The notes under the pieces are model-generated. The model did no database searches. It worked only from the letters and a program-made list of their open reading frames with translations, and was not told the DNA's origin. Positions 1 through 64,000 of a stretch of DNA of 64,000 bases are shown here, piece by piece. This DNA is from Lepidodermella squamata. Taxonomy: Eukaryota > Animalia > Gastrotricha. How positions within the stretch are numbered: position 1 is the stretch's first letter; each line of letters opens with the position of its first letter. Location: contig JBLDXI010000003.1 of the NCBI GenBank assembly GCA_047495785.1, positions 3,224,001 to 3,288,000 on the forward strand, in the 5' to 3' direction. The position numbers and the translations under genes were made by a program.

Positions 1-2328
1 GCTGTAGTAATTGGGGAAACAATAATCGAGTTTTTGCCGTAAAAATGTTTGCTATAATACATGCAAGTAGGCAGGTATATTTGAGCAAGCAAAGCCGGGC
101 CTGTCTGCGTATATATCATAGCCCGTTTTGTATTTATAACAATTACTCATCGTCGTATTTGTTGTTTTTCGGGCCCGAAAAGGTCACTACTCTACTTCAC
201 TCACACACCGGTGCTAATTGCGGGTTTCTGCGTGCGTTGTACCTTAGAAGGGATAGGCTCCTCCTCATCCTTTTCGTTGTGTTTATCCGAGGCGGCGTTG
301 TCATTTCGACCTCCCTATATGTACCGGTCTCTTGTTTACCCGGCGGCTGCTCTCTTGATACCTACGATAGATTGTCAACATCTTACTGCTACCACCACCA
401 CCACAGAGTGATTACCGGCATAGCTGTTGGTGGTGACGATGCGCGCCTCATCCCGCCCAACACCCACGCCAGCTGTAGTTTTATTGTAAAAATAATACAA
501 TTATTATATAACACGTCGGAATTCCTCTCCTGTTTTTTATCGCCTCGACAGATGTTTTCATTAAAAATATCTTTACAGCACAACATAGTATTATTACTAT
601 AGCCTTTATCTTTACGAATAATAATTGAGTAAGGGTCGAACAATTCGGCCGAATTTTCACCGCGCGTTATTGATACCTCATGGCCAATTAAGGTGCGAAA
701 AGAGCTGTTGTAGCGAGTTGGTAATAATTAATATGGGGTAACATGTGGTGGTGGTGTAGAATTCATCATCACACATACCACCGGCCGACGCGTCCCGCGA
801 TTATTATTATTATTTTTAACTACCCCACCCACCGACGTTTCTCATTCATTCTAATTGAAACCGCGCCGCAGGTACTTATTTTTCGGCTCAATCATCGATT
901 AAGATGGTATATCGTTTACTCGTTTGTTAAGGCGGGTTTTTACATACATCATTAAAAGCAGGCAGACAGATTTATTGCTGTTTTAAGAGGCAATCATAAT
1001 AATAATCGAGCGAGAGAGAGAGTCTATAGGTAGAATAGGAAGAGACCATTGTTTTAACCGGTGAAAACGTGTTAGCGCCGTATTGAGGAGGGGAAGGCCG
1101 CAATTTCTCCCCGCTATTATTCACTCTCATGTATCGCCTCTTCCGTCTTGGAACCAAACCCATTATAATTGTGTAGATGTAAGTATATAGTGTAGTCGTT
1201 CGTAGTAGGGCTATAACGCTTTAACATTCGCGCACTTTTATAAGGAACACTGGGGCGATCGATTTTTGAGCGTGTGCGTAAAGTCTGGCTGCCCCCGAGT
1301 GTGTATATACAGTATATTTCTACACACATATATATATACGCGCGTTATATATTATATTTATTCTCAGCAGCAGTGTAGGATGCATGGCTTTTGGGCTCAT
1401 CAATATAATATATTACTTCGTGCTACATTTACTATAGGAAATGTGTGTCGAAAAGGAAATCGTAAAGGGCTACACATATGTGACATGTTTGTGTGAATCA
1501 TGCGAAAATTACTCGCGTTATGGCTCCTCTGCGCACACGCGTGTGTGCAGGCCCAAAGATGACCATGTATATTCTGTCCTTATGAGGGTCCCCTCCTATA
1601 TATATTATACACTATGTTTATCCGGCACGCGCCCCTTATTTTAATACCCCCTCCCATCGCGTTGAGCAATCACTTCTTCGATTCGATTCCTTGTGGTCCA
1701 CTCATTTGGTCATAGGCCCCTAAAATTAGCCTCCATCACTTGTTGTTGTTCTGTCGTAATTTGTATGCCAGTCTCATTTCGAGATCATTCGCTAGTCAGT
1801 ATCATAATTATTTGCTATGCTTGGCAGAAATTTGTTGAGCACAGCTGTCTAATAACTACATCACATGCCTTTACATTCGTGTGTAAATCGGTCAGAAAAT
1901 ATGTAGAGATACGGATGAGATCACTTTTTCGCTACCGCTCGTCACGGCCGTTTAATAGACACGACTTTATTAGTAATTATTTCGTTTTTAATACCCTGGC
2001 CGGCTGCGCGGTTTTTCCCCTGCATCTGAAATGTACCTAATACACGCGCTGCAGTTTTTGTTGATTTTTTCGCGCCGGCGTTCTTATATTTGCTCATACT
2101 TCATCTTTTTAAATTACGCTAATTTATTATCATTATTTGAAATCCTCTTTAAATCATGCCCCCGGTTCATTTACAACGCACGAGCAACACACTTTTTGTC
2201 TTACTGTTTGTTTAATTCTTCACGTGGCATACCTTTTAACATCATCTACTATTACTACTACCACTGCGATATACATATAGGCCTTAGTTTTTTTAAATAC
2301 AAAATTATATCATTTAATTATCAAACAC

Positions 2329-2565
2329 ATGTCGTTATTTTGTTGTGGATGCGTCCGCCGGCCTAAGAAAAAGAGGAAGAGCTCAAACGGCAGAGATGCC
2401 GATGCCGTTGTGACTATCCTCGAACGGCCGCCATCCGTTACTAGTCTCTCAGTTGAAGATCTTTCACGGTTGAATAAGTTGAAAGAAGCCGCTCCAAGCT
2501 ACATTGATGATCACTCACCGACTCGTACCTCGCCGAAACCTGCATCTGCTATATCCTCACGAAAG
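2329..2565 (+). CDS. Candidate alternative first exon of the spectraplakin ([17 protein letters not shown]...)
   Basis: ATG 2329, 79 codons, donor AAG|GTTCGC at 2565/2566 (phase 0), matching the phase-0 acceptor TTTCAG|ATT at 2697 that begins CH2. Confidence 0.7.
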
Positions 2566-5500
2566 GTTCGCGTCGTCTGGCTCGTAAAAAATTTGCATCG
2601 ACCATAAAAAATGAAAAGCCGCTTATGTTTTTTTTATCATTTTCATCGCACGTAGTCTCGCAATGAGGTGTTAATTTTTTCATGCCGCTTTTTCAGATTT
2701 CTGAGGGATCGCCTGGCGGTACCGAAACTGCGGAGACTGCTAGGGACACCCTGTTTCAGTGGTGCAAACGCATGACCGAGGGCTATCCAGGCGTGCGAAT
2801 TCGAGATCTCGCCAACTCGTTTCGCGACGCTCTGCCTTTCCTCGCTATTATTCACAGGATACGGTGAGATAGAAAATCCTCCTTAAAATAAAACGATTTT
2901 TTATTGAATTTATTATTTTTCAGCCCTGATCTGGTCGACTACAAGGTTGTGAAGCAACAAAACTCGCAGCAAAACCTCGAATTAGCTTTTACTCTGGCCG
3001 AGCAACAACTCGGCGTGCCTAAACTACTCGACCCAGAAGGTATAAAATTATTTTTTAAGGTGGAATTTTTATTAATTCGATTTTATCGTATTTTTCTAGA
3101 TTTTCTCGGGTCTGAACTGGATGATAAATCAGTTATGACCTATTTATCGGCCTTACACCACGTCTTTCCTAATCCTCCTCACCCCGAGCAGTTGACCAAA
3201 GACCGCGAGCGAAAACTCGCGTACGAAGAGTACGTCGAACTCGCCGGCGGTCTCGTCGCGTGGCTGCTGCAGTCGATTTCTAGCGGCCTCATCGCCTCGC
3301 CGCTGCCTTCCGGCTTTGTCGAACTCAAACGCCTGCAATCAGACCTGACCCGCTTCCGGGTATCGGAACTACCCGCGAGGCAGGCCATCAAAGCCCGCCT
3401 CATCGAAGGCCGCGCTATTCTGGACCAATTCGAGCCGTTAGACGACGGCCTATTCGGTATTGCCGACGATCTACGGCTACCGGCGATTAACAACCAATGG
3501 GACACCCTAATGTCTCTTCTCCAATCGCGTGAAGTCGCCGTTTCCCAGGCGTTACACGGCCATGAGGCTTACGTGAATTTAACCGAGCGACTTCGCCACG
3601 ACTTCCGGAAGGTCGAAGAAACAATTTTCGAAGCTGATCGGAAGTTGCAAGAATTCGAACGTGCCTCGCCGGGCGATGATTTGGCGAAACAAATCGAGCA
3701 TACAGCAACGTCTGTGCGGCGGGCGAGCGACGTGATCGCGCGGTCCATCTCCGAACTGAAAGAAATGCGCGACTCACTGCCCGGCGCTGTCGACCCGGCT
3801 CAGGTCGAGCAGCTGCACGCTAAGGCGTGTCAATTAAATTCGACGTGTCTGAATCTGACAACTCGGCTGTCTGATGTGCAATCACGCGTGACGGGTGAGA
3901 AACCGACGCTGAAAAAAGTGGCGCCGTTGCCGCAGTTGGGTGCGCAAAGTCCTTCCGGTGTTTCGTTGCGCCCCACGGGTAAAGGCACCGAAATTCCTGT
4001 TACAACAACAACAGCGAGCTCAGCCGACTCGCTTGATTGGCTGCGTAAAAAGAAGGCGCAACTCGACAAATTCACGCACGCGGCTGATTACGACCCGTTA
4101 AAGCGGCAGCTAGCCGAGCAGCAGAAATTTCACCAAGAAGTCGTGCAATACGGTTCGAAAGTTGCCCCGGACCAGCAGCCGGCCTACGAAAATTTGGTCC
4201 AAAACTCGGCGGCGTTGTTAAAGAGCCTGCAATCGCTGTGTGATTTACTCGCCGCGTTAACTGCCCAATTAAGGTGGCTGGCCGAACAGCACGATGCCGA
4301 GGCGAACCGCGACTGGTCGAACTGTACGGTTAGCCTGGCGATGTTCGAGCGCCGTTATGAGTCACTAATGCAGGAGTTGGAGACGCGCCAGCCGCTGTGG
4401 TACGACCTCGTTAAACAGGCGCTATCGCTCGCCGACCACCCCGCGCATTTGCTCATCGAAACTTACACTGCTGCTCTCGAGGCTGAGTCGTCGGCCTTTC
4501 TGCAATTGATCGTCGCGTTTGAGACGCATCTCGACGACGCTAGGAAGATGAAGCTGTTCCAGACTGAGGTTATGGAGGGCGAGAAATTCCTGCATTCTAA
4601 AAACGAACAAATTTCAGCGAAGGACGTTACCACGGAGAAGGTTGCCGAAATTAAGGCGGAGATTGAAGAATTTGTCGCGCGGAAATTTTCGAAATTGAAA
4701 TCAACCGCACCGCAGTTGAGGCCGCTTTTCCCGGCTGATTGCTTAACGCAACCGCCGAAAACCGCCGAGGCGGTTTGTACCTACCCATCGATGCAAAACG
4801 GCAGCAGATCCGAGGGCCAGCAATTGGTGTTGAACGCGACGTACAACATCGTGCAATTGAACGCTGGCGGCAAGAAGTCGATGTGGAAAGTTGCGCCGAT
4901 TGCCGGGTCGGAATTGACAGCGCCTGCTGTTTGCTTCGCGCTACCGGCGCCGAGTAAAGGCGCGCTAGATCGCCTCTCGGCCCTCGAATCACGCGCCCAG
5001 TCTGTTACGAAAGCGGCTAGCACGCAGCTTAAAACCGCGAGAAAACGCGCGCTGCAAGACAAAATCAAATCGATTAAGGCGGCTGGGTCTACGCTATCGC
5101 CTGAAGAACTTCGCACACTTGTCGCATCGGCCGAGGCTGATTTACAGGCCCTGCAGGCTGAAACTGGAATGGACACCGGCTCGGCTGGGGTTAAACAGTC
5201 CGAGCTCGATCAAATGAAGAAAGATCTAGCCGAATCTTCGATCGCGTTGACAAGTGCGGATATGAACCAATCGATTGAAAATTTGAGGGCGAAATTGGTC
5301 GAAATCGACCAGGCCGCGAGTCAATCGAGCGACCAATCGAAGCCGGAAATCGAACGCCAGGCGTCGCTGCTCGAGAACGAAATTGCGGCGTTGTCGGCGA
5401 AACTAGCGCAAAGCGGCCAGTTTATGACGCCGGCGCAACGTCGCGCGCTAGAAATCAACCTTGCCGAGGCGAAAAATCGCCTCAAAGGTGTGAAATCGAA

Positions 5501-8500
5501 ACTCAGCGCTGGCAAATCGTCGAAAGAGGCCGCTAGTCGAGTTCAAGCAGCGACTAACGAATTGAACCAGGCCTTGCTTAGCGCCTCGCCTCTATTGCCG
5601 ACCGATCAAAATTCAATGGCTGCTCTCGCGAAAGAACTCGAAAATCTGGCGAAAAAGACCGCTGGCTTCAAAAGCGATGTTTCCGACCTCGAGGCAGCGA
5701 AAAATACCGATATTTTACCTGTTTGGAAGGAATCAAACGCCGAGCTGGAAAAACGAGCCCTGGCGGTTAGACGCGGTGCTGATGCCTTGAATCAATTCCG
5801 ATCAGCGGCCGGCGAACGGGCGCGTATTAGCGATGCGTTGAAACTTCAACTTCAAAACATGGGCGCGAACAAATTAACGGCAAATGAATTGAGCGATATG
5901 CAAACCGCAGTTTCAGCTCATTGCAAGGCCGTTGAGCGGCTCAATGTTCTAGCGAAACAAGTTGCGGCTCCCACTGAAATCTACGCGAATCTCGTCAACG
6001 ATTTCGCGGAGAAAAAGGGCCAAAAATCGAGCGTTGCCCCGACGAAACTAACGCCAGTTGACGAGGAGACAGTCCGCCTTAACGAAGAGGCATTGAAGCT
6101 GCTCGAATCGTTCACGCAACGCGTTCAAGCCGGAAATATTCCAGTTTCTGAGCAACGGAAATTCGCTGAATCTATCGACCAGTTGCGGAAGGGTGTTAAG
6201 AAGTCATTTGATGATACCGGTATTCGCAAGTCGTTCGACGAGCCGAATGTTGAGGCGCAACTCGCCGCGGCTTTGGCTGTCACGGTTCAGCGAGCGTTGG
6301 ATGGCAAAAATTCCGACTCGCCGGCCTATCGCGATCCTGTTACTAATCAAACTTTGACGTTGAAGGAGGCGATTAATCAAGGCTTGATCGACCCGGTCGC
6401 CGGTACTGTTTACGACCCGGTTACCGGTAAATTCCAGCCGATTGACGAGGCGATTAAGAAGGGCCTAGTCGACCCGGCGTTGGTCTCGACCTTGAAATCT
6501 AACGCGAAATCTGATCTTATGAACGCTCCAGCTCTTAAAGATCCGAAGACTAACAAGTCGATATCGCTGAAGGAGGCTATCGAGCAGGGCTTGGTTGACC
6601 TGAAAAACGGGACAGTTCTCAACCCGGCGACTGGTAAGCATGAATCTCTGGATTCTGCGGCGAAGAAGGGTCTCATTGACGCGGCGTTGGTCGCCCAGCT
6701 CAAATCACCCCTTGCGACTATTCCAGCAGATACTCCGGCATTCCATGATCCGAAGACGAAAAAAGTCCTGTCGCTGAGTGAAGCCGTCGACCAGGGCCTT
6801 ATCAACCTGGCGAATGGTACTGTTTTCAACCCGAACACTGGTAAACACGAATCGCTTGAAACTGCGATTAAAAACGGTACTATCGACCCGGCGCTGGTTG
6901 AAAAGTTGAAGGAGTCGACCCCGCTAGCTGTCATAGCCTCCGATACTCCGGCTTTGAAAGACCCGGCGAGTAATAAGACTCTTACTCTTAAGGAGGCTGT
7001 TGATAAGGGTCTGATCAACATTGCGGCTGGAACTGTTTTCAACCCAGCCACCGGCAAGCATGAATCACTGGATTCTGCGGTTAAAAACGGTCTCATCGAC
7101 CCGGCCCTGGTTGCCAGGCTCCGGTCTAACAGCCAGTCTAACAAACCCGCGCCGAACCGGCTACTCGAATCAGCCGCCCTTCGCGACCCGAAAACGAATG
7201 AAGTAATGTCGCTTCATGACGCGGTCGAGCGGGGTTTGATTGATTTGAAGGCCGGCACCGTGTTCAACCCGGCGACGGGTAAACACGAGTCGCTGGAGAG
7301 CGCCGTTAAAAAGGGCCTCATCGACCCTGTTATCGTTGAGCAACTCACCTCTTCCACGCCACTTGTCGCCATTCCTCAAGACTGCCCAGCTTACCGTGAT
7401 CCGGTCACTAATAAGGTAATTTCACATTTTTTAAGCTGGATTTGTTGTAATTTATTGTTTTTTTCTAGACTTTGTCTCTGAAAGAAGCCGTTGACCGGGG
7501 CTTCATTGATCTTAAAGCTGGTACGGTCTTCGACCCGGCCACTGGCAAGCACGAGTCGCTAGCCGTTGCTCTCAAGAAAGGTCTCATCGACCCGGCGTTG
7601 GCGCAGGAGCTCAAAGCCGCCAGCCCGCTGGTCGGCGTTGCCTCCGACACGCCAGCCATGAAAGACCCCGAGTCGAACAAAACTCTCAGCTTGAAGGAGG
7701 CCATCGACTCAGGCCTTATCAACGTGAATGCCGGTACGGTTTTCGATAAATCAACCGGCAAACACGTGCCTCTTGACGAGGCTGTGAAGAAGGGCCTGGT
7801 CGCGCCTGCCCTGGTCAAACAGCTCAAATTGGCCAAGGCGAAGATGGACTCGCTGCTCGATAAGCCGGCCCTTCGCGATCCGAAGACTAACCAAACGCTG
7901 ACGGTCGCTGAGGCTGTTGAGCGGGGTTTGATTGATTTGAAAAGCGGGACTATCATAAACCCGACAACTGGCAAGCGGGAGACTTTGGAAGAGGCTGCTA
8001 AGAAGGGTCTTATCGACCCGGTTCTTGCCCAGCAGTTGGCTTCCAACTCACCCCTGGCTGCGATTTCGGGAGACACCGCAGCGTATCGCGACCCTGAAAC
8101 TAACGAAGTGTTAACCCTGGAGGAGGCTGTTAGCCAGGGTTTGATCGACCTAGCGGCCGGTACTGTTTTCGACCCGAGAACCGGTCAGCATGAGTCGATT
8201 GAAAATGCCGTGAAGAAGGGCTTGATCGACCAATCTCTGGTCGACCAGCTTAAAGAATCGTCGCCACTTGCCATTATTCCGTCAAACACCCCTGCGATGA
8301 AAGACCCGAAGTCGAATAAGACGCTCAGCCTTAAGGAGGCTGTCGACCAGGGCCTTATCAACGTAGCGGCTGGTACTGTTTTCAACGCGAAAACCGGCAA
8401 GCATGAGCCGTTGGAAGTTGCGGTGAAAAACGGCCTCGTCGACGCGGCTCTTGTCAAACAAATTAAGGCGGCTCAGAATAAGGAAAACCTGATGGAACAG

Positions 8501-11500
8501 CCTGTTTTGAAAGACCCGAAGACCAACGAAACTTTGACGTTGAAAGAAGCTGTTGAACGTGGCCTTGTCGATTTGAAGCAGGGCACTGTTTTCAACCCGG
8601 CGACTGGCAAGCATGAATCGCTTGAATCTGCTGCGAAAAAGGGTCTCATCGACCCGGCGATCGCCGAGCAAATCAAGTCTGGCAGCGCTTTGGCCGCTGT
8701 TCCAGCTGAAACCCCGGCCTACGTCGATCCGACCACGAATAAGACGCTGTCGTTGAAGGAAGCTGTTTCGAAGGGCTTGATTGACCTGAAAGCCGGGACA
8801 GTTTTCAACCCGCAAACTGGGCAGCACGAGTCGCTCGCCAGGGCTGTGGAGAACGGCCTTATCGACCCGAACTTGGCCGAGCAGCTGAAGGAATCGACCC
8901 CTCTTGCAGTCATTGACTCAAACACCCCAGCTTTGAAAGATCCAACTACCAATAAGACCATCAGTCTTAAGGAGGCTGTTGATAAGGGTCTGATCAACAT
9001 CGCTGCCGGTACTGTTTTCAACCCTGCGACTGGTAAGCATGAGTCGATTGAATCTGCCGCGAAGAAGGGCCTGGTCGACGCTGCCCTGGTTAATCAGCTC
9101 AAATCGATAGGCGCATTTCCCGAGGCTGATAACCGTCTACTCGACCAGCCAGCTTATACCGACCCGAAAACGAATGAAAAATTGACGCTGGAACAGGCGG
9201 TTGAGAAGGGCTTGATTGACCTGAAGAACGGGACCGTTTTCAACCCGGCGACTGGGAAGCACGAATCGCTCGATTCAGCCGCGAAGAAAGGCTTGATCGA
9301 CCCGGTTGTAGCCGAGAAGTTGAAGTCGGCCTCCAGTCCGTTAGCCGCCATTTCCTCTGACAGCCCGGCCTACCGTGACCCGGTTACCAATGAGACATTA
9401 ACTCTACAACAGGCTGTCGAGAAGGGCTTGATTGATCTTAAATCCGGGTCTGTTTTCAACCCGGCAACCGGTAAGCATGAGTCACTGGAATCTGCGGTGA
9501 AAAAAGGCCTGGTTGACCCGGCCCTGGTCGAACAACTGAAAGAGTCGACCCCGCTAGCCCTAGTCTCACAAGATACCCCGGCTTTCCACGATCCGAAGAC
9601 TAACAAAACGCTGAGTCTGAAGGAGGCGGTTGACAAGGGTTTGATTAACCTGGCCGCTGGAACTGTTTTCAACCCTGAAACCGGTAAACACGAATCGATT
9701 GAATCTGCGATTAAACACGGTTTAGTCGACCCGGTTTTGGCGAAGAAGCTGCAAGATATCGAAAACCAGGGCGAGAATCTGCTGGAAAAACCAGCTTACC
9801 ACGACCCGAAAACCAACAAAACGTTGACCCTGGAGCAGGCTATTGACCAGGGTTTGATCGATTTGAACACCGGGTCTGTTTTCAACCCGGCCACTGGTAG
9901 GCGGGAATCGCTCGACTCGGCGGTTAAGAAGGGTTTAATCGACGCTTCGATGGCCGAGCAGCTCAAAACACCGAGTGTTGTCGCAGTCCTTACTCAGGGC
10001 GTTGATAGCTCGATGTTGGACAAACCAGCTTTCCACGACCCGGCTACGAATAAGACCTTGAATTTGAAGGAAGCCATTGATCAGGGCTTGATCGACGTGA
10101 AAGCTGGCACGGTTTTCAATCCGAAAACTGGCAAGCAAGAGTCGTTTGAATCGGCTGTTAAGAAGGGCCTGATCGATGCTGATCTGGTCGAAAGTTTGGA
10201 GGGCTCTGGTCCTATGCTTGAAATGCCGGTCTTGCGCGATCCTCGAACAAATGAGCCGATCACATTACGCGAGGCTATCGACCAGGGTTTGGTCGACCTG
10301 AAGGCTGGAACGATTTTCAACGCTGCGACTGGTAAGCATGAATCGCTGGAAGTCGCAGCTAGTAAGGGCCTTATCGACCCGGCAGTTGCCGACCGCCTTA
10401 AAAACGCGAAAGCCGCAGAAATCATCTCATCTAGCGGGCAGCGACTCATGGAATCGCCTGCATACAAAGACCCGAAAACGAATAAAACACTGACGTTGAA
10501 GGAGGCGGTTGACCAGGGCCTGATTGACCTGAAAAACGGGACAGTCTTCAACCCTGCGACTGGTAAGCATGAATCGCTGGAATCTGCCGCGAAGAAGGGC
10601 TTGGTTGACCCGGAACTGGTCGAAAAACTCAACTCGCCTACAGCTTTAGCAGTCATTCCACCCGACTGCCCGGCCTTCCATGACTCGAAGACCGGCAAAA
10701 CTCTATCGCTTCAAGAGGCTGTTGACCAGGGCCTGATTAACCTAAATACCGGGACAGTTTTCAATCCGGCGACTGGTAAGCACGAGTCGTTGGAAAGCGC
10801 TGTTAAGAAGGGCTTGGTTGACCGGGCATTGGTCGACCGGCTTTCGAAATCGCCCAGCCTAGCCGGATCTGATGCCAAGTTGCTGGACGTTGTCGCGTTC
10901 CACGACCCGAAAACCAACAAATCGCTCACTCTTAAGGAGGCTGTCGATCAGGGAATTATCGATCTCAAAGCCGGTACCGTTCTCAACCCGGCGACTGGTA
11001 AACACGAGTCGATTGAATCTGCGGTGAAGAATGGCCTGATTGACGCGAGTGTCGCGCAACAGTTGACCTCGACCAACCCGTTGGCTGTAATTTCGCAAGA
11101 CATCCCGGCTTTCCGCGACCCGGCTAGCAACCAGACTTTGTCGCTGAAGGATGCTATCGATCAGGGTTATATCGATTTGCAGGCTGGTACGGTGTTCAAC
11201 CCGGCGACTGGTATGCACGAGTCGCTGGAATCGGCTGTTCGAAAGGGCCTCGTCGACCCGGCTCTTGTCGAAGAACTCAAAACTACGGCACCCCTCGCCG
11301 TTGTTGCGGCCGAATGCCCGGCGTACCACGACCCGAAGTCGAATAAGACCCTCAGCCTGAAGGAGGCCGTTGACCAGGGTCTGATTAACGTGAATGCTGG
11401 TACGGTATTCAACCCGACGACCGGTAAACACGTCCCGTTGGATGAGGCGATTAAACAGGGTCTGGTCGACCCGGCCTTGGTCAAACGCCTTGGAGCCTCT

Positions 11501-14500
11501 ACCCCACTGGCGCTTATCCCGCCGGAAAGCCCGGCCTACCACGACCCGGTCACGAACCAAACTCTGACATTGAAGGAAGCTATCGATCAAGGCTTGATTG
11601 ACCTGAAAAACGGGACAGTTTTCAACCCAGCGACTGGCCAGAACGAGTCGTTGGAAGCCGCGGCGAAGAAGGGCCTTCTCGACCCGGCTATTGCCGAGAG
11701 CCTCAAAACTGCAAGTGCCTTGGCCATCATCCCGCCTGGCACGGAGAATCGGCTATTAGACACACCAGCCTTCTACAACCCGTCGACTCAACAAACTCTG
11801 TCGCTGAAAGACGCGTTGAGCCAGGGTTTGATCGATCTGAAACAAGGCACTGTTTTCAACCCGAAAACCGGGAAGAACGAGTCGCTTGACGATGCGATTC
11901 GCCACGGTTTGATCAACGCTGCTTTAGTCGATCGACTCAACGCCTCCAGTGGCTTGGTCGATGAAAGCGGGGTTGAACTCAGCCTTCTCGACGCCATTCA
12001 ATCTGGCTATATCGATGCTGAGAAAGAGGCGATTGCCGTCGGGGATAAACTCATCCCGCTATCGGACGCGGCCCGGTTGTACCCGGACATGGTGCCTGGT
12101 AAGCTGCTGGCCCTAGTCGAGGGTGCCCCATCAACACCCCGGCCGGCTAACTACAACATTGTCAGCGAAACCGAGGTCGTTTTCGACCCGAGTGGTAAAC
12201 GCGAAAATGCTATGTTGAGCATTGCCGAGGCGATTCGCCAAGGCCTGGTTTCGTCGGACGGTACCATCATGGACCCGGCTACCGGGGAGCAAATCACCCT
12301 GGTCGACGCGGTTAATTCCGGCCTGCTGTCTGGTGATATCAAAGAAATCATCGTACCCCGCCAGGACGGCCAACCCGGGGTTGAACGCATCTCCCTGGCT
12401 GAGGCTGTTCAACGGGGCCTTCTCGACCCGGAAAGCGGCGATTTAATCGTCGATGGGCAGCGGGTTAGCCTCCTCGACGCGCAACAACGCGGCGTTATCG
12501 CTGAGCCGATGAAGCTGTTCGATGCTGTCGCCAATGGCCTCCTGAGTGCCGATGGCAAAATCACCGACCCGGCTACCGGGGAGACTATGACTATCAACGA
12601 GGCGATCGCATGCGGGCTGCTCGATGGCAATGAAAAGTGCCTGAGAGATCCGAGAAATAACCAGCCAATCTCGTTGCTGGAGGCTGTTAACGAGGGCCTA
12701 GTCGACCCTGACGACTTCAGCCTAGCCGTCGCGCCCGAGGGTGACCCGAACGCCGAGCCAGTTAGCACGTCGTTGCTCGAGGCGATTCAATGCGGGGCGA
12801 TTACTGTTCAAAAAGAAACGACTGAATTCACGAGCCGAGACATTATCGACCCGAGAACTGGCCGTATGTTGACGCTGAACGAAGCCCTGCAATCCGGGGT
12901 CATTGATCTCGAATCGGGTAACTACGTCAACCCTGAAACGGGTGATGTTCTCTCGCTGAGTGAGGCCGAGAAACAAGGCCTTGTACCAACTGGCCTTGAC
13001 GCGTTACTCTCGAGCTCAACTGCCTTCGCAGATTCAACCGGGCAGAAACTGGTTTTGAGTGATTTGATCTCGAATGGCCTCTTCGACCCGGCCACGGGTA
13101 ATTTGACCAACCCTGGTACCGGGGAGACGATGACAATAGCCGAGGCGCAGAATACCGGCCTACTTCAACCTGAACAAGCCGATGCTTTGGCGAAATTATT
13201 CGGAGCTATGAGTGTTAAACGGCTGATTTTGGACACGAGTTCCCTTGTCTCACCAGCCGGTGGCTCGGGTTCCACGACTGGTTCTGGAACCGGGCCGACT
13301 GATGGTGGGGACAGCGGGGTTTCTTCCGTCCCGACCGGTAGCCAGGGCGTCAGCCCGGGTAACAGCCCGCCAATGCCGGACAGCCGCGGTAAACCTGGTA
13401 AGACCCAGCCTGAAAAGGCGACTGAAAAACCAGTCGCGGCAGCGCCTGAAAACCGCCGCCGGTCTAGTACCAGCGGCCCGTCAGCTGCCGGGTCTGAGGC
13501 GTTGCTTCTATGCGCTGTTGTTAACCCTGAAACCGGCGAGCAGATGTCGATAGCCGACGCTGAACGGCTCGGTTTGATTGATTTGAAGCGCGGGACATTG
13601 CGAAACCCGGCGACTGGCGAGGAGATGAGCCTGGACGCTGCGATTGCCGAGGGTCTAGTCATCACCAACGGCGATAACCGCCCTCTCGACACGTCAGGCC
13701 GAGATCTTGAAATCGTCTCAGTCTACGATCATAAGACGAAAAATTTCATCCCGGTCGAAGAGGCGGTTAAACGCGGCATTTTCAACCCGGATACGAAGGA
13801 ATTCATCGACCCAACCACCGGCCGGCCGATGCCGTTGGACGAGGCCATCGCGAACGGGCTATTGAAGGCTGAACCGGCTAGTGGGGAGGATCTGGCGATT
13901 CTTTCAGTCTACGACGCTCGGACTGACTCGTTCGTTCCGCTTGAAAAGGCGATTGAAACCGGCATTTTCGACCTAGCCGGTAACAGTTACCGAAACCCGG
14001 TTACTGGAGCCAATTTATCTATCAACGAAGCGATTGACGCTGGTTTTATCAAGACTGGTAAACCGGTTGTTTATTGCGTGAAGGGCGAGCCGGTCAAATC
14101 GAACGATGTCGTAGTCGATTCCGTTACCGACCCGAACACCGGGGAGGAAATTTCCGCCGCGACCGCTATTGCTCGCGGTATCTTAGACCGGGATCTGACG
14201 ACCTACCGCAACCCAGATTCGGGTGAGACGATGACCCTGGCTGAGGCGATTGCCCACGGCCTGCTTCGCGCCCGCCGTTTGAGTGATAGCAGCTCGAATG
14301 GTAAGGAAAGTAACGTCCCACCGGCTGATTTCCAGCCTCAGCGCCGGGCGTCGCAAGTTTCCGATACCGGCAGCACTCTATGCGAGCTGGAGTCTGCAAT
14401 CGATACCCGGACCGGTCAGCCGCTTGATATCAACAGCGCGATTGATCTGGGCATTCTCGACGAAAATTGCACGACTTTCACGGATTTGTCAACCGGCGAG

Positions 14501-17500
14501 GCGATGCCGATTGCCACCGCGATTGAACGTGGCCTGTTGAAGGCTGTGCCCATCGCGGCGCCGAATGACGAACCGGTTAACAACGACAGCCCGAGTGCTG
14601 ATTTGCAATTCGCGCTCGAGTCGATTCGTGACCCGGAAACCGGCGAGTTCATCTCAGTTGATGAGGCCATTGATCGCGGCATTTTGTCGGCTGATCTCGA
14701 CTCGTACCGTCTGCCGGATGGCACTGAAATTCCGTTGACTGACGCGATGAGTCTCGGCTACGTCCGGGCTGAATTGCTGCCGTCGAATGGAGTTGAAGAG
14801 GAAATTAAAGACGAACACGCTCTGGCTCAGCAAAATGGTATTGAGGCCAATGGAGGTATAAAATATAATAATTTTATTTTTTTCAATTTTTTATTAATTC
14901 TTAAAAAAATTTCAATTTTATTTCAGTTTTTCAATTTTTTTATATCAATTTTTTAATTTTTTATTAAGATTAAATTTATTTATTTTCAAAATTTGTTTGA
15001 ATTTTCATTTTTCGATATTTTTTAATTTTTAATTTTAATTTTCTAGTTGTGTCTCCTCGAAGCTCTGCTTCCAGCCATCGTCGCCCGCCTGTATTGTCAC
15101 CCTCTGATCACTTCTCCGATGCATCGAAGCCTCGAAGCTCTAGCGGTTCAAGCCATCGCACTCCGCAAGATGAAGAGGTAAAAAAATCGAAAAATTGAAA
15201 AAAATCTGCCTTAAAAAAATACTAATTTTTGCGCACATTATGAGTATTTTCATTATTATACGCACTTTTGTCTAAAATGTGGGTGTGTTATTGTTTTGTT
15301 GCTCATGTCAAATAGCTCGTCAAGACGTCGTATTTCAACGTCGACGACAATCAGCTGGTTGAAGGAGACCTGCCGGCCGAGCGTCAGTCGTCAGGCTTCA
15401 CGTCGAACACTAGCATTTTAAACACAACCACCACAACCATAGTCATATCAGATAAGCTGGTTAGGGAGCAGGATGACGCGGCTTATGATGATGATGATAG
15501 CTTCGAATTTTCGAGCGATTTCAACCGGGGTAGGGACTACCTAGAAACCCCGATAATACTCCAGTCTCTGGTCGAAGAGGATGAGGATAGAGTCTCGCCT
15601 ACCCAGGGTGGGCAGCATAGGCGATCCCCTAGCCCTAAGCGGTTGATTAGGTCGGGCAAGGTTGACATGCATGACGACGAAGAGGCGGCTACTTTCAGCT
15701 CATCTTCCGCCGCTGCGCAGGAGAAATCCGGCCAGCGGTCGGATAAGGTGAGCACCCTTATGGCTCAGCTACCTCTTCTCGGTAAAGTCCACGTCAGCAC
15801 AGTCTCCCGGCCTAGGACTGATTCGAACTCGTCAATGGACGACTCGTCTGAGGGCCAGTTTCAGGTAGCTAGGACATCGCTAACAGTTGACGAGGGGTTG
15901 TCTGATTACGGGTCGGCTAGGCGGGGCTCGGCGTATAGTGACGATACTAACTCACCATTTCTCGAGGCGGTCGACTTCCCGGCCGGGTCTAGCTTCGACG
16001 ACAGTTTCGAAGACGCTAGAACCGGCCTGTCGAGTCGAAACAGCCGTAGTGACGTCCGATCGCGGGGTAGAAGCCGTAGCCGTGAGAATATGGATGTCGT
16101 CAAATTCAACACGGAAATGGGGGCGTTGATCAACGAGGGGGTAGATATGCCGAGACCGGGTGTTCCCACCCTGACCGTTACCGAACCTGGTCGATCCACC
16201 TCGACCGATTTTCAGGACGATTGGGCTGAGACTGAGAGTGTGAGTATGGCCGATAGTGCCTCTGAGGGCGTTAGACCCCGCCCTGTTATCGACCACGGCA
16301 GTGACGCTCGGCGGCGCATGGTCACCAGCGGTTCGTTCGACCACTTCTTTAACCGCTCGCTGTCGTCTTTTATCGACGAAGAGGTAACAACAACAGGCGC
16401 ATTAACACCTGATATGCGGTTTGATGCCACCACCGTTTCTCTCACCATGGGCCCTGGCATTTGACAAATGAAAAAATAATGAATCATCCCACTAGTTTCC
16501 GTTAAATTTTAATTTACTATCATTATAATGGTTTTGGAGTTCACCTTAATTTATGTGATTCATTCACCCCGCAATATAATTCTCTACCTAAAAATTACCT
16601 GTTCACCTTTTGCTTAAATAATTTTTCGAAACCAATAATTTGAAAAAAATTGAAAAACTTGAATTTTTAAATTGAACTGAAAATTAATTTGCTTAATTAT
16701 TATTTTTCTGATTTTTTACAATTTTTTTTGTAATTTTCAGGATGTTGAGGAGTATCTAGATCACTTGATAACGCACATGCGAGCGCAGACGGCGTGGCTG
16801 AACGAGCAAGAGCGCGTGCTCGGCAATCAAGAGCCGATTTTCAACGGCGATGAAGATTTGATGCGAGACGCGCAGCAAGCGAACCAAAGCATAGCCGACG
16901 AAATCGCAAGCCGGCAGCAATCAGTCATCAGCCCGTTGCTCAACCAATGCCAGGCTATGCTCATGTCTCGAAGCCGCGGTTTGACCACCGATGCGCAACG
17001 TTCTGAGCTCGAGTCGAATTCTGAGCAGCTATCGAAGAAGGTCAAGGATGTTGGTAAAGAAGCGTCGGAACGCGCGAAATTCCTGTCGCAACTCACCGGC
17101 GAATTCAACCGATACGCTGGCGATGCTGGTCGGCTGCAAATGTGGCTGGCCTCGACTGAAACTCGCCTCGACGCGATTAAAGACATTAAATTGAACGAGG
17201 TGAAAGCGGTTCTAGAGAATTTGAAGCTCCTACAACAAGAGGGGCTATCAAAAGATGCCGATTTCAAATTCCTAAGCGCTACAGCCCAACGGTTGCTTAA
17301 AGCCCTGCGGAAGTACAACAAACAGCTTGAAACCTACTCTCATACTACCTTGAGGGCGCAATCCAAGGCCTTTGACCCGCAACAATTGGACGCGGTTGAA
17401 TTTAAGGAGGGTCACCGCCAGCTGTCCGAGAGCTACGCCGCCTTAATGGAAAAACTCTCGTCAACAATTCAATCGACTTCAACAGTTCTAAGCCGTTTGT

Positions 17501-20500
17501 CGTCGTTCGAAAACGAGAAGGGCCAAGTTGACCGGGCGCTGGGTGATGCGGAGAAGCAGGTCGTCGCCCTGACCCGAGGCTCCACCCCCCAGGCCGGGGC
17601 GGAGCAGCTGCGCGAACAGGCTGATAAACTTCGCCGTTTCTCGGCCGATGTCGCCGCGTCATGGCAGAATATCGATAAGCTGAAATCAGCCGCTGATGAT
17701 CTAACCGCCGCTGTTGAGCAAATGCAGGGCGTTAGCGTTGACTCGAACGAAATTGCGAAGATTCAATCGCTGCCGGGCGATGCCAGTGGTCGGTTGGCCG
17801 CTGTTCAAGACTCGGTCGCGCAACGTAGCCAACAGCTAGAAGCCGCGATTTTGCAGACTCAAGGTCTGGATGAACAAATCAAGTCCATCAATTCGTGGCT
17901 TCAAGACACGAAATTACGCGCGAATTCGTTTACGATCCCGAGTTCGACCGATAAATTGGCCCCGGCACTTGAGGCGTTCAAAATTATGAAGTCTGAATAC
18001 GACAACCGGCAGCCTGATGTCGCGAAGTTGGTCCAATCTATCGAGCAGGCCGTTGAGAAGTCGGGCAAGGACGTCGATACAGCTCAACTCGAGTTGAAAG
18101 CTCGTCAACTCTCGACCCAAAACTCGGAGGTTGGCTCGAAAATCGAAGCTCTAGGCTCAGATCTCGAAACAGCTGAGAAGGGCCTGTCCGATTTCGAAGT
18201 CGCGGTAGCCCAATTCAAGGATTGGATTACTGATACCAAGAAACTTCAAACCGACGACGATGCTGGAAAACGGCAACTTCTCGATAAGTTGAAGCGGGAG
18301 AAGGACGAAAAAATCGCGGAATTGGAGCGAATTCGCTCACTTTCCGGCAGTTTGTTGTCGATGAAGGGCGGTCTACTCGCCGACCCGGGTTCGATCCGGC
18401 AAAAGGTCGCCGACCTCGAGCAAAGCTGGCAACAAGCGTCGGTTTCAATCGACGAATCTGACCACAAACAGAGCCAGCTAGACGAATGCGGGCAGGAATT
18501 CACGAATTTGAACTCGAATTTCCAGAAATGGCTGGCTGATTTCGAGAATAAGGTCGAATCTCTGCCGCAATCCACCTTCGACCTCGAACAGCTCGAGCGG
18601 GTTGGCGATGACCTGGTCACCTTAATGGCTGATTGGGATGAGCAGCAACCCGCCCTTGACGAATTGATCGATATCGGAACAGCCTACGACGCTATGGTTC
18701 ACGGCGAACAGCCTTTAGCCACGAGTAAACGGATGAATCGGATTCGTCGAATTCGCTCCTCGAACCGGCTGACTGGAACGAAATCTCGTTCATTCAGCTC
18801 GTTGGTTGTCCTAGAACCGGGCATGGGTTCGACTGAATCGATGACCTCGGCCTTTGAGGAATCCGGATCAGCGGTGGAGCAGGAGTTGAGAAACGCGAAT
18901 TTCCGTTTCAGCACCTTAAAAGAGCGACTAACCGACCGCCGTAGTGAGGTAACAGCCCTCCTCGACGGAATTCGAAATTTCAAGCGTGATAACGGTGCGA
19001 TTGTCGACTGGTTATCAGCTCGCGAGGCTGAGTTGGGTAAGGAAGGCAGTGATCTGCCGAAATCACCTAGCGATGCCTCGAAATTGCTGAAACGCGAGGC
19101 GGAAACCGCTGAGGACGTTGTCGGCCGGCTTCACGAGCTAGCCAGTGTTCAACGCCGCGTGGAAGAACTCATGCGGAACTACCCGGCTAATAACGACGCG
19201 AGTCGCGAGGCGATTGTCGCCGATATTCGGTCGACTGACCGTAGAATGGCGGCTGTTCGCGAGGCTTCGACCGCGAAACGCCACAACCTCCAGGCGTTGA
19301 TTGATGACGACAAACGTTTCCACGAGCTGCATCGCAGTTTGATGTCTTGGCTGCAGCAGAAGGAGAAAATGCTGCTGGTTATCGGCCCGGTCACGGCTGA
19401 ACCCACCCTGGTTCGAAGCCAGTTGCAGCAGCTTGAGTTGCTGGCTGATGAACTAGCGGCTAGTCGACATGAGCTCGATCAGCTGAAGCAATTAGCTACG
19501 GCTCTTCGCCAACAATGCGACCCGGCTTCCGACTACAACAAACAGGTAATTTAAAAAAAAAAATTTAAATTTCAAATTTAAATTTTATAAATTAATTTAA
19601 AAAAATTTAAATTGTATTCAATATTTTCATATTTTTACTTTTTTTATTAATATTTAATTTTTTCGATGAACTTGACAATTTTAAAATGTCAACTATTTCG
19701 GAGTCTTCAATTTTTTATTAATTTTTTTCCAATTTTTCTCATGTTTTAAGGTCGAACAAGAAGCTGAGGCCGTTTCTTCAAAATGGACCTTGGTCGATTC
19801 TCGCCTGGCCGAAAAGCACGCTCTTCTGAAGAAACTGCTCGAAAAATCGGTTGGTTTCTACCAACGCCTGCAGTCTGTAGCCGACTGGGCCTCGTCCGCT
19901 CAATCGCGGCTCGAAGACCTAGCTGCAAGCGGCGAATCAGCCGCGGCTAATGAAGAAATCCTGGCTGGCTTGGACGCCGAACTGAGCGATCGCGAGTCGT
20001 CCCTCGCCGCTCTTCGCCAGGAATGCGACGCGCTGTACGAAGACGTCGGCGAACCAGCTGCCTCGTTCGATCTGAAAACCAAACTCGCCTCGGCCGAGCG
20101 GCCTATCAGCGAGGTCAGACGAAAGGTTCAAAACATGCGGCAAGAGGCTCAACGGGCTAATGCCGCCACAGCGAAGACGAAAGACCAGGTCAAACGGCTT
20201 GCTCAATGGCTGAATGACGTGAATAGCCGAATTGCGGCTGTTGGCGAGTTGTCAGGCCTCGAGGAGGTTGTCGAGCAGCAAATCACGCAGATCACGTCGA
20301 TTCAAGAGGAGCTCAACTCGAACGAGCACGAGGTCCGCCAGGCTGTTAAGGCGGCTCAAAAATTCGACGAAGCCACCGCGCAGGATGTGCGGCAACAAGC
20401 GACAAAACTTCGCCAAGATTTCGCGGCTGTCAACACCTCAGTCCAGGAAAAACTGGCGAAACGTCGCGGTTTGTTGAAGCAAATTCAAAAGTTCGCGGCT

Positions 20501-23500
20501 CTTGCTACTGGCCTGCAAACTTGGCTGGGCTCTTTGGAGCGAACCGCGCTAACCAACCGCGCCTATCCGACGAAAAAGGAGCAAATCAATAATTTGAAGC
20601 GCGAAATTAAGGCGATTCAAAACGAGTTGCTGCGCCGATCGCACGAGTTCGACGCGTTCTCGCAACTCGGCTCTGACATCTGCGCCGAAATCGCGACCGA
20701 TGCCGAGCATATCGAGCGCGTTATGGCCGATGTTAAAGAGCGGTGGCTGCGGCTGAACGGCGACGCTCAGGCCGAGTCGCAGCGCATCGACGATTTCCAG
20801 CAGGAACTCGCCGAAATTCTCGATCAAATGCAAGACGTTGCGACGAGCCTTGGCAAGTGCGAAGACCGTTACGCCGCTCATTTGGCGATGGGTAAAAATA
20901 CGGATAAAATCCAGGGCCTTCGCGATGAAGTCGTGCCGCTCATCACATCAGCGGCGAATCTCCTGCAATCTGTCACGAATTTCTGCAGCGAATACCCGCT
21001 GGAAAATCCGGATCAGTTGATCGAAGACGCAGCCGCCTTAAATCAGCGCTGCGACGATATGACTCGCCAAGTTGCGGATTCGATTGACAATTTGGAGCTG
21101 TCGGCGAAATTGGTGCGGAATTTCGAGCAGGTTTTGACGAGTTTCAGCTCGACTTTGGCTGAGGCTCAGGCCGAGTTGGACCACATCGGCCCGGTTGCTA
21201 GGGACATGCAGACCCTGCAGAATCAGTTCGAAGAAATCCGCGCTTTTGTCTCAAATCTCGAGGGCCAGGACGGCGTGTCTGAGGCGGAACGGCGTGGTCG
21301 GGAGTTGGTTGAGGGTGGTTACATGTCCCATGATAGCCCGTTGACTGGCCAACTGACTGGTCTAAGGCGGCAGTGGGACCAACTTCTCTCGGTCGCTGCT
21401 GACCGCGAACGTCGCGTCCTTGAAACAATGGGCCGGGTTCAGCAATTCCAAGAGCTGATCACCGACTGCCAGAACGGCATCAACGCGGCCGGGGTTGAAT
21501 TCCGAGCCCTGAAGCCGCCGGCTGGTGACGTTGCGAATATCCATAAATTGCAGGAAGACTACCAAACTTTCCACCGCGACACCTGCGAGCCGATGGACCA
21601 ACGTCTGGCTAGCGCTGTCAGACTTGGCCGCGAATTATCGGCGACCGCCGATCGAACTGTCGACGTGACCGCGCTTCAAACCGACATTGAACTAGTTCAG
21701 GACAAATGGAATGATCTGAAGTCGAAATTCGGCGACTACCAACAACGCCTCGACCAGGCCCTGGTGAAATCAGGCCAATTCCGAGACGCCCTCGCCTCAC
21801 TCTGCCACTGGTTGCTGGACACGGAACAGCTGATTGCGGCTCAGAAACCGCCGTCGGTTGACTACAACTTGATCCGAGCCCAGATGCAGGAGCAGAAATT
21901 GCTACAGCACATGTTGAGCGAGCGAGCGCCGACTGTTGATCAAATGTCGCGGATGGCTGAACAGCTGAGTGCCCAGGCCGAGCGTGGGGACCGCGAGAAA
22001 ATTCTCGAGGAAATGGGCTCGGCCCTATCGCGCTGGCAGGCTATCCTTAGCTCGGCTAACCGTCGCCAATTAGCGCTGGAACAAATCTATGACGAGGCGA
22101 AAATTTTCCACGATCGTTACAAACCGCTGTGCGACTGGCTCGAACGCGTTAATAACGACCTGGAAATCCTGAAGCCAATGGCCCTATCACCGGTCAAACT
22201 CAAGGAGAACATCGCGAAATATCAGGTTTGTTTATTTTCCTTATTACTTCGCACTTAGTAATACCCTGAGTATAATGGGGCTTTATTTCAAAAAATAATG
22301 TGAAATACAATATTATTATTACTTTGTATCACGTATACTGATATGGGCGGCTATTCTCGATCCACCTTAATGCATTGTTATATTTTTATTATTACCGTCT
22401 TTGTGCCGCTTGGCGCGCGCGCGCGTGTTGTATATGTATTTTCAATTTAATATATAATATCGCATTGGCGCGCTTCTGTTTGCGGTGCTTTTAGTCATTC
22501 CAGAGTACGTCGGCGACAACGAACATTATTGAACACCTCGGTATCTTCATTCTTCTGTTTCATCGCGTTTTGTTACTCGGGTTGTACAAGTAGTAATAAA
22601 TATATGTATATATGATAATAATTTATTATGTAGCATGTCAAGTGGCGGCTGTGGGACGAAGCAAACTGCGATAAACTCTTGCATAGCAATAATAATAATA
22701 TAATTTATATTATATAACCTTGTTGCGTCGCGAAAGCTTGTATGCCTAATATTATTAGAAGTACACATTTTGTTGCTCGTTGAGCGCGACAAATGGCGCA
22801 ATTACCGTCGCACAGGATTTTTTCGCCGTCTAACCCCGACTGGCATTTCGCAGTTCGCACGACCGTGCGCGCGCTTCTTCGCCATATCTTGATGGCTCGT
22901 TCACCTTTAGCGCGCGCGCGTTTAGCCTTGGCTGCAAAATTGCTTATAATATTATCCGCCATATAGTTTTGTAGTGTGTTTTTCGTAAAACAAAGGATAC
23001 GCATCTTGTGTTTTGTTTCCCGTATTATTTTAACCGAGTTATTTCTTCTTTCTACCTGTCAAAACGCTAGCGCAGCTGTTATATTATACACTTCCCACCC
23101 GCCGCCGCCACCACCACCACCGCTTGCCTTTCAAAGTTTTTAAGGCAGTTGTTTATCGTCTCGCTTTTGATATCATTTACGTGTGTATAACCAAGCAACC
23201 AGAGTTATTGTGGCGTAAACAATTTATTACTACTTACCTGGCTGCAAATTAGCTCCTACTTGTCTTTTCGCGTGCTGTTTTAGGCACGCTACCCATATCC
23301 AGATTTTTCGTGTTGTTTCTCACGTCCGCAGATTATCCGATTGATATCTTCTCGTTTTGTCTTGTCAGATTTTGGCGGCGCGTGCGCGATCTCTCGCTGC
23401 AAAAAATTTCGTTATTAAGCCTCGCTCTCATTCATGCGTAGTTTTACGATTATCAGCTCTGCACCATCAGTAGTTTTGTTGAGTTTTTTCTATACGCCTC

Positions 23501-26500
23501 ACAATCCGGTGCACAGCTTAGAAAAATCGCGATGACACTTCGTCAACAAAGCAGTTCATTCTCGCGAGCAATCATTTTCTGGGCTCTATACTGGCCATTG
23601 GGCTTGTTGGCCGTAGTCCTAGCGTATTGCGCAGAAGCTTGTAAGGCCATTCACCGCCATCTTGCGATTGTTATCGACCCGGCCGCGCCGCCACCCCCTA
23701 TTCAACCTGCTGTTGCTGATCAGCATTTGTCTAATCTGGACCTATTAGTTGAACTTTTTTACCAAATTATGCAAGCGGGCGCTGTTGCTCGCCTCGCTCT
23801 TACCGGCGAGTATCGAGGCCGTGTTCTACGAAGACCAGTATGTTTTATTAAACAAAAAATTAAGCTGGATTTTTTATGAATTGATTTTTTATTAATTTAT
23901 ATATGAAAAAAATTCGAGCACGTGTGATTTTTTTCGCGAACCACGAGGTTAAAAAATCTCATTTTTTCAGTCGACAAATTTTTTTCGATTATTTCTTCAA
24001 AAAATGATATGAAAGTCCACCCATAAGTGCGATGTATAAGCATAGAACATATAAGGAGGTATTCTATTTTTATTCAATTTTTCTTAAATTTTTATTTATT
24101 TTAATCAATTTTTATTATTTAACAGGCTCTTATGGCCGAAATGGAGCACCGAGCCGCCGAAACTCAGGAATTGGCGGACCGTGGCCGTGCTTTAGCCGAA
24201 CGAGCCCCGGGCGAGGACGCCGATGCCTTGGCCAATCGAATCGATGCGATGACGGATCGATTTGCGGCTGTTCGGGCTAAAGTCAACGACGGGCTCGCCA
24301 ACTGCCAGCAAGCACTTAACCCAGCTCAAGCGTTCACGGACGCCTTCTCGCAACTGAGCGCGTGGTTCGACCAGGTCGAGCCGATGATGCAACAACTCGA
24401 CGAACTGGACGAGCGGTCGGTTGACGATCTCCTGAAATCGCTACCTCGCCACGAAAATCAACTAGCTCAATTGATCGGCGCGAGTCAACCGCTGTTGGCC
24501 CTGTGCCAGGGTGCCGAACAGTCCGAGGCAGTTAAACGCGCCGTTGATACGGCCTCGAAGCGTTTGACGCTCATGTCGACGCAACTGCGCCGCCGCTCAG
24601 ACAAGATTCGAACCGCGAAAAACCAGGTCGATCTCATTTTCAGTGACATCGACGAATTGGTGTCGTGGTTCGAAGACGCGAACGACCGTTTGGCGGGCTG
24701 GTCGCACCTCCAGTCATGCGACGTCCAGACCCTACGCCAGGAAATGTCCGAACACCGAAGCCTGGCCGAAGAAATTCAGGGCCAAAAGGCTCATTTACGC
24801 GAAATCGCGTCTACAGTCAAGAGAATCGCGGCCGATTTACCGTCTGATGTCGATCAAGAATTAGCGCAACGCCTGCAAACCGCTCGCGATTTGTGCCAAT
24901 CCGTCTCGAAGCGGAACGGCGATTTGCTGTCGACTTTAGACCAGGCCATACCTCAGGCTGAGGTCTTCACCGAACTTCACGATGAACTGTCCACTTGGCT
25001 GGGCGATATTGAGTTCGAAATCAGCGACCTGGACGCTCAACCAGCCGCGGTTACGCCTGAGCGAATTCGCCAGTTGCGAACTGCCGTAGCGGCCTTGCGT
25101 CGCCAAATCACTGATGCGAGGCCGAAAGTTGACCGGCTGGTTAAGGCCGGGTCGCTTTTGGCTAGCCTGTCGTCGCCTCAAGTCGCTGAGGGCATTCGAT
25201 CTGTCTCGGATGAAGTCCGCAACAGGGTCGACGCCCTTCGCCAACGGCTCCAGATGCGGTCGTCCGATCTTGACAAAACCATGGAAGCCACAGTTGAGGT
25301 AAAAAAATCCTCCTTAATTTTTTTTAATTTTTAAAATTATTTAATAATTAAAATTATTCATTAATTAATCCTGATTAATTAATTTTTAAGGAGGAAGAAC
25401 AACAAAGAAAGGTAATTGAGGTCGATTATGGGTATCTTTCACTTAAATGAGAGGAGCTTGCGAGAAATGCCTGCAATTATCTGTTCTAGTATTCGAGACA
25501 TGTCCCCACCCGTCTCACTGTATAATACCAATTATTTACTCGTCTTCGTCATAATTATTATAAAGCCAGCAGTCACTTCTATATTTTTTTATGATTTTTC
25601 TGAAATTAATTTTTTTAATTAATTTTTAAGGTTTCCGAGCGATTGGATGCGGTGATGAATGTCCTGACCAAGGCGTGCGATAGGGTTGAAAGTGCTGAGC
25701 CGATTTCAGCGCAACCAGCTCGTCTCCGCGAGCAAATCGCAACAAACCGCCAACTGGTGGGCGAACTCGAGCGGCAACTCGATGCCTTGACCGCCGTGCG
25801 CCAGGCCGCTGAGGCGCTGCTGAGCCAGGCCCCGGCCTCGGCTGCCGACGACCCGGCTGTCATGGAACTTCGAGGCAAGGTCGATAAATTGGTCAATCAG
25901 TACGATAAATTGCGGCAGATCACAGCGGCGCGGGCTGATACGTTGGACGAGGCGCTTGATGTTAGCGAGCGATTCTGGGCTCAGTTGAGTTCGTGCCAGG
26001 AGGCGATTCGCGAAATCGAGGAAGAACTCGCGCAGCACTCGCAGCCCGGCCTCGAAATGAACGAGTTGGAAGACCAGCGGCAGTTGATTGACGAAGTCGC
26101 TGAGCACCTCGTCGCTACCCGGGCTGATCTCGAAATGTTCGGAACTGACGGCGCGAGGCTGGCGGATTTGGTCGGAAGCCAGGACAAACCGCTCGTGCAG
26201 CGAACTGTCGACGAGTTGGAACAACGCTTCGACTCACTAGTCGGGCAATACGAGACGGCTCAAAAGGCGATTGCTGCCGCTTACGAACGGACGCACGATT
26301 TCAACTCGAGGGTCGCCCTTGTTTTGGACCAGCTTAAACTCTGTGATGAGCAGTTCGAACTAATGGGCCGAGTCCCGGGTGATATCGATGCGGTTAAGGC
26401 TCAAGTCGCTCAGGTTAAGGACTTCCGCGAGGGGGTGATGTCCCTCAAGCCGAATATTGACGAATTGAAGAAAATCGGCGAGCAATTGCTGAACGCGGCC

Positions 26501-29500
26501 GGAATTTCGCCGGGTGAAGAACGAAGCCTGGCGATTACCGAGCCGCTGCAGCAGTTAACCTCTCACTGGGAGAAGTTGCTAGGCAACGGAGCGAGGCGAA
26601 GTGCGAAATTGGACCTCGCCCTGTTGGAAATGGGTTATTTCAACGAGGCGGTCGCTGAACTGACCGCGTGGCTTGAAGAGACCGAAAAACAGCTGGACGA
26701 CGCGCCGCCGGTTAGCGGCGACGCAACGGCGGCTGAGATTGAAATGACGAAGTTGCAACTGCTGCAGAACGATCTGGACCAGCATCGAGATGCGATGGAG
26801 AATGTCATGTCGGCGGCGCAGCGCGTTATCGCGTCTGAGGCTGGCGCGACCGCCGTTGATATGCGGCGCCGGTTGGATGAGATTGACGCGCAGTGGCGGC
26901 GAGTTTTGGCGAAGGCTCGCGATCGCCAGTTGTACCTGGACGGCGCGCTGAGAACTGCGTCGAATTTCCACGACGAACTCGATAAAGTCCTTGAAGATCT
27001 GTCCCAGGTTGATAGCCTGCTAGCAACCAGCCGGCCAATCGGCGGAACGCCCGAGTCTGCTAGTCAACAATTGACTGAATTCCTTTCGTTGCAAAACGAA
27101 TTGAAGCCCCTGCTAGCGCGGGCTATTGAGTTGAAGGAGGCTGGAGCCACCTTAACGAATTCAGCGACTGATACGGCTCAGGAGATTTTGGGCTATCAGC
27201 TCGAGCAGCTTGACCAGCGTTGTAGTAATATCAGCGAAAAATCAGCAGTCAAGCGGAAACAGCTTGAAGACGCCGTGCAGGGTGCGATTGATTTCGATGC
27301 GAAGCACGAGGCCTTCACCGCGTGGTTAAGCGAGGCGGAACGGTTGGTGGTCTCCAACAACCAGTCGCAGCCAGTCTCGCGGGCCCTGTCCACCTTAACC
27401 GTGCAACAGGAGGAGCATCGGAAACTACTCGCGTCTCTGGCTGAACAGGCGCAGAAGTTGAACGAGCTAGACGCGGCTGGTACCCATCTGCAGTACTTTG
27501 CCATTAAGCCGGACGCGATTCAAATCAAGAATATGCTACTAGCGGTTTCGCATCGTTGGGACAAGCTCAAGTCGAAGGTTGCGGACCGCACTGCGCAGAT
27601 TGATTTCGCTATGCGGGATGCTAAGCAGTTCTATGCCGATCAGAAGGAACTCTGCGACTATCTCGACGCGATTAAGGACAAACTAGCGGCGGAACCAGCG
27701 GCGACGGTTGATGAGCCGGAGCGCATCAGGGCTTTGTTAGCTCGCCAACGCGACATTTCGCGCCAGTTGGATGCGAAACAAGCGGCTTATGACGCGGTTG
27801 TACGCCAGGGAACGTCGCTGATTGACCGCTCGACTGAATCTGACCGTATGGAACTGCAAAATTTGGTCACTGGCCTCAAGGAACGGTGGGTAGACTGCCG
27901 GACAAGTTGCAGCGAAAGACAGCAAAAACTCGAAGATGTCCTATTGCTATCAGGTTCGTATCATAAAATTTTGAATTATTTGAAAAATTCGAATAATAAT
28001 TGAAAAATTGAGATTTAAAATTATTTTTTAAGAATTTAAATTTATTTTTGAAATTTTAAATTTTTTTGAAAAATTCTAAATTTCGTAAAATTCAATTTTG
28101 AACTAAAAATTAAAAATTAAAAATTTTTACAATTTTTTCAATTTTATATGAATTTTTCTAAAATTTTGGAAAAATAATTGGAATTTTAATAATTTTTTTT
28201 TCATTTTTCAGGACAATTCCGCGAAGCTCTTCAGGCTCTGCTTGAATGGCTCGGTCGTACCGAACCGTTGCTGTCGGACGAAACATCAGTGCGAGGCGAT
28301 TCGGATACCGTCGCGCGACTCCTCGACGAGCAGAATCTCTTTGAAGCCGAATTTGCGAAACGCGCCGTTATGGTCGACCAAGTCAAGCGCCAGGCCGTTC
28401 AAGTGCTGCAGCAGGGCCCCGACGGCTCGTTACCAGCCGACGGGCCGCGCCTCCAGTCGGAACTCGCCGATTTGGAAGCGACCTGGGCGAATGTGTCGAA
28501 ATTGTCGCAACAACGCTCGGCCCGCTTGGCTGAGGCGAAAATAGTCGCGGATAAATTTGCGTCGCTGAACCGCGGCCTGCTCGACTGGCTTCAGTCGGCG
28601 GAGAACCGCGTCAGGGCGCAGGGCCCCGTGCCGCTGGGTGACCGCGGCGAACTGGTCATTCAACAGGCCGATGTTCGCGATTTGTTGGAGCTCGCCGAGA
28701 CGAAACAGCCAGATCTGAACGAGGCGCAAGCTGTTGGCCGGTCGATTTTGGAACAATGCCACCCGGACGCTATCGTCCCAGTCCGCCACTGGATGACCGT
28801 ACTGCAATCGCGGTGGGAAGAAGTTGTCCCGGGCGTTCTAACTCGTCGCCTTCAACAACTGGACGAGGCGTTGTCGCAGCTTCAAATGTCGGAGCAGCTT
28901 CTCTCGGAACTGCTCGCCTGGCTAACCGGGGCTGAGGCGACGTTGAAAGCGCTGAACGAACAACCGATTCCGAATGACACGCAGGTTATTCAACAGCTGT
29001 TGAAAGAACACGAAGATTTCGAGTCGGAGATGAACAGCCGTAAGACGGATGTTGACAAGGTGACTAAAAACCAGCGTCGCCTCAACGCTCACCCGGCTGA
29101 AATGCTGGACCATTCAATCTCGCCGAACTTCCTAGCCGAGGGCGGTATGAAGCGAACGATTTCATCGACGCTGAAAACCGGCAAAGGCAAACCGGGCCAG
29201 CCGTCATCGGGCGGTATCAGCCTATCGGGTACCATGGGCAATCTGGCGAGCAATGAGCCGCGTTTCGCCGATCCTCAGGTCGATAATATGTACGCGACGT
29301 GGCGCCGAGTTTGGCTGTTGGTCGTCGAAAGACGGCGCCGTCTCATGGAGGCGCTCGAGTACAGCAAAGAGGTAAATTTCCGGCGAAATCAAATTTTTCA
29401 AAAATTCCACCTTAAAAATAGTTTTACGCACAAATTTCGCTTTCATTTCATTTAATTAATGTTATTTTTTGTAATAATTTCACTTATATCGAAAGATTGC

Positions 29501-31751
29501 CAATCACAAAGAGGTACATTTTGAAACAGTGTCGTGTTATATATTATATGCTATCCTGGACACGTTCGAAATTGAGCGAAAAAGTTGAATCCTCTCCATT
29601 AGATTTGATGAAAAAATATGCTGTTTTCAATGTAGCGTGCATGTTATATTGCTGAAAAATGGAGAAAATTTCAATCAAATATAGCTATACCCTCTAATTT
29701 TTACGTCTGTAAACAATATAAAAGCCCATTATGTTTATTGAAAATTTCGATAATATTATATTATAAGCATGGCTTTTAATTATATTGAAAAATATTATCA
29801 TCTGTCTATTTGCGCTTTTGAATACACAAGTTGCCCTTTAATTTTTATGTGTTTGCTTCTATTTTTCTGTAAAATCGAGAATTTTTCTAATTTTAACTGT
29901 TTTCACAGACCGAACGTTTGAAGAACTTCAACTTCGACGACTGGCGCCGGCGCTATTTAGGCTGGATGAATCACAACAAGACGCGCATCATGGACTTTTT
30001 CCGTCAGCAAGACCGTGACCGTGACGGCAAGTTGACGCGCGAGGAGTTCATTGAGGGCATCATTCAGTCGAAATTCCCGACCAGCCGCCTTGAAATGGAG
30101 TGCGTCGCCGATATTTTCGACTCGAATGCCGATAATTACATCGACTATTCCGAATTCGTTCGTGCCCTTAAACCGGACACTAATGTAATTTTTTTCGATT
30201 TTTTCCGAATATTTTGAAAAAAATTTAATTTTTTCTAGCATGTTCGAGGCGAGGGTGAACAAATTGCTGAAGAAATGAATCGCCAAGTTGCTCAATGCAC
30301 GTGCCAACAACGTTACCGTATCGAAAAAGTGGACGAGCGTAAATATCGCGTAAGTTAAAAAAATTTAAAAATTTTGAACAAATTTAATTTTCGAAGTTTT
30401 TACAGTTTGGCAAAGAGCAAAAATTATGCTTAGTCCGCATTCTGTCATCAACTGTTATGGTACGAGTTGGCGGTGGCTGGGTAGCTTTGGACGAATTCCT
30501 GGTGAAGAACGATCCTTGCCGAGGTAAGAATTTTTAAAATTTACCCGATTTTTTTCTGGCTTCAATTTGTCAAGCGTTCACTCACGCTTTTAAGTTTTAG
30601 CGTAATGAAGTTCACAGTAATATTAATTTTATTCAATCATGTGTATCAGCCGCTATTACCGTCTGCGATTTTTGCCTCCGAAGTAAGTGAAGTTGTCTTG
30701 AAAAAAAATAAGCCGCATCCCTTGTTCGGTTTTATGTTTTGACAAAATGTCTCGTGCCAAAAAAAACTCATTTGTTGTGTCGTGCCCTTTCATATTATGT
30801 GTTTAATTTATTTAAGAAAAAAAAAATTCCGAAATTATTTTTTCAAGCGGCATGAGGGTTTCTGCGTGATTTCTTGATCTCTCGTGTTTGCTTTTTTTCG
30901 GTGCATGGTTTATTTTGCATTTATGGTGGCCCGGTAACTTTTCGTGTGTGAAACTATTTTATATTGATAACTAATTCGGAGAAATTATATATTATTATTA
31001 TAACCAGGCATGATGTCAGACGTGCGCAAAACACTGACTAGTAAATTGCGCCAACATTCGCCGAGTGAATGCTCGGTCGCCGCATCAGCATCAGCATCCT
31101 CAGGATTTATTACCCGTAATTACCGAGTGTAGTAAAAAAATTGAGTTGGAGTGAAAAAATTAAGTTGGATGATATTTAGCTCTAGAAAATTATTTTTCTG
31201 TTGTCAACTTTTTTAGTCGATTTTTTCGAAATTTTTATTAATTTTATTTTCGATTTTTTCCAGCTAAAGGACGTACAAATATCGAATTGCGAGAGAAGTT
31301 TTTGTTGCCGGACGGCGCCAGTCAAGCGATGGCGCCTTTTGTGGCGAAATCGATGGCGGCGCGCCCGCCCAGCGCCGGGCCGTCGCAGTCGCCGCCGCAC
31401 AGCCACGCGCACCCGCCGCACGACCACGCCCACCCTCACACGCCGAAGACGACAACGGCGCAGAGCCCGCGCGCGACCACGCCATCGTCAACCGGGCCGC
31501 GCATCAAGGTGAAATCGAACCTGTTGGCGGCGCCGAAAAACGGCTCGACGCCGACGAAACCTCGAACTGGGCCTGGCGCGGTGAGCCGCACCCCGGGCAC
31601 GCGCACCCCGGGCAGCATCGGCAGCCGGACGCCGCAGATCCGATCGGGACACGGGTCTTCGATCGACCTGACGGCGCCGTCGCCGCGTGTCCGCAAGCCG
31701 TCGACCTCATCAGCGGCGCAAAATGGCGCAAATGGCGCGTCGCACCACTGA
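2329..31751 (+). CDS. shot: Spectraplakin (Shot/MACF1/dystonin/VAB-10 family), multi-exon, about 7,770 aa in the longest model
   Basis: Frame-consistent GT-AG exons: 2329-2565, 2697-2863, 2924-3039, 3100-7415, 7469-14855, 15047-15177, 16741-19545, 19751-22225, 24126-25298, (25391-25411), 25631-27953, 28212-29371, 29909-30184, 30239-30349, 30406-30523, 31264-31751. Motifs seen: CH2 ([14 protein letters not shown]...LLDPED...DDKSVMTYL), plakin SH3 (WKV...[12 protein letters not shown]), plectin repeats, Trp-anchored spectrin repeats, EF-hand ([17 protein letters not shown]), GAR domain (CTCQQRY...[23 protein letters not shown]) and the family motif [15 protein letters not shown]1-coding exons are not seen and may lie 5' of the window. 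The symbol is given at family level. Confidence 0.95.
6321..11945 (+). repeat. Coding tandem array of 26 ~70-aa double plectin-repeat units
   Basis: Consensus [58 protein letters not shown] plus a variable linker, counted 26 times in the translations. More degenerate plectin repeats continue to about 14780. Confidence 0.92.
15316..16464 (+). CDS. Alternative Ser/Asp-rich spectraplakin exon (terminal, or cassette ending at 16383)
   Basis: Acceptor AAATAG|CTC at 15316 is in phase 0 and the frame is open to TGA 16462-16464. An internal phase-0 donor GAAGAG|GTAACA at 16383/16384 is compatible with the 16741 acceptor. Confidence 0.7.
   Translation, partial: LVKTSYFNVDDNQLVEGDLPAERQSSGFTSNTSILNTTTTTIVISDKLVREQDDAAYDDDDSFEFSSDFNRGRDYLETPIILQSLVEEDEDRVSPTQGGQHRRSPSPKRLIRSGKVDMHDDEEAATFSSSSAAAQEKSGQRSDKVSTLMAQLPLLGKVHVSTVSRPRTDSNSSMDDSSEGQFQVARTSLTVDEGLSDYGSARRGSAYSDDTNSPFLEAVDFPAGSSFDDSFEDARTGLSSRNSRSDVRSRGRSRSRENMDVVKFNTEMGALINEGVDMPRPGVPTLTVTEPGRSTSTDFQDDWAETESVSMADSASEGVRPRPVIDHGSDARRRMVTSGSFDHFFNRSLSSFIDEEVTTTGALTPDMRFDATTVSLTMGPGI
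23532..23837 (+). CDS. Candidate internal alternative first exon with a hydrophobic (TM/signal-anchor) segment
   Basis: ATG 23532 lies in the longest intron (22226-24125). It encodes [20 protein letters not shown]. Donor CCA|GTATGT at 23837/23838 is phase 0, in frame with the exon at 24126. Confidence 0.65.
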
Positions 31752-32380
31752 AAAAACAAAACAAACAAATATTCGAGCTTTCTTCTTCCGTTACAACAAT
31801 AGCGAGGAAACACACTATTTACCCGAAATTTTTTCTATCGAAGTCCAATATTAAATGTGGTTACATTTCTTAGCGTTGTGCTTGATATAAACTGAGACGA
31901 TGATTGTTTTTTTTGCGTGTCCTGATAAATTGTAAATAATATTGTTACTCATGATGAATATATTATTATTCGAAAAATGAACGATGCTTCCTACTTGTGT
32001 ATTACTATGCGGCTTGCTAGTAGGTGGGTGACTCGATGAGGCCTTGAACATTATATACAAGACTACTATAGCAGAAAAATTGTTTGTGCAAAACATTGAA
32101 TGCTACAATTTGTACAGTTACGATGTAAAATAATTTCGATGATTGATTGAAATATTATTATTACTATTACCTGTTATATTATACTGAATGAAGAAAATTA
32201 TGACGACGATATTTACATCAGTAATAATTTGATGAAGCTATTTCATGCAATACGGCTGTTGAAAATATACATAAAAAAAGAGCTATGTCACCCGTTTACC
32301 GACAGAACATCATCAGTATGCATATATCATTATAGCGCCTTTTATTTGGAGACAAAACAAAAATGAGACGATTTTGAAGA

Positions 32381-32386
32381 AATAAA
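32381..32386 (+). terminator. Candidate polyadenylation signal of the spectraplakin gene
   Basis: AATAAA about 630 nt after the stop, followed by T-rich sequence. Confidence 0.45.
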
Positions 32387-32599
32387 ATACTGCTTATTTA
32401 AAATTACGGTTGAGCGTTTTTTTTCGAGTTGAAATACTGGAGTTCAGTTCGGTTAGGTTTACATGTGGTGTAAGGGCAGTATTTGATACCATGGTTATCG
32501 GAATAATCTGGAATTTTCTGGTTGGAATCAAAGCATTCACCTCAAAACAGATTTTCGCTCACGGGTCTAAAAAATAATGTATCCAAATATATTTGCAAT

Positions 32600-33430
32600 T
32601 TGCACCACTAAAAACGAGGCTCTAGCACTAAATTTAAGCGTCCTGGCACTAAATGTATCATATTTTTGCGATTTCGGCATTTTCGTTTTTTGATCGATGC
32701 TCCATCCTCCTCCATGAACTTATGATTTTTTATTTTAGCTACCTGGCGCCCTAAGCTACGTAGAAAAATTATCGCCGTTGGGTTCCACTGAGGCTGAAAA
32801 TCACTGATTTATAAAGTCGATACTTGGAATCGATATCGGCTCTGCATGCTGAAGTAGAAATCATACACTTACTGCTTTTTACGCATAATATGAAGATCTA
32901 TCGGTTAGGCATGACAACAAAAAATTGAGATTCCAGAGAAGACATGAAACTCGAAATAACATATTTAAGGGAAATCTAGTGCTGAAGTCTCAAATTTAGT
33001 GCTGTAACCCTTAATTTAGGGTGCGCACTTGGCACATCCAAAAATAATATTTTTTCACCATTATAGAGGTTCCAGCAGTACAATTTTCCGATTCTTCGCG
33101 ACTTGGCGTATTTCTCTTGATCTTGACCCCCACGACCCTGGGATTGTTATATTAGCTATCTGGTATCCTCAGCTGGGGACAAGCATTTTTAAGGTTTGCT
33201 TCGAAGACTTCTAATATTATGGGAAAAATCACTGATTTGTAATTTGTAAAATCGATACTTGCAATCGATATCGGCTATACAGGCTGAAGTACAACTCGTG
33301 AACTTGCCGCTGGTAGCGTAACGTAAGTTGTGAGATCTAACGGTTAGGATTGATCCGAATTTTAGGAAAGACGAGAAACTGGAAAACCCTCACACTGGGA
33401 CCATCTTGAGTTCTGGAACCCTAAATTTGG
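32600..33430. repeat. Degenerate repeat region: imperfect inverted ends plus a diverged ~415-bp direct duplication
   Basis: GCACTAAAT-type motifs at 32601-32655 are mirrored by ATTTAGTGC-type motifs at 32972-33025. The block AAAATCACTGATTT...TCGATACTTGxAATCGATATCGGCT...GCTGAAGTA...AGATCTAxCGGTTAGG occurs at both ~32797-32910 and ~33225-33350. Confidence 0.5.
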
Positions 33431-34018
33431 GACATATTGGAGCATCTTTCACTCACCTGAAATGCCTAATCAAACTTTATCGATAAAGAATCGAAAGTTT
33501 CATGCCTATGGAAGGGGTCAACTAACAACAAGAACCCGTCACGATTTGTGGAAAGCTGTGCATACATGCTAGGATGCGCCTTGAACTTTGCCCAACAGCT
33601 TTGAAGGTTGCCACTAGGTACATTTTCCGAGGCCTGCCTGATTTGGTTGTAGTTCCTATTTCTTGTATCCAGGATAATCCAGTGATTTTTCGATAACAAA
33701 ATTGCACCTTTGATGACCTTGTGAAAAAATTCAAGCCACACGCCTGTTTCAGCAAGCGCGGGTGTTCTACTTTGCTGCTGGCGTCGGTGGAAAAAAACCC
33801 GTTTGAAACCGGACTCGAAAATAATTATATGGGCAAAATAACAAACTCGCGATTGCAAACTCGCGCACGTGTCACACATCTCACCGCAGCGTTGCACAAC
33901 ACGGAAAACCGGTGGGTCGGTAGCATATTTAAGGCCATACCGGAGGCTGGTTAAACATCAATCAGCGTTTTCTCTTATTCTTTGAATAGTTTTCAATTCG
34001 AGAAGTCTCATTCCAAAG

Positions 34019-34693
34019 ATGCGTCTTGTTTTGGTTGCAGCTGTCGTTGCTCTTTTCTGCATCGGTGAGCATAGGAGAAATCGTATCAGTGATCTTCTTA
34101 TATTTGTGTTGATTTTTTCGCCAGCCGCCACCTCGGCGAACCTTGGCAAACGTGGACGTGGCAACAATGTTTCCGCCTCGGTGAACAAGCGCTCGGCCTC
34201 CGCCTCGGCTGGCAATGACGGTCGTCGTGGTCGCTTCTTCGGCCGCAAGGGTCGTCGCGGCAACTTCGCCTCTGCCTCGGTCAACCGCCGCTCCGCCTCG
34301 GCTTCTGCCGGCAACAACCGTGGTCGTCGCGGCTTCTTCGGTCGCCGTCGCGGTGGCAACTACGCCTCGGCCTCCGTCAACAAGAACTCCGCCTCGGCGA
34401 GTGCTGGTGACAACCGTGGTCGCCGTGGTCACTTCGTCGGCCGCCGTGGCTCCCGCTCGTCCCTGTCTGGTTCCTTCCGCGGCCGTCGCCACGGACGCGG
34501 TTTCTATGGCCGTCGCCACGGTGGTCGCTTCGGTCGCCGCGGTTTCGGATATGGCCGTCACGGTCGTCGCGGATTCCACGGCCGTGGTCGCCATGGTTAC
34601 GGCTACGGTCGTTTCGGCCATCGCGGTTTCTACAGCGGCTCGTCCTCGGCCGGCGACTTCTACGGCCGTCGCAATGGCTGGTACTGGCATTAA
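34019..34693 (+). CDS. Secreted Gly/Arg/His/aromatic-rich repeat protein, type A, copy 1 (204 aa)
   Basis: Exons 34019-34064 and 34125-34693. Signal-peptide-like MRLVLVAAVVALFCIAATSA. Three xSASVN(K/R)xSASASAG blocks, then a GRRHG/GFG/GYG-rich tail. Confidence 0.88.
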   Translation: MRLVLVAAVVALFCIGEHRRNRISDLLIFVLIFSPAATSANLGKRGRGNNVSASVNKRSASASAGNDGRRGRFFGRKGRRGNFASASVNRRSASASAGNNRGRRGFFGRRRGGNYASASVNKNSASASAGDNRGRRGHFVGRRGSRSSLSGSFRGRRHGRGFYGRRHGGRFGRRGFGYGRHGRRGFHGRGRHGYGYGRFGHRGFYSGSSSAGDFYGRRNGWYWH

Positions 34694-34837
34694 GCTCATC
34701 TTCGAGAACATTCCCCAAGAACATTCAAAAATTCAAATTTATCCAGCTATATTTGATGGAAAATGCAAATTATTTTGTCTATCAAGACTTTCCTAATTCA
34801 TCTTCATTTTAGAATATTTTGTTCTGATTTATCTAAG

Positions 34838-35981
34838 ATGCGAGGTTTCTTGGTTCTTTCTATCATCGCTTTGGGCTGCATCGGTAGGATTCACCCAGTT
34901 ATGCATAATCATAACGATTACTTTTTTTCCGTTTCCAGCCTTGAGCTCAGCAACGTTCGACTACGGTAAAAAGGACGGACACAAGGGCGGCTACGGCAAG
35001 GGATATGATGGTCACAAGGGTGGCTACGGCAAGGGCCATGGCAAGGGAGGTCGCCGTGCTTCCTACTCCGCTTCGGTCGACCAACGCGACACCTACGACC
35101 GCAAGTCCGCCTCTGCTGAGCAAGAGAACGGTGCCGTCGACTACGCCTCGGCCGATGCTTCCCACAACAAGAAGACCAGCGACAAGCACAAGCTGATCAA
35201 GAACCGCTCAGCCAACCGCGAACGCGCATCGGCCAGCTACGCCTCGGCCGGTAAGCGCGATTCCGCCTACGACCAGAAGAAGTCCAAGGCCGGCAGCAAG
35301 CGCCACGGCCGCGTTGTCCGCAAGAGCGACTCGGCTGCCTTCGCCCAGCACGCCAACGCCTACGAAAACTCTGGCGCCGCCGCCGCTGCCCAGAAGCACC
35401 GCCGCAACAAGAAGCACGGCCGCGCCGACCACAAGCGCAAGAGCGGCTTCACCAAGGACCAGGCTCACGACAAGCAAGGAGAGGAGATCGAGTACAAGAA
35501 GAAGAACTTCGCCGACAAGGGCCACAACAAGATCAACAATTTCAGCTACGAATCCGGAGCCAAGAACTTCGGTGCCTACGACTCTGACGGCGCCGCCACC
35601 ACCGCCACCCGCAAAAAGACCGCCAAGAAGGCCCACGGCAAGAAGTCCCGCAAGGCCCACTCTGCCGACTACGCTTCCCGCGACTCGACTGCCGCTGCTG
35701 CCGCTGCCTCGAAGAACGCTAAGCGCAACAAGGCCCACCACCGCCGCGCCTCGGCCTCGGCCACCCGCGCTGCCCACAATGCCCGCGACTACAAGGCCGG
35801 CCAGAAGAAGACCTTCGAATCTGACTCTGCCCACACCCGCAAGGCTGGAGCCAAGCACGGCCGCAAACGCGCCAATGCCTCGGCTGAACGTCGTACCCAC
35901 GACTTCCACGGTGCTGTCTCCGCTAGCTATCGCGATGGTCGCTATGGCAGGAAGGGCGGCAAGCACGGCTACTACTACTAG
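34838..35981 (+). CDS. Secreted Lys/Ala/Ser/Arg/His-rich protein, type B, copy 1 (362 aa)
   Basis: Exons 34838-34883 and 34939-35981. Signal-peptide-like MRGFLVLSIIALGCIALSSA. Strong codon bias (AAG, AAC, CAC, TAC, TTC). AATAAA at 36068. Confidence 0.88.
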
Positions 35982-36571
35982 TCTACTTAAAATGAACTTA
36001 ACTATCGAATCCCTGACTTTTCATTGATAGAGATTGAGATTTTTCTCGAAATGATTTATTTTTGGAAAATAAAGACTCAAGCGTTGTGAAATTCTGTTAT
36101 CTGATCTGTTAATTGAACCATTGCGTAGAACTGTTAGCTTATATCAGTGAAGTTCCAAAGTTTCACATTGGCAACAAGGTTGACTCCTTTGAAGATATCC
36201 AGGATGATCATCAAATAATCCCGCAAGGTAAAACATGTAAAGCGTTCGTTATTAATTGATCATACGAGTTGGTATCATCACTGAACTGCTGAAGGACTCG
36301 CCAATGATAGAAAATTAGAGTCTAATCTGAATATCTGACTCCAGGTTCAATGGGACTCAAAAACATTGCTGATTAGCGATAAGCCATATTTACAATTCTC
36401 AAAAAAATTACGAATGAATTAACAAATAATATGGCTCGAGAATTTTTTTCATGAATGGAATTTTTTTTAACTTGAAACTCGTAGTGAATGACTTTTCCAC
36501 GTAAACATTGAAATTATTTGTAACTCGATCTAACCAGCTTTCAAATCTAATAGGAAAATTTGTATTCATCC

Positions 36572-38053
36572 ATGAGAGAGGTCAAACAGGGCTGGGCACA
36601 GTACTCAGTGACGGTGGTTTTAAGCCTGGCCACGGCGATCAGCTGCCTCATATTTATGAGCGAAAAATCCCGGATTGCCAAATATTCGTTGATGTTCAAT
36701 GCCGACCATGGTATCTCTTATCCCGAATTTCGAACTGATTTCTTCTCGCCAGCGAATCTTTGCCGCTTTTCCACAAAATCTGTCTGCAATTTCACCGAAA
36801 CCAATCGGCCACCTCCATTAAATCAGCCTCTAAATGATCGCGAAATTTCGAGGCTGAAAAGCCTGAAAGAAGCAACAATTTTAATCGTAGCTTTCAACCG
36901 CGATAACCACTACGAAGTAGCGCCCCTAGTCAACGAGCTGTACCAGCCGATTTTTGCGGAAATTTACTTTTGCGGTTCAGGTCAACATTTTTCAACGACA
37001 ATCAACGCGAATTTCAATAATTCCCACCCTGATTTCTTGCAATATTTCGCCACCCGTTACTTTAATTGGGAAACTAAGAAACCTGTTCGATATGGCTACG
37101 GCGAGTGGATTTATATCTGCGTACCAATGGCTGTGAAAGCTTCCAAGTTGGGCAGCAAACTTCAAGGCATCGCTTTCTTGCATGACGATGTCCTATTCAC
37201 GTATTGGAAATTCATTTTAGACCCAGTTAAATTTGATTTGGATCGAAGTTATTCGAATTTTGACCCCAAGCGAAGGTCGGCCTATAATCCCGATCAGATG
37301 AGGTACTGCTCAAGGTGGAACCAATCGGCTGGCTGTCAGAAACGAGTATTTTGGAAGCCGGCGACAACTTACCAAGCTCAAACTATTGAGTTTTTTAATG
37401 TAAGAAATAAAATTAACTCGTATAAATTAAATTAAATTAATTCATAATTAAGGCGATTATATTGAAATGTCCGCAATTTAAAAAAACGAAAACATTGTTT
37501 TTTCTTAAATTTCTCACATTAATTAATTAATTAATTAATTAACTTTTTATTTTAATTAATAAAATAATTTTTTTACTTTTTTTAGAAAATGGCGGATATT
37601 TCAAAATCCTCCCCTGAATCTTTGGTTGCTCATTGCGAGCGTAACATGTCGAAATGGGCTGGAGGCCCTCGAAGACTAACCTTTGCCGCGTCGGATTTTT
37701 TCTATTTATCAAAGCAGCACATTTCCCATGCGATCGCCCTTTTTGAATTAATGGCTGAAACTCGGGTCTTTCAAGAAATTGCGATACCGTCAGTGTTCTC
37801 GTGTTTCGACTCGTTATCTTCAGGATGGTTTAGTAAGAAAAGGCTGTACATGAATGGTCTACCATCTGGATCGAGAGCAGCTGATTTGGTGGATTTTAAT
37901 GAACTAATAGCGCTTCATCCATTCAAATTTTCTGGTTTTGTGCAACAATTAAGACATGGAAATATAGATAACAAGAATTCTTTACCTGAGCTTTGCTTAC
38001 TTTGTGAACTGGCGAGCTTTTCATCTCGCTTGGGAAAATTGAATGAGAAATAA
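36572..38053 (+). CDS. STELLO/DUF288-like putative glycosyltransferase, type II membrane protein (about 431 aa)
   Basis: Exons 36572-37399 (donor AAT|GTAAGA) and 37586-38053. N-terminal TM (SVTVVLSLATAISCLIFM). Motifs ILIVAFN...LYQPIFAEIYFCG, GIAFLHDDVLFTYW, SDFFY...VFQEIAIP and HPFKFS resemble the STELLO C-terminal domain. Confidence 0.7.
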
Positions 38054-38705
38054 ACTAACGGCGGATACAACTGTTTGCTTTCACAATTTGAAGAAGGATA
38101 CATTTTATAAATTCGTAAATTCAGTTGGATGCTCAACAGATTCAGCCAGTTTTGAATGAATGTGGCAAGATTATTTTACGCAGATTCACTGAATCCAACA
38201 GTGATCCAACAGTTTCCAACAATCTCATATAGAAGTTCGTCTTAATCAACTCAATTTGCATTTCAGACCTCGGTAGGCAACGAGAAACGGATTACCTTTC
38301 GATCTTCAAAGACTCTTATGATGCAAAATTGTTAAAGTTGAAATAAGTTGAAAATTTTTTTTTATTTTTTTTTCACCGTGTGCCCATCAAGATTGTCTTG
38401 AGAAAAAATGAAATAATTCACGGATTCAAAACGGAAAGGAAAGTGGGGCAAAAATAAACCACAGACGAAAAACAACAAATGACAAGGGCAGATTCGAACC
38501 ACAATCACGCGATTTGTGTGAAGCTGACATGGAAAATAATAAAAATAAGCAAGTGGCACGCGTGACCAGTCGCCCTCATACGCAACAGGTATGCGGATAG
38601 CAGGCAAACAAGGCTTTAAAAGCTGGTCTCAAAATCGGAAATGTATCATTCCAATCCGTTGCCTCTTCTCTATTTCATCTCCTCACTGATCATTGAACTA
38701 TCAAC

Positions 38706-39740
38706 ATGCGTTTAACCCTCGTCGCAGCTGCTGTCGCTCTGTTCTGCATCGGTACAAGTTTACTTTGTAATGACTGGTTTCTTAATTAATTTTCGTCGTC
38801 CGTAGTTGCCGTTTCGGCGAATGATGCGTCCGCCTCTGTGAACAAGAAGGAAGCCTCCGCTTCGGCTGGCGTCGACAAGGCTCGTCATGGCGATCTGTAC
38901 TCTGGGAAACACGGTCGTGGATTCGGCTTCCATGGCCGCCGTCGTGGCAACTACGCTTCTGCCTCGGTTAACAAGAACTCTGCTTCCGCTTCAGCTGGCA
39001 ATGGCGGCCGTCGTGGTGGTCGCTTCTTCGGCCACAAGGGTCGTCGTGGTGGCAACTTCGCCTCGGCTTCCGTCAACAAGAACTCCGCCTCCGCCTCTGC
39101 AGGCTCCAACAAGGGCCGCAAGAACTTCGGCCGTCGCCATCACGCTGGTCGCTACTTCGGCCACGGTCGTCGTCGTGGAGGAAACTTCGCCTCTGCCTCG
39201 GTCAACAAGCGCTCTGCTTCAGCTGCTGCCGGTAACTTCCGTGGTCGCCGTGGCCATGGAAAATTCTTCGGCCGTCGTCACGGTGGTCGTCGAGGTGGCA
39301 ACTTTGCTTCCGCCTCCGTCAACAAGCGTTCTGCCTCTGCTGCTGCCGGTAACTTCCGTGGTCGTCGCGGCTACTTTGGTCGCCATCATGGTGGTCGCCG
39401 TGGTGGAAACTTTGCCTCGGCCTCAGTCAACAAGAACTCTGCCTCCGCCTCGGCTGGATCCTACGGCAAACGTCGTGGATTCAAGCATGGTCGCCGTTCT
39501 GTTTCCTTCTCTGGCCGCCGTCATGGCCGCCGCGGTCTGCATGGCCGTCGTCGCGGAGGAAACTTCGCCTCGGCTTCTGTTAACAAGCGCTCCGCCTCGG
39601 CTGCTGCTGGCAACTTCCGCGGCCGCCGTGGTCATCATGGCAAGTTCTTCGGCCGTCGTCACGGTGGTCGCCGTGGTGGTGACTTCGCCTCGGCTTCGGT
39701 TAACAAGAGTTCTGCATCTGCGTCAGCTGGTAACAACTAA
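38706..39740 (+). CDS. Secreted type A protein, copy 2 (326 aa, 8 SASVNK-SASA blocks)
   Basis: Exons 38706-38751 and 38806-39740. Signal-peptide-like MRLTLVAAAVALFCIVAVSA. Repeats of N(F/Y)ASASVNK(N/R)SASA(S/A)AG separated by G/R/H/F spacers. Confidence 0.9.
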
Positions 39741-39920
39741 AGCTGGCATCCGAGCTTGATTTACCCATATAGGACTAACATAGTATTGTGTATGGTGAAG
39801 AAATTATTTTTTTTTGCTTGGGATACTTACCTGTTCAAAATTGGAAGGATAATATTAGTGTCACGACTGTGATCCAAATATATCTCATTTTTTTCCCGAA
39901 TTAGAGTTAACCCTTATAAA

Positions 39921-41161
39921 ATGCGTGTCTACCTCGCTCTCGCTGTGATTATCCTGCTTGCCGCTACCGGTAATTTCCTGCCATCCTATCTTTTAAACAT
40001 GGTTGTTTTATTTTTGACATTTTCATTGTAGTCTCTTCCGGTGGTAAGGGCAAAGGTGCCAAGAAGGGTGGCAACAAAAAGGAAGCTTCGTTCTCTGCCT
40101 CGGTTGACCAACGCGACACCTACGACCGCAAGTCCGCCTCTGCTGAGCAGGAATCCGCTGCCGTCGACTACGCCTCGGCCGATGCTTCCCACAACAAGAA
40201 GACCAGCGACAAGCGCAAGCTGATCAAGACCCGATCGGCCAGCCGCGAACGCGCCTCGGCCAGCTACGAATCTGCCGGCAAGCGCGATTCCGCCTACGAC
40301 CAGAAGAAATCGAAGGCTGGCAGCAAGCGCCACGGCCGCGTTGTCCGCAAGAGCGACTCGGCTGCCTCCGCCAAGCACGACAACGCCTACGCCGACTCTG
40401 GCGCCGCCGCCGCTGCCCAGAAGCACAAGCGCAACAAGAAGCACGGCCGTGCCGACCACAAGCGCAAGGCTGCTTTCCAGAAGGACCAGGCCCGCGACAA
40501 GGCCGGCGAGGTGATCGAGTTCAAGAAGAAGACCTTCACCGACAAGGGCCACAACAAGGTCAACAAGTTCAGCTTCGAGTCCGGCTCGCAGGAGTTCGCC
40601 AAGGCCGACTCTGACGGCGCCGCCACCACTGCCAGCCGCAAGAAGACCGCCAAGAAGGCCCATGGCAAGAAGTCCCGCAAGGCCCACTCTGCCGACTACG
40701 CTTCCCGCGATTCGCAGGCCTCGGCCGCCGCTGCCTCGAAGAAGGCGAAGCGCAACAAGGCCCACCAACGCCGTGCCTCGGCATCCGTTGCCCGTGACTC
40801 GCGCAACGCCCGCGACTACAAGACCAGCAGCAAGAAGACCTCCGTCTCCGACTCTGCCCACGCCCGCAAGGCCTCGGCCAAGCACGACCGCAAACGCGCC
40901 TCCGCCTCGGCTGAGCGTGCCACCCACGATTTCGCTGCGTCTGTCTCTGGCAGCTACCAAGAACAGAAGAGCGCCAGCGCCAAGAAGGCCAGCCACAGCG
41001 CTGCTAAGGGCAAGAAGGCATCCAAGAAGGGTGGCAAGAAGGCTTCCAAGAAAGAAGGCAAAAAGGGTGGAAAGAAGACCGAAAAGAAGGGCGGCAAGAA
41101 GGGAGGCTACAACCACGGCTACAACAAGGCGTCTTCAGCCGGCAAGAGCTACACCTACTAA
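39921..41161 (+). CDS. Secreted type B protein, copy 2 (392 aa, Lys/Gly-rich C-tail)
   Basis: Exons 39921-39969 and 40032-41161. Signal-peptide-like MRVYLALAVIILLAATVSS. Core is colinear with copy 1. AATAAA at 41254. Confidence 0.9.
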
Positions 41162-41532
41162 GCGAATATAACCAAATTATTTTTGATTGCGATTTTGACG
41201 ATCTACAAACATATTTGTGATTTGTGATTGTGATTTCTCGATTAATTAAATGAAATAAATCAGGAGATTGGAACTGAGGATGCTTTTTATTCGGGTACAC
41301 TTAAAGAAAGGAAAAACCCTCATTTCTCGTTAAAAAATTATTTATGCTTGGAAAATGAACACCGGCTTTCATGAAATGAACATGAAGTTAACAAGGTTAT
41401 TAAAAGCTTCTTAAATGGCGATATTCTTGTTATCGACAGCGGATATTATGCGATCAGCATTTCAGATGCGTATGATAGATGGCAGAGGCGAAGCCCTCCT
41501 CAATTATTCCAATTAAGACCGGAAGCCATGGT

Positions 41533-41539
41533 ATAAAAG
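41533..41539 (+). promoter_or_regulatory. TATA box of the type C gene
   Basis: TATAAAA about 100 nt before ATG 41632. Conserved as TATATAA (62649-62655) in the diverged flank of copy 3, together with ATTATTCCAATTAAG. Confidence 0.7.
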
Positions 41540-41631
41540 CAGCGGGAATTCGGTTCCACATCATCAGCCATCTCTTGCTTCGATTTTCAAATTATTTATA
41601 ATTTCTCTTCATCTCATTATCCTATTCAACC

Positions 41632-42139
41632 ATGCGTGCTTTCCTCGCCATTGCTGCTATCGTCCTGCTCGGCCTTGGTAACACACTTTCTTCCTCACTT
41701 ATGCCCATAACCTGAAATTCCCTATTGCATTGTTTCAGCTTACTCTGAGGCCAAGGTGTGGAATGTTGAATCGAAAGAAATGCACCGCCACTACGAGAAG
41801 AAGGTGAGCGCCTCGGCGAGCCGCTCCTTCGAGAACAAGAAGGCTTTCCGCAAGGGACGTGCCTTCCCGATGAAGAAGCGCCACGGCAAGAAGATGAACA
41901 AGCGCCGCGGATCCTTCTCCAAGTCGGTCTCCAAGTCTGTTTCCTACTCGCGGTCCGCCTCGTTCTCCGGCAACCGCTGGGGCAAAAACAAGCGATTCGG
42001 TGGTCGCAAGTTCGGCAAGCACGGCAAGAACTTCGGCTACGGCCGCAAGGGCGGCAAGTTCGGCCACGGCAAGTTCGGCGGCCGCAAGGCCAACAAGGGC
42101 TCGTACTCCTTCAGCAAGTCCGTCAGCGTCTCCAACTAA
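41632..42139 (+). CDS. Secreted Lys/Ser/Gly/Phe-rich protein, type C, copy 1 (148 aa)
   Basis: Exons 41632-41677 and 41739-42139. Signal-peptide-like MRAFLAIAAIVLLGLAYSEA. Alternating S-x blocks (SFSKSVSKSVSYSRSASFS) and KFG repeats. AATAAA at 42195. Confidence 0.9.
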
Positions 42140-42576
42140 ATTATGATCACAAGAACTTTCCATCATTGATGAATCACGAGTAATTTTCATGCGAAATAAA
42201 AAATCATTTAAAAACTCCATTTGAGATTTTTGTCTATGATGAGGCCTGCGATGAATAACGGATTGGTGGTCGTACGCACTAACTTCAAATTCCTTAAGCC
42301 GAAAATTGAGGACGCCCTCAAATTTAACTCAAAAATAAAAGCAAACGATTCTATCTTTTTGAAAACTTGAAAAATCACAAGATTTGGATATTATCGAGAA
42401 GCTGTATTTTTTGTGCTATTCGCATACATTCATAGCTTATAGTAGGCAACTCGAGTCATAATAGATAAAAGATTCATTATTTTACAAACGTTAAACGCAA
42501 AGTTATGGCTATCAGACGCGTACAATTATGCCTAACCACAATCTTTTTCCAGCTATGCCATGTGGTTGTGGCGCAC

Positions 42577-43177
42577 CCCAGGCGAACACGCGTCATATGA
42601 AATTACGTGATAATATACGACGGAAATGTGACCGGCATGTTACATCATTAATCGAACGATTTCGTCGTATGGACATCACATCTCGCGGTTACTTGGTCGT
42701 CACATTTCAAACGCGGCGAAAATTATATCATATCGTGGTCACATCGCCGATGCGCCAAAAATTATATCACATCCCGGTTACATCCAAGTCACATCGCCGA
42801 AGATGTGATCGCGAAGTGATATAATTTTTGGCGCGTTCGAAATGTGACGACCGTACGACGGCTACATAATTCGACAAAAAATAGAAGAAACAAAGCTATT
42901 CGAGTAAATATGATATAATTTGTTAACATCACATCGCAATTTTTACCAATAATCTGATTATTTTTAGATTGTACATATGCAAATTAAACTGCTTTCTCTT
43001 TCTCCGCTTTAAAAAATAGATACCACACGATAGGACGAATATATGACGAACATGTGACGTTTTTCGCAATTATCATATAACTAGGCGGACATTCCTCAGT
43101 ATAACCGTCGCTCATGTTTTGATATGACGAAATTTCGGAATTTCACATGTCGGTCGTATGATCCGTGTTCGCCTGGG
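42577..43177. mobile_element. Non-autonomous TIR element (CCC...GGG ends, 2-bp TSD; CMC/EnSpm-like)
   Basis: TIR CCCAGGCGAACACG at 42577-42590 and its complement at 43164-43177. Flanked by AC on both sides. Many internal TCACAT/ATGTGA motifs. Confidence 0.75.
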
Positions 43178-43841
43178 ACGTGCTGTCAACAAAGATTCCA
43201 ACTCGAAACCCTTAGTTTTTTAATACCTGGAGGTTGAGATTTCTTTTCTGAAATTCCTGGAAAATCAGGGAAAAATCATTGAAGTTCGCTCCAAGTATCG
43301 ACATGTGGACCATGATGCGGGCTATCTAGGCCATTGAAAAAATGCTTCAATTTAAATTTAAATGACCGTGAAAATTATTTTTCTTTGTGATTGCGAAACC
43401 ATTTTTCCTCGATAACACCATTTGAAATGCCTTCAAAAATTTCGTAAAAATAATCAGCTTGTTCCTCGTGATTTCCTCCCTCCGTATCCATCAACGAAAA
43501 CCTTGGGAAAATCGAAACCGTCACGGAACCAGTAAAAAAACCAATCGACTATTTTGTTTACTTTTCCTGCAAGCGCTGATGAATCAGCTGACCATCTGGC
43601 GCCCATGGCGTAGCACCCTTTTTCTCGTGAGTAAGCAGTCTATCCTAAATTATGTCTATGGTGCGCGCGCTACCTTAATCCGCAAAGTGTAAACAAAACA
43701 TGCGATGCGCCACCTTCACCAGTGTTTTGTGGACAAAACGTGTAAATCGTAGCGCGAAACTTGAAGTCGCCGCCGAAAACCGTAAATTGTAATCCACACG
43801 CATAAAATCGCAGTTGATAATTGAAATAACGTAAACTTGTC

Positions 43842-44126
43842 ATGGATGAGCAATACGACCTTGACCCGGAGGACATTGTGTTGGAAGGAGATGTCGAGGC
43901 GGAAAATGTTGATGGCCGAGACCAAGACCACGACAACGAGAACCTTATGGGACCGTCCGAACAGCCGGCTAAAACAGTGACCAAGTAGACCTGGTTTCAC
44001 GTGCAAACATTCGACAGTTACGATCTGGTGCATGAGCATGCCAAGGCCATGGCAGCCGAACATGGCTTCAGTGACTGGAGCTACAGTAAGGTCACAGTCC
44101 TAAAAGATGGAACGACCAAATTGTGA
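43842..44126 (+). pseudogene. Degenerate Mutator-like (MULE/FAR1-type) transposase N-terminus
   Basis: ATG 43842, acidic leader, in-frame TAG at 43986, then WFHVQTFDSYDLVHEHAKAMAAEHGFS. By eye this resembles the F-x-S...Y/A...GF motif of MuDR/FAR1 DNA-binding domains. Confidence 0.4.
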
Positions 44127-44634
44127 CGAGTTGCCGATCTTCTTGATGTTGTCAGCGGCGGTTAGTGGATCACAAAGGCTCACAAAGGTATGTCATAAAC
44201 CCAACATAACGTCGGCGTTTGAGGGCTGGGAGTTGGACCCCGCCGAAGAATGAAACCAAATTTCTCATCTTGGTTCGCCTCTTCAAGTACTTTGCTGAAG
44301 GATCGCTGAAAAATATGGTTTGAATAACAGTATGAATGCATCAGGTTTCACATAAACAGCAGGAATCACCCAACTTATCTTTTCTTCTTTGTCGATAATT
44401 ATTATTGCGAAATTAATTGAAAAAATCGGCACCGCTACCTCGGCATAGGTCCGCAGTGCAACGATAGAGTCGTCGATACCCGGTAGACTCGGTTTTTCCA
44501 GGTGAATATCGACAACCAGTCAACTAACGGGTGTGACAACCCTTAACTAGCAAGTTAACTTAATGAAAACCATTCCAGTCCATGCATTTTAAGGTGGTCT
44601 TTCTTTCGATCACTTACTTATCGTTCAAAAGTTC

Positions 44635-44960
44635 AAAATAAGAGTTGGTGCGAAGTGCCTGAAAAATGGCAATGAGTAATTCGCTGACTTTCCGGCCGGA
44701 AACGACTGGATCTCAAACAAAACTGGATTATCGACCTCGGACAACGGCTATCAAATTCTCGACAAACTGTGTCGACGTTGCAGCAGTTCATGGTGGAAAC
44801 AAGCCCATCAACACTACCCGGTGTCGCTATGCGCTATGGTGATGCCGAGAAAGAAACCCTCGCTCATGTGTTAGGCGCTTGTAACCACAATAGCTTCCTC
44901 ATCAACAAACGGCATAACACTGTCCGCAGAATGATTGCTAACGCGTTCAGAAGTCTCCAG
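44635..44960 (+). mobile_element. Frameshifted fragment of an RLE-type non-LTR retrotransposon (R2/NeSL-like zinc knuckle region)
   Basis: Pieces in shifting frames: FPAGNDWISNKTGLSTS, TAIKFSTN...TTRCR and KETLAHVLGACNHNSFLINKRHNTVRRMIA (CCHC knuckle followed by the RHN motif). Confidence 0.7.
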
Positions 44961-47137
44961 GCGCGTGAAGCGGGATGCGGTACGTTTGCTACGCCGTTTG
45001 GGTAGCGACCCCCCACTTGGACTACCTGAGGGTACTGTCCTCACCAAGAGCGACAAGAGTAATATTCTCATCTTGGAAGATGCGAAACGTTATGCCGCCG
45101 TCGGGGAAAATTTCCTCGGTGACGCTACAATGTGGCATCAGCGCGGCGACGACGGGGCTGTGGAATTCCAGGCGTCCTTAGATGCCCTCCACTCCCGTCT
45201 CCTGCTGGCGAGCAGGTGGTACCAGACCAATCACCCTTTGCTGGTCCACATTGGCTTGCCGGCGCGGGAAAAGTGTATGTACTTCAACTACAAGACCCAC
45301 AAACCCCTGGACGATAAGGGTTTTCCAAAGGTTAGGCCCATCACTGATGCATACAACACGTATACATCAGCGCTCGACCGGTCTTTAAGCTTGCTGATCG
45401 GGGCACCAACTTCCGTCCAGGGGAATCCCAGCTTAAGGCGCTCATCGTGAACAGGAAACCGATATGGGATAACCTGGAGACTACGGCGAAGGATACCCTC
45501 CAGGTTATCCAGCGTGTGCGAGCTCTGCTTCTTCGCAACGCGGAGAGGCCTGTATTCATCATGTCAGCCAGTGTTTTCCTTAAGCGGTTTAACAGTTTAA
45601 AATTTAAACACCAAACGGAGCAGTTTTAAACACCAAAACGGCTTGCTACAGGCCCTGAAACGCATCCATACACTAATTGAGAAGCCCAAGTTTAATAGGC
45701 TGTGTCCCTTGGATAGTTTTAGCTCTTGGGGAACATAAATACTCAAAAATTTTGCTCGCTTCGCTCGCCCTAATTCTCAATTTTTCGATACGATTAGGAA
45801 ACGATCTAGGATTCTCCAAATCTGTGGTCTCTCTGACAAATCAAATGATCTGCCCTTAATTTTTATAATTCGAGATCACTACAGTTACGCAGATACTACT
45901 GGTATCGAAGTTATCGAAGCGCGAAAAATGGGAAATTCTGCTCTAAATGCTCGATTTTTAGACCGTTTCTATCTCAAAATCAGGATAAATATCGTCAGCT
46001 AATGCTCGCTTCGCTCGCGGTGGTAAATTTAGCCATATTTAGTGATATGAGCGCGCGAAAATTGGGCGGGTAGTCAAAATGGAGCTTCCCATCAAATTCA
46101 TCTTTTAGCGTTTACTATATAGCTCTAGCGATAATAGTGGCTTGGGCCAAAGGCGCCCACCCCTCACCCCACTAAAAATGTTGACAAATGTACACATTAT
46201 TGATTTAAACACCAAAAATTTTGGTTTAAACACCAATCAGGGTCTTAAGGAAAACACTGTGTCAGCGGACATCAATGACATGTATAACCAGGTGCCTACA
46301 GATGAGGCGGTCCAGTCCGTCCGCTGGTACCTCACTGAGTTCCACCGGGTCCCCGTGGAGGCCGTGGACCCGACATGTCAGCTCACTGAGCTAGTGCTAC
46401 GGCACAACACGGTTTCTTTTAATGGCAGATATTACCAGCAGGTGAGAGGCCTTGCGATGGGCGGTAACATCTCCCCTGTGGCCATTTGTTGGTTATACTA
46501 CAAGGAGAGGTGGCTATCCCTTGGCTGTGGGTCAATGTACACTACGCGCTTCCTGGATGACATTCTGTCTATCTCACTCATGAGGGAAGGTCTCATGCAC
46601 TACGTAGCGTCTTACGAGGCTAGTCACCCGAACATTAAGGTCTCTGCGGAAATCGCAGTGGACAAGCAACACTTCCTGGATATCTCCATCCATAGGCATG
46701 GTGATAAGCTCACTACTGGGCTATACGTTAAGCCAACGGACAACCTAGCGTTGCTCCACGGCAGCTCTAACCACCCTCCTCAGGTATTCCGTGGCATAAT
46801 GCGCGGACAGATTCTGCGCTTTCTCCGCATCTGCCAGACACATCAGGCATTCATGCATGCATGCATGCAGCTCGCCATCAGGCTGCATGCACGGGGCTAC
46901 TCTTGGCATGCCTTCGTGACTGCTCTCCAGAGTACAGCTCGGGACAGGCAGGGTCTAAACTGGCCCTATAAGTTACCCAAGCGACCTAACAATGTGCATC
47001 GCACCACCAACAAGCTCACATACCACCGAGCCCTGCTACCAATCCTACGGGTGATCAGGGCGAGGGTACCAGTGGCTCTCATGTTGGACCAGTCGATTGG
47101 CAGACGCTATCGACGTTCAAGATTCATTCGTAAATGA
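44960..47137 (+). mobile_element. Penelope-like element reverse transcriptase (5'-truncated, one frameshift, split by an insertion)
   Basis: Motifs KSDKSN, YKTHK...RPIT, AKDT, SADINDMY, QQVRGLAMG, RFLDD, FLD and YVKPTD...LHGSSNHP...GQILRFLRIC. Frameshift lies near 45390-45447. No GIY-YIG domain before stop 47137. Confidence 0.9.
45569..46259. mobile_element. 691-bp non-autonomous TIR element inserted in the RT, 7-bp TSD
   Basis: TIR CAGTGTTTTCCTTAAG (45569-45584 / 46244-46259). TSD TGTCAGC (45562-45568 / 46260-46266). Subterminal TTTAAACACCA x4 and GCTCGCTTCGCTCGC x2. Confidence 0.92.
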
Positions 47138-47143
47138 TCTATT

Positions 47144-47785
47144 TTGCCTTGCAGGTGGCGCCGTTGGCGACCCCCAAAAGAAGAACCAGCGTACACGTTT
47201 CACAGCGCCTTTTCACAGTGTACTAACTGTGTACTCGGTGTTGTTGTGTTGTCTGTCAATAAACATACGCTGATGTGCAAATTGTCTCTTTTCACAGCTG
47301 GGCAAAGTCTCATGTTCCCCATTGCTGGGCGTAAACCCCAATGTCCCACGCCCCCGGAAGTAGTGGAACTCCCGCCTTCCGTCCAGTCTAGCCAGCTCGC
47401 GTCACGCCCACGTCCTGTGTCCCCTGTGACGGGGGGTGACCGGGCGATGGCGCGCCATCACTTCTGGTTGAAAATTTGGGAGCAGAAGAAGGCGACACCG
47501 TTCTATCAGGCGATCTCTGAGGAACTCCGCTGCGGTTTTCGCAGATGCGACTACCGCTGTTGTAATATCCACGGCATGTACCTACATTTTATTAACGCTC
47601 ACCCACGGGCGTGCTGCATCTTCCGGAACTTCTGGAAGCGCATCTGTGCGGAGTGGTGGAAGAAGGACACCACCCACCACCCTGACAATGTACGGTGGCC
47701 ACACTGCTTTTGTGAGCAGACTGCGAGCTATGAGGCCCTTTACGCACGGCGTCAGGCGTCCTCAACGAGGCGTGGGATCCCTTAA
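47144..47785 (+). CDS. Small ORF with one C2H2 zinc finger downstream of the RT (probably element-encoded)
   Basis: CGFRRC-x12-HFINAH fits C-x4-C-x12-H-x4-H. Acceptor-like sites at 47154 and 47297. True start is uncertain. Confidence 0.45.
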   Translation: MPCRWRRWRPPKEEPAYTFHSAFSQCTNCVLGVVVLSVNKHTLMCKLSLFTAGQSLMFPIAGRKPQCPTPPEVVELPPSVQSSQLASRPRPVSPVTGGDRAMARHHFWLKIWEQKKATPFYQAISEELRCGFRRCDYRCCNIHGMYLHFINAHPRACCIFRNFWKRICAEWWKKDTTHHPDNVRWPHCFCEQTASYEALYARRQASSTRRGIP

Positions 47786-48251
47786 ACTTTAGCGCCCTGA
47801 CATCTGCTAAAAGGACGTTACGGATGGAGTCCGCGCCCTAGGTGAGCCTCCGGGCCTGAGGGCAGGATCCCATAAGCAGGCAATGCCCGCTTGGCTGGTA
47901 TCAGCCGCCAGGTACGCATCCTGGCTTCAACTCTCACTTGGGCTAATGCCCTATGTTAGAGCGTGGCGGTGTGCGCCAGTTGCGCGCACTGCACGTGCGT
48001 GCCAACTCGTTGGTACGCCATATCCGTACGGCTTTTCTTGACTGCATTAAGTTTGCAGTTGGTTTGTGGGTTTGATTGGACTTGTGAGCTAATGGCTCAC
48101 TTGAGGGTACCACAGTGTGGCCCGCTCCGCAGACCCAGTGTCCTTAACAAAAAAAACGGACCTTTGCACTGGAACCTTGACGTGGTGGTACCGCTTGACC
48201 AGCTAAAGATCCAAGGCCTCACTGCCAGGGAAATCCTGAATGTGCTATAGG

Positions 48252-51009
48252 CAGAGGTGGAATTGGGGCGGTTTGGGTTGGTGTACATATATGGGGTGCG
48301 GTGTGGGTCATGGTTTGGTGCGGGTTGGAATGGGTTGGGTTGCGGTTAGCCCATATGGGTTGCGGGTTATTTAACCCACATTATCTATTTTTGATATTAA
48401 AAGAGCTGTCATGTTTTAAAACATCGGCAAATACTCTGCTAAACATAGCGAAGCCATTTACGTTTCCCTATCAATTCCAATAATTTGAAAGTTACACATA
48501 AATCGACCAACAAAGCGCAATTACATTTTGTTTGCTATTGAAATTCATTCATTCGCTTGAACTCATGTTTTTGCTTCGGCGGATTGTTTTCTGTGATACA
48601 TTATTCAACGACAAATGCTGTGCCTGAATCGCTAACCGGCATTGAAGCGGTCTAGGCAGCAGCGAATAAGCCAAAACAGTCGAAAATAGTGAAATATTGA
48701 ATAGATCTGAGTTTCGCCAACATTTGACGGCGGGTGAATCTCATTTAGTTTTTTTCGACGTAGAATCCCATTTTGCTAAATTTTCTGCTAAGTTCTGATT
48801 ACACCTGCCATGTATGGCGGCATTTGGTGTTTGAAATTCGACCCATGCGATTTTATACACACCTCTTTTGTATCAAGTCGAGCATAGCTTACCATCCGCC
48901 AATATTTTTATTTTGAAAATGCCGTTCTGATTTCAACCCAAATTTCATGAAATTTTGGAGAATAACAGATGGAATGATGGATAATCATTTGGTAATAAAT
49001 TCATCCGGAACTGACGCTTTACGGAATCGAAAATATGATTATTGATTATCCAATTTGATGTTATGTGACGAATGGCCCCTGCCCCGTTGACTAGACCTGC
49101 GTCTCATGGGATGAGCAAGATATACCAGTATTACTTGCCACTACAATTCAGCGGATAGCCTAGCTTAGGTAGTCCATTTTCCAGGATCACCTGAGGAGCT
49201 TTATTAGAAATACGGTGTGTTTAATTGTTCGGTTCGGAGTTTTAACCAAGTACCACAAGTACTATTGCTCCAAGGGAATCACCAGTGAGCTCAAAACGGT
49301 ACTTATATACTGGTACATATCTCGATCCGCGATAAAAATGCTATCAAAACTTTTATTTATGAATCTATCAGGGATTCAGCTTCATTTTTTATTATTAATA
49401 TGGCTAAATTGTTTCAAGATTTTTTGTAAATTTCAAAGGTAATTCTTCGAATTTGAATGCCGTATTTTCTGAACCCCCACCCCCTCTCGTTTAGTGCCCT
49501 GCCTCGTTTAAAAGCCTAGGTATATCTGATTTTTAATATGTGGAGCCCTACCTTGAATAGTAACCTGGGCGCATAGTACGCGAAGATTAAACCCTCTTCG
49601 CTGCCCTAGCGCGCATGCTAACACGTGAAAAAAGCCCCTTAAGCTCCTAGAGGTCCAGTCGACACTCGAGATGCGGATGTTGCGCTGTTACCTGACCGCA
49701 TGAGATGAGAGGCTGGAATAAATCGATTAAATCTTCATTACTCGCCGCGCCGAAGGTGCTATTGGCGCCTCCTGTTTCTATTTCCGGGTTGTATAGCCTA
49801 GTTTTTGTTGGTTTTCAAGGCTTCAATTTTGCATAACCTTGGGTTGGTTCAGCTTAAAATAGCTAAACATCTTTAGGTTCTGATAAATTATAATCTTTTC
49901 TCAGATATCAGACTAAAATCACGCATGAAAAACTATTAGGGCGCCGATATTTATAAACCTCTAACTTCAAACTCAAAACATATTTGTAGCTGAAATCGTC
50001 GTTGGTTCGGCTAAAAGCCCTATCTCTGTAAAACCGGAGGGTCGAATGGCGCCGGCTAGATTAGAATGAATTCATGAATACCTAGCCATAAGTAAGATTC
50101 CTCTCATAGATTTGGCGAAAACTGGACATCTTCGCTCATAGATCAATAAACTCTTCTCACTAAAATGAAATCCGAAATGTGCCGAACTTCGTAAACTGGG
50201 GATATCAACTATCAGTCTCTATACTGTGGAGATCATCCTCTAAACTTCAAAACTAGTTCGATCCCGTTAGAATTATTTTCCTGGCAATGCCGAGAGTGTT
50301 TAAGCAATGCTATGCCTCGCACACGTTTAAAAAGCTAGCTAAACAGGGGGGTGGCGGAGAATTAACTTCTTCACAACGGAGCTCGGTATTAAATTCCAAG
50401 GGGATATTTAAAATTTTTCTACGATAGTTTTTAGTTGAAAATTCTTATAAGCATTCTTTTGCTCAATCAAAAATTGAAATTTGGCCCTACCGCAGGCAAA
50501 TTTAGGATACAAATTAAAAAATTAAAAGCGCAAATCCTGAGAAATCATGATGCACTGTTGTAGTAATCAGCGGGCATTGTTCGGCTGTTTTGTCAATTGC
50601 TGAATTCGCACATGGAGCGACAGTAGCTTGATAGTAGCAATAAATTAATATCAGCGATAAAGCATTTTGAAACTACTGCTAATTATGAAGGATCGAGTAT
50701 TGTTCCCTCGCATTGCGCAATAACCTCAGTAGTGTGCACTCTTCGCTGGAAAACTCATTCGATCGATGACATTATACTCATTTGATTCCATACTATCAAT
50801 TCAAGCTCATGTAACGCAAAATATTATTGGGCTCCGATCATTTGGCAATGTTTTCTGCCAGAAATATACAAGTACGGTGATGTGGGTTAAATAACCCGCA
50901 ACCCATATGGGCTAACCGCAACCCAACCCATTCCAACCCGCACCAAACCATGACCCACACCGCACCCCATATATGTACACCAACCCAAACCGCCCCAATT
51001 CCACCTCTG
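48252..51009. mobile_element. 2,758-bp non-autonomous hAT-like DNA transposon
   Basis: 130-bp TIRs starting CAGAGGTGGAATT (48252-48381 / 50880-51009), with no mismatch seen. 8-bp TSD GCTATAGG (48244-48251 / 51010-51017). No internal transposase ORF. Confidence 0.92.
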
Positions 51010-51865
51010 GCTATAGGTATCTTGTTGGTTGCCTAATGCCAGTGCCGTCGTCAGGCTGCCTTCAGCGTAGCCGCGACAATAAGGACATTCAAACACTCTC
51101 TGCCGACAACTGCTATTATTGTTATTTCCTGCCCAAGTGGCTGTCGGCCATGTCTTGGCCACACACATGGATGAGATCTTAGCAGTAAGCAATGCGAACT
51201 GTTCCACAGCTTGGCGGCAACCCGCTAGGATGTGATTTTATGCGTGTGGATTACAATTTACGGTTTTCGGCGGCGACTTCAAGTTTCGCGCTACGATTTA
51301 CACGTTTTGTCCACAAAACACTGGTGAAGGTGGCGCATCGCATGTTTTGTTTACACTTTGCGGATTAAGGTAGCGCGCGCACCATAGACATAATTTAGGA
51401 TAGACTGCTTACTCACGAGAAAAAGGGTGCTACGCCATGGGCGCCAGATGGTCAGCTGATTCATCAGCGCTTGCAGGAAAAGTAAACAAAATAGTCGATT
51501 GGTTTTTTTACTGGTTCCGTGACGGTTTCGATTTTCCCAAGGTTTTCGTTGATGGATACGGAGGGAGGAAATCACGAGGAACAAGCTGATTATTTTTACG
51601 AAATTTTTGAAGGCATTTCAAATGGTGTTATCGAGGAAAAATGGTTTCGCAATCACAAAGAAAAATAATTTTCACGGTCATTTAAATTTAAATTGAAGCA
51701 TTTTTTCAATGGCCTAGATAGCCCGCATCATGGTCCACATGTCGATACTTGGAGCGAACTTCAATGATTTTTCCCTGATTTTCCAGGAATTTCAGAAAAG
51801 AAATCTCAACCTCCAGGTATTAAAAAACTAAGGGTTTCGAGTTGGAATCTTTGTTGACAGCACGT

Positions 51866-52466
51866 CCCAGGCGAACACGGATCATACGACCGACATGTGA
51901 AATTCCGAAATTTCGTCATATCAAAACATGAGCGACGGTTATACTGAGGAATGTCCGCCTAGTTATATGATAATTGCGAAAAACGTCACATGTTCGTCAT
52001 ATATTCGTCCTATCGTGTGGTATCTATTTTTTAAAGCGGAGAAAGAGAAAGCAGTTTAATTTGCATATGTACAATCTAAAAATAATCAGATTATTGGTAA
52101 AAATTGCGATGTGATGTTAACAAATTATATCATATTTACTCGAATAGCTTTGTTTCTTCTATTTTTTGTCGAATTATGTAGCCGTCGTACGGTCGTCACA
52201 TTTCGAACGCGCCAAAAATTATATCACTTCGCGATCACATCTTCGGCGATGTGACTTGGATGTAACCGGGATGTGATATAATTTTTGGCGCATCGGCGAT
52301 GTGACCACGATATGATATAATTTTCGCCGCGTTTGAAATGTGACGACCAAGTAACCGCGAGATGTGATGTCCATACGACGAAATCGTTCGATTAATGATG
52401 TAACATGCCGGTCACATTTCCGTCGTATATTATCACGTAATTTCATATGACGCGTGTTCGCCTGGG
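51866..52466. mobile_element. Mirror copy of the CCC...GGG TIR element
   Basis: CCCAGGCGAACACG...CGTGTTCGCCTGGG at the position mirroring 42577-43177. Confidence 0.75.
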
Positions 52467-52903
52467 GTGCGCCACAACCACATGGCATAGCTGGAAAAAG
52501 ATTGTGGTTAGGCATAATTGTACGCGTCTGATAGCCATAACTTTGCGTTTAACGTTTGTAAAATAATGAATCTTTTATCTATTATGACTCGAGTTGCCTA
52601 CTATAAGCTATGAATGTATGCGAATAGCACAAAAAATACAGCTTCTCGATAATATCCAAATCTTGGGATTTTTCAAGTTTTCAAAAAGATAGAATCGTTT
52701 GCTTTTATTTTTGAGTTAAATTTGAGGGCGTCCTCAATTTTCGGCTTAAGGAATTTGAAGTTAGTGCGTACGACCACCAATCCGTTATTCATCGCAGGCC
52801 TCATCATAGACAAAAATCTCAAATGGAGTTTTTAAATGATTTTTTATTTCGCATGAAAATTACTCGTGATTCATCAATGATGGAAAGTTCTTGTGATCAT
52901 AAT

Positions 52904-53411
52904 TTAGTTGGAGACGCTGACGGACTTGCTGAAGGAGTACGAGCCCTTGTTGGCCTTGCGGCCGCCGAACTTGCCGTGGCCGAACTTGCCGCCCTTGCGG
53001 CCGTAGCCGAAGTTCTTGCCGTGCTTGCCGAACTTGCGACCACCGAATCGCTTGTTTTTGCCCCAGCGGTTGCCGGAGAACGAGGCGGACCGCGAGTAGG
53101 AAACAGACTTGGAGACCGACTTGGAGAAGGATCCGCGGCGCTTGTTCATCTTCTTGCCGTGGCGCTTCTTCATCGGGAAGGCACGTCCCTTGCGGAAAGC
53201 CTTCTTGTTCTCGAAGGAGCGGCTCGCCGAGGCGCTCACCTTCTTCTCGTAGTGGCGGTGCATTTCTTTCGATTCAACATTCCACACCTTGGCCTCAGAG
53301 TAAGCTGAAACAATGCAATAGGGAATTTCAGGTTATGGGCATAAGTGAGGAAGAAAGTGTGTTACCAAGGCCGAGCAGGACGATAGCAGCAATGGCGAGG
53401 AAAGCACGCAT
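52904..53411 (-). CDS. Secreted type C protein, copy 2
   Basis: Mirror of 41632-42139 with identical translation. Confidence 0.9.
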
Positions 53412-53881
53412 GGTTGAATAGGATAATGAGATGAAGAGAAATTATAAATAATTTGAAAATCGAAGCAAGAGATGGCTGATGATGTGGAACCGAATTCCCG
53501 CTGCTTTTATACCATGGCTTCCGGTCTTAATTGGAATAATTGAGGAGGGCTTCGCCTCTGCCATCTATCATACGCATCTGAAATGCTGATCGCATAATAT
53601 CCGCTGTCGATAACAAGAATATCGCCATTTAAGAAGCTTTTAATAACCTTGTTAACTTCATGTTCATTTCATGAAAGCCGGTGTTCATTTTCCAAGCATA
53701 AATAATTTTTTAACGAGAAATGAGGGTTTTTCCTTTCTTTAAGTGTACCCGAATAAAAAGCATCCTCAGTTCCAATCTCCTGATTTATTTCATTTAATTA
53801 ATCGAGAAATCACAATCACAAATCACAAATATGTTTGTAGATCGTCAAAATCGCAATCAAAAATAATTTGGTTATATTCGC

Positions 53882-55122
53882 TTAGTAGGTGTAGCTCTTG
53901 CCGGCTGAAGACGCCTTGTTGTAGCCGTGGTTGTAGCCTCCCTTCTTGCCGCCCTTCTTTTCGGTCTTCTTTCCACCCTTTTTGCCTTCTTTCTTGGAAG
54001 CCTTCTTGCCACCCTTCTTGGATGCCTTCTTGCCCTTAGCAGCGCTGTGGCTGGCCTTCTTGGCGCTGGCGCTCTTCTGTTCTTGGTAGCTGCCAGAGAC
54101 AGACGCAGCGAAATCGTGGGTGGCACGCTCAGCCGAGGCGGAGGCGCGTTTGCGGTCGTGCTTGGCCGAGGCCTTGCGGGCGTGGGCAGAGTCGGAGACG
54201 GAGGTCTTCTTGCTGCTGGTCTTGTAGTCGCGGGCGTTGCGCGAGTCACGGGCAACGGATGCCGAGGCACGGCGTTGGTGGGCCTTGTTGCGCTTCGCCT
54301 TCTTCGAGGCAGCGGCGGCCGAGGCCTGCGAATCGCGGGAAGCGTAGTCGGCAGAGTGGGCCTTGCGGGACTTCTTGCCATGGGCCTTCTTGGCGGTCTT
54401 CTTGCGGCTGGCAGTGGTGGCGGCGCCGTCAGAGTCGGCCTTGGCGAACTCCTGCGAGCCGGACTCGAAGCTGAACTTGTTGACCTTGTTGTGGCCCTTG
54501 TCGGTGAAGGTCTTCTTCTTGAACTCGATCACCTCGCCGGCCTTGTCGCGGGCCTGGTCCTTCTGGAAAGCAGCCTTGCGCTTGTGGTCGGCACGGCCGT
54601 GCTTCTTGTTGCGCTTGTGCTTCTGGGCAGCGGCGGCGGCGCCAGAGTCGGCGTAGGCGTTGTCGTGCTTGGCGGAGGCAGCCGAGTCGCTCTTGCGGAC
54701 AACGCGGCCGTGGCGCTTGCTGCCAGCCTTCGATTTCTTCTGGTCGTAGGCGGAATCGCGCTTGCCGGCAGATTCGTAGCTGGCCGAGGCGCGTTCGCGG
54801 CTGGCCGATCGGGTCTTGATCAGCTTGCGCTTGTCGCTGGTCTTCTTGTTGTGGGAAGCATCGGCCGAGGCGTAGTCGACGGCAGCGGATTCCTGCTCAG
54901 CAGAGGCGGACTTGCGGTCGTAGGTGTCGCGTTGGTCAACCGAGGCAGAGAACGAAGCTTCCTTTTTGTTGCCACCCTTCTTGGCACCTTTGCCCTTACC
55001 ACCGGAAGAGACTACAATGAAAATGTCAAAAATAAAACAACCATGTTTAAAAGATAGGATGGCAGGAAATTACCGGTAGCGGCAAGCAGGATAATCACAG
55101 CGAGAGCGAGGTAGACACGCAT
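53882..55122 (-). CDS. Secreted type B protein, copy 3
   Basis: Mirror of 39921-41161 with identical translation. Confidence 0.9.
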
Positions 55123-55302
55123 TTTATAAGGGTTAACTCTAATTCGGGAAAAAAATGAGATATATTTGGATCACAGTCGTGACACTAATATTATCCTTCC
55201 AATTTTGAACAGGTAAGTATCCCAAGCAAAAAAAAATAATTTCTTCACCATACACAATACTATGTTAGTCCTATATGGGTAAATCAAGCTCGGATGCCAG
55301 CT

Positions 55303-56337
55303 TTAGTTGTTACCAGCTGACGCAGATGCAGAACTCTTGTTAACCGAAGCCGAGGCGAAGTCACCACCACGGCGACCACCGTGACGACGGCCGAAGAACT
55401 TGCCATGATGACCACGGCGGCCGCGGAAGTTGCCAGCAGCAGCCGAGGCGGAGCGCTTGTTAACAGAAGCCGAGGCGAAGTTTCCTCCGCGACGACGGCC
55501 ATGCAGACCGCGGCGGCCATGACGGCGGCCAGAGAAGGAAACAGAACGGCGACCATGCTTGAATCCACGACGTTTGCCGTAGGATCCAGCCGAGGCGGAG
55601 GCAGAGTTCTTGTTGACTGAGGCCGAGGCAAAGTTTCCACCACGGCGACCACCATGATGGCGACCAAAGTAGCCGCGACGACCACGGAAGTTACCGGCAG
55701 CAGCAGAGGCAGAACGCTTGTTGACGGAGGCGGAAGCAAAGTTGCCACCTCGACGACCACCGTGACGACGGCCGAAGAATTTTCCATGGCCACGGCGACC
55801 ACGGAAGTTACCGGCAGCAGCTGAAGCAGAGCGCTTGTTGACCGAGGCAGAGGCGAAGTTTCCTCCACGACGACGACCGTGGCCGAAGTAGCGACCAGCG
55901 TGATGGCGACGGCCGAAGTTCTTGCGGCCCTTGTTGGAGCCTGCAGAGGCGGAGGCGGAGTTCTTGTTGACGGAAGCCGAGGCGAAGTTGCCACCACGAC
56001 GACCCTTGTGGCCGAAGAAGCGACCACCACGACGGCCGCCATTGCCAGCTGAAGCGGAAGCAGAGTTCTTGTTAACCGAGGCAGAAGCGTAGTTGCCACG
56101 ACGGCGGCCATGGAAGCCGAATCCACGACCGTGTTTCCCAGAGTACAGATCGCCATGACGAGCCTTGTCGACGCCAGCCGAAGCGGAGGCTTCCTTCTTG
56201 TTCACAGAGGCGGACGCATCATTCGCCGAAACGGCAACTACGGACGACGAAAATTAATTAAGAAACCAGTCATTACAAAGTAAACTTGTACCGATGCAGA
56301 ACAGAGCGACAGCAGCTGCGACGAGGGTTAAACGCAT
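55303..56337 (-). CDS. Secreted type A protein, copy 3
   Basis: Mirror of 38706-39740 with identical translation. Confidence 0.9.
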
Positions 56338-58101
56338 GTTGATAGTTCAATGATCAGTGAGGAGATGAAATAGAGAAGAGGCAACGGATTGGAATGATAC
56401 ATTTCCGATTTTGAGACCAGCTTTTAAAGCCTTGTTTGCCTGCTATCCGCATACCTGTTGCGTATGAGGGCGACTGGTCACGCGTGCCACTTGCTTATTT
56501 TTATTATTTTCCATGTCAGCTTCACACAAATCGCGTGATTGTGGTTCGAATCTGCCCTTGTCATTTGTTGTTTTTCGTCTGTGGTTTATTTTTGCCCCAC
56601 TTTCCTTTCCGTTTTGAATCCGTGAATTATTTCATTTTTTCTCAAGACAATCTTGATGGGCACGCGGTGAAAAAAAAATAAAAATTTTTTTTCAACTTAT
56701 TTCAACTTTAACAATTTTGCATCATAAGAGTATTTGTAGTTCGAATGGTAATGCCCTTTCGTGGCATAGCCGAGGCCTGAAATGCAAAGTGAGAACATAA
56801 AAGACAAACTAACTACCACGACCTTTCTGACGACATGAATGATATTCCGTTAGGTGGTTTATTTCCTATCAATATTTAACTTCAGCCAAGCCTTTGTGAT
56901 CGACCTGTTAGACCGAGTTCACAGACAGGCAACTATTCAAGATATAGTTGATGTCGCTAATGTTGGCGATGTAGATAATGAAGCCGAAAAAATCGGACAC
57001 CGCTAGTCAAAATTAGCATCAAAAGTGTACCAATTGCTGACGTGTGCGCGTATCGTGATTTCAGGAAGCTTTTGAATGGCTGCCATGAACCCGAGAAGCC
57101 ACGCATTATCTGCGTGGAACGAGCGCAACCCTGAGATACTGAGAAAAATTACCAAGGCTTGAAAACCCTTGACCAAGTTTGAGAATTGAATTTCAAATGC
57201 TGACGGTTGACAATATCGTTAAATCTCGGCTCTTATATAGATGAAATATTCCGTGTATATTTGTTGCGTCGCATTTTATGGAGTTTCGCGTAAACTCACT
57301 CAGGAATTTATTGCGAAAACATTCGTTAGTTAGCCTTGATAATATTTCGACACCTACCTTTAATCAGAAATCCAACCTCACATTCAATTGCAGACCTTGC
57401 CCTCGACCTAACTTTTGATGGGTCCTTGGCGTTGTCAATGGTACTTGGGCCTTCATGAAAAGTTACATTTGAACATAACAATCGAAATTCCTTGATACGC
57501 TGGCTGATACGGTATCACCCCCGGAGATTCCGTACTACGCGGAATTCAATGAAACGCCACGAAATTTGCTTCATCAGTTGGATCCAATACGTATGTGAAT
57601 GTTATTCATATTGCCAGGCAACTCAGGTTCCCACGAAAGCTGACCAATATTCAAAGCTGTTCCACCTTCTCATCAACAATTAAAAGGGGGTGTGTAATAT
57701 GAAACAAGTGTCATCGATTGATTTATAAATAGGAACAATTCACTATGGGCTCTTATCTTGTCGAGCGTCTCATATGGAGGTAAAAGATGAAAGATTCACA
57801 TTGATATTTTGCGTCCCATGGCTATTCTTATTTTCCATGTTATTGAAAATTCAAAGTCGCTGAATACATTTTTACTGAGAATCGCATTTGTTCAACCGAA
57901 AATTATCCAATGTTAATAATATTATCTTATTTTTGAGAAAACAGTGCCAAAATGTAGGGGATCCATTGATTATTACAAACAATCAGCCGAATTCATACTC
58001 TTGCGTGAAAACCTGCTGTTTTAAATTTGATTGCCGGAATGCTCATTTTTTACTAGGGCCTGAATTCATGGTACTGAAAAGACTCACCAAGCCCCTGATT
58101 G

Positions 58102-58286
58102 CATGAGACGTAGCTAGGACGCCGCAGCTGGCTTGTTTACGAGAAAAAAGTGTTGGCAGATAATGAGGGTCTAAGGTCACTTTTTCTAGTAAATAACCCA
58201 GCTTTTAATGTATTCATCCGTATTCATCGCCAACATTTTGATTACATTGCAGGGTCCAAGCCCCGGCGTCCTAACTACGTCTCATG
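58102..58286. mobile_element. 185-bp MITE with 8-bp TSD (hAT-like)
   Basis: 23-bp TIR CATGAGACGTAG(C/T)TAGGACGCCG with one mismatch. TSD CCTGATTG (58094-58101 / 58287-58294). Confidence 0.9.
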
Positions 58287-58358
58287 CCTGATTGTAGGCC
58301 AGAGGAGCTACTCTTAAACTTGGGTGCCTATTCGACCGGTGGCTCGGTTTATTAGGTT

Positions 58359-58645
58359 GGCACGGTGGCTCAGTTGGGTCGTTGAGCTACTGTGTATCCG
58401 AGGGGATATCGCTGGGTTCAAGTCCTCATGACGGAACCAGGATAGAGTCCCCCCTTTGCCCATGCATCGCGTTACATAATCTAAAATTGGGAGGCTGATG
58501 GAGTGTCAGCTAGACTGTACCAGTCGAATCCCGTCATACGGAAATCTCACTCACTTAAGATAGGACCTAAGGCTTGAGTAAGTGGCAAGCCCTTTTAGTC
58601 CTCAAAGCTCGCGTTGAAACAGAAATTATTATTATTATTATTATT
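58359..58645 (+). mobile_element. tRNA-derived SINE
   Basis: Pol III A-box TGGCTCAGTTGG (58366-58377), B-box GGTTCAAGTCC (58415-58425), ~200-nt body, (ATT)7 tail at 58625-58645. Confidence 0.75.
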
Positions 58646-59482
58646 TCTTCTCCTGTATTGTGAGCCCACCCTTGAAACATTATAAAATAGTCGCCCTGGT
58701 TGAACAAAAGTTTTTCGCAAAATCTCAAGCTATTGCAAACAGAATGCCTAAGAGGGCTTCTTTCTGTTTTTTCAGTGCTTTCCGGATGAGGTCTTGTCAA
58801 GCGCTATTAAAACTGTCCTTCATTAATTTCTATTTGAAGCGATGGTGGCTTTTATGTCGAAATTCAGAGAAACAGGCTTTTGACAACCCGCAGTTCACAT
58901 AGCTCTGATTTCAATGGATAATTCGTGACAGCGAGTTCATAAAAAAAATGCGCGGCTATCGGTGCTGAAGTCCAGTTGAAATACGACGATGTAAAATGGA
59001 GAGCTATAATGCGGGGATAAACATCTCGCGACTTAACAAAACACAGCCATCCGACTGCAAGCTGTCCTTTCGAGGAAATCCGAAGGCATATAGCGGATGA
59101 GCTTTAGTTTTAACGCTGAGCTATTAACATCGATTAGTGAAACTTCGCATAGACGTCAGACGCACTGAAAAATTCGAATGTGGGTACGCTAGATGCATGT
59201 CCCATCAGTTCAGTAACCTTACCCATCAATCTTCACATTTCACATTTTCATTTTGTCGCGAAACTTGTGAACATTTTAGGTGTCAGGAATAGAGCAAAAA
59301 GAAGTACAGAGATAGCATTAATTGAATAAGTCTTAATTTTAACCGGTATATTAACCACCTAATTCGTATGCCCAAAATCCAACTATCCCCTAACCTTCCA
59401 TCGCGTTTTCTCAATTGGTGTTGAATACATTTAATTAATAATAGAGATCGTGGAATTTTAATCAAAGCTGTTTGGCAGTGAC

Positions 59483-61891
59483 ATGAAACTGTTTAGCTTC
59501 GCTATTTTTGAAGCAGTCTTATATGTTTCGACTGGCCAGCTGATGAAAAAATACAATTTGTCAATGGTTCAAGTGTTTCCGAGTAGTCACAAAGGATGCT
59601 CAGAAGCTGTCAAAGTCATTGTTGATCACGTGAATAGTCGCCCCGATGTTTTGCCCGACTACAATATCGTACCTCACTACCAGGACGAGGTGGACTTCTG
59701 GATCGGCTATGCCCCTATTCGAGCCCTTGTCAACTACGGCCGGGATTGGGAAAATCGACCGAATGATGGCGTAAACATTCGATCGCCAGTTTTTGTCGGC
59801 CCGTTCTTCTCAATCGCATGTGAACCCTTAGGCAAACCTCTGACATACTTCGATATGATAGGCTTGTCGATCGCTTGTGCAGCCCCAAGTTTGGCTGACC
59901 ATGTAACCTATCCGAATTTGTACCTAGTCCAGCCCACCGGAGAATTGGGTGCAATATCCCTGGTTCATTTCATGAAAGATGTCGGGAGGTGGTCGAAAGT
60001 CGGCATTGTGACTCTAGCTGCGTTTCCTAACGATTATATAGCCGCGATTTATGCGCAGAAATATTCAGCGCAAAGTGGAATTTTCATACCCACATTCAAC
60101 GCAATCCTTGACGTAACTGATGACTCGATGAATGGCTTACTTTACCATGACATAAGGATAATTCTGGTCTACATCACCCAAGAGGCTATTCTGTGGAGAT
60201 TTCTTTGCAAATGTTACCTTTCCGGCTTGACAGGACCGAAGTATCTATTTTTCTTGAGCAATAATCTCGCAGTGGAATTTAACAATTCCGTACAACTCGC
60301 GATCAACGATTCTTGGTGTAATAGAGACATCATCCGGGAACAATTGCGCTACTCGATATTTTTCGGTCCAAACAATCAGATAATCGACGACAGCAGGAAT
60401 AGCGAGCTAGGCTATAACAAGACTGTTTTTGACGCTTGGCTGTCTCGATTGCTGTCGACAAAAACAGCAGCTGCTTCCTTAAAATACGTCTGCCATGATG
60501 CCACTTTGATGGCTATTTACGCAATGCAAGATGCTGATAATCGCTTAAAACGTGATTACAACATGTCCTTGCTCGATATGAACACAAACCCGACCTTTGT
60601 CATGAAAGTCGTCAACGATTCAGTACTAAATGTCAATGTGTCCGGATTGCGAGGTCAAATGCAGTTCAGCAAACGTGGTTACATCGAAAACAACCCGATT
60701 TTATATACCTACTATGATCCTAAGGGCTACCGAACTAAATATATGTCAGTTGAGGTCGATGCATCGAAAGATTACATGTTCTACGGTCGTTACAAAATCC
60801 TGGAGATGGAACCCTGGGACTGGGCAGCTTGGCAGAATAACGGCCGCCCGCCTAAAGATCGAGCTTTCACAGTTTCATTGGCAAGAGACTTCCCTGATGA
60901 CATCGCCCTGGCGGTCAGAGTTTTAATAGGAATACTCTCGGTGATGGAAACAGCAATTTTGGCTGTAACAATCAGATGCAGGAATAGGATCGCTTCACCA
61001 TCAGTTAAGGTGGCTGGCTATCTTGGCTGTTTAGCCCTGTGCGTAGCAGGTATAGCATTTACCGTTAAAATCAGCAAGGACATGGTCGTAATTGCTGTGG
61101 TTAGGATCTCTCTTCTGGTTTTCGCCATGTCCGTCCTAAGTGGTGTCCTTTCATTTCGAGCGATCGTTTTGGCTAGGAAAATGCCGGTAACATTCCCAAA
61201 GAAGTTGAAGGTGAAACAAGCTCGATTCGCTGTTATGATGAAGGATTTGGGCTTAGAGCCGAGATCCATAGTTTCTCTGTTTAAAGCACGCTCGGCAGTT
61301 GCTGATTCATATGCTGTCCATACTCCTAGCCGTGCGGCGACTTCATCGACAAATCAACAACATACAAAAGATTTTGAACGCGGAATCGGGATTAAAGTTT
61401 TGTTTTACACCGGAATTTTCACCGTGATCAATGTGGCTTTACTTGTGGTTTGGTTGAAGATCGGCTCACTTACTTGCTACGATTTTAATGCCCCGAAACT
61501 GGACAATTACCATTTAGCCAGCGATACTTATATCGATGTTTCGATGGTGATCTGCTCGACGAAAAACTACGCAATTTGGATGATTAGCATAGTTCTATTC
61601 CACGTGCTTCTGTTATCCTATGGCACGTATCAAGGCTATTGTGTCAAAGCTAGGCTGAAAACGCTGTCTCGCCGTGTTCGTGTGGATGTGATAGGCATGT
61701 TGCTAGGGACACTGAATGCTATATCTCTGTTGCTATGCACGATTCTCATCGTGGTGACTCTCGGCGATCAGATCAAGCAACACATCGCTGTTTCATTCGC
61801 TTGTATCATCTTGTCGGCTACCACTTGCCTGAGCCTGTGCTATAAAACTTTGAAGGGTTTATTAGCAAGAGCATCCAGGTCATCATCATAG
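59483..61891 (+). CDS. Class C GPCR, GABA-B-receptor-like architecture (802 aa, single exon)
   Basis: Signal-peptide-like N-terminus. Venus-flytrap/ANF-receptor-like domain (VNSRPDVLPDY, VGPFFSIAC, LADHVTYPNL, WSKVGIV, GLTGPKY). W..NGRPPKD linker with no Cys-rich domain. Seven hydrophobic segments. AATAAA at 62017. Confidence 0.85.
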   Translation: MKLFSFAIFEAVLYVSTGQLMKKYNLSMVQVFPSSHKGCSEAVKVIVDHVNSRPDVLPDYNIVPHYQDEVDFWIGYAPIRALVNYGRDWENRPNDGVNIRSPVFVGPFFSIACEPLGKPLTYFDMIGLSIACAAPSLADHVTYPNLYLVQPTGELGAISLVHFMKDVGRWSKVGIVTLAAFPNDYIAAIYAQKYSAQSGIFIPTFNAILDVTDDSMNGLLYHDIRIILVYITQEAILWRFLCKCYLSGLTGPKYLFFLSNNLAVEFNNSVQLAINDSWCNRDIIREQLRYSIFFGPNNQIIDDSRNSELGYNKTVFDAWLSRLLSTKTAAASLKYVCHDATLMAIYAMQDADNRLKRDYNMSLLDMNTNPTFVMKVVNDSVLNVNVSGLRGQMQFSKRGYIENNPILYTYYDPKGYRTKYMSVEVDASKDYMFYGRYKILEMEPWDWAAWQNNGRPPKDRAFTVSLARDFPDDIALAVRVLIGILSVMETAILAVTIRCRNRIASPSVKVAGYLGCLALCVAGIAFTVKISKDMVVIAVVRISLLVFAMSVLSGVLSFRAIVLARKMPVTFPKKLKVKQARFAVMMKDLGLEPRSIVSLFKARSAVADSYAVHTPSRAATSSTNQQHTKDFERGIGIKVLFYTGIFTVINVALLVVWLKIGSLTCYDFNAPKLDNYHLASDTYIDVSMVICSTKNYAIWMISIVLFHVLLLSYGTYQGYCVKARLKTLSRRVRVDVIGMLLGTLNAISLLLCTILIVVTLGDQIKQHIAVSFACIILSATTCLSLCYKTLKGLLARASRSSS

Positions 61892-62747
61892 TATCTGAAG
61901 ACTAATTCCACCGATTTCATTATTTTTCAAATTAAGCTGATTGTGTAATTTTCTCGATAGTGATCAGACACATCTTATTCGATATTTGGGAAGTATCATC
62001 TGACCACATTAAAATCAATAAAGTCTTTAGCGTATCCGTAAAATAGTTCTCAGTATGAATGCATTATAGTTTCTCGAACACTTCGGGATCTAGTGACAGC
62101 TGAGGCCATAGTGACGTATCACAGCGTTCGATTAAAATTTCAATTTTATCCTCATTTCATATTTGGAGCCAGTTTATCGGGAAAGTGTCGATGCTTCGTG
62201 GATAAAACTTGAAATCAGAGAATTAGCTGGCAACTCTCGTGACCATCATTCAGTTCAACTGCTACTCACTTGAACTTGAAAGGAATGCTACAGAATGCTT
62301 TTCAGTCAAGACAGTGAATGAATGCCAAAGACAATCTTGAGTTGTAGCCGGAAACAACATTTGAGGTTTTTCTATTGACTTGGCACTCACTTGAAACGCA
62401 ACGCCTGAGTTGAATCGCGGCAGCAGAAATATCATATTTCGCGCAAATTTCAAAAAATGAATAAATGGTTGCGTGAAAATTCCTATTCAATTTATCATTT
62501 AGAAACCACTTCAGTTTTCCTATGAGATCGCTTAATCGATAGCATCCGCCCTGCATTTTAGATGCGCATCATATCAAATGCGGAATCAAATCAAATAATC
62601 AGGCGAGTTCTTTTGCAAAATTATTCCAATTAAGGCCGAAGTCAATGGTATATAAGCAGCGAAAATTGGGTTCAAAATTATCAGCTATATTCATTGCTTC
62701 GATTTTCGAATTGATAATTTTTCTTCATCCACTTCTCTTGCTCAATA

Positions 62748-63251
62748 ATGCGTGCTTTCCTCGCCATTGCTGCTGTCGTCCTGCTCGGACTTGGTAACAA
62801 ACTTTCAACCTTTTGCCGATAACCTGAAATTCATTTCTGCATTGTTTCAGCTTACTCTGAGGCCAAGGTCTGGAATGTTGAATCGAAAGAAATGCACCGC
62901 CACTACGAGAAGAAGGTGAGCGCCTCGGCGAGCCGATCCTTCGAGAACAAGAGGGCTTTCCGCAAGGGACGTGCCTTCCCGATGAAGAAGCGCCACGGCA
63001 AGAAGATGAACAAGCGCCGCGGATCCTTCTCCAAGTCGGTCTCCAAGTCTGTTTCCTACTCGCGGTCCGCCTCGTTCTCCGGCAACCGCTTCGGCAAGAA
63101 CAAGCGATTCGGTGGTCGCAAGTTCGGCAAGCACGGCAAGAACTTCGGCTACGGCCGCAAGGGCGGCAAGTTCGGCCACGGCAAGTTCGGCGGTCGCAAG
63201 GCCAACAAGGGCTCTTACTCCTTCAGCAAGTCCGTCAGCGTCTCCAACTAA
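62748..63251 (+). CDS. Secreted type C protein, copy 3 (148 aa)
   Basis: Exons 62748-62793 and 62851-63251. Differs from copies 1/2 by I>V in the signal, K>R and W>F. Has its own TATA box and an AATAAA at 63303. Confidence 0.9.
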
Positions 63252-64000
63252 ATTATGATCACAAGAACTTTCCACAATTGATGAATTACCATTGTCATCA
63301 GAAATAAATAACTATTTTAAACTCCTAACCATATCGAGATTCTTGAAATTCATTTACGCTGCGGTTGCTAGCCTTTCACGGACCTTACTGTTGGCGAAGG
63401 ACGTCGTATCAATGACAACAAGAACTTTACACCACTGATGAATACTCATCAGAAATCAGTGAAAATACGAGCTACGCCTATTTGAATTAATTGGACAAAT
63501 AATATTCTCAAGGTTTCGAGATTTTCGAGACGCAGCCCGTGCATTTTTTTAACCTAATCATAAAAGATGTTTATTATTGTTGGCGCAAAGTTGACACAAT
63601 CGAATTTTGTATTTTCGCGGGCCCCATTGATAAAGCCAGGCATCATTTCACTTGGCTAGACTTTTAAAATGATAGCTAATATCTACACCAAGTATCTCGA
63701 TCACACGGCGTTATCAGGCATAGAATTACAGGCATTTCGATAGCGTCGTTGAATAACTCTGATTCTACCCAGTGGCCGGAGAAGTAGTTGGCTTGCTTAT
63801 GAGGTAATCCTTTTTAAAATGTTACTGACATAAATTCATCATTCGACATTTTGTATAGGAACCATAATCGGCTCTTTTTTATTCATCTTTGCTCATGAAT
63901 CAGTAGTCCTTGCCGAGAATTACACGCGATCCCAAATTGTCCTTTCAATTGAAGCCGTGATCCATCTTAGGTGAATAATTTATTATGAAAAAGTCCGAAG

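Follow-up and report, generated by a model that had tools for sequence, protein, structure and literature searches.

Which extracellular structure, if any, is built from the small, compositionally extreme genes that recur in the genome of the gastrotrich Lepidodermella squamata, and do their products act together? The window analyzed here, a stretch of 64,000 nucleotides to which all coordinates refer unless a contig is named, had been described in an initial annotation as carrying, between positions 34019 and 63251, nine genes of three types (A, B, and C) for co-secreted components of one material. All nine two-exon models were recovered where they had been placed and with the design ascribed to them: a first exon of 46 nt (49 nt in B2 and B3) encoding MR and 12-13 hydrophobic residues, a phase-1 GT..AG intron of 54-62 nt, and a single long, codon-biased second exon devoid of Cys.

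The first pair, on the forward strand, consists of A1 (34019..34693, 204 aa, short A type; exons 34019-34064 and 34125-34693, with a 60-nt intron at 34065-34124) and B1 (34838..35981, 362 aa; exons 34838-34883 and 34939-35981, with a 55-nt intron at 34884-34938). Exon 2 of A1 encodes three ASASVN(K/R)xSASASAG modules followed by a Gly/Arg/Tyr/His/Phe tail with the C-terminal end GWYWH, and the gene is preceded by a TATA box (33926-33932) and, ~30 nt further downstream, by an Inr-like ATCAATCAG. In B1, a conserved Ala/Lys/Ser/Asp/His core lies between Gly/Lys/Tyr/His tails, and AATAAA is found ~95 nt past the stop codon. Next, also on the forward strand, is a triplet that starts with A2 (38706..39740, 326 aa, long A type; exons 38706-38751 and 38806-39740, 54-nt intron at 38752-38805), in which nine 15-residue Ser/Ala modules are joined by Gly/Arg/Phe/His linkers and which has a TATA box at 38615. 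It is followed by B2 (39921..41161, 392 aa; exons 39921-39969, 49 nt, and 40032-41161, 62-nt intron at 39970-40031), with AATAAA ~115 nt past its stop codon, and by C1 (41632..42139, 148 aa; exons 41632-41677 and 41739-42139, 61-nt intron at 41678-41738). C1 contains three (SX)n runs, one of them SASASRSFE, with Gly/Lys/Phe/His spacers in between, and has its own TATA box (41532) and Inr. On the reverse strand, C2 (52904..53411), B3 (53882..55122), and A3 (55303..56337) are mirror copies of C1, B2, and A2, respectively, with identical coding sequences. The last gene, C3 (62748..63251, forward strand, 148 aa; exons 62748-62793 and 62851-63251, 57-nt intron at 62794-62850), encodes a protein 98% identical to that of C1 and has its own TATA box at 62649. 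As previously observed, the order A-B occurs three times and A-B-C twice, one A-B-C group being the mirror of the other. A gene for a STELLO/DUF288-like glycosyltransferase (36560..38053, forward strand) lies between the A1-B1 and A2-B2 pairs.

The mirror copies belong to an inverted duplication: the left arm (38291..43812) carries A2-B2-C1, the right arm (51231..56752) carries C2-B3-A3, and the 7418-nt spacer between them (43813-51230) contains a reverse-transcriptase element. Accordingly, although nine models exist, they represent six distinct genes because A3, B3, and C2 mirror A2, B2, and C1. The arms differ at 11 of 5522 nt; nine of these mismatches are located at 38297-38379, within 90 nt of the outer boundary at 38291, none falls in coding sequence, and the likeness decays beyond the arm. 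The probable source assembly was made with whole-genome amplification, a producer of inverted chimeras (PMC11660948). Considering the 11 differing sites, the graded outer edge, and the 7.4-kb unique spacer, the palindrome is unlikely to be an assembly artefact.

Beyond the window, matches to all three types were found across the genome (48 for A, 39 for B, and 46 for C), mostly at contig C3:2.47-3.62 Mb. The A, B, and C genes are very highly expressed and part of a mega-cluster of ~100 genes that spans ~1.1 Mb of the 121-Mb genome and includes about 27 copies of A, 30 of B, and 40 of C; those in the window are a small sample of this family. In a DNA run (X5), the coding parts were covered about 10-30-fold over the single-copy level of that run, and 15 C copies elsewhere in the genome share 94-98% protein identity with C1. 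The STELLO-like family has 34 other matches in the genome, four of them also within the mega-cluster, and is scattered over many contigs. Genome searches detected no nematode SL1 RNA, no nematode cuticle collagen N-domain, no arthropod R&R chitin-binding (cuticle-protein) domain, and no COX1 or mitochondrial contig. For a neighboring receptor-like open reading frame, an exact-protein look-up and a homology search gave no match. A lipocalin expansion was considered as a possible counterpart of the tardigrade SAHS proteins and rejected, its members being ApoD-like.

A set of 48 paralogous models, from this window and 20 other loci, was used to assess the gene structure. Exon 1 length and intron position are the same in all 48, and intron lengths range from 48 to 71 nt. 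Only 15 of the 48 introns have a length that is a multiple of three, and the unspliced frame is open in only five; the introns have a GC content of 0.32, compared with 0.62 for exon 2, and their sequence conservation is below that of the exons on either side. Because the 48 models share exon 1 length and intron position and show these intron statistics, the two-exon design is not due to chance and, judged by gene structure, the A, B, and C genes are real. No spliced RNA joint was seen at the introns among the rows shown, which held only short read contigs of a multi-copy family. On manual inspection for signal peptides, the models show a positively charged n-region (MR), an h-region within the 7-15 residues typical of secreted proteins, and small residues at -3 and -1, with predicted cleavage sites TSA|N, VSA|N, SSA|T, VSS-G|G, and SEA|K. 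These canonical-looking signal peptides support the prediction that the A, B, and C products are secreted. The mature parts contain no Cys, have a pI of 10.3-12.0, and carry a net charge of +34 to +65; the alternation of Ser/Ala or (SX)n blocks with Gly/Arg/Lys/His/aromatic blocks in Cys-free polycations, described at first inspection, is evident in the models. Codon usage is strongly biased compared with the neighboring spectraplakin gene (GCG 4% vs 31%, CGG 1% vs 28%, AAA 8% vs 48%). Near-identical copies together with this codon bias are compatible with the suggested amplification for dosage, and the apparent homogenization, rather than diversification, of the copies fits dosage-type evolution of the family.

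The repeated unit of A is a near-invariant 15-residue module with the consensus A-S-A-S-V-N-K-(R/N)-S-A-S-A-(S/A)-A-G, which alternates with linkers of 13-36 residues (G 29%, R 27%, F 13%, Y 2%). The linkers differ between copies in both sequence and length, whereas the modules are constant. The 84 occurrences of the module in 18 genes comprise 19 amino-acid versions vs 75 nucleotide versions, with Ala present in 84 of 84 cases at the four unconstrained positions, which points to the A protein, and not its composition, as the target of selection. Position 8 of the module alternates between Arg and Asn, so that the Lys-Arg site there is not conserved. AlphaFold modeled every A module as a 6+3+6 beta-hairpin, with low confidence (pLDDT 42, pTM 0.45).

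In B, the conserved part is the core of ~300 residues, and the tails on both sides are variable. The dN/dS ratio of the core (0.23-0.46 in 78 pairs, with ~150 invariant columns) shows purifying selection at the level of the aligned sequences. AlphaFold modeled the core as long helices, again with low confidence (pLDDT 46), and B may be simply disordered. A Fourier analysis of the B2 core yielded only peak powers of <=9, and the top five peaks of any residue class were never at 3.5 or ~11 residues; lacking the 3.5- or 11-residue periodicity, B was rejected as a coiled coil (silk) or an LEA-type hydrophilin.

The three types also differ in potential phosphorylation sites. B retains three S-x-E sites, including SASAE, and in C, one (SX)4E run is accompanied by two (SX)n runs that lack Glu. 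The S-x-S runs of A are free of acidic residues and, with no Ser-x-Glu site in A, phosphorylation offers no explanation for this type. Three tandem genes for Fam20C-like secretory kinases were found in the genome.

Homology searches and fold models were performed with exon 2 sequences rather than with the joined products of both exons. The exon 2 products of the six distinct genes matched no Pfam family, word-based searches with A2 and B2 gave no match at E<=0.001, and an exhaustive HMMER search of 1.84 billion representatives, with a profile built from 13 B paralogues, found none either. A search for language-model look-alikes of B2 and C1 produced no usable match; for C, the homology searches comprised Pfam and the language-model atlas only. 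Four peptide strings of the families were absent from the literature in a full-text search. The initial impression of an unrecognized family thus withstood the Pfam, word-based (A and B), profile (B), and language-model (B and C) searches, which support the view that A, B, and C are three undescribed, apparently lineage-restricted (orphan) families.

Are A, B, and C produced together? Among the loci read, there are 17 A->B pairs, 16 of them distinct, each with one promoter and both genes on the same strand, separated by 99-198 nt with no AATAAA in any of the 17 gaps. A TATA box precedes A in 20 of 20 cases, C in 12 of 14, and B in 1 of 20, and a TATA box combined with an Inr was identified for A (17/20) and C (11/14) but for none of the 20 B copies. 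B is instead preceded by a pyrimidine-rich TAG|A 11-25 nt 5' of the ATG (18/20, compared with 3/20 for A and 0/14 for C); the spacing of this acceptor-like site to the ATG is constant in these 18 copies, amid otherwise diverged spacer sequence. The A1-B1 spacer (34694..34837, forward strand, 144 nt) contains neither AATAAA nor a TATA box and has a T-rich tract followed by TTTTAG|AAT, with a putative exon start at 34813, 25 nt 5' of the B1 ATG. The A2-B2 spacer (39741..39920, forward strand, 180 nt) likewise contains neither and has an acceptor-like TTTTTTTCCCGAATTAG|AG with a putative exon start at 39905, 16 nt 5' of the B2 ATG; an RNA-like contig extends from the A2 coding sequence to 39858, that is, 118 nt into this spacer. 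AATAAA follows B and C but not A. Two exceptional loci fit the same scheme: at L014 is the sole stand-alone B with a TATA box, and at L003, B comes directly behind a promoter and 5'UTR of the A type without an intervening A gene.

From these features, we infer that A and B are probably made from one transcription unit. Under this model, the promoter would lie upstream of A only, no polyadenylation signal would stand behind A, B would probably be released by spliced-leader (SL) trans-splicing at the conserved acceptor 11-25 nt before its ATG, and both proteins would be secreted from the same cells at a fixed ratio. Polyadenylation of A may rely on a non-canonical signal, and the site upstream of B might instead be a cis-splice acceptor or belong to an unrecognized promoter. 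The arrangement resembles the SL-resolved operons of nematodes, flatworms, tunicates, and rotifers in the same-strand orientation, the 99-198 nt distances, the promoter before the first gene only, and the acceptor-like site just before the second gene; it differs from them in the absence of AAUAAA after the upstream gene and in that the A-B unit itself is amplified ~20 times. We know of no description of operons in gastrotrichs.

Alternatively, A and B could be separate genes with their own promoters, those of B being TATA-less, so that they would be neighbors only because a block of two genes was duplicated. The short read contigs included none that was bicistronic or carried an SL, weak AT-rich elements (CTATATTTG and GATAATATTAG) lie 60-80 nt before the ATGs of B1 and B2, and in an RNA-like run (X1), the depth over B was several-fold above that over A, all of which agrees with independent transcription. 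We consider this alternative rather unlikely given the distribution of TATA-Inr combinations, the acceptor-like site fixed amid a diverging spacer, the lack of AATAAA after A alone, the structure of L003, and the RNA-like coverage that reaches into the A2-B2 spacer.

In the case of C, the evidence points the other way. In run X1, the exons of A2 and B2 reached a coverage of 10^4-2x10^5, compared with 12-74 for C1, more than 1000-fold lower in this single RNA-like run, and the depth was zero across the B2-C1 spacer (about 470-496 nt). A B-C operon was rejected on the basis of the TATA box and Inr of C, the length of the spacer, the AATAAA after B, and this zero depth. The original proposal of three co-secreted components is therefore supported for A and B, which form tight pairs behind one promoter, but unsupported for a single A+B+C material, because C has its own promoter and is far less covered. 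C would be a separately regulated relative, for another stage or site.

With secretion predicted and the A-B pairing in place, what do the proteins form? The reading we favor, with a probability of about 0.5, is that the A, B, and C products are a bulk secreted structural material of cuticle scales, eggshell, or glue. In this scheme, the small-residue modules of A would form beta-sheet crystallites. The cationic and aromatic linkers would hold the protein in solution or in a coacervate up to its release, and they would bind either a polyanion or, in phosphorylated form, the Ser-x-Glu runs of B and C. What results would be an extracellular solid made in bulk, with cuticle or its scales, eggshell, and adhesive as the likeliest forms. 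Three kinds of known materials offer partial parallels.

Suckerins, the proteins of squid sucker ring teeth, are a large secreted family of block copolymers that lack Cys and contain His; short beta-sheet modules rich in Ala take turns with Gly/aromatic-rich ones, and the product is a solid without mineral or chitin. A similarly alternates a fixed small-residue module with a Gly/aromatic linker. There is, however, no homology, the linkers of A are Arg/Lys-rich polycations rather than Gly-Tyr-Leu segments, as reflected in their low Tyr content, and the 15-residue module is fixed, with Val-Asn-Lys conserved at its turn, in another animal and another tissue.

The H-fibroin of caddisflies is encoded by a single giant gene of the arthropod silk gland and has a light-chain partner. 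Its block design places a basic, Gly-rich spacer after each [(SX)nE] run (PMC13267644), and the phosphorylated Ser runs form Ca2+-bridged beta domains (PMC4929942). The SASASRSFE of C corresponds to (SX)4E and, like the two longer (SX)n runs without Glu, lies between Gly/Lys spacers; the SASAE sites of B and the Fam20C-like kinase trio may add to this partial likeness. Unlike H-fibroin, to which no sequence homology was found (Pfam for A, B, and C; word-based for A2 and B2; profile for B), the present proteins are products of ~100 small two-exon genes in a genome without the arthropod R&R domain, and the A modules offer no acidic primer for a kinase.

Underwater cements, such as the Pc proteins of the sandcastle worm, combine secreted Gly/Lys/His/Tyr polycations with (phospho)proteins rich in Ser and solidify from a coacervate, and barnacle cp19k has Ser/Thr/Gly/Ala blocks alternating with charged blocks. 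A resemblance to Pc proteins and cp19k is seen in the B tails (GHKGGYGKGYDGHKGGYGKG) and in the spacers of C; again, no homology was detected, and the cationic and Ser-rich blocks here reside in one chain. Flatworm eggshell precursors differ in that no Pfam TES match was obtained for the six distinct exon 2 products. A genome search with PF00264, in which the controls were silent too, found no tyrosinase candidates for DOPA formation as in the cements or for quinone tanning as in the eggshells, a result that would remove the usual hardening route for Tyr-rich proteins.

Two functions other than that of a structural solid were weighed. Soluble polycations could condense a polyanion, in granule packaging of mucus or glycan, in an egg or sperm coat, or in protection against drying, without forming a load-bearing solid. 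The extreme charge, the low-confidence prediction of disorder or helicity, and the glycosyltransferase family partly embedded in the cluster would all suit such a role, as would the Ala/Lys/Ser/Asp composition of B, which recalls that of hydrophilic protectant proteins. This appears improbable to us, considering that invariant hairpin-like modules and (SX)n runs are a hallmark of beta-sheet materials, not of counter-ions, that B lacks an 11-residue periodicity, and that the glycosyltransferase genes are scattered across many contigs.

A defensive secretion has a similarly slim chance. The polycations would then be antimicrobial, either whole or after cleavage at Arg-Arg or Lys-Arg, and the Ser/Ala modules would be the neutral spacers in a precursor of several peptides. 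Antimicrobial peptides, too, are typically very cationic and made of Gly, Arg, His, and aromatic residues, and variable linkers with constant modules are a pattern of some multi-peptide precursors; the net charge and pI of the mature proteins, the Gly/Arg/His/Phe/Tyr-rich linkers, the abundance of dibasic sites, and the variation of linkers but not modules between copies match these expectations. Yet the strongest constraint is on the neutral module and not on the cationic parts, position 8 switches between Arg and Asn with no fixed cleavage motif flanking the modules, the copies are homogenized rather than diversified, the conserved B core, a unit of 300 residues, has no likeness to any peptide precursor, and ~100 copies with extreme expression exceed the needs of known peptide defense genes.

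Returning to the structural reading, we also consider a more specific version, which is less likely than not to hold: gastrotrichs would build a major structure, either scales or a fast-hardening eggshell, from ~100 private genes, with operon-coupled A (beta-hairpin/polyarginine) and B (helical or disordered), and with C, of the caddisfly-like (SX)n type, at another stage. If this is the case, these proteins would be an independently evolved biomaterial, with an operon fixing the ratio of two material components.

What look like new elements here, at the level of sequence, are the A-B pair read as one unit and the separately promoted C. In the amplified A-B unit, genome biology would have a clean example of two secreted partners coupled through an operon, and the gene-bearing palindrome is a natural system for studies of concerted evolution. 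From the standpoint of biomaterials, the proteins offer a compact Cys-free design, with a fixed 15-residue hairpin-like module and tunable polycationic linkers, whose origin appears to be independent of that of silks, suckerins, and cements. For gastrotrichs, we found no paper on the molecules of the cuticle, scales, eggshell, or glue. A, B, and C are the obvious first candidates for these molecules; they occupy more than 1 Mb of the genome, and their coverage is among the heaviest in the one RNA-like data set from adults.

A splice-aware scan recovered, from position 34019 onward, exactly the nine gene models claimed in the initial annotation, in the order A1-B1; A2-B2-C1; a minus-strand mirror, C2-B3-A3; and then C3. 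The common design described there is also borne out by these models: exon 1 of each gene consists of ATG-CGN (Met-Arg) and 12-13 hydrophobic codons (46 nt; 49 nt in B2) and is followed by a phase 1 GT..AG intron of 54-62 nt and a single long, cysteine-free exon that closes the gene. The mature parts have a computed net charge of +34 to +65 and pI of 10.3-12.0. The extreme codon bias reported earlier is evident against the neighboring spectraplakin gene: GCG accounts for 4% vs 31% of Ala codons, CGG for 1% vs 28% of Arg codons, and AAA for 8% vs 48% of Lys codons. This giant spectraplakin-type gene (2904-31751, plus strand) fills the first half of the window, with plakin repeats spanning ~12 kb across two very long exons (2904-7481 and 7472-14956), subsequent spectrin-repeat exons, and AT-rich, low-complexity introns; the plakin and spectrin repeats mark the window DNA as animal. 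Long antisense or off-frame ORFs overlapping A and B exons (33962-34711, 35208-35966, and 39986-41116, all on the minus strand, plus mirror copies) were rejected as genes, being by-products of GC-rich, codon-biased repeats.

The intron was assessed on 48 canonical paralogs modeled in the window and in 20 further 10-kb stretches around genome matches. Exon 1 of 46 or 49 nt and the intron position are constant in all 48 models. The introns are 48-71 nt long, a multiple of three in only 15 of the 48, and the unspliced reading frame would remain open in only five. GC content is 32% in introns vs 62% in exon 2, and identity among paralogs is 0.63-0.65 in introns vs 0.69-0.86 in flanking exons. No spliced joint at these introns was seen directly in the read contigs, which are short and represent a multi-copy family; judged by paralog comparison, the intron is real.

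All nine models are present, but only six are distinct genes, the other three being mirror copies in an inverted duplication with arms at 38291-43812 (A2-B2-C1) and 51231-56752 (C2-B3-A3). Across 5522 positions the arms show 11 mismatches, none of them coding; nine fall no more than 90 nt from the outer boundary (38291), and the others are at 42377 and 43810. Beyond the arms, similarity fades gradually, without an abrupt stop. The 7.4-kb spacer between the arms is unique and harbors a retroelement (44935-47785, plus strand) with long ORFs and a weak reverse transcriptase match. The probable source assembly, that published for L. squamata (122.8 Mb, 157 contigs, 43.3% GC; 2024), comes from one animal by whole-genome amplification, a known origin of inverted chimeras, and is accompanied by an adult-only transcriptome (PMC11660948). 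Both the gradual fading at the edges and the length of the unique spacer favor a genuine palindrome, recently converted, over an assembly chimera.

Six-frame searches of the genome (121.2 Mb, 151 contigs) produced 48 A, 39 B, and 46 C matches, grouping into ~27 A, ~30 B (a small number of them interrupted by stops or fragmentary), and ~40 C loci. Most loci lie within 2.47-3.62 Mb of contig C3 (not to be confused with gene C3), with small outposts on contigs C1, C9, C12, and C29; the 148-aa product of gene C1 is matched at 94-98% identity by 15 further C copies across the genome. The high copy number is visible in reads too, given that depth in the DNA run X5 is 1500-4800 over coding parts vs about 150-170 in spacers, although X5 may itself be the data behind the assembly. 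Contigs from runs X2-X4, which carry a second coded organism label, match A2 and B2 in part at ~90% identity, so the A and B families occur in more than one sample; depth in these runs is zero on the B2-C1 spacer and on gene C1.

Several other genes were noted in the window and the genome. A STELLO/DUF288-like glycosyltransferase gene (36560-38053, plus strand) lies between A-B pairs; its family has 35 genome matches, five of them inside the A/B/C mega-cluster (the others at G000:C3:3325476, 3337271, 2488342, and 2491375, on contig C3), and it may be connected with the secreted proteins. An intronless 802-aa ORF (59483-61891, plus strand) encodes a family C receptor-like protein with an ANF_receptor domain and a multi-span membrane part, for which a large protein collection gave neither a match at E<=1e-10 nor an exact record. 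Intronless lipocalin genes form a tandem expansion on contig C31 (G000:C31:651980-695058 and 423203-429448; at least 33 matches), the best of them resembling apolipoprotein D (PDB 2hzq, E 2.5e-11).

The main addition to the initial reading is the coupling of A to B, the promoter pattern, and the separateness of C. The loci read include 17 same-strand pairs in which B follows A (16 distinct, one a mirror copy); the gaps measure 99-198 nt and all lack AATAAA, a hexamer found 90-120 nt past the stop of B and C. A TATA box precedes the ATG by 72-99 nt in 20/20 A genes and by 83-102 nt in 12/14 C genes, and an ATCA(G/T) initiator usually follows this box by 20-40 nt; of the B genes, only 1/20 has a TATA box. 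Conversely, a pyrimidine-rich tract ending in TAG|A, 11-25 nt before the ATG, precedes 18/20 B, 3/20 A, and 0/14 C genes. Two exceptional stretches fit the pattern of a promoter before A and none before B: in L014, the sole B gene with a TATA box has no preceding A gene, and in L003, an A-type promoter and 5'UTR directly precede B, the A gene between them being missing. One contig of the RNA-like run X1 extends from the A2 coding sequence 118 nt into the A2-B2 spacer, where depth is about 100-275; over 496 nt of the B2-C1 spacer, X1 depth is zero against about 150-345 in X5, the behavior expected of RNA. A and B appear to form a single transcription unit, with C outside it. The simplest reading of these signals would be a two-gene operon resolved by SL trans-splicing and amplified as a whole, with leader use predicted; independent transcription of A and B is the less likely alternative.

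The putative operon occurs in two lineages: a short A (~205 aa, ending in GWYWH) is mostly paired with a B ending in HGYYY, and a long A (261-386 aa if paired) mostly with a B ending in (S/A)YTY or AYNY; L012 contains a mixed-type pair and L018 an unpaired long A of 454 aa. Summed word depth in X1, a crude measure in which near-identical paralogs are pooled, is 2x10^3-5.5x10^4 for A2, 3x10^4-2x10^5 for most of the B2 exon, and 12-74 for C1, a difference of three to four orders of magnitude, which argues against co-expression of C with A and B in this sample. Of the co-secreted trio proposed earlier, the A-B part is supported; C as a third partner is not, given its own TATA box and low X1 depth. 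Nor do promoters and coverage favor an operon of B with C.

The A protein is built on a 15-residue module, A-S-A-S-V-N-K-(R/N)-S-A-S-A-(S/A)-A-G. The 84 modules in 18 A genes comprise 19 amino acid versions vs 75 nucleotide versions, and the four Ala positions left free by the search pattern are Ala in 84/84 (Asn6 in 79/84); this excess of nucleotide over peptide versions and the invariant Ala indicate that the module peptide itself is under strong selection. The linkers (13-36 residues, median 20; 29% Gly, 27% Arg, 13% Phe, 9% Asn, 7% His, 7% Lys) vary freely between copies. AlphaFold, run on A with 12 paralogs, predicts each module with low confidence (pLDDT 42, pTM 0.45) as a beta-hairpin of six residues, a three-residue turn, and six residues. 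The divergent L018 A-type gene (L018:2526-3953, plus strand; G000:C3:3617525-3618952) carries an additional Ala/Lys/Gln/Glu-rich segment at its N-terminus, and its linkers are Lys-rich, with Lys for Arg; the basic residue is therefore swappable in linkers while the module is fixed.

Thirteen B paralogs are 65-89% identical to B2, with ~150 invariant columns over a ~300-residue core and variation confined to the Gly/Lys/Tyr/His tails; core pairwise dN/dS is 0.23-0.46 (median 0.35, 78 pairs). Judged by its alignment, B is more than mere low complexity. AlphaFold predicts long helices with low confidence (pLDDT 46), and no heptad or 11-residue periodicity was found in the core. Degenerate copies of a basic-ASxSA-...-RDxY motif in the core are reminiscent of the A module, making a common origin of A and B possible. 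The 148-aa C protein contains three (SX)n runs, SASASRSFE, SFSKSVSKSVSYSRSASFS, and SYSFSKSVSVSN, separated by Gly/Lys/Phe/His spacers. Longer C-type variants, L001:7927-8597 (minus strand, 205 aa) and L007:5876-6463 (minus strand, 175 aa), have spacers composed of GHNFGNK(W/Y) repeats or of additional (SX)n runs, making the family more varied than the window suggests.

We infer, with a probability of about 0.5, that the A/B/C products are best read as a bulk extracellular solid. In silks, beta-sheets are formed by small-residue modules like (Ala/Ser)n hairpins and (SX)n strands, which would act likewise here, and the Arg/Lys linkers with Phe/Tyr/His would coacervate and bind polyanions. The ~100 homogenized copies and extreme codon bias would reflect dosage demand, typical of structural proteins produced in bursts. 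Polycationic linkers are also what an antimicrobial secretion, the alternative named initially, or a processed polycation would display, and polyanion binding what a soluble condensing or protective secretion would; we consider each of these improbable. For the bulk solid, the candidate materials in a scaled, egg-laying chaetonotid are cuticle or scales, eggshell, and adhesive, on the molecules of which in gastrotrichs no molecular paper was found. Tyrosinase hardening looks unavailable because no tyrosinase domain candidate was found anywhere in the assembly, a search in which the controls were silent too. Three Fam20C-like secretory-pathway kinase genes lie in tandem on contig C7 (G000:C7:2760273-2780864), and Ser runs primed by S-x-E are found in B and C, which makes a caddisfly-like phospho-Ser/cation mechanism, with predicted phosphorylation, possible for B and C; A has no acidic primer and would not share it.

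The exon 2 product served as the query in every search and fold model. No Pfam match was found for A, B, or C, no homolog by word search of 5.8 billion proteins with B2 and A2, no hit at E<=0.001 among 1.84 billion representatives in an exhaustive HMMER search with a profile of 13 B paralogs, no relative in language-model look-ups with B2 and C1, and no paper in a full-text literature search with four characteristic peptide strings. The family, unrecognized initially, thus has no homolog outside this genome in the searches run. Nematode cuticle collagen, arthropod R&R cuticle protein, and nematode SL1 are all absent from the genome. The closest working analogs are caddisfly H-fibroin, suckerins, and polyelectrolyte cements. 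H-fibroin is described as combining [(SX)nE] runs with Gly-rich spacers (PMC13267644) and forming Ca2+-bridged phospho-Ser beta domains (PMC4929942). The likeness is in design alone, and membership in any of these groups fails on homology; by this analogy, A, B, and C would be filed as convergent modular secreted proteins of the biomaterial type.

Follow-up and report, generated by a model that had tools for sequence, protein, structure and literature searches.

Gene-bearing inverted repeats with more than 99.9% arm identity, arranged around a non-duplicated spacer and carrying an amplified gene family, are described from sex chromosomes (P1-P8 of the human Y and the palindromes of the primate and mouse X), where arm-to-arm gene conversion maintains them (PMC3723533, PMC8327919, PMC8600007). 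In other inverted duplications, one of the two junctions is known to fall within inverted repeats, and microhomology or insertions mark the second (PMC11293582, PMC3907307). In template-switch rearrangements of the DUP-TRP/INV-DUP type, the first junction lies in a pre-existing inverted repeat pair, producing a chimeric repeat, and the second shows microhomology and/or inserted sequence (PMC11293582, PMC4352052). Fold-back inverted duplications with a disomic spacer have a single-copy, kb-scale spacer between the direct and the inverted copy; short inverted microhomology, insertions, or hybrid repeats of 82-95% identity occur where these copies are joined (PMC3907307). Retroelements can take part as well: L1 is reported to have bridged sister chromatids head-to-head in a fold-back inversion, and both this bridging and nuclease-independent insertion at breaks have the hallmarks met below (PMC7058536, PMC1920257). 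Finally, nuclease-less Penelope-like elements, among them Athena and Coprina, attach to exposed DNA ends (PMC8557442).

Here we describe an 18.6-kb palindrome of the gastrotrich Lepidodermella squamata, located in a 64,000-nucleotide stretch of DNA (the window). It is a mirror-image duplication carrying three secreted-protein genes (A, B and C; Table 1), and a repeat search reports it as one inverted pair (38291-43812 / 51231-56752). In a base-by-base ungapped comparison, in which paired arm coordinates sum to 95043, the core arms align from end to end with zero gaps. They differ by exactly two substitutions (T vs C at 38379/56664 and A vs C at 42377/52666) and a sole tract variant of 4 nt (38355-38358, A4T9 vs A8T5), a core divergence of about 0.04%. 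The original prediction had claimed a near-perfect match with two substitutions and one tract variant, extending over introns, intergenic DNA and a MITE, and in all of this it proved exact. The introns of the three genes measure 54-62 nt, and the arms contain MITE-like repeats besides intergenic DNA. As in the sex-chromosome palindromes, arms of more than 99.9% identity surround a non-duplicated spacer and contain members of an amplified gene family. Unlike in those palindromes, the arms are just 5.5 kb long, and the spacer (7,424 bp) is almost entirely transposon-derived.

Table 1. Features of the palindrome, with positions in the window.
Feature	Position	Strand	Remarks
Left outer fringe	38234..38311	.	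~77% identical to 56732-56810; ~400 bp upstream of gene A
Left arm (native copy)	38312..43809	+	5,498 bp; same orientation as neighbouring family units
Gene A	38706..39740	+	Signal-peptide exon 38706-38751, intron 38752-38805, repetitive Gly/Arg/Ser/Ala-rich exon
Gene B	39921..41161	+	Signal-peptide exon 39921-39969, intron 39970-40031, basic Lys/Ser/Ala-rich exon
Gene C	41632..42139	+	Signal-peptide exon 41632-41677, intron 41678-41738, basic Gly/Lys-rich exon
Transposon-derived inner arm part	42530..43660	.	Repeat F (42530-42576 plus 43178-43660)
Repeat A	43661..44120	.	460 bp, intact; spans left arm/spacer boundary 43809/43810
Repeat B	44365-44639	.	
Repeat C	44641-44955	.	Cut at 44955; four other copies run on
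Endonuclease-less Penelope-like retroelement	44953..51234	+	Pieces 44953-45568, 46260-48251, 51010-51234
MITE	45569..46259	.	691 bp, in retroelement; perfect 16-nt terminal inverted repeats, TGTCAGC target duplication
hAT-like DNA transposon	48252..51009	.	2,758 bp, in retroelement; ~150-nt terminal inverted repeats
Right arm (derived inverted copy)	51234..56731	-	Carries genes C', B', A'
Gene C mirror copy	52904-53411	-	
Gene B mirror copy	53882-55122	-	
Gene A mirror copy	55303-56337	-	
Right outer fringe	56732..56810	.	Unique flank 56811-58100 adjoins

The arm represents one A-B-C unit of a large head-to-tail gene cluster, in which the neighbouring family units all lie on the plus strand. 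The right arm alone is inverted and is therefore the derived copy, showing that the left arm is the native one. The arm is found twice in the genome and nowhere else. For this reason the palindrome, which works like the DUP-TRP/INV-DUP class, is strictly no member of it: it has a single inverted extra copy and no triplicated segment.

The lower-identity homology that had been noted just outside the arms is real. With the core left out of the search, 38234-38310 aligns to 56810-56733 at 77% identity over 79 columns (E = 8e-10); in register without gaps there are 48 matches out of 78 (p ~8e-9), and the longest perfect block is 12 nt. The fringe thus measured is 77 bp long, although the old homology possibly extends up to ~145 bp. 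A dispersed repeat, the alternative that the original prediction had itself raised, and a transposon end are both ruled out: a genome-wide search of the 121-Mb assembly places the fringe at two sites only, and both flanks are unique. Break-associated hypermutation (deaminase clusters or error-prone synthesis) was rejected as well, since the differences are mostly transversions together with a complex 17-nt patch and a divergence of ~20% would far exceed any polymerase error rate. A small RNA or tRNA gene is not indicated either (zero Rfam or tRNA matches in 36000-59000). Sensitive blastn and tblastx searches of flanks and spacer found no longer old palindrome past the fringe, and neither spacer nor flank holds a decayed remnant of an older right arm.

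Two of the three core differences fall in the first 68 bp of the arm (transition zone 38312-38379; p = 4.6e-4). Consequently, the outer junction passes from the diverged fringe through a mosaic zone into the identical core, as in the chimeric repeat at the first junction of DUP-TRP/INV-DUP rearrangements, even though the repeat pair is here ~77 bp at 77% identity against kb-scale low-copy repeats in that class. These observations support the fringe as genuine older inverted homology, present at the palindrome locus alone. Given the gradient of differences at the outer edge and this locus-specific old fringe, they also support an outer boundary that is a recombination endpoint within pre-existing diverged homology and not a clean de novo breakpoint.

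At the inner boundary the change is abrupt, with 100% identity up to 43809/51234 (the last 1.4 kb of the arms are identical) and random sequence beyond. Within this inner part, repeat F is split by a 600-bp insert with a MITE-like inverted repeat (42695-42858). Repeat A (97% identical to the C36 copy, 90% to the C30 copy) retains in the right arm its first ~149 bp only (51382 down to 51235), which shows that the inner end of that arm is a broken end inside repeat A. The inner join accordingly involves two different broken repeats, namely repeat C at 44955 and the inverted repeat A at 51235, and the broken end of repeat A is shown to be joined to the second one in repeat C by a young retroelement copy. 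An ordinary transposon insertion site is ruled out for the right inner junction, as both partners are truncated. The junction is an illegitimate join cutting two young transposable elements and is demonstrably recent, a further difference from the sex-chromosome palindromes.

The retroelement in this join is truncated at both ends. Its 5' end starts at an internal position of the element, with 3 nt (GTC) common to the join; at its 3' end the last 17 nt of the terminal repeat are absent, and all five other copies of this repeat extend past the junction (four by ~17 nt, one by ~10 nt). Microhomology at the 3' junction amounts to 1-4 nt (G, or TGTG/TGCG). There is no target-site duplication, and target sequence has been lost. 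Truncation of both ends, lack of a target-site duplication, loss of flanking target and junction microhomology are likewise seen in endonuclease-independent L1 insertion; unlike in the L1 cases, the element is a nuclease-less Penelope-like one, and we see a germline-fixed state in an invertebrate-type genome instead of a somatic tumour event. Filler and microhomologies together also resemble the second junction of the template-switch class, with the difference that the filler is here a retroelement. Over 747 bp the copy has 1 private substitution, whereas three others have 11-25; it is very young, and its age is compatible with that of the arms.

Penelope-like reverse transcriptases are relatives of telomerase, and the nuclease-less elements are normally confined to chromosome ends. 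In the 1,040-aa open reading frame of the retroelement, a weak RVT_1 is the sole Pfam match at E <= 1, and no nuclease domain was found at that threshold. Its reverse transcriptase has 12 relatives (E from 2e-69 to 1e-10) which have PF28514 and PF26215 in common, most of them also PF00078; their architecture is RVT_1 + DUF8422 + HTH_animal, with GIY-YIG in some (PF01541 in three of the 12, not including the closest relative). Rotifera and Basidiomycota are the sources of the nearest Atlas clusters, and searches of PDB and NCBIfam were uninformative. The C4 copy has 294-bp direct terminal repeats of the pseudo-LTR kind, and most copies of the family are short 3' fragments, pointing to frequent 5' truncation. 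In the Penelope-like reverse transcriptase without GIY-YIG, the terminal direct repeats, the frequent 5' truncation and the attachment to free DNA ends, the element is like Athena and Coprina (PMC8557442). It is unlike them in that the copy is internal and not at a chromosome end, and that neither a hammerhead motif (no Rfam match at E <= 1 in four copies) nor telomeric repeats were detected in it.

Two later insertions interrupt the retroelement. The MITE site is empty in the C4 copy. In the hAT-like transposon, which is flanked by a target duplication of 8 bp (GCTATAGG), there are 32 private substitutions over 2,055 bp (1.56%). Both lie within a retroelement of 3.5 kb, whereas neither arm has a transposon insertion that is absent from the other.

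From the diverged fringe the original prediction had argued for an older inverted duplication whose core is kept homogeneous by conversion. Under this explanation an old palindrome would be homogenised by recurrent arm-to-arm exchange, the retroelement patch would be the later repair of a central break, and the fringe would escape since conversion requires homology on both sides. It accommodates a fringe that is ~23% diverged vs ~0.04% in the core, with a gradient at the edge, and the arm identity, which sex-chromosome palindromes reach in that way (PMC3723533, PMC8327919). The uneven distribution of transposon insertions between retroelement and arms speaks for it too, as does the 1.56% of the hAT-like insert. 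As a clock for an old spacer, however, this insert is unreliable: its host retroelement is young and cut-and-paste elements carry old mutations along, and its substitution load is discounted on these grounds. Moreover, the retroelement that sets the present inner boundary is very young, the arms are identical right up to that boundary, no old arm sequence is left elsewhere, and more events would be needed than in a single repair. At the outer edge, identity rises from 77% to ~100% within ~70-145 bp and the next 4 kb hold zero differences; so abrupt a step points to the boundary of one event rather than a statistical edge effect. We therefore consider recurrent conversion unlikely. Of the original claim, the older locus-specific inverted homology and the edge gradient stand; long-term repeated homogenisation is not supported, in view of the young illegitimate inner junction and the missing old-arm remnant. 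Nothing shows that the palindrome has long been maintained in the manner of sex chromosomes.

Nor need a one-off recent duplication leave a sharp breakpoint, as the original prediction had assumed. Old homology at the start or the end of one repair produces this pattern too, and long-term gene conversion is therefore not proven by near-identical arms and a diverged fringe alone. For the core, a single recent round of copying suffices; recurrent conversion is not needed.

Our preferred explanation, to which we give about an even chance and which we regard as the most likely, is a very young inverted duplication in the head-to-tail cluster made in one episode of double-strand-break repair. The DNA would first have broken to the right of 44955. 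On the right-hand side of this break, the 3' strand would have annealed to the old inverted homology that lies upstream of gene A; its extension rightwards over 5.5 kb of the left arm would have given the inverted copy. This strand may then have disengaged inside repeat A, whereupon the retroelement's reverse transcriptase would have extended the same 3' end on retroelement RNA, primed by the 1-4 nt of microhomology; such a step fits the orientation of the retroelement. The cDNA end would have been joined to the left-hand break end through the 3-nt microhomology, and the MITE and the hAT-like transposon would have inserted afterwards. In a close variant, a slightly older, still young palindrome with a short centre might have suffered a central break and unequal loss, with the retroelement patch added subsequently.

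This explanation rests on the measured arms and fringe, the latter at two places only; on the inversion of the right arm alone, with repeat A complete at the left arm but truncated in the right one; on the cut in repeat C, the GTC at the join and the lack of a target duplication; on an open reading frame without nuclease domain and with Penelope-like relatives; and on the youth of the retroelement, compatible with arm age, together with the absence of a decayed older right arm. Several points count against it. It requires a pre-existing inverted homology whose own origin it leaves unexplained, and sequences that are 77% identical, and whose longest perfect block is 12 nt, would pair inefficiently. 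If the hAT-like transposon acquired its substitutions at this site, the age of the spacer would far exceed that of the arm divergence, and conversion would be favoured. In addition, no hammerhead motif was found in the element and five other retroelement copies are not at inverted duplications; as these five do not lie between inverted repeats, a patching role was rejected as a general feature of the family. We infer the order of events from one assembly.

The microhomology at the 3' junction also lends itself to a different order, in which the retroelement came first (in an earlier break repair) and fold-back followed a second break, 17 nt before its 3' end. TGTG at 51231-51234 would pair with CGCA at 43809-43812, the folded end would copy the left arm leftwards, and the strand would be captured at the right flank via the old fringe. 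The 4 nt of inverted microhomology (with one G-T wobble) agree with this, and known duplications of this kind have kb-scale spacers (median 3.4 kb) and 2-8 bp of inverted microhomology (PMC3907307). The single-copy spacer between direct and inverted copies is likewise in common with them, but the Lepidodermella event is interstitial, without terminal deletion or dicentric outcome, and its older homology is at the outer edge and not at the spacer edge. Two independent breaks at nearly the same site would be required; moreover, it would remain unexplained why the junction falls within the natural range of 3'-end variation of the retroelement family and why the retroelement's orientation matches priming from the right arm. 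We regard this order as quite improbable.

The same junctions bear on whether the palindrome could be an assembly or library artefact, for instance from chimeric fold-back reads, with one arm only in the organism. Both sides of each arm have unique junctions, the three arm differences are substitutions and not homopolymer-length errors, and the inner join shows truncated repeats, microhomology and a retroelement patch, which are signatures of a biological process. For the 7.4-kb spacer and the homeologous outer junction to be artificial, two independent chimeras with consensus support would be required. An artefact is thus highly improbable, a small risk only, and the palindrome as predicted is confirmed in the assembled sequence.

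Returning to repair in a single episode, we tentatively propose, as a possibility about which we are rather doubtful, that a nuclease-less Penelope-like reverse transcriptase sealed an internal break by extending the 3' end of the break-induced inverted copy, completing a heritable palindrome that doubles genes. If this is true and general, such elements would help to create spacer-containing palindromes. The insertion is the second internal, break-associated one of a nuclease-less Penelope-like element in this genome, and it supports the idea that internal breaks can be healed by telomerase-related elements. As a record of the birth of a gene-bearing palindrome the locus is unusually legible: both junctions can be read to the base, and the old inverted homology, the copying of 5.5 kb, the retroelement patch and the two transposon insertions can be put in order.

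Through the event, three members of an uncharacterised protein family, secreted, basic and low in complexity, are now present twice; the products of genes A, B and C are all secreted low-complexity proteins. Gene A belongs to no Pfam family in a scan of single-exon open reading frames, exact look-ups of three open reading frames of the window gave no matches, and a 376-aa minus-strand frame, for which the protein search was also without matches, is the antisense of gene B, so that its outcome has no bearing on the A/B/C family. About 30 paralogs of gene B are found on contig C3, and a TATA-like box lies near 41530 for gene C. The same window also includes a spectraplakin gene.

A repeat search of the 64-kb window, C3:3224001-3288000, yields a single large inverted repeat. 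In an ungapped comparison (paired coordinates sum to 95043) its core measures 5,498 bp (38312-43809 against 51234-56731), with three differences between the arms: T/C at 38379, A/C at 42377 and a 4-nt variant of an A/T tract at 38355-38358. A diverged fringe of 77 bp adjoins the outer edge of the core (38234-38310 against 56810-56733, 77% identity); its match is significant even without the core (E = 8e-10), and in register 48 of 78 positions agree. Sequence comparison found no homology past this fringe on either outer flank. The change from 77% to about 100% identity is step-like, and the inner (arm/spacer) edge is abrupt. The original prediction had described near-identical arms with few differences and a diverged outer fringe, and every element of this is borne out by the base-level comparison. 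It had also proposed establishing the genomic copy number of the fringe: genome-wide searches, covering the 121-Mb, 151-contig eukaryotic assembly, place it at two positions only, both at this locus, and the outer flanks on both sides are unique sequence. Old homology is genuinely present at the outer edge and belongs to this locus alone. With about 23% divergence, the fringe is far older than all other parts of the structure.

Two of the three core differences fall in the first 68 bp beside the fringe (p = 4.6e-4), which is what a recombination endpoint (a heteroduplex mosaic) in diverged homology would leave. The A/T tract itself (38351-38375 against 56668-56692) reads A4T9 in one arm and A8T5 in the other, is of equal length in both and is nearly its own reverse complement; a strand-switch mutation within such a quasi-palindrome would be expected to produce this variant, as would the survival of old diverged sequence.

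Each arm carries three two-exon genes (A, B and C), consisting of a signal-peptide exon, an intron of 54-62 nt and a second exon that is basic and of low complexity, with abundant Gly, Arg, Lys, Ser and Ala. Since both arm substitutions are non-coding, the gene copies in the two arms are identical. Searches of single-exon ORFs against Pfam gave no family for A, B or C. A, B and C together make up a single unit of a family, of which the same contig has some 30 copies or more (C3, 2.47-3.61 Mb, 70-97% identity); paralogs are also seen on contigs C1, C9 and C12. Judged by sequence, this large, clustered family probably encodes secreted, strongly basic, low-complexity proteins with a common two-exon layout. 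Among the neighbouring units the right arm alone is inverted, and similarity to other units starts at 38450, which leaves the fringe outside the family unit. Compared with the next unit, identity is 96.7% in intergenic DNA, 90.6% in gene A and 96.8% in gene C; this mosaic pattern is a hint of conversion between units.

Features of the palindrome and related copies. Positions refer to the window unless a contig is named.
Feature	Position	Strand	Remarks
A-B-C unit, left arm	38706-42139	+	mirror copy 52904-56337
Neighbouring family unit	34157-35929	+	sequence search
Neighbouring family unit	62619-63325	+	sequence search
Neighbouring family unit	64313-70309 (window numbering, just past window end)	+	sequence search
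Repeat A	43661-44120		460 bp; 97% identical to C36 copy
Retroelement terminal repeat adjoining right arm	51010-51234	+	comparison with other copies
MITE	45569-46259		691 bp; perfect 16-nt terminal repeats, TGTCAGC duplication
hAT-like element	48252-51009		2,758 bp; 8-bp duplication GCTATAGG
C4 relative of the retroelement	C4:681300-688200 (stretch L009)		positions 835-6020 within stretch
Repeat F head-to-head pairs	C7:1820731-1821709, C24:2076010-2076989, C13:2065176-2066163		sequence search

Transposons gave rise to the innermost 1.3 kb of each arm and to nearly all of the 7,424-bp spacer. Repeat A runs unbroken across the left arm/spacer boundary, and the right arm has its first ~149 bp only. 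There the terminal repeat of a retroelement adjoins; the overlap at the join is a single G, or 4 nt if one mismatch is allowed. Five other copies carry this terminal repeat on beyond the point of junction, four of them for about 17 nt and the fifth for about 10 nt. At its 5' end (44953) the retroelement begins internally, and GTC links it to repeat C, a spacer repeat which is cut short here and continues in four other copies. No target-site duplication was found around the retroelement. Given the cut repeat C, the cut inverted repeat A and the truncation of both retroelement ends, the retroelement bridges two broken ends: one in repeat C on the native side, the other in the inverted copy of repeat A. 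The right arm is therefore the derived one, and illegitimate repair created the join at its inner end. An assembly artefact is argued against by the four unique junctions, by their biological signatures and by the substitutions between the arms. Repeat F (43178-43660 in the arm) occurs elsewhere as head-to-head pairs ~90 bp apart, a fold-back type element; the arm carries just one half of such a pair.

A near-full-length relative of the retroelement on C4 (5,186 bp) is bounded by direct terminal repeats of 294 bp and flanked by a 162-bp duplication, and its 1,040-aa ORF shows only a weak reverse transcriptase (RT) match and no nuclease domain in Pfam. Searching with the RT region gave 12 relatives (E from 2e-69 to 1e-10) with a common PF28514 + PF26215 architecture, most of them also carrying RVT_1. 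GIY-YIG, the nuclease of Penelope-like elements, is present in three of the 12 and absent from the closest. A motif search found no hammerhead motif in the retroelement. The nearest Atlas clusters are from rotifers and basidiomycetes, the groups in which the nuclease-less clades Athena and Coprina occur (PMC8557442). On these data the retroelement is classified as a putative nuclease-less Penelope-like element. The 3' ends of family copies vary, up to 17 nt apart (stretches L007, L008, L010, L027-L030), consistent with microhomology priming at varying positions near the RNA end.

Over 747 comparable bases in four retroelement copies, the window copy has one private substitution (against 11, 19 and 25), and it is the youngest of the four, with an age compatible with that of the arms. 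The MITE and the hAT-like element inserted after its arrival; two such insertions in a very young 3.5-kb copy suggest high recent DNA-transposon activity or a local hotspot. Over 2,055 bp the hAT-like copy shows 32 private substitutions; read literally, that count would date the spacer to long before the arm divergence and speak for conversion. Cut-and-paste elements bring earlier mutations along, and as the host retroelement is young, we rejected this copy as a clock for the spacer. Recurrent arm-to-arm conversion, as in sex-chromosome palindromes (PMC3723533, PMC8327919), is possible but unlikely: the inner boundary is young, the outer transition is step-like and a sequence search of spacer and flanks found no decayed older arm. 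Of the interpretation originally offered, older inverted homology with later arm-to-arm copying is supported, whereas nothing demonstrates sustained homogenisation or calls for it.

At the inner end, a break was closed by end joining with a retroelement patch. Because the retroelement lies in + sense and its 3' terminus abuts the right arm, priming of first-strand cDNA must have come from the bottom-strand 3' end of that arm, exactly the strand expected from left-arm copying after fringe pairing. The most economical reading is one break with a three-step repair: a break end would pair with the old inverted homology, 5.5 kb would be copied, and release within repeat A would be followed by reverse-transcriptase extension and end joining. 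Possible variants are a young but slightly older palindrome whose centre broke and was patched by the retroelement, or a retroelement present first, followed by a second break that folded back.

The retroelement junctions combine 3' truncation, lack of target duplication, flank loss and microhomology, the features by which L1 insertion at breaks is recognized as endonuclease-independent (PMC1920257). There is also a report of L1 linking sister chromatids head-to-head in a fold-back inversion (PMC7058536). The single-break repair resembles in logic rearrangements that join once within inverted repeats and once at microhomology or inserted sequence (PMC11293582, PMC4352052), though the locus has no triplication and is thus not a strict member of that class; fold-back duplications with kb-scale spacers are similar too (PMC3907307). 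Five other copies of the retroelement family sit away from inverted duplications, so the association may not be general.

Elsewhere in the window, a spectraplakin gene (dystonin/MACF/shot type; 2904-29455, +) has giant ORFs of 1,525 and 2,494 aa with plectin repeats, followed by spectrin-repeat exons. An ORF at 36560-37435 (+) has a weak STELLO glycosyltransferase match, and an intronless 802-aa ORF (59483-61891, +) carries an ANF_receptor ligand-binding domain, with paralogs on C3, C58 and C33.
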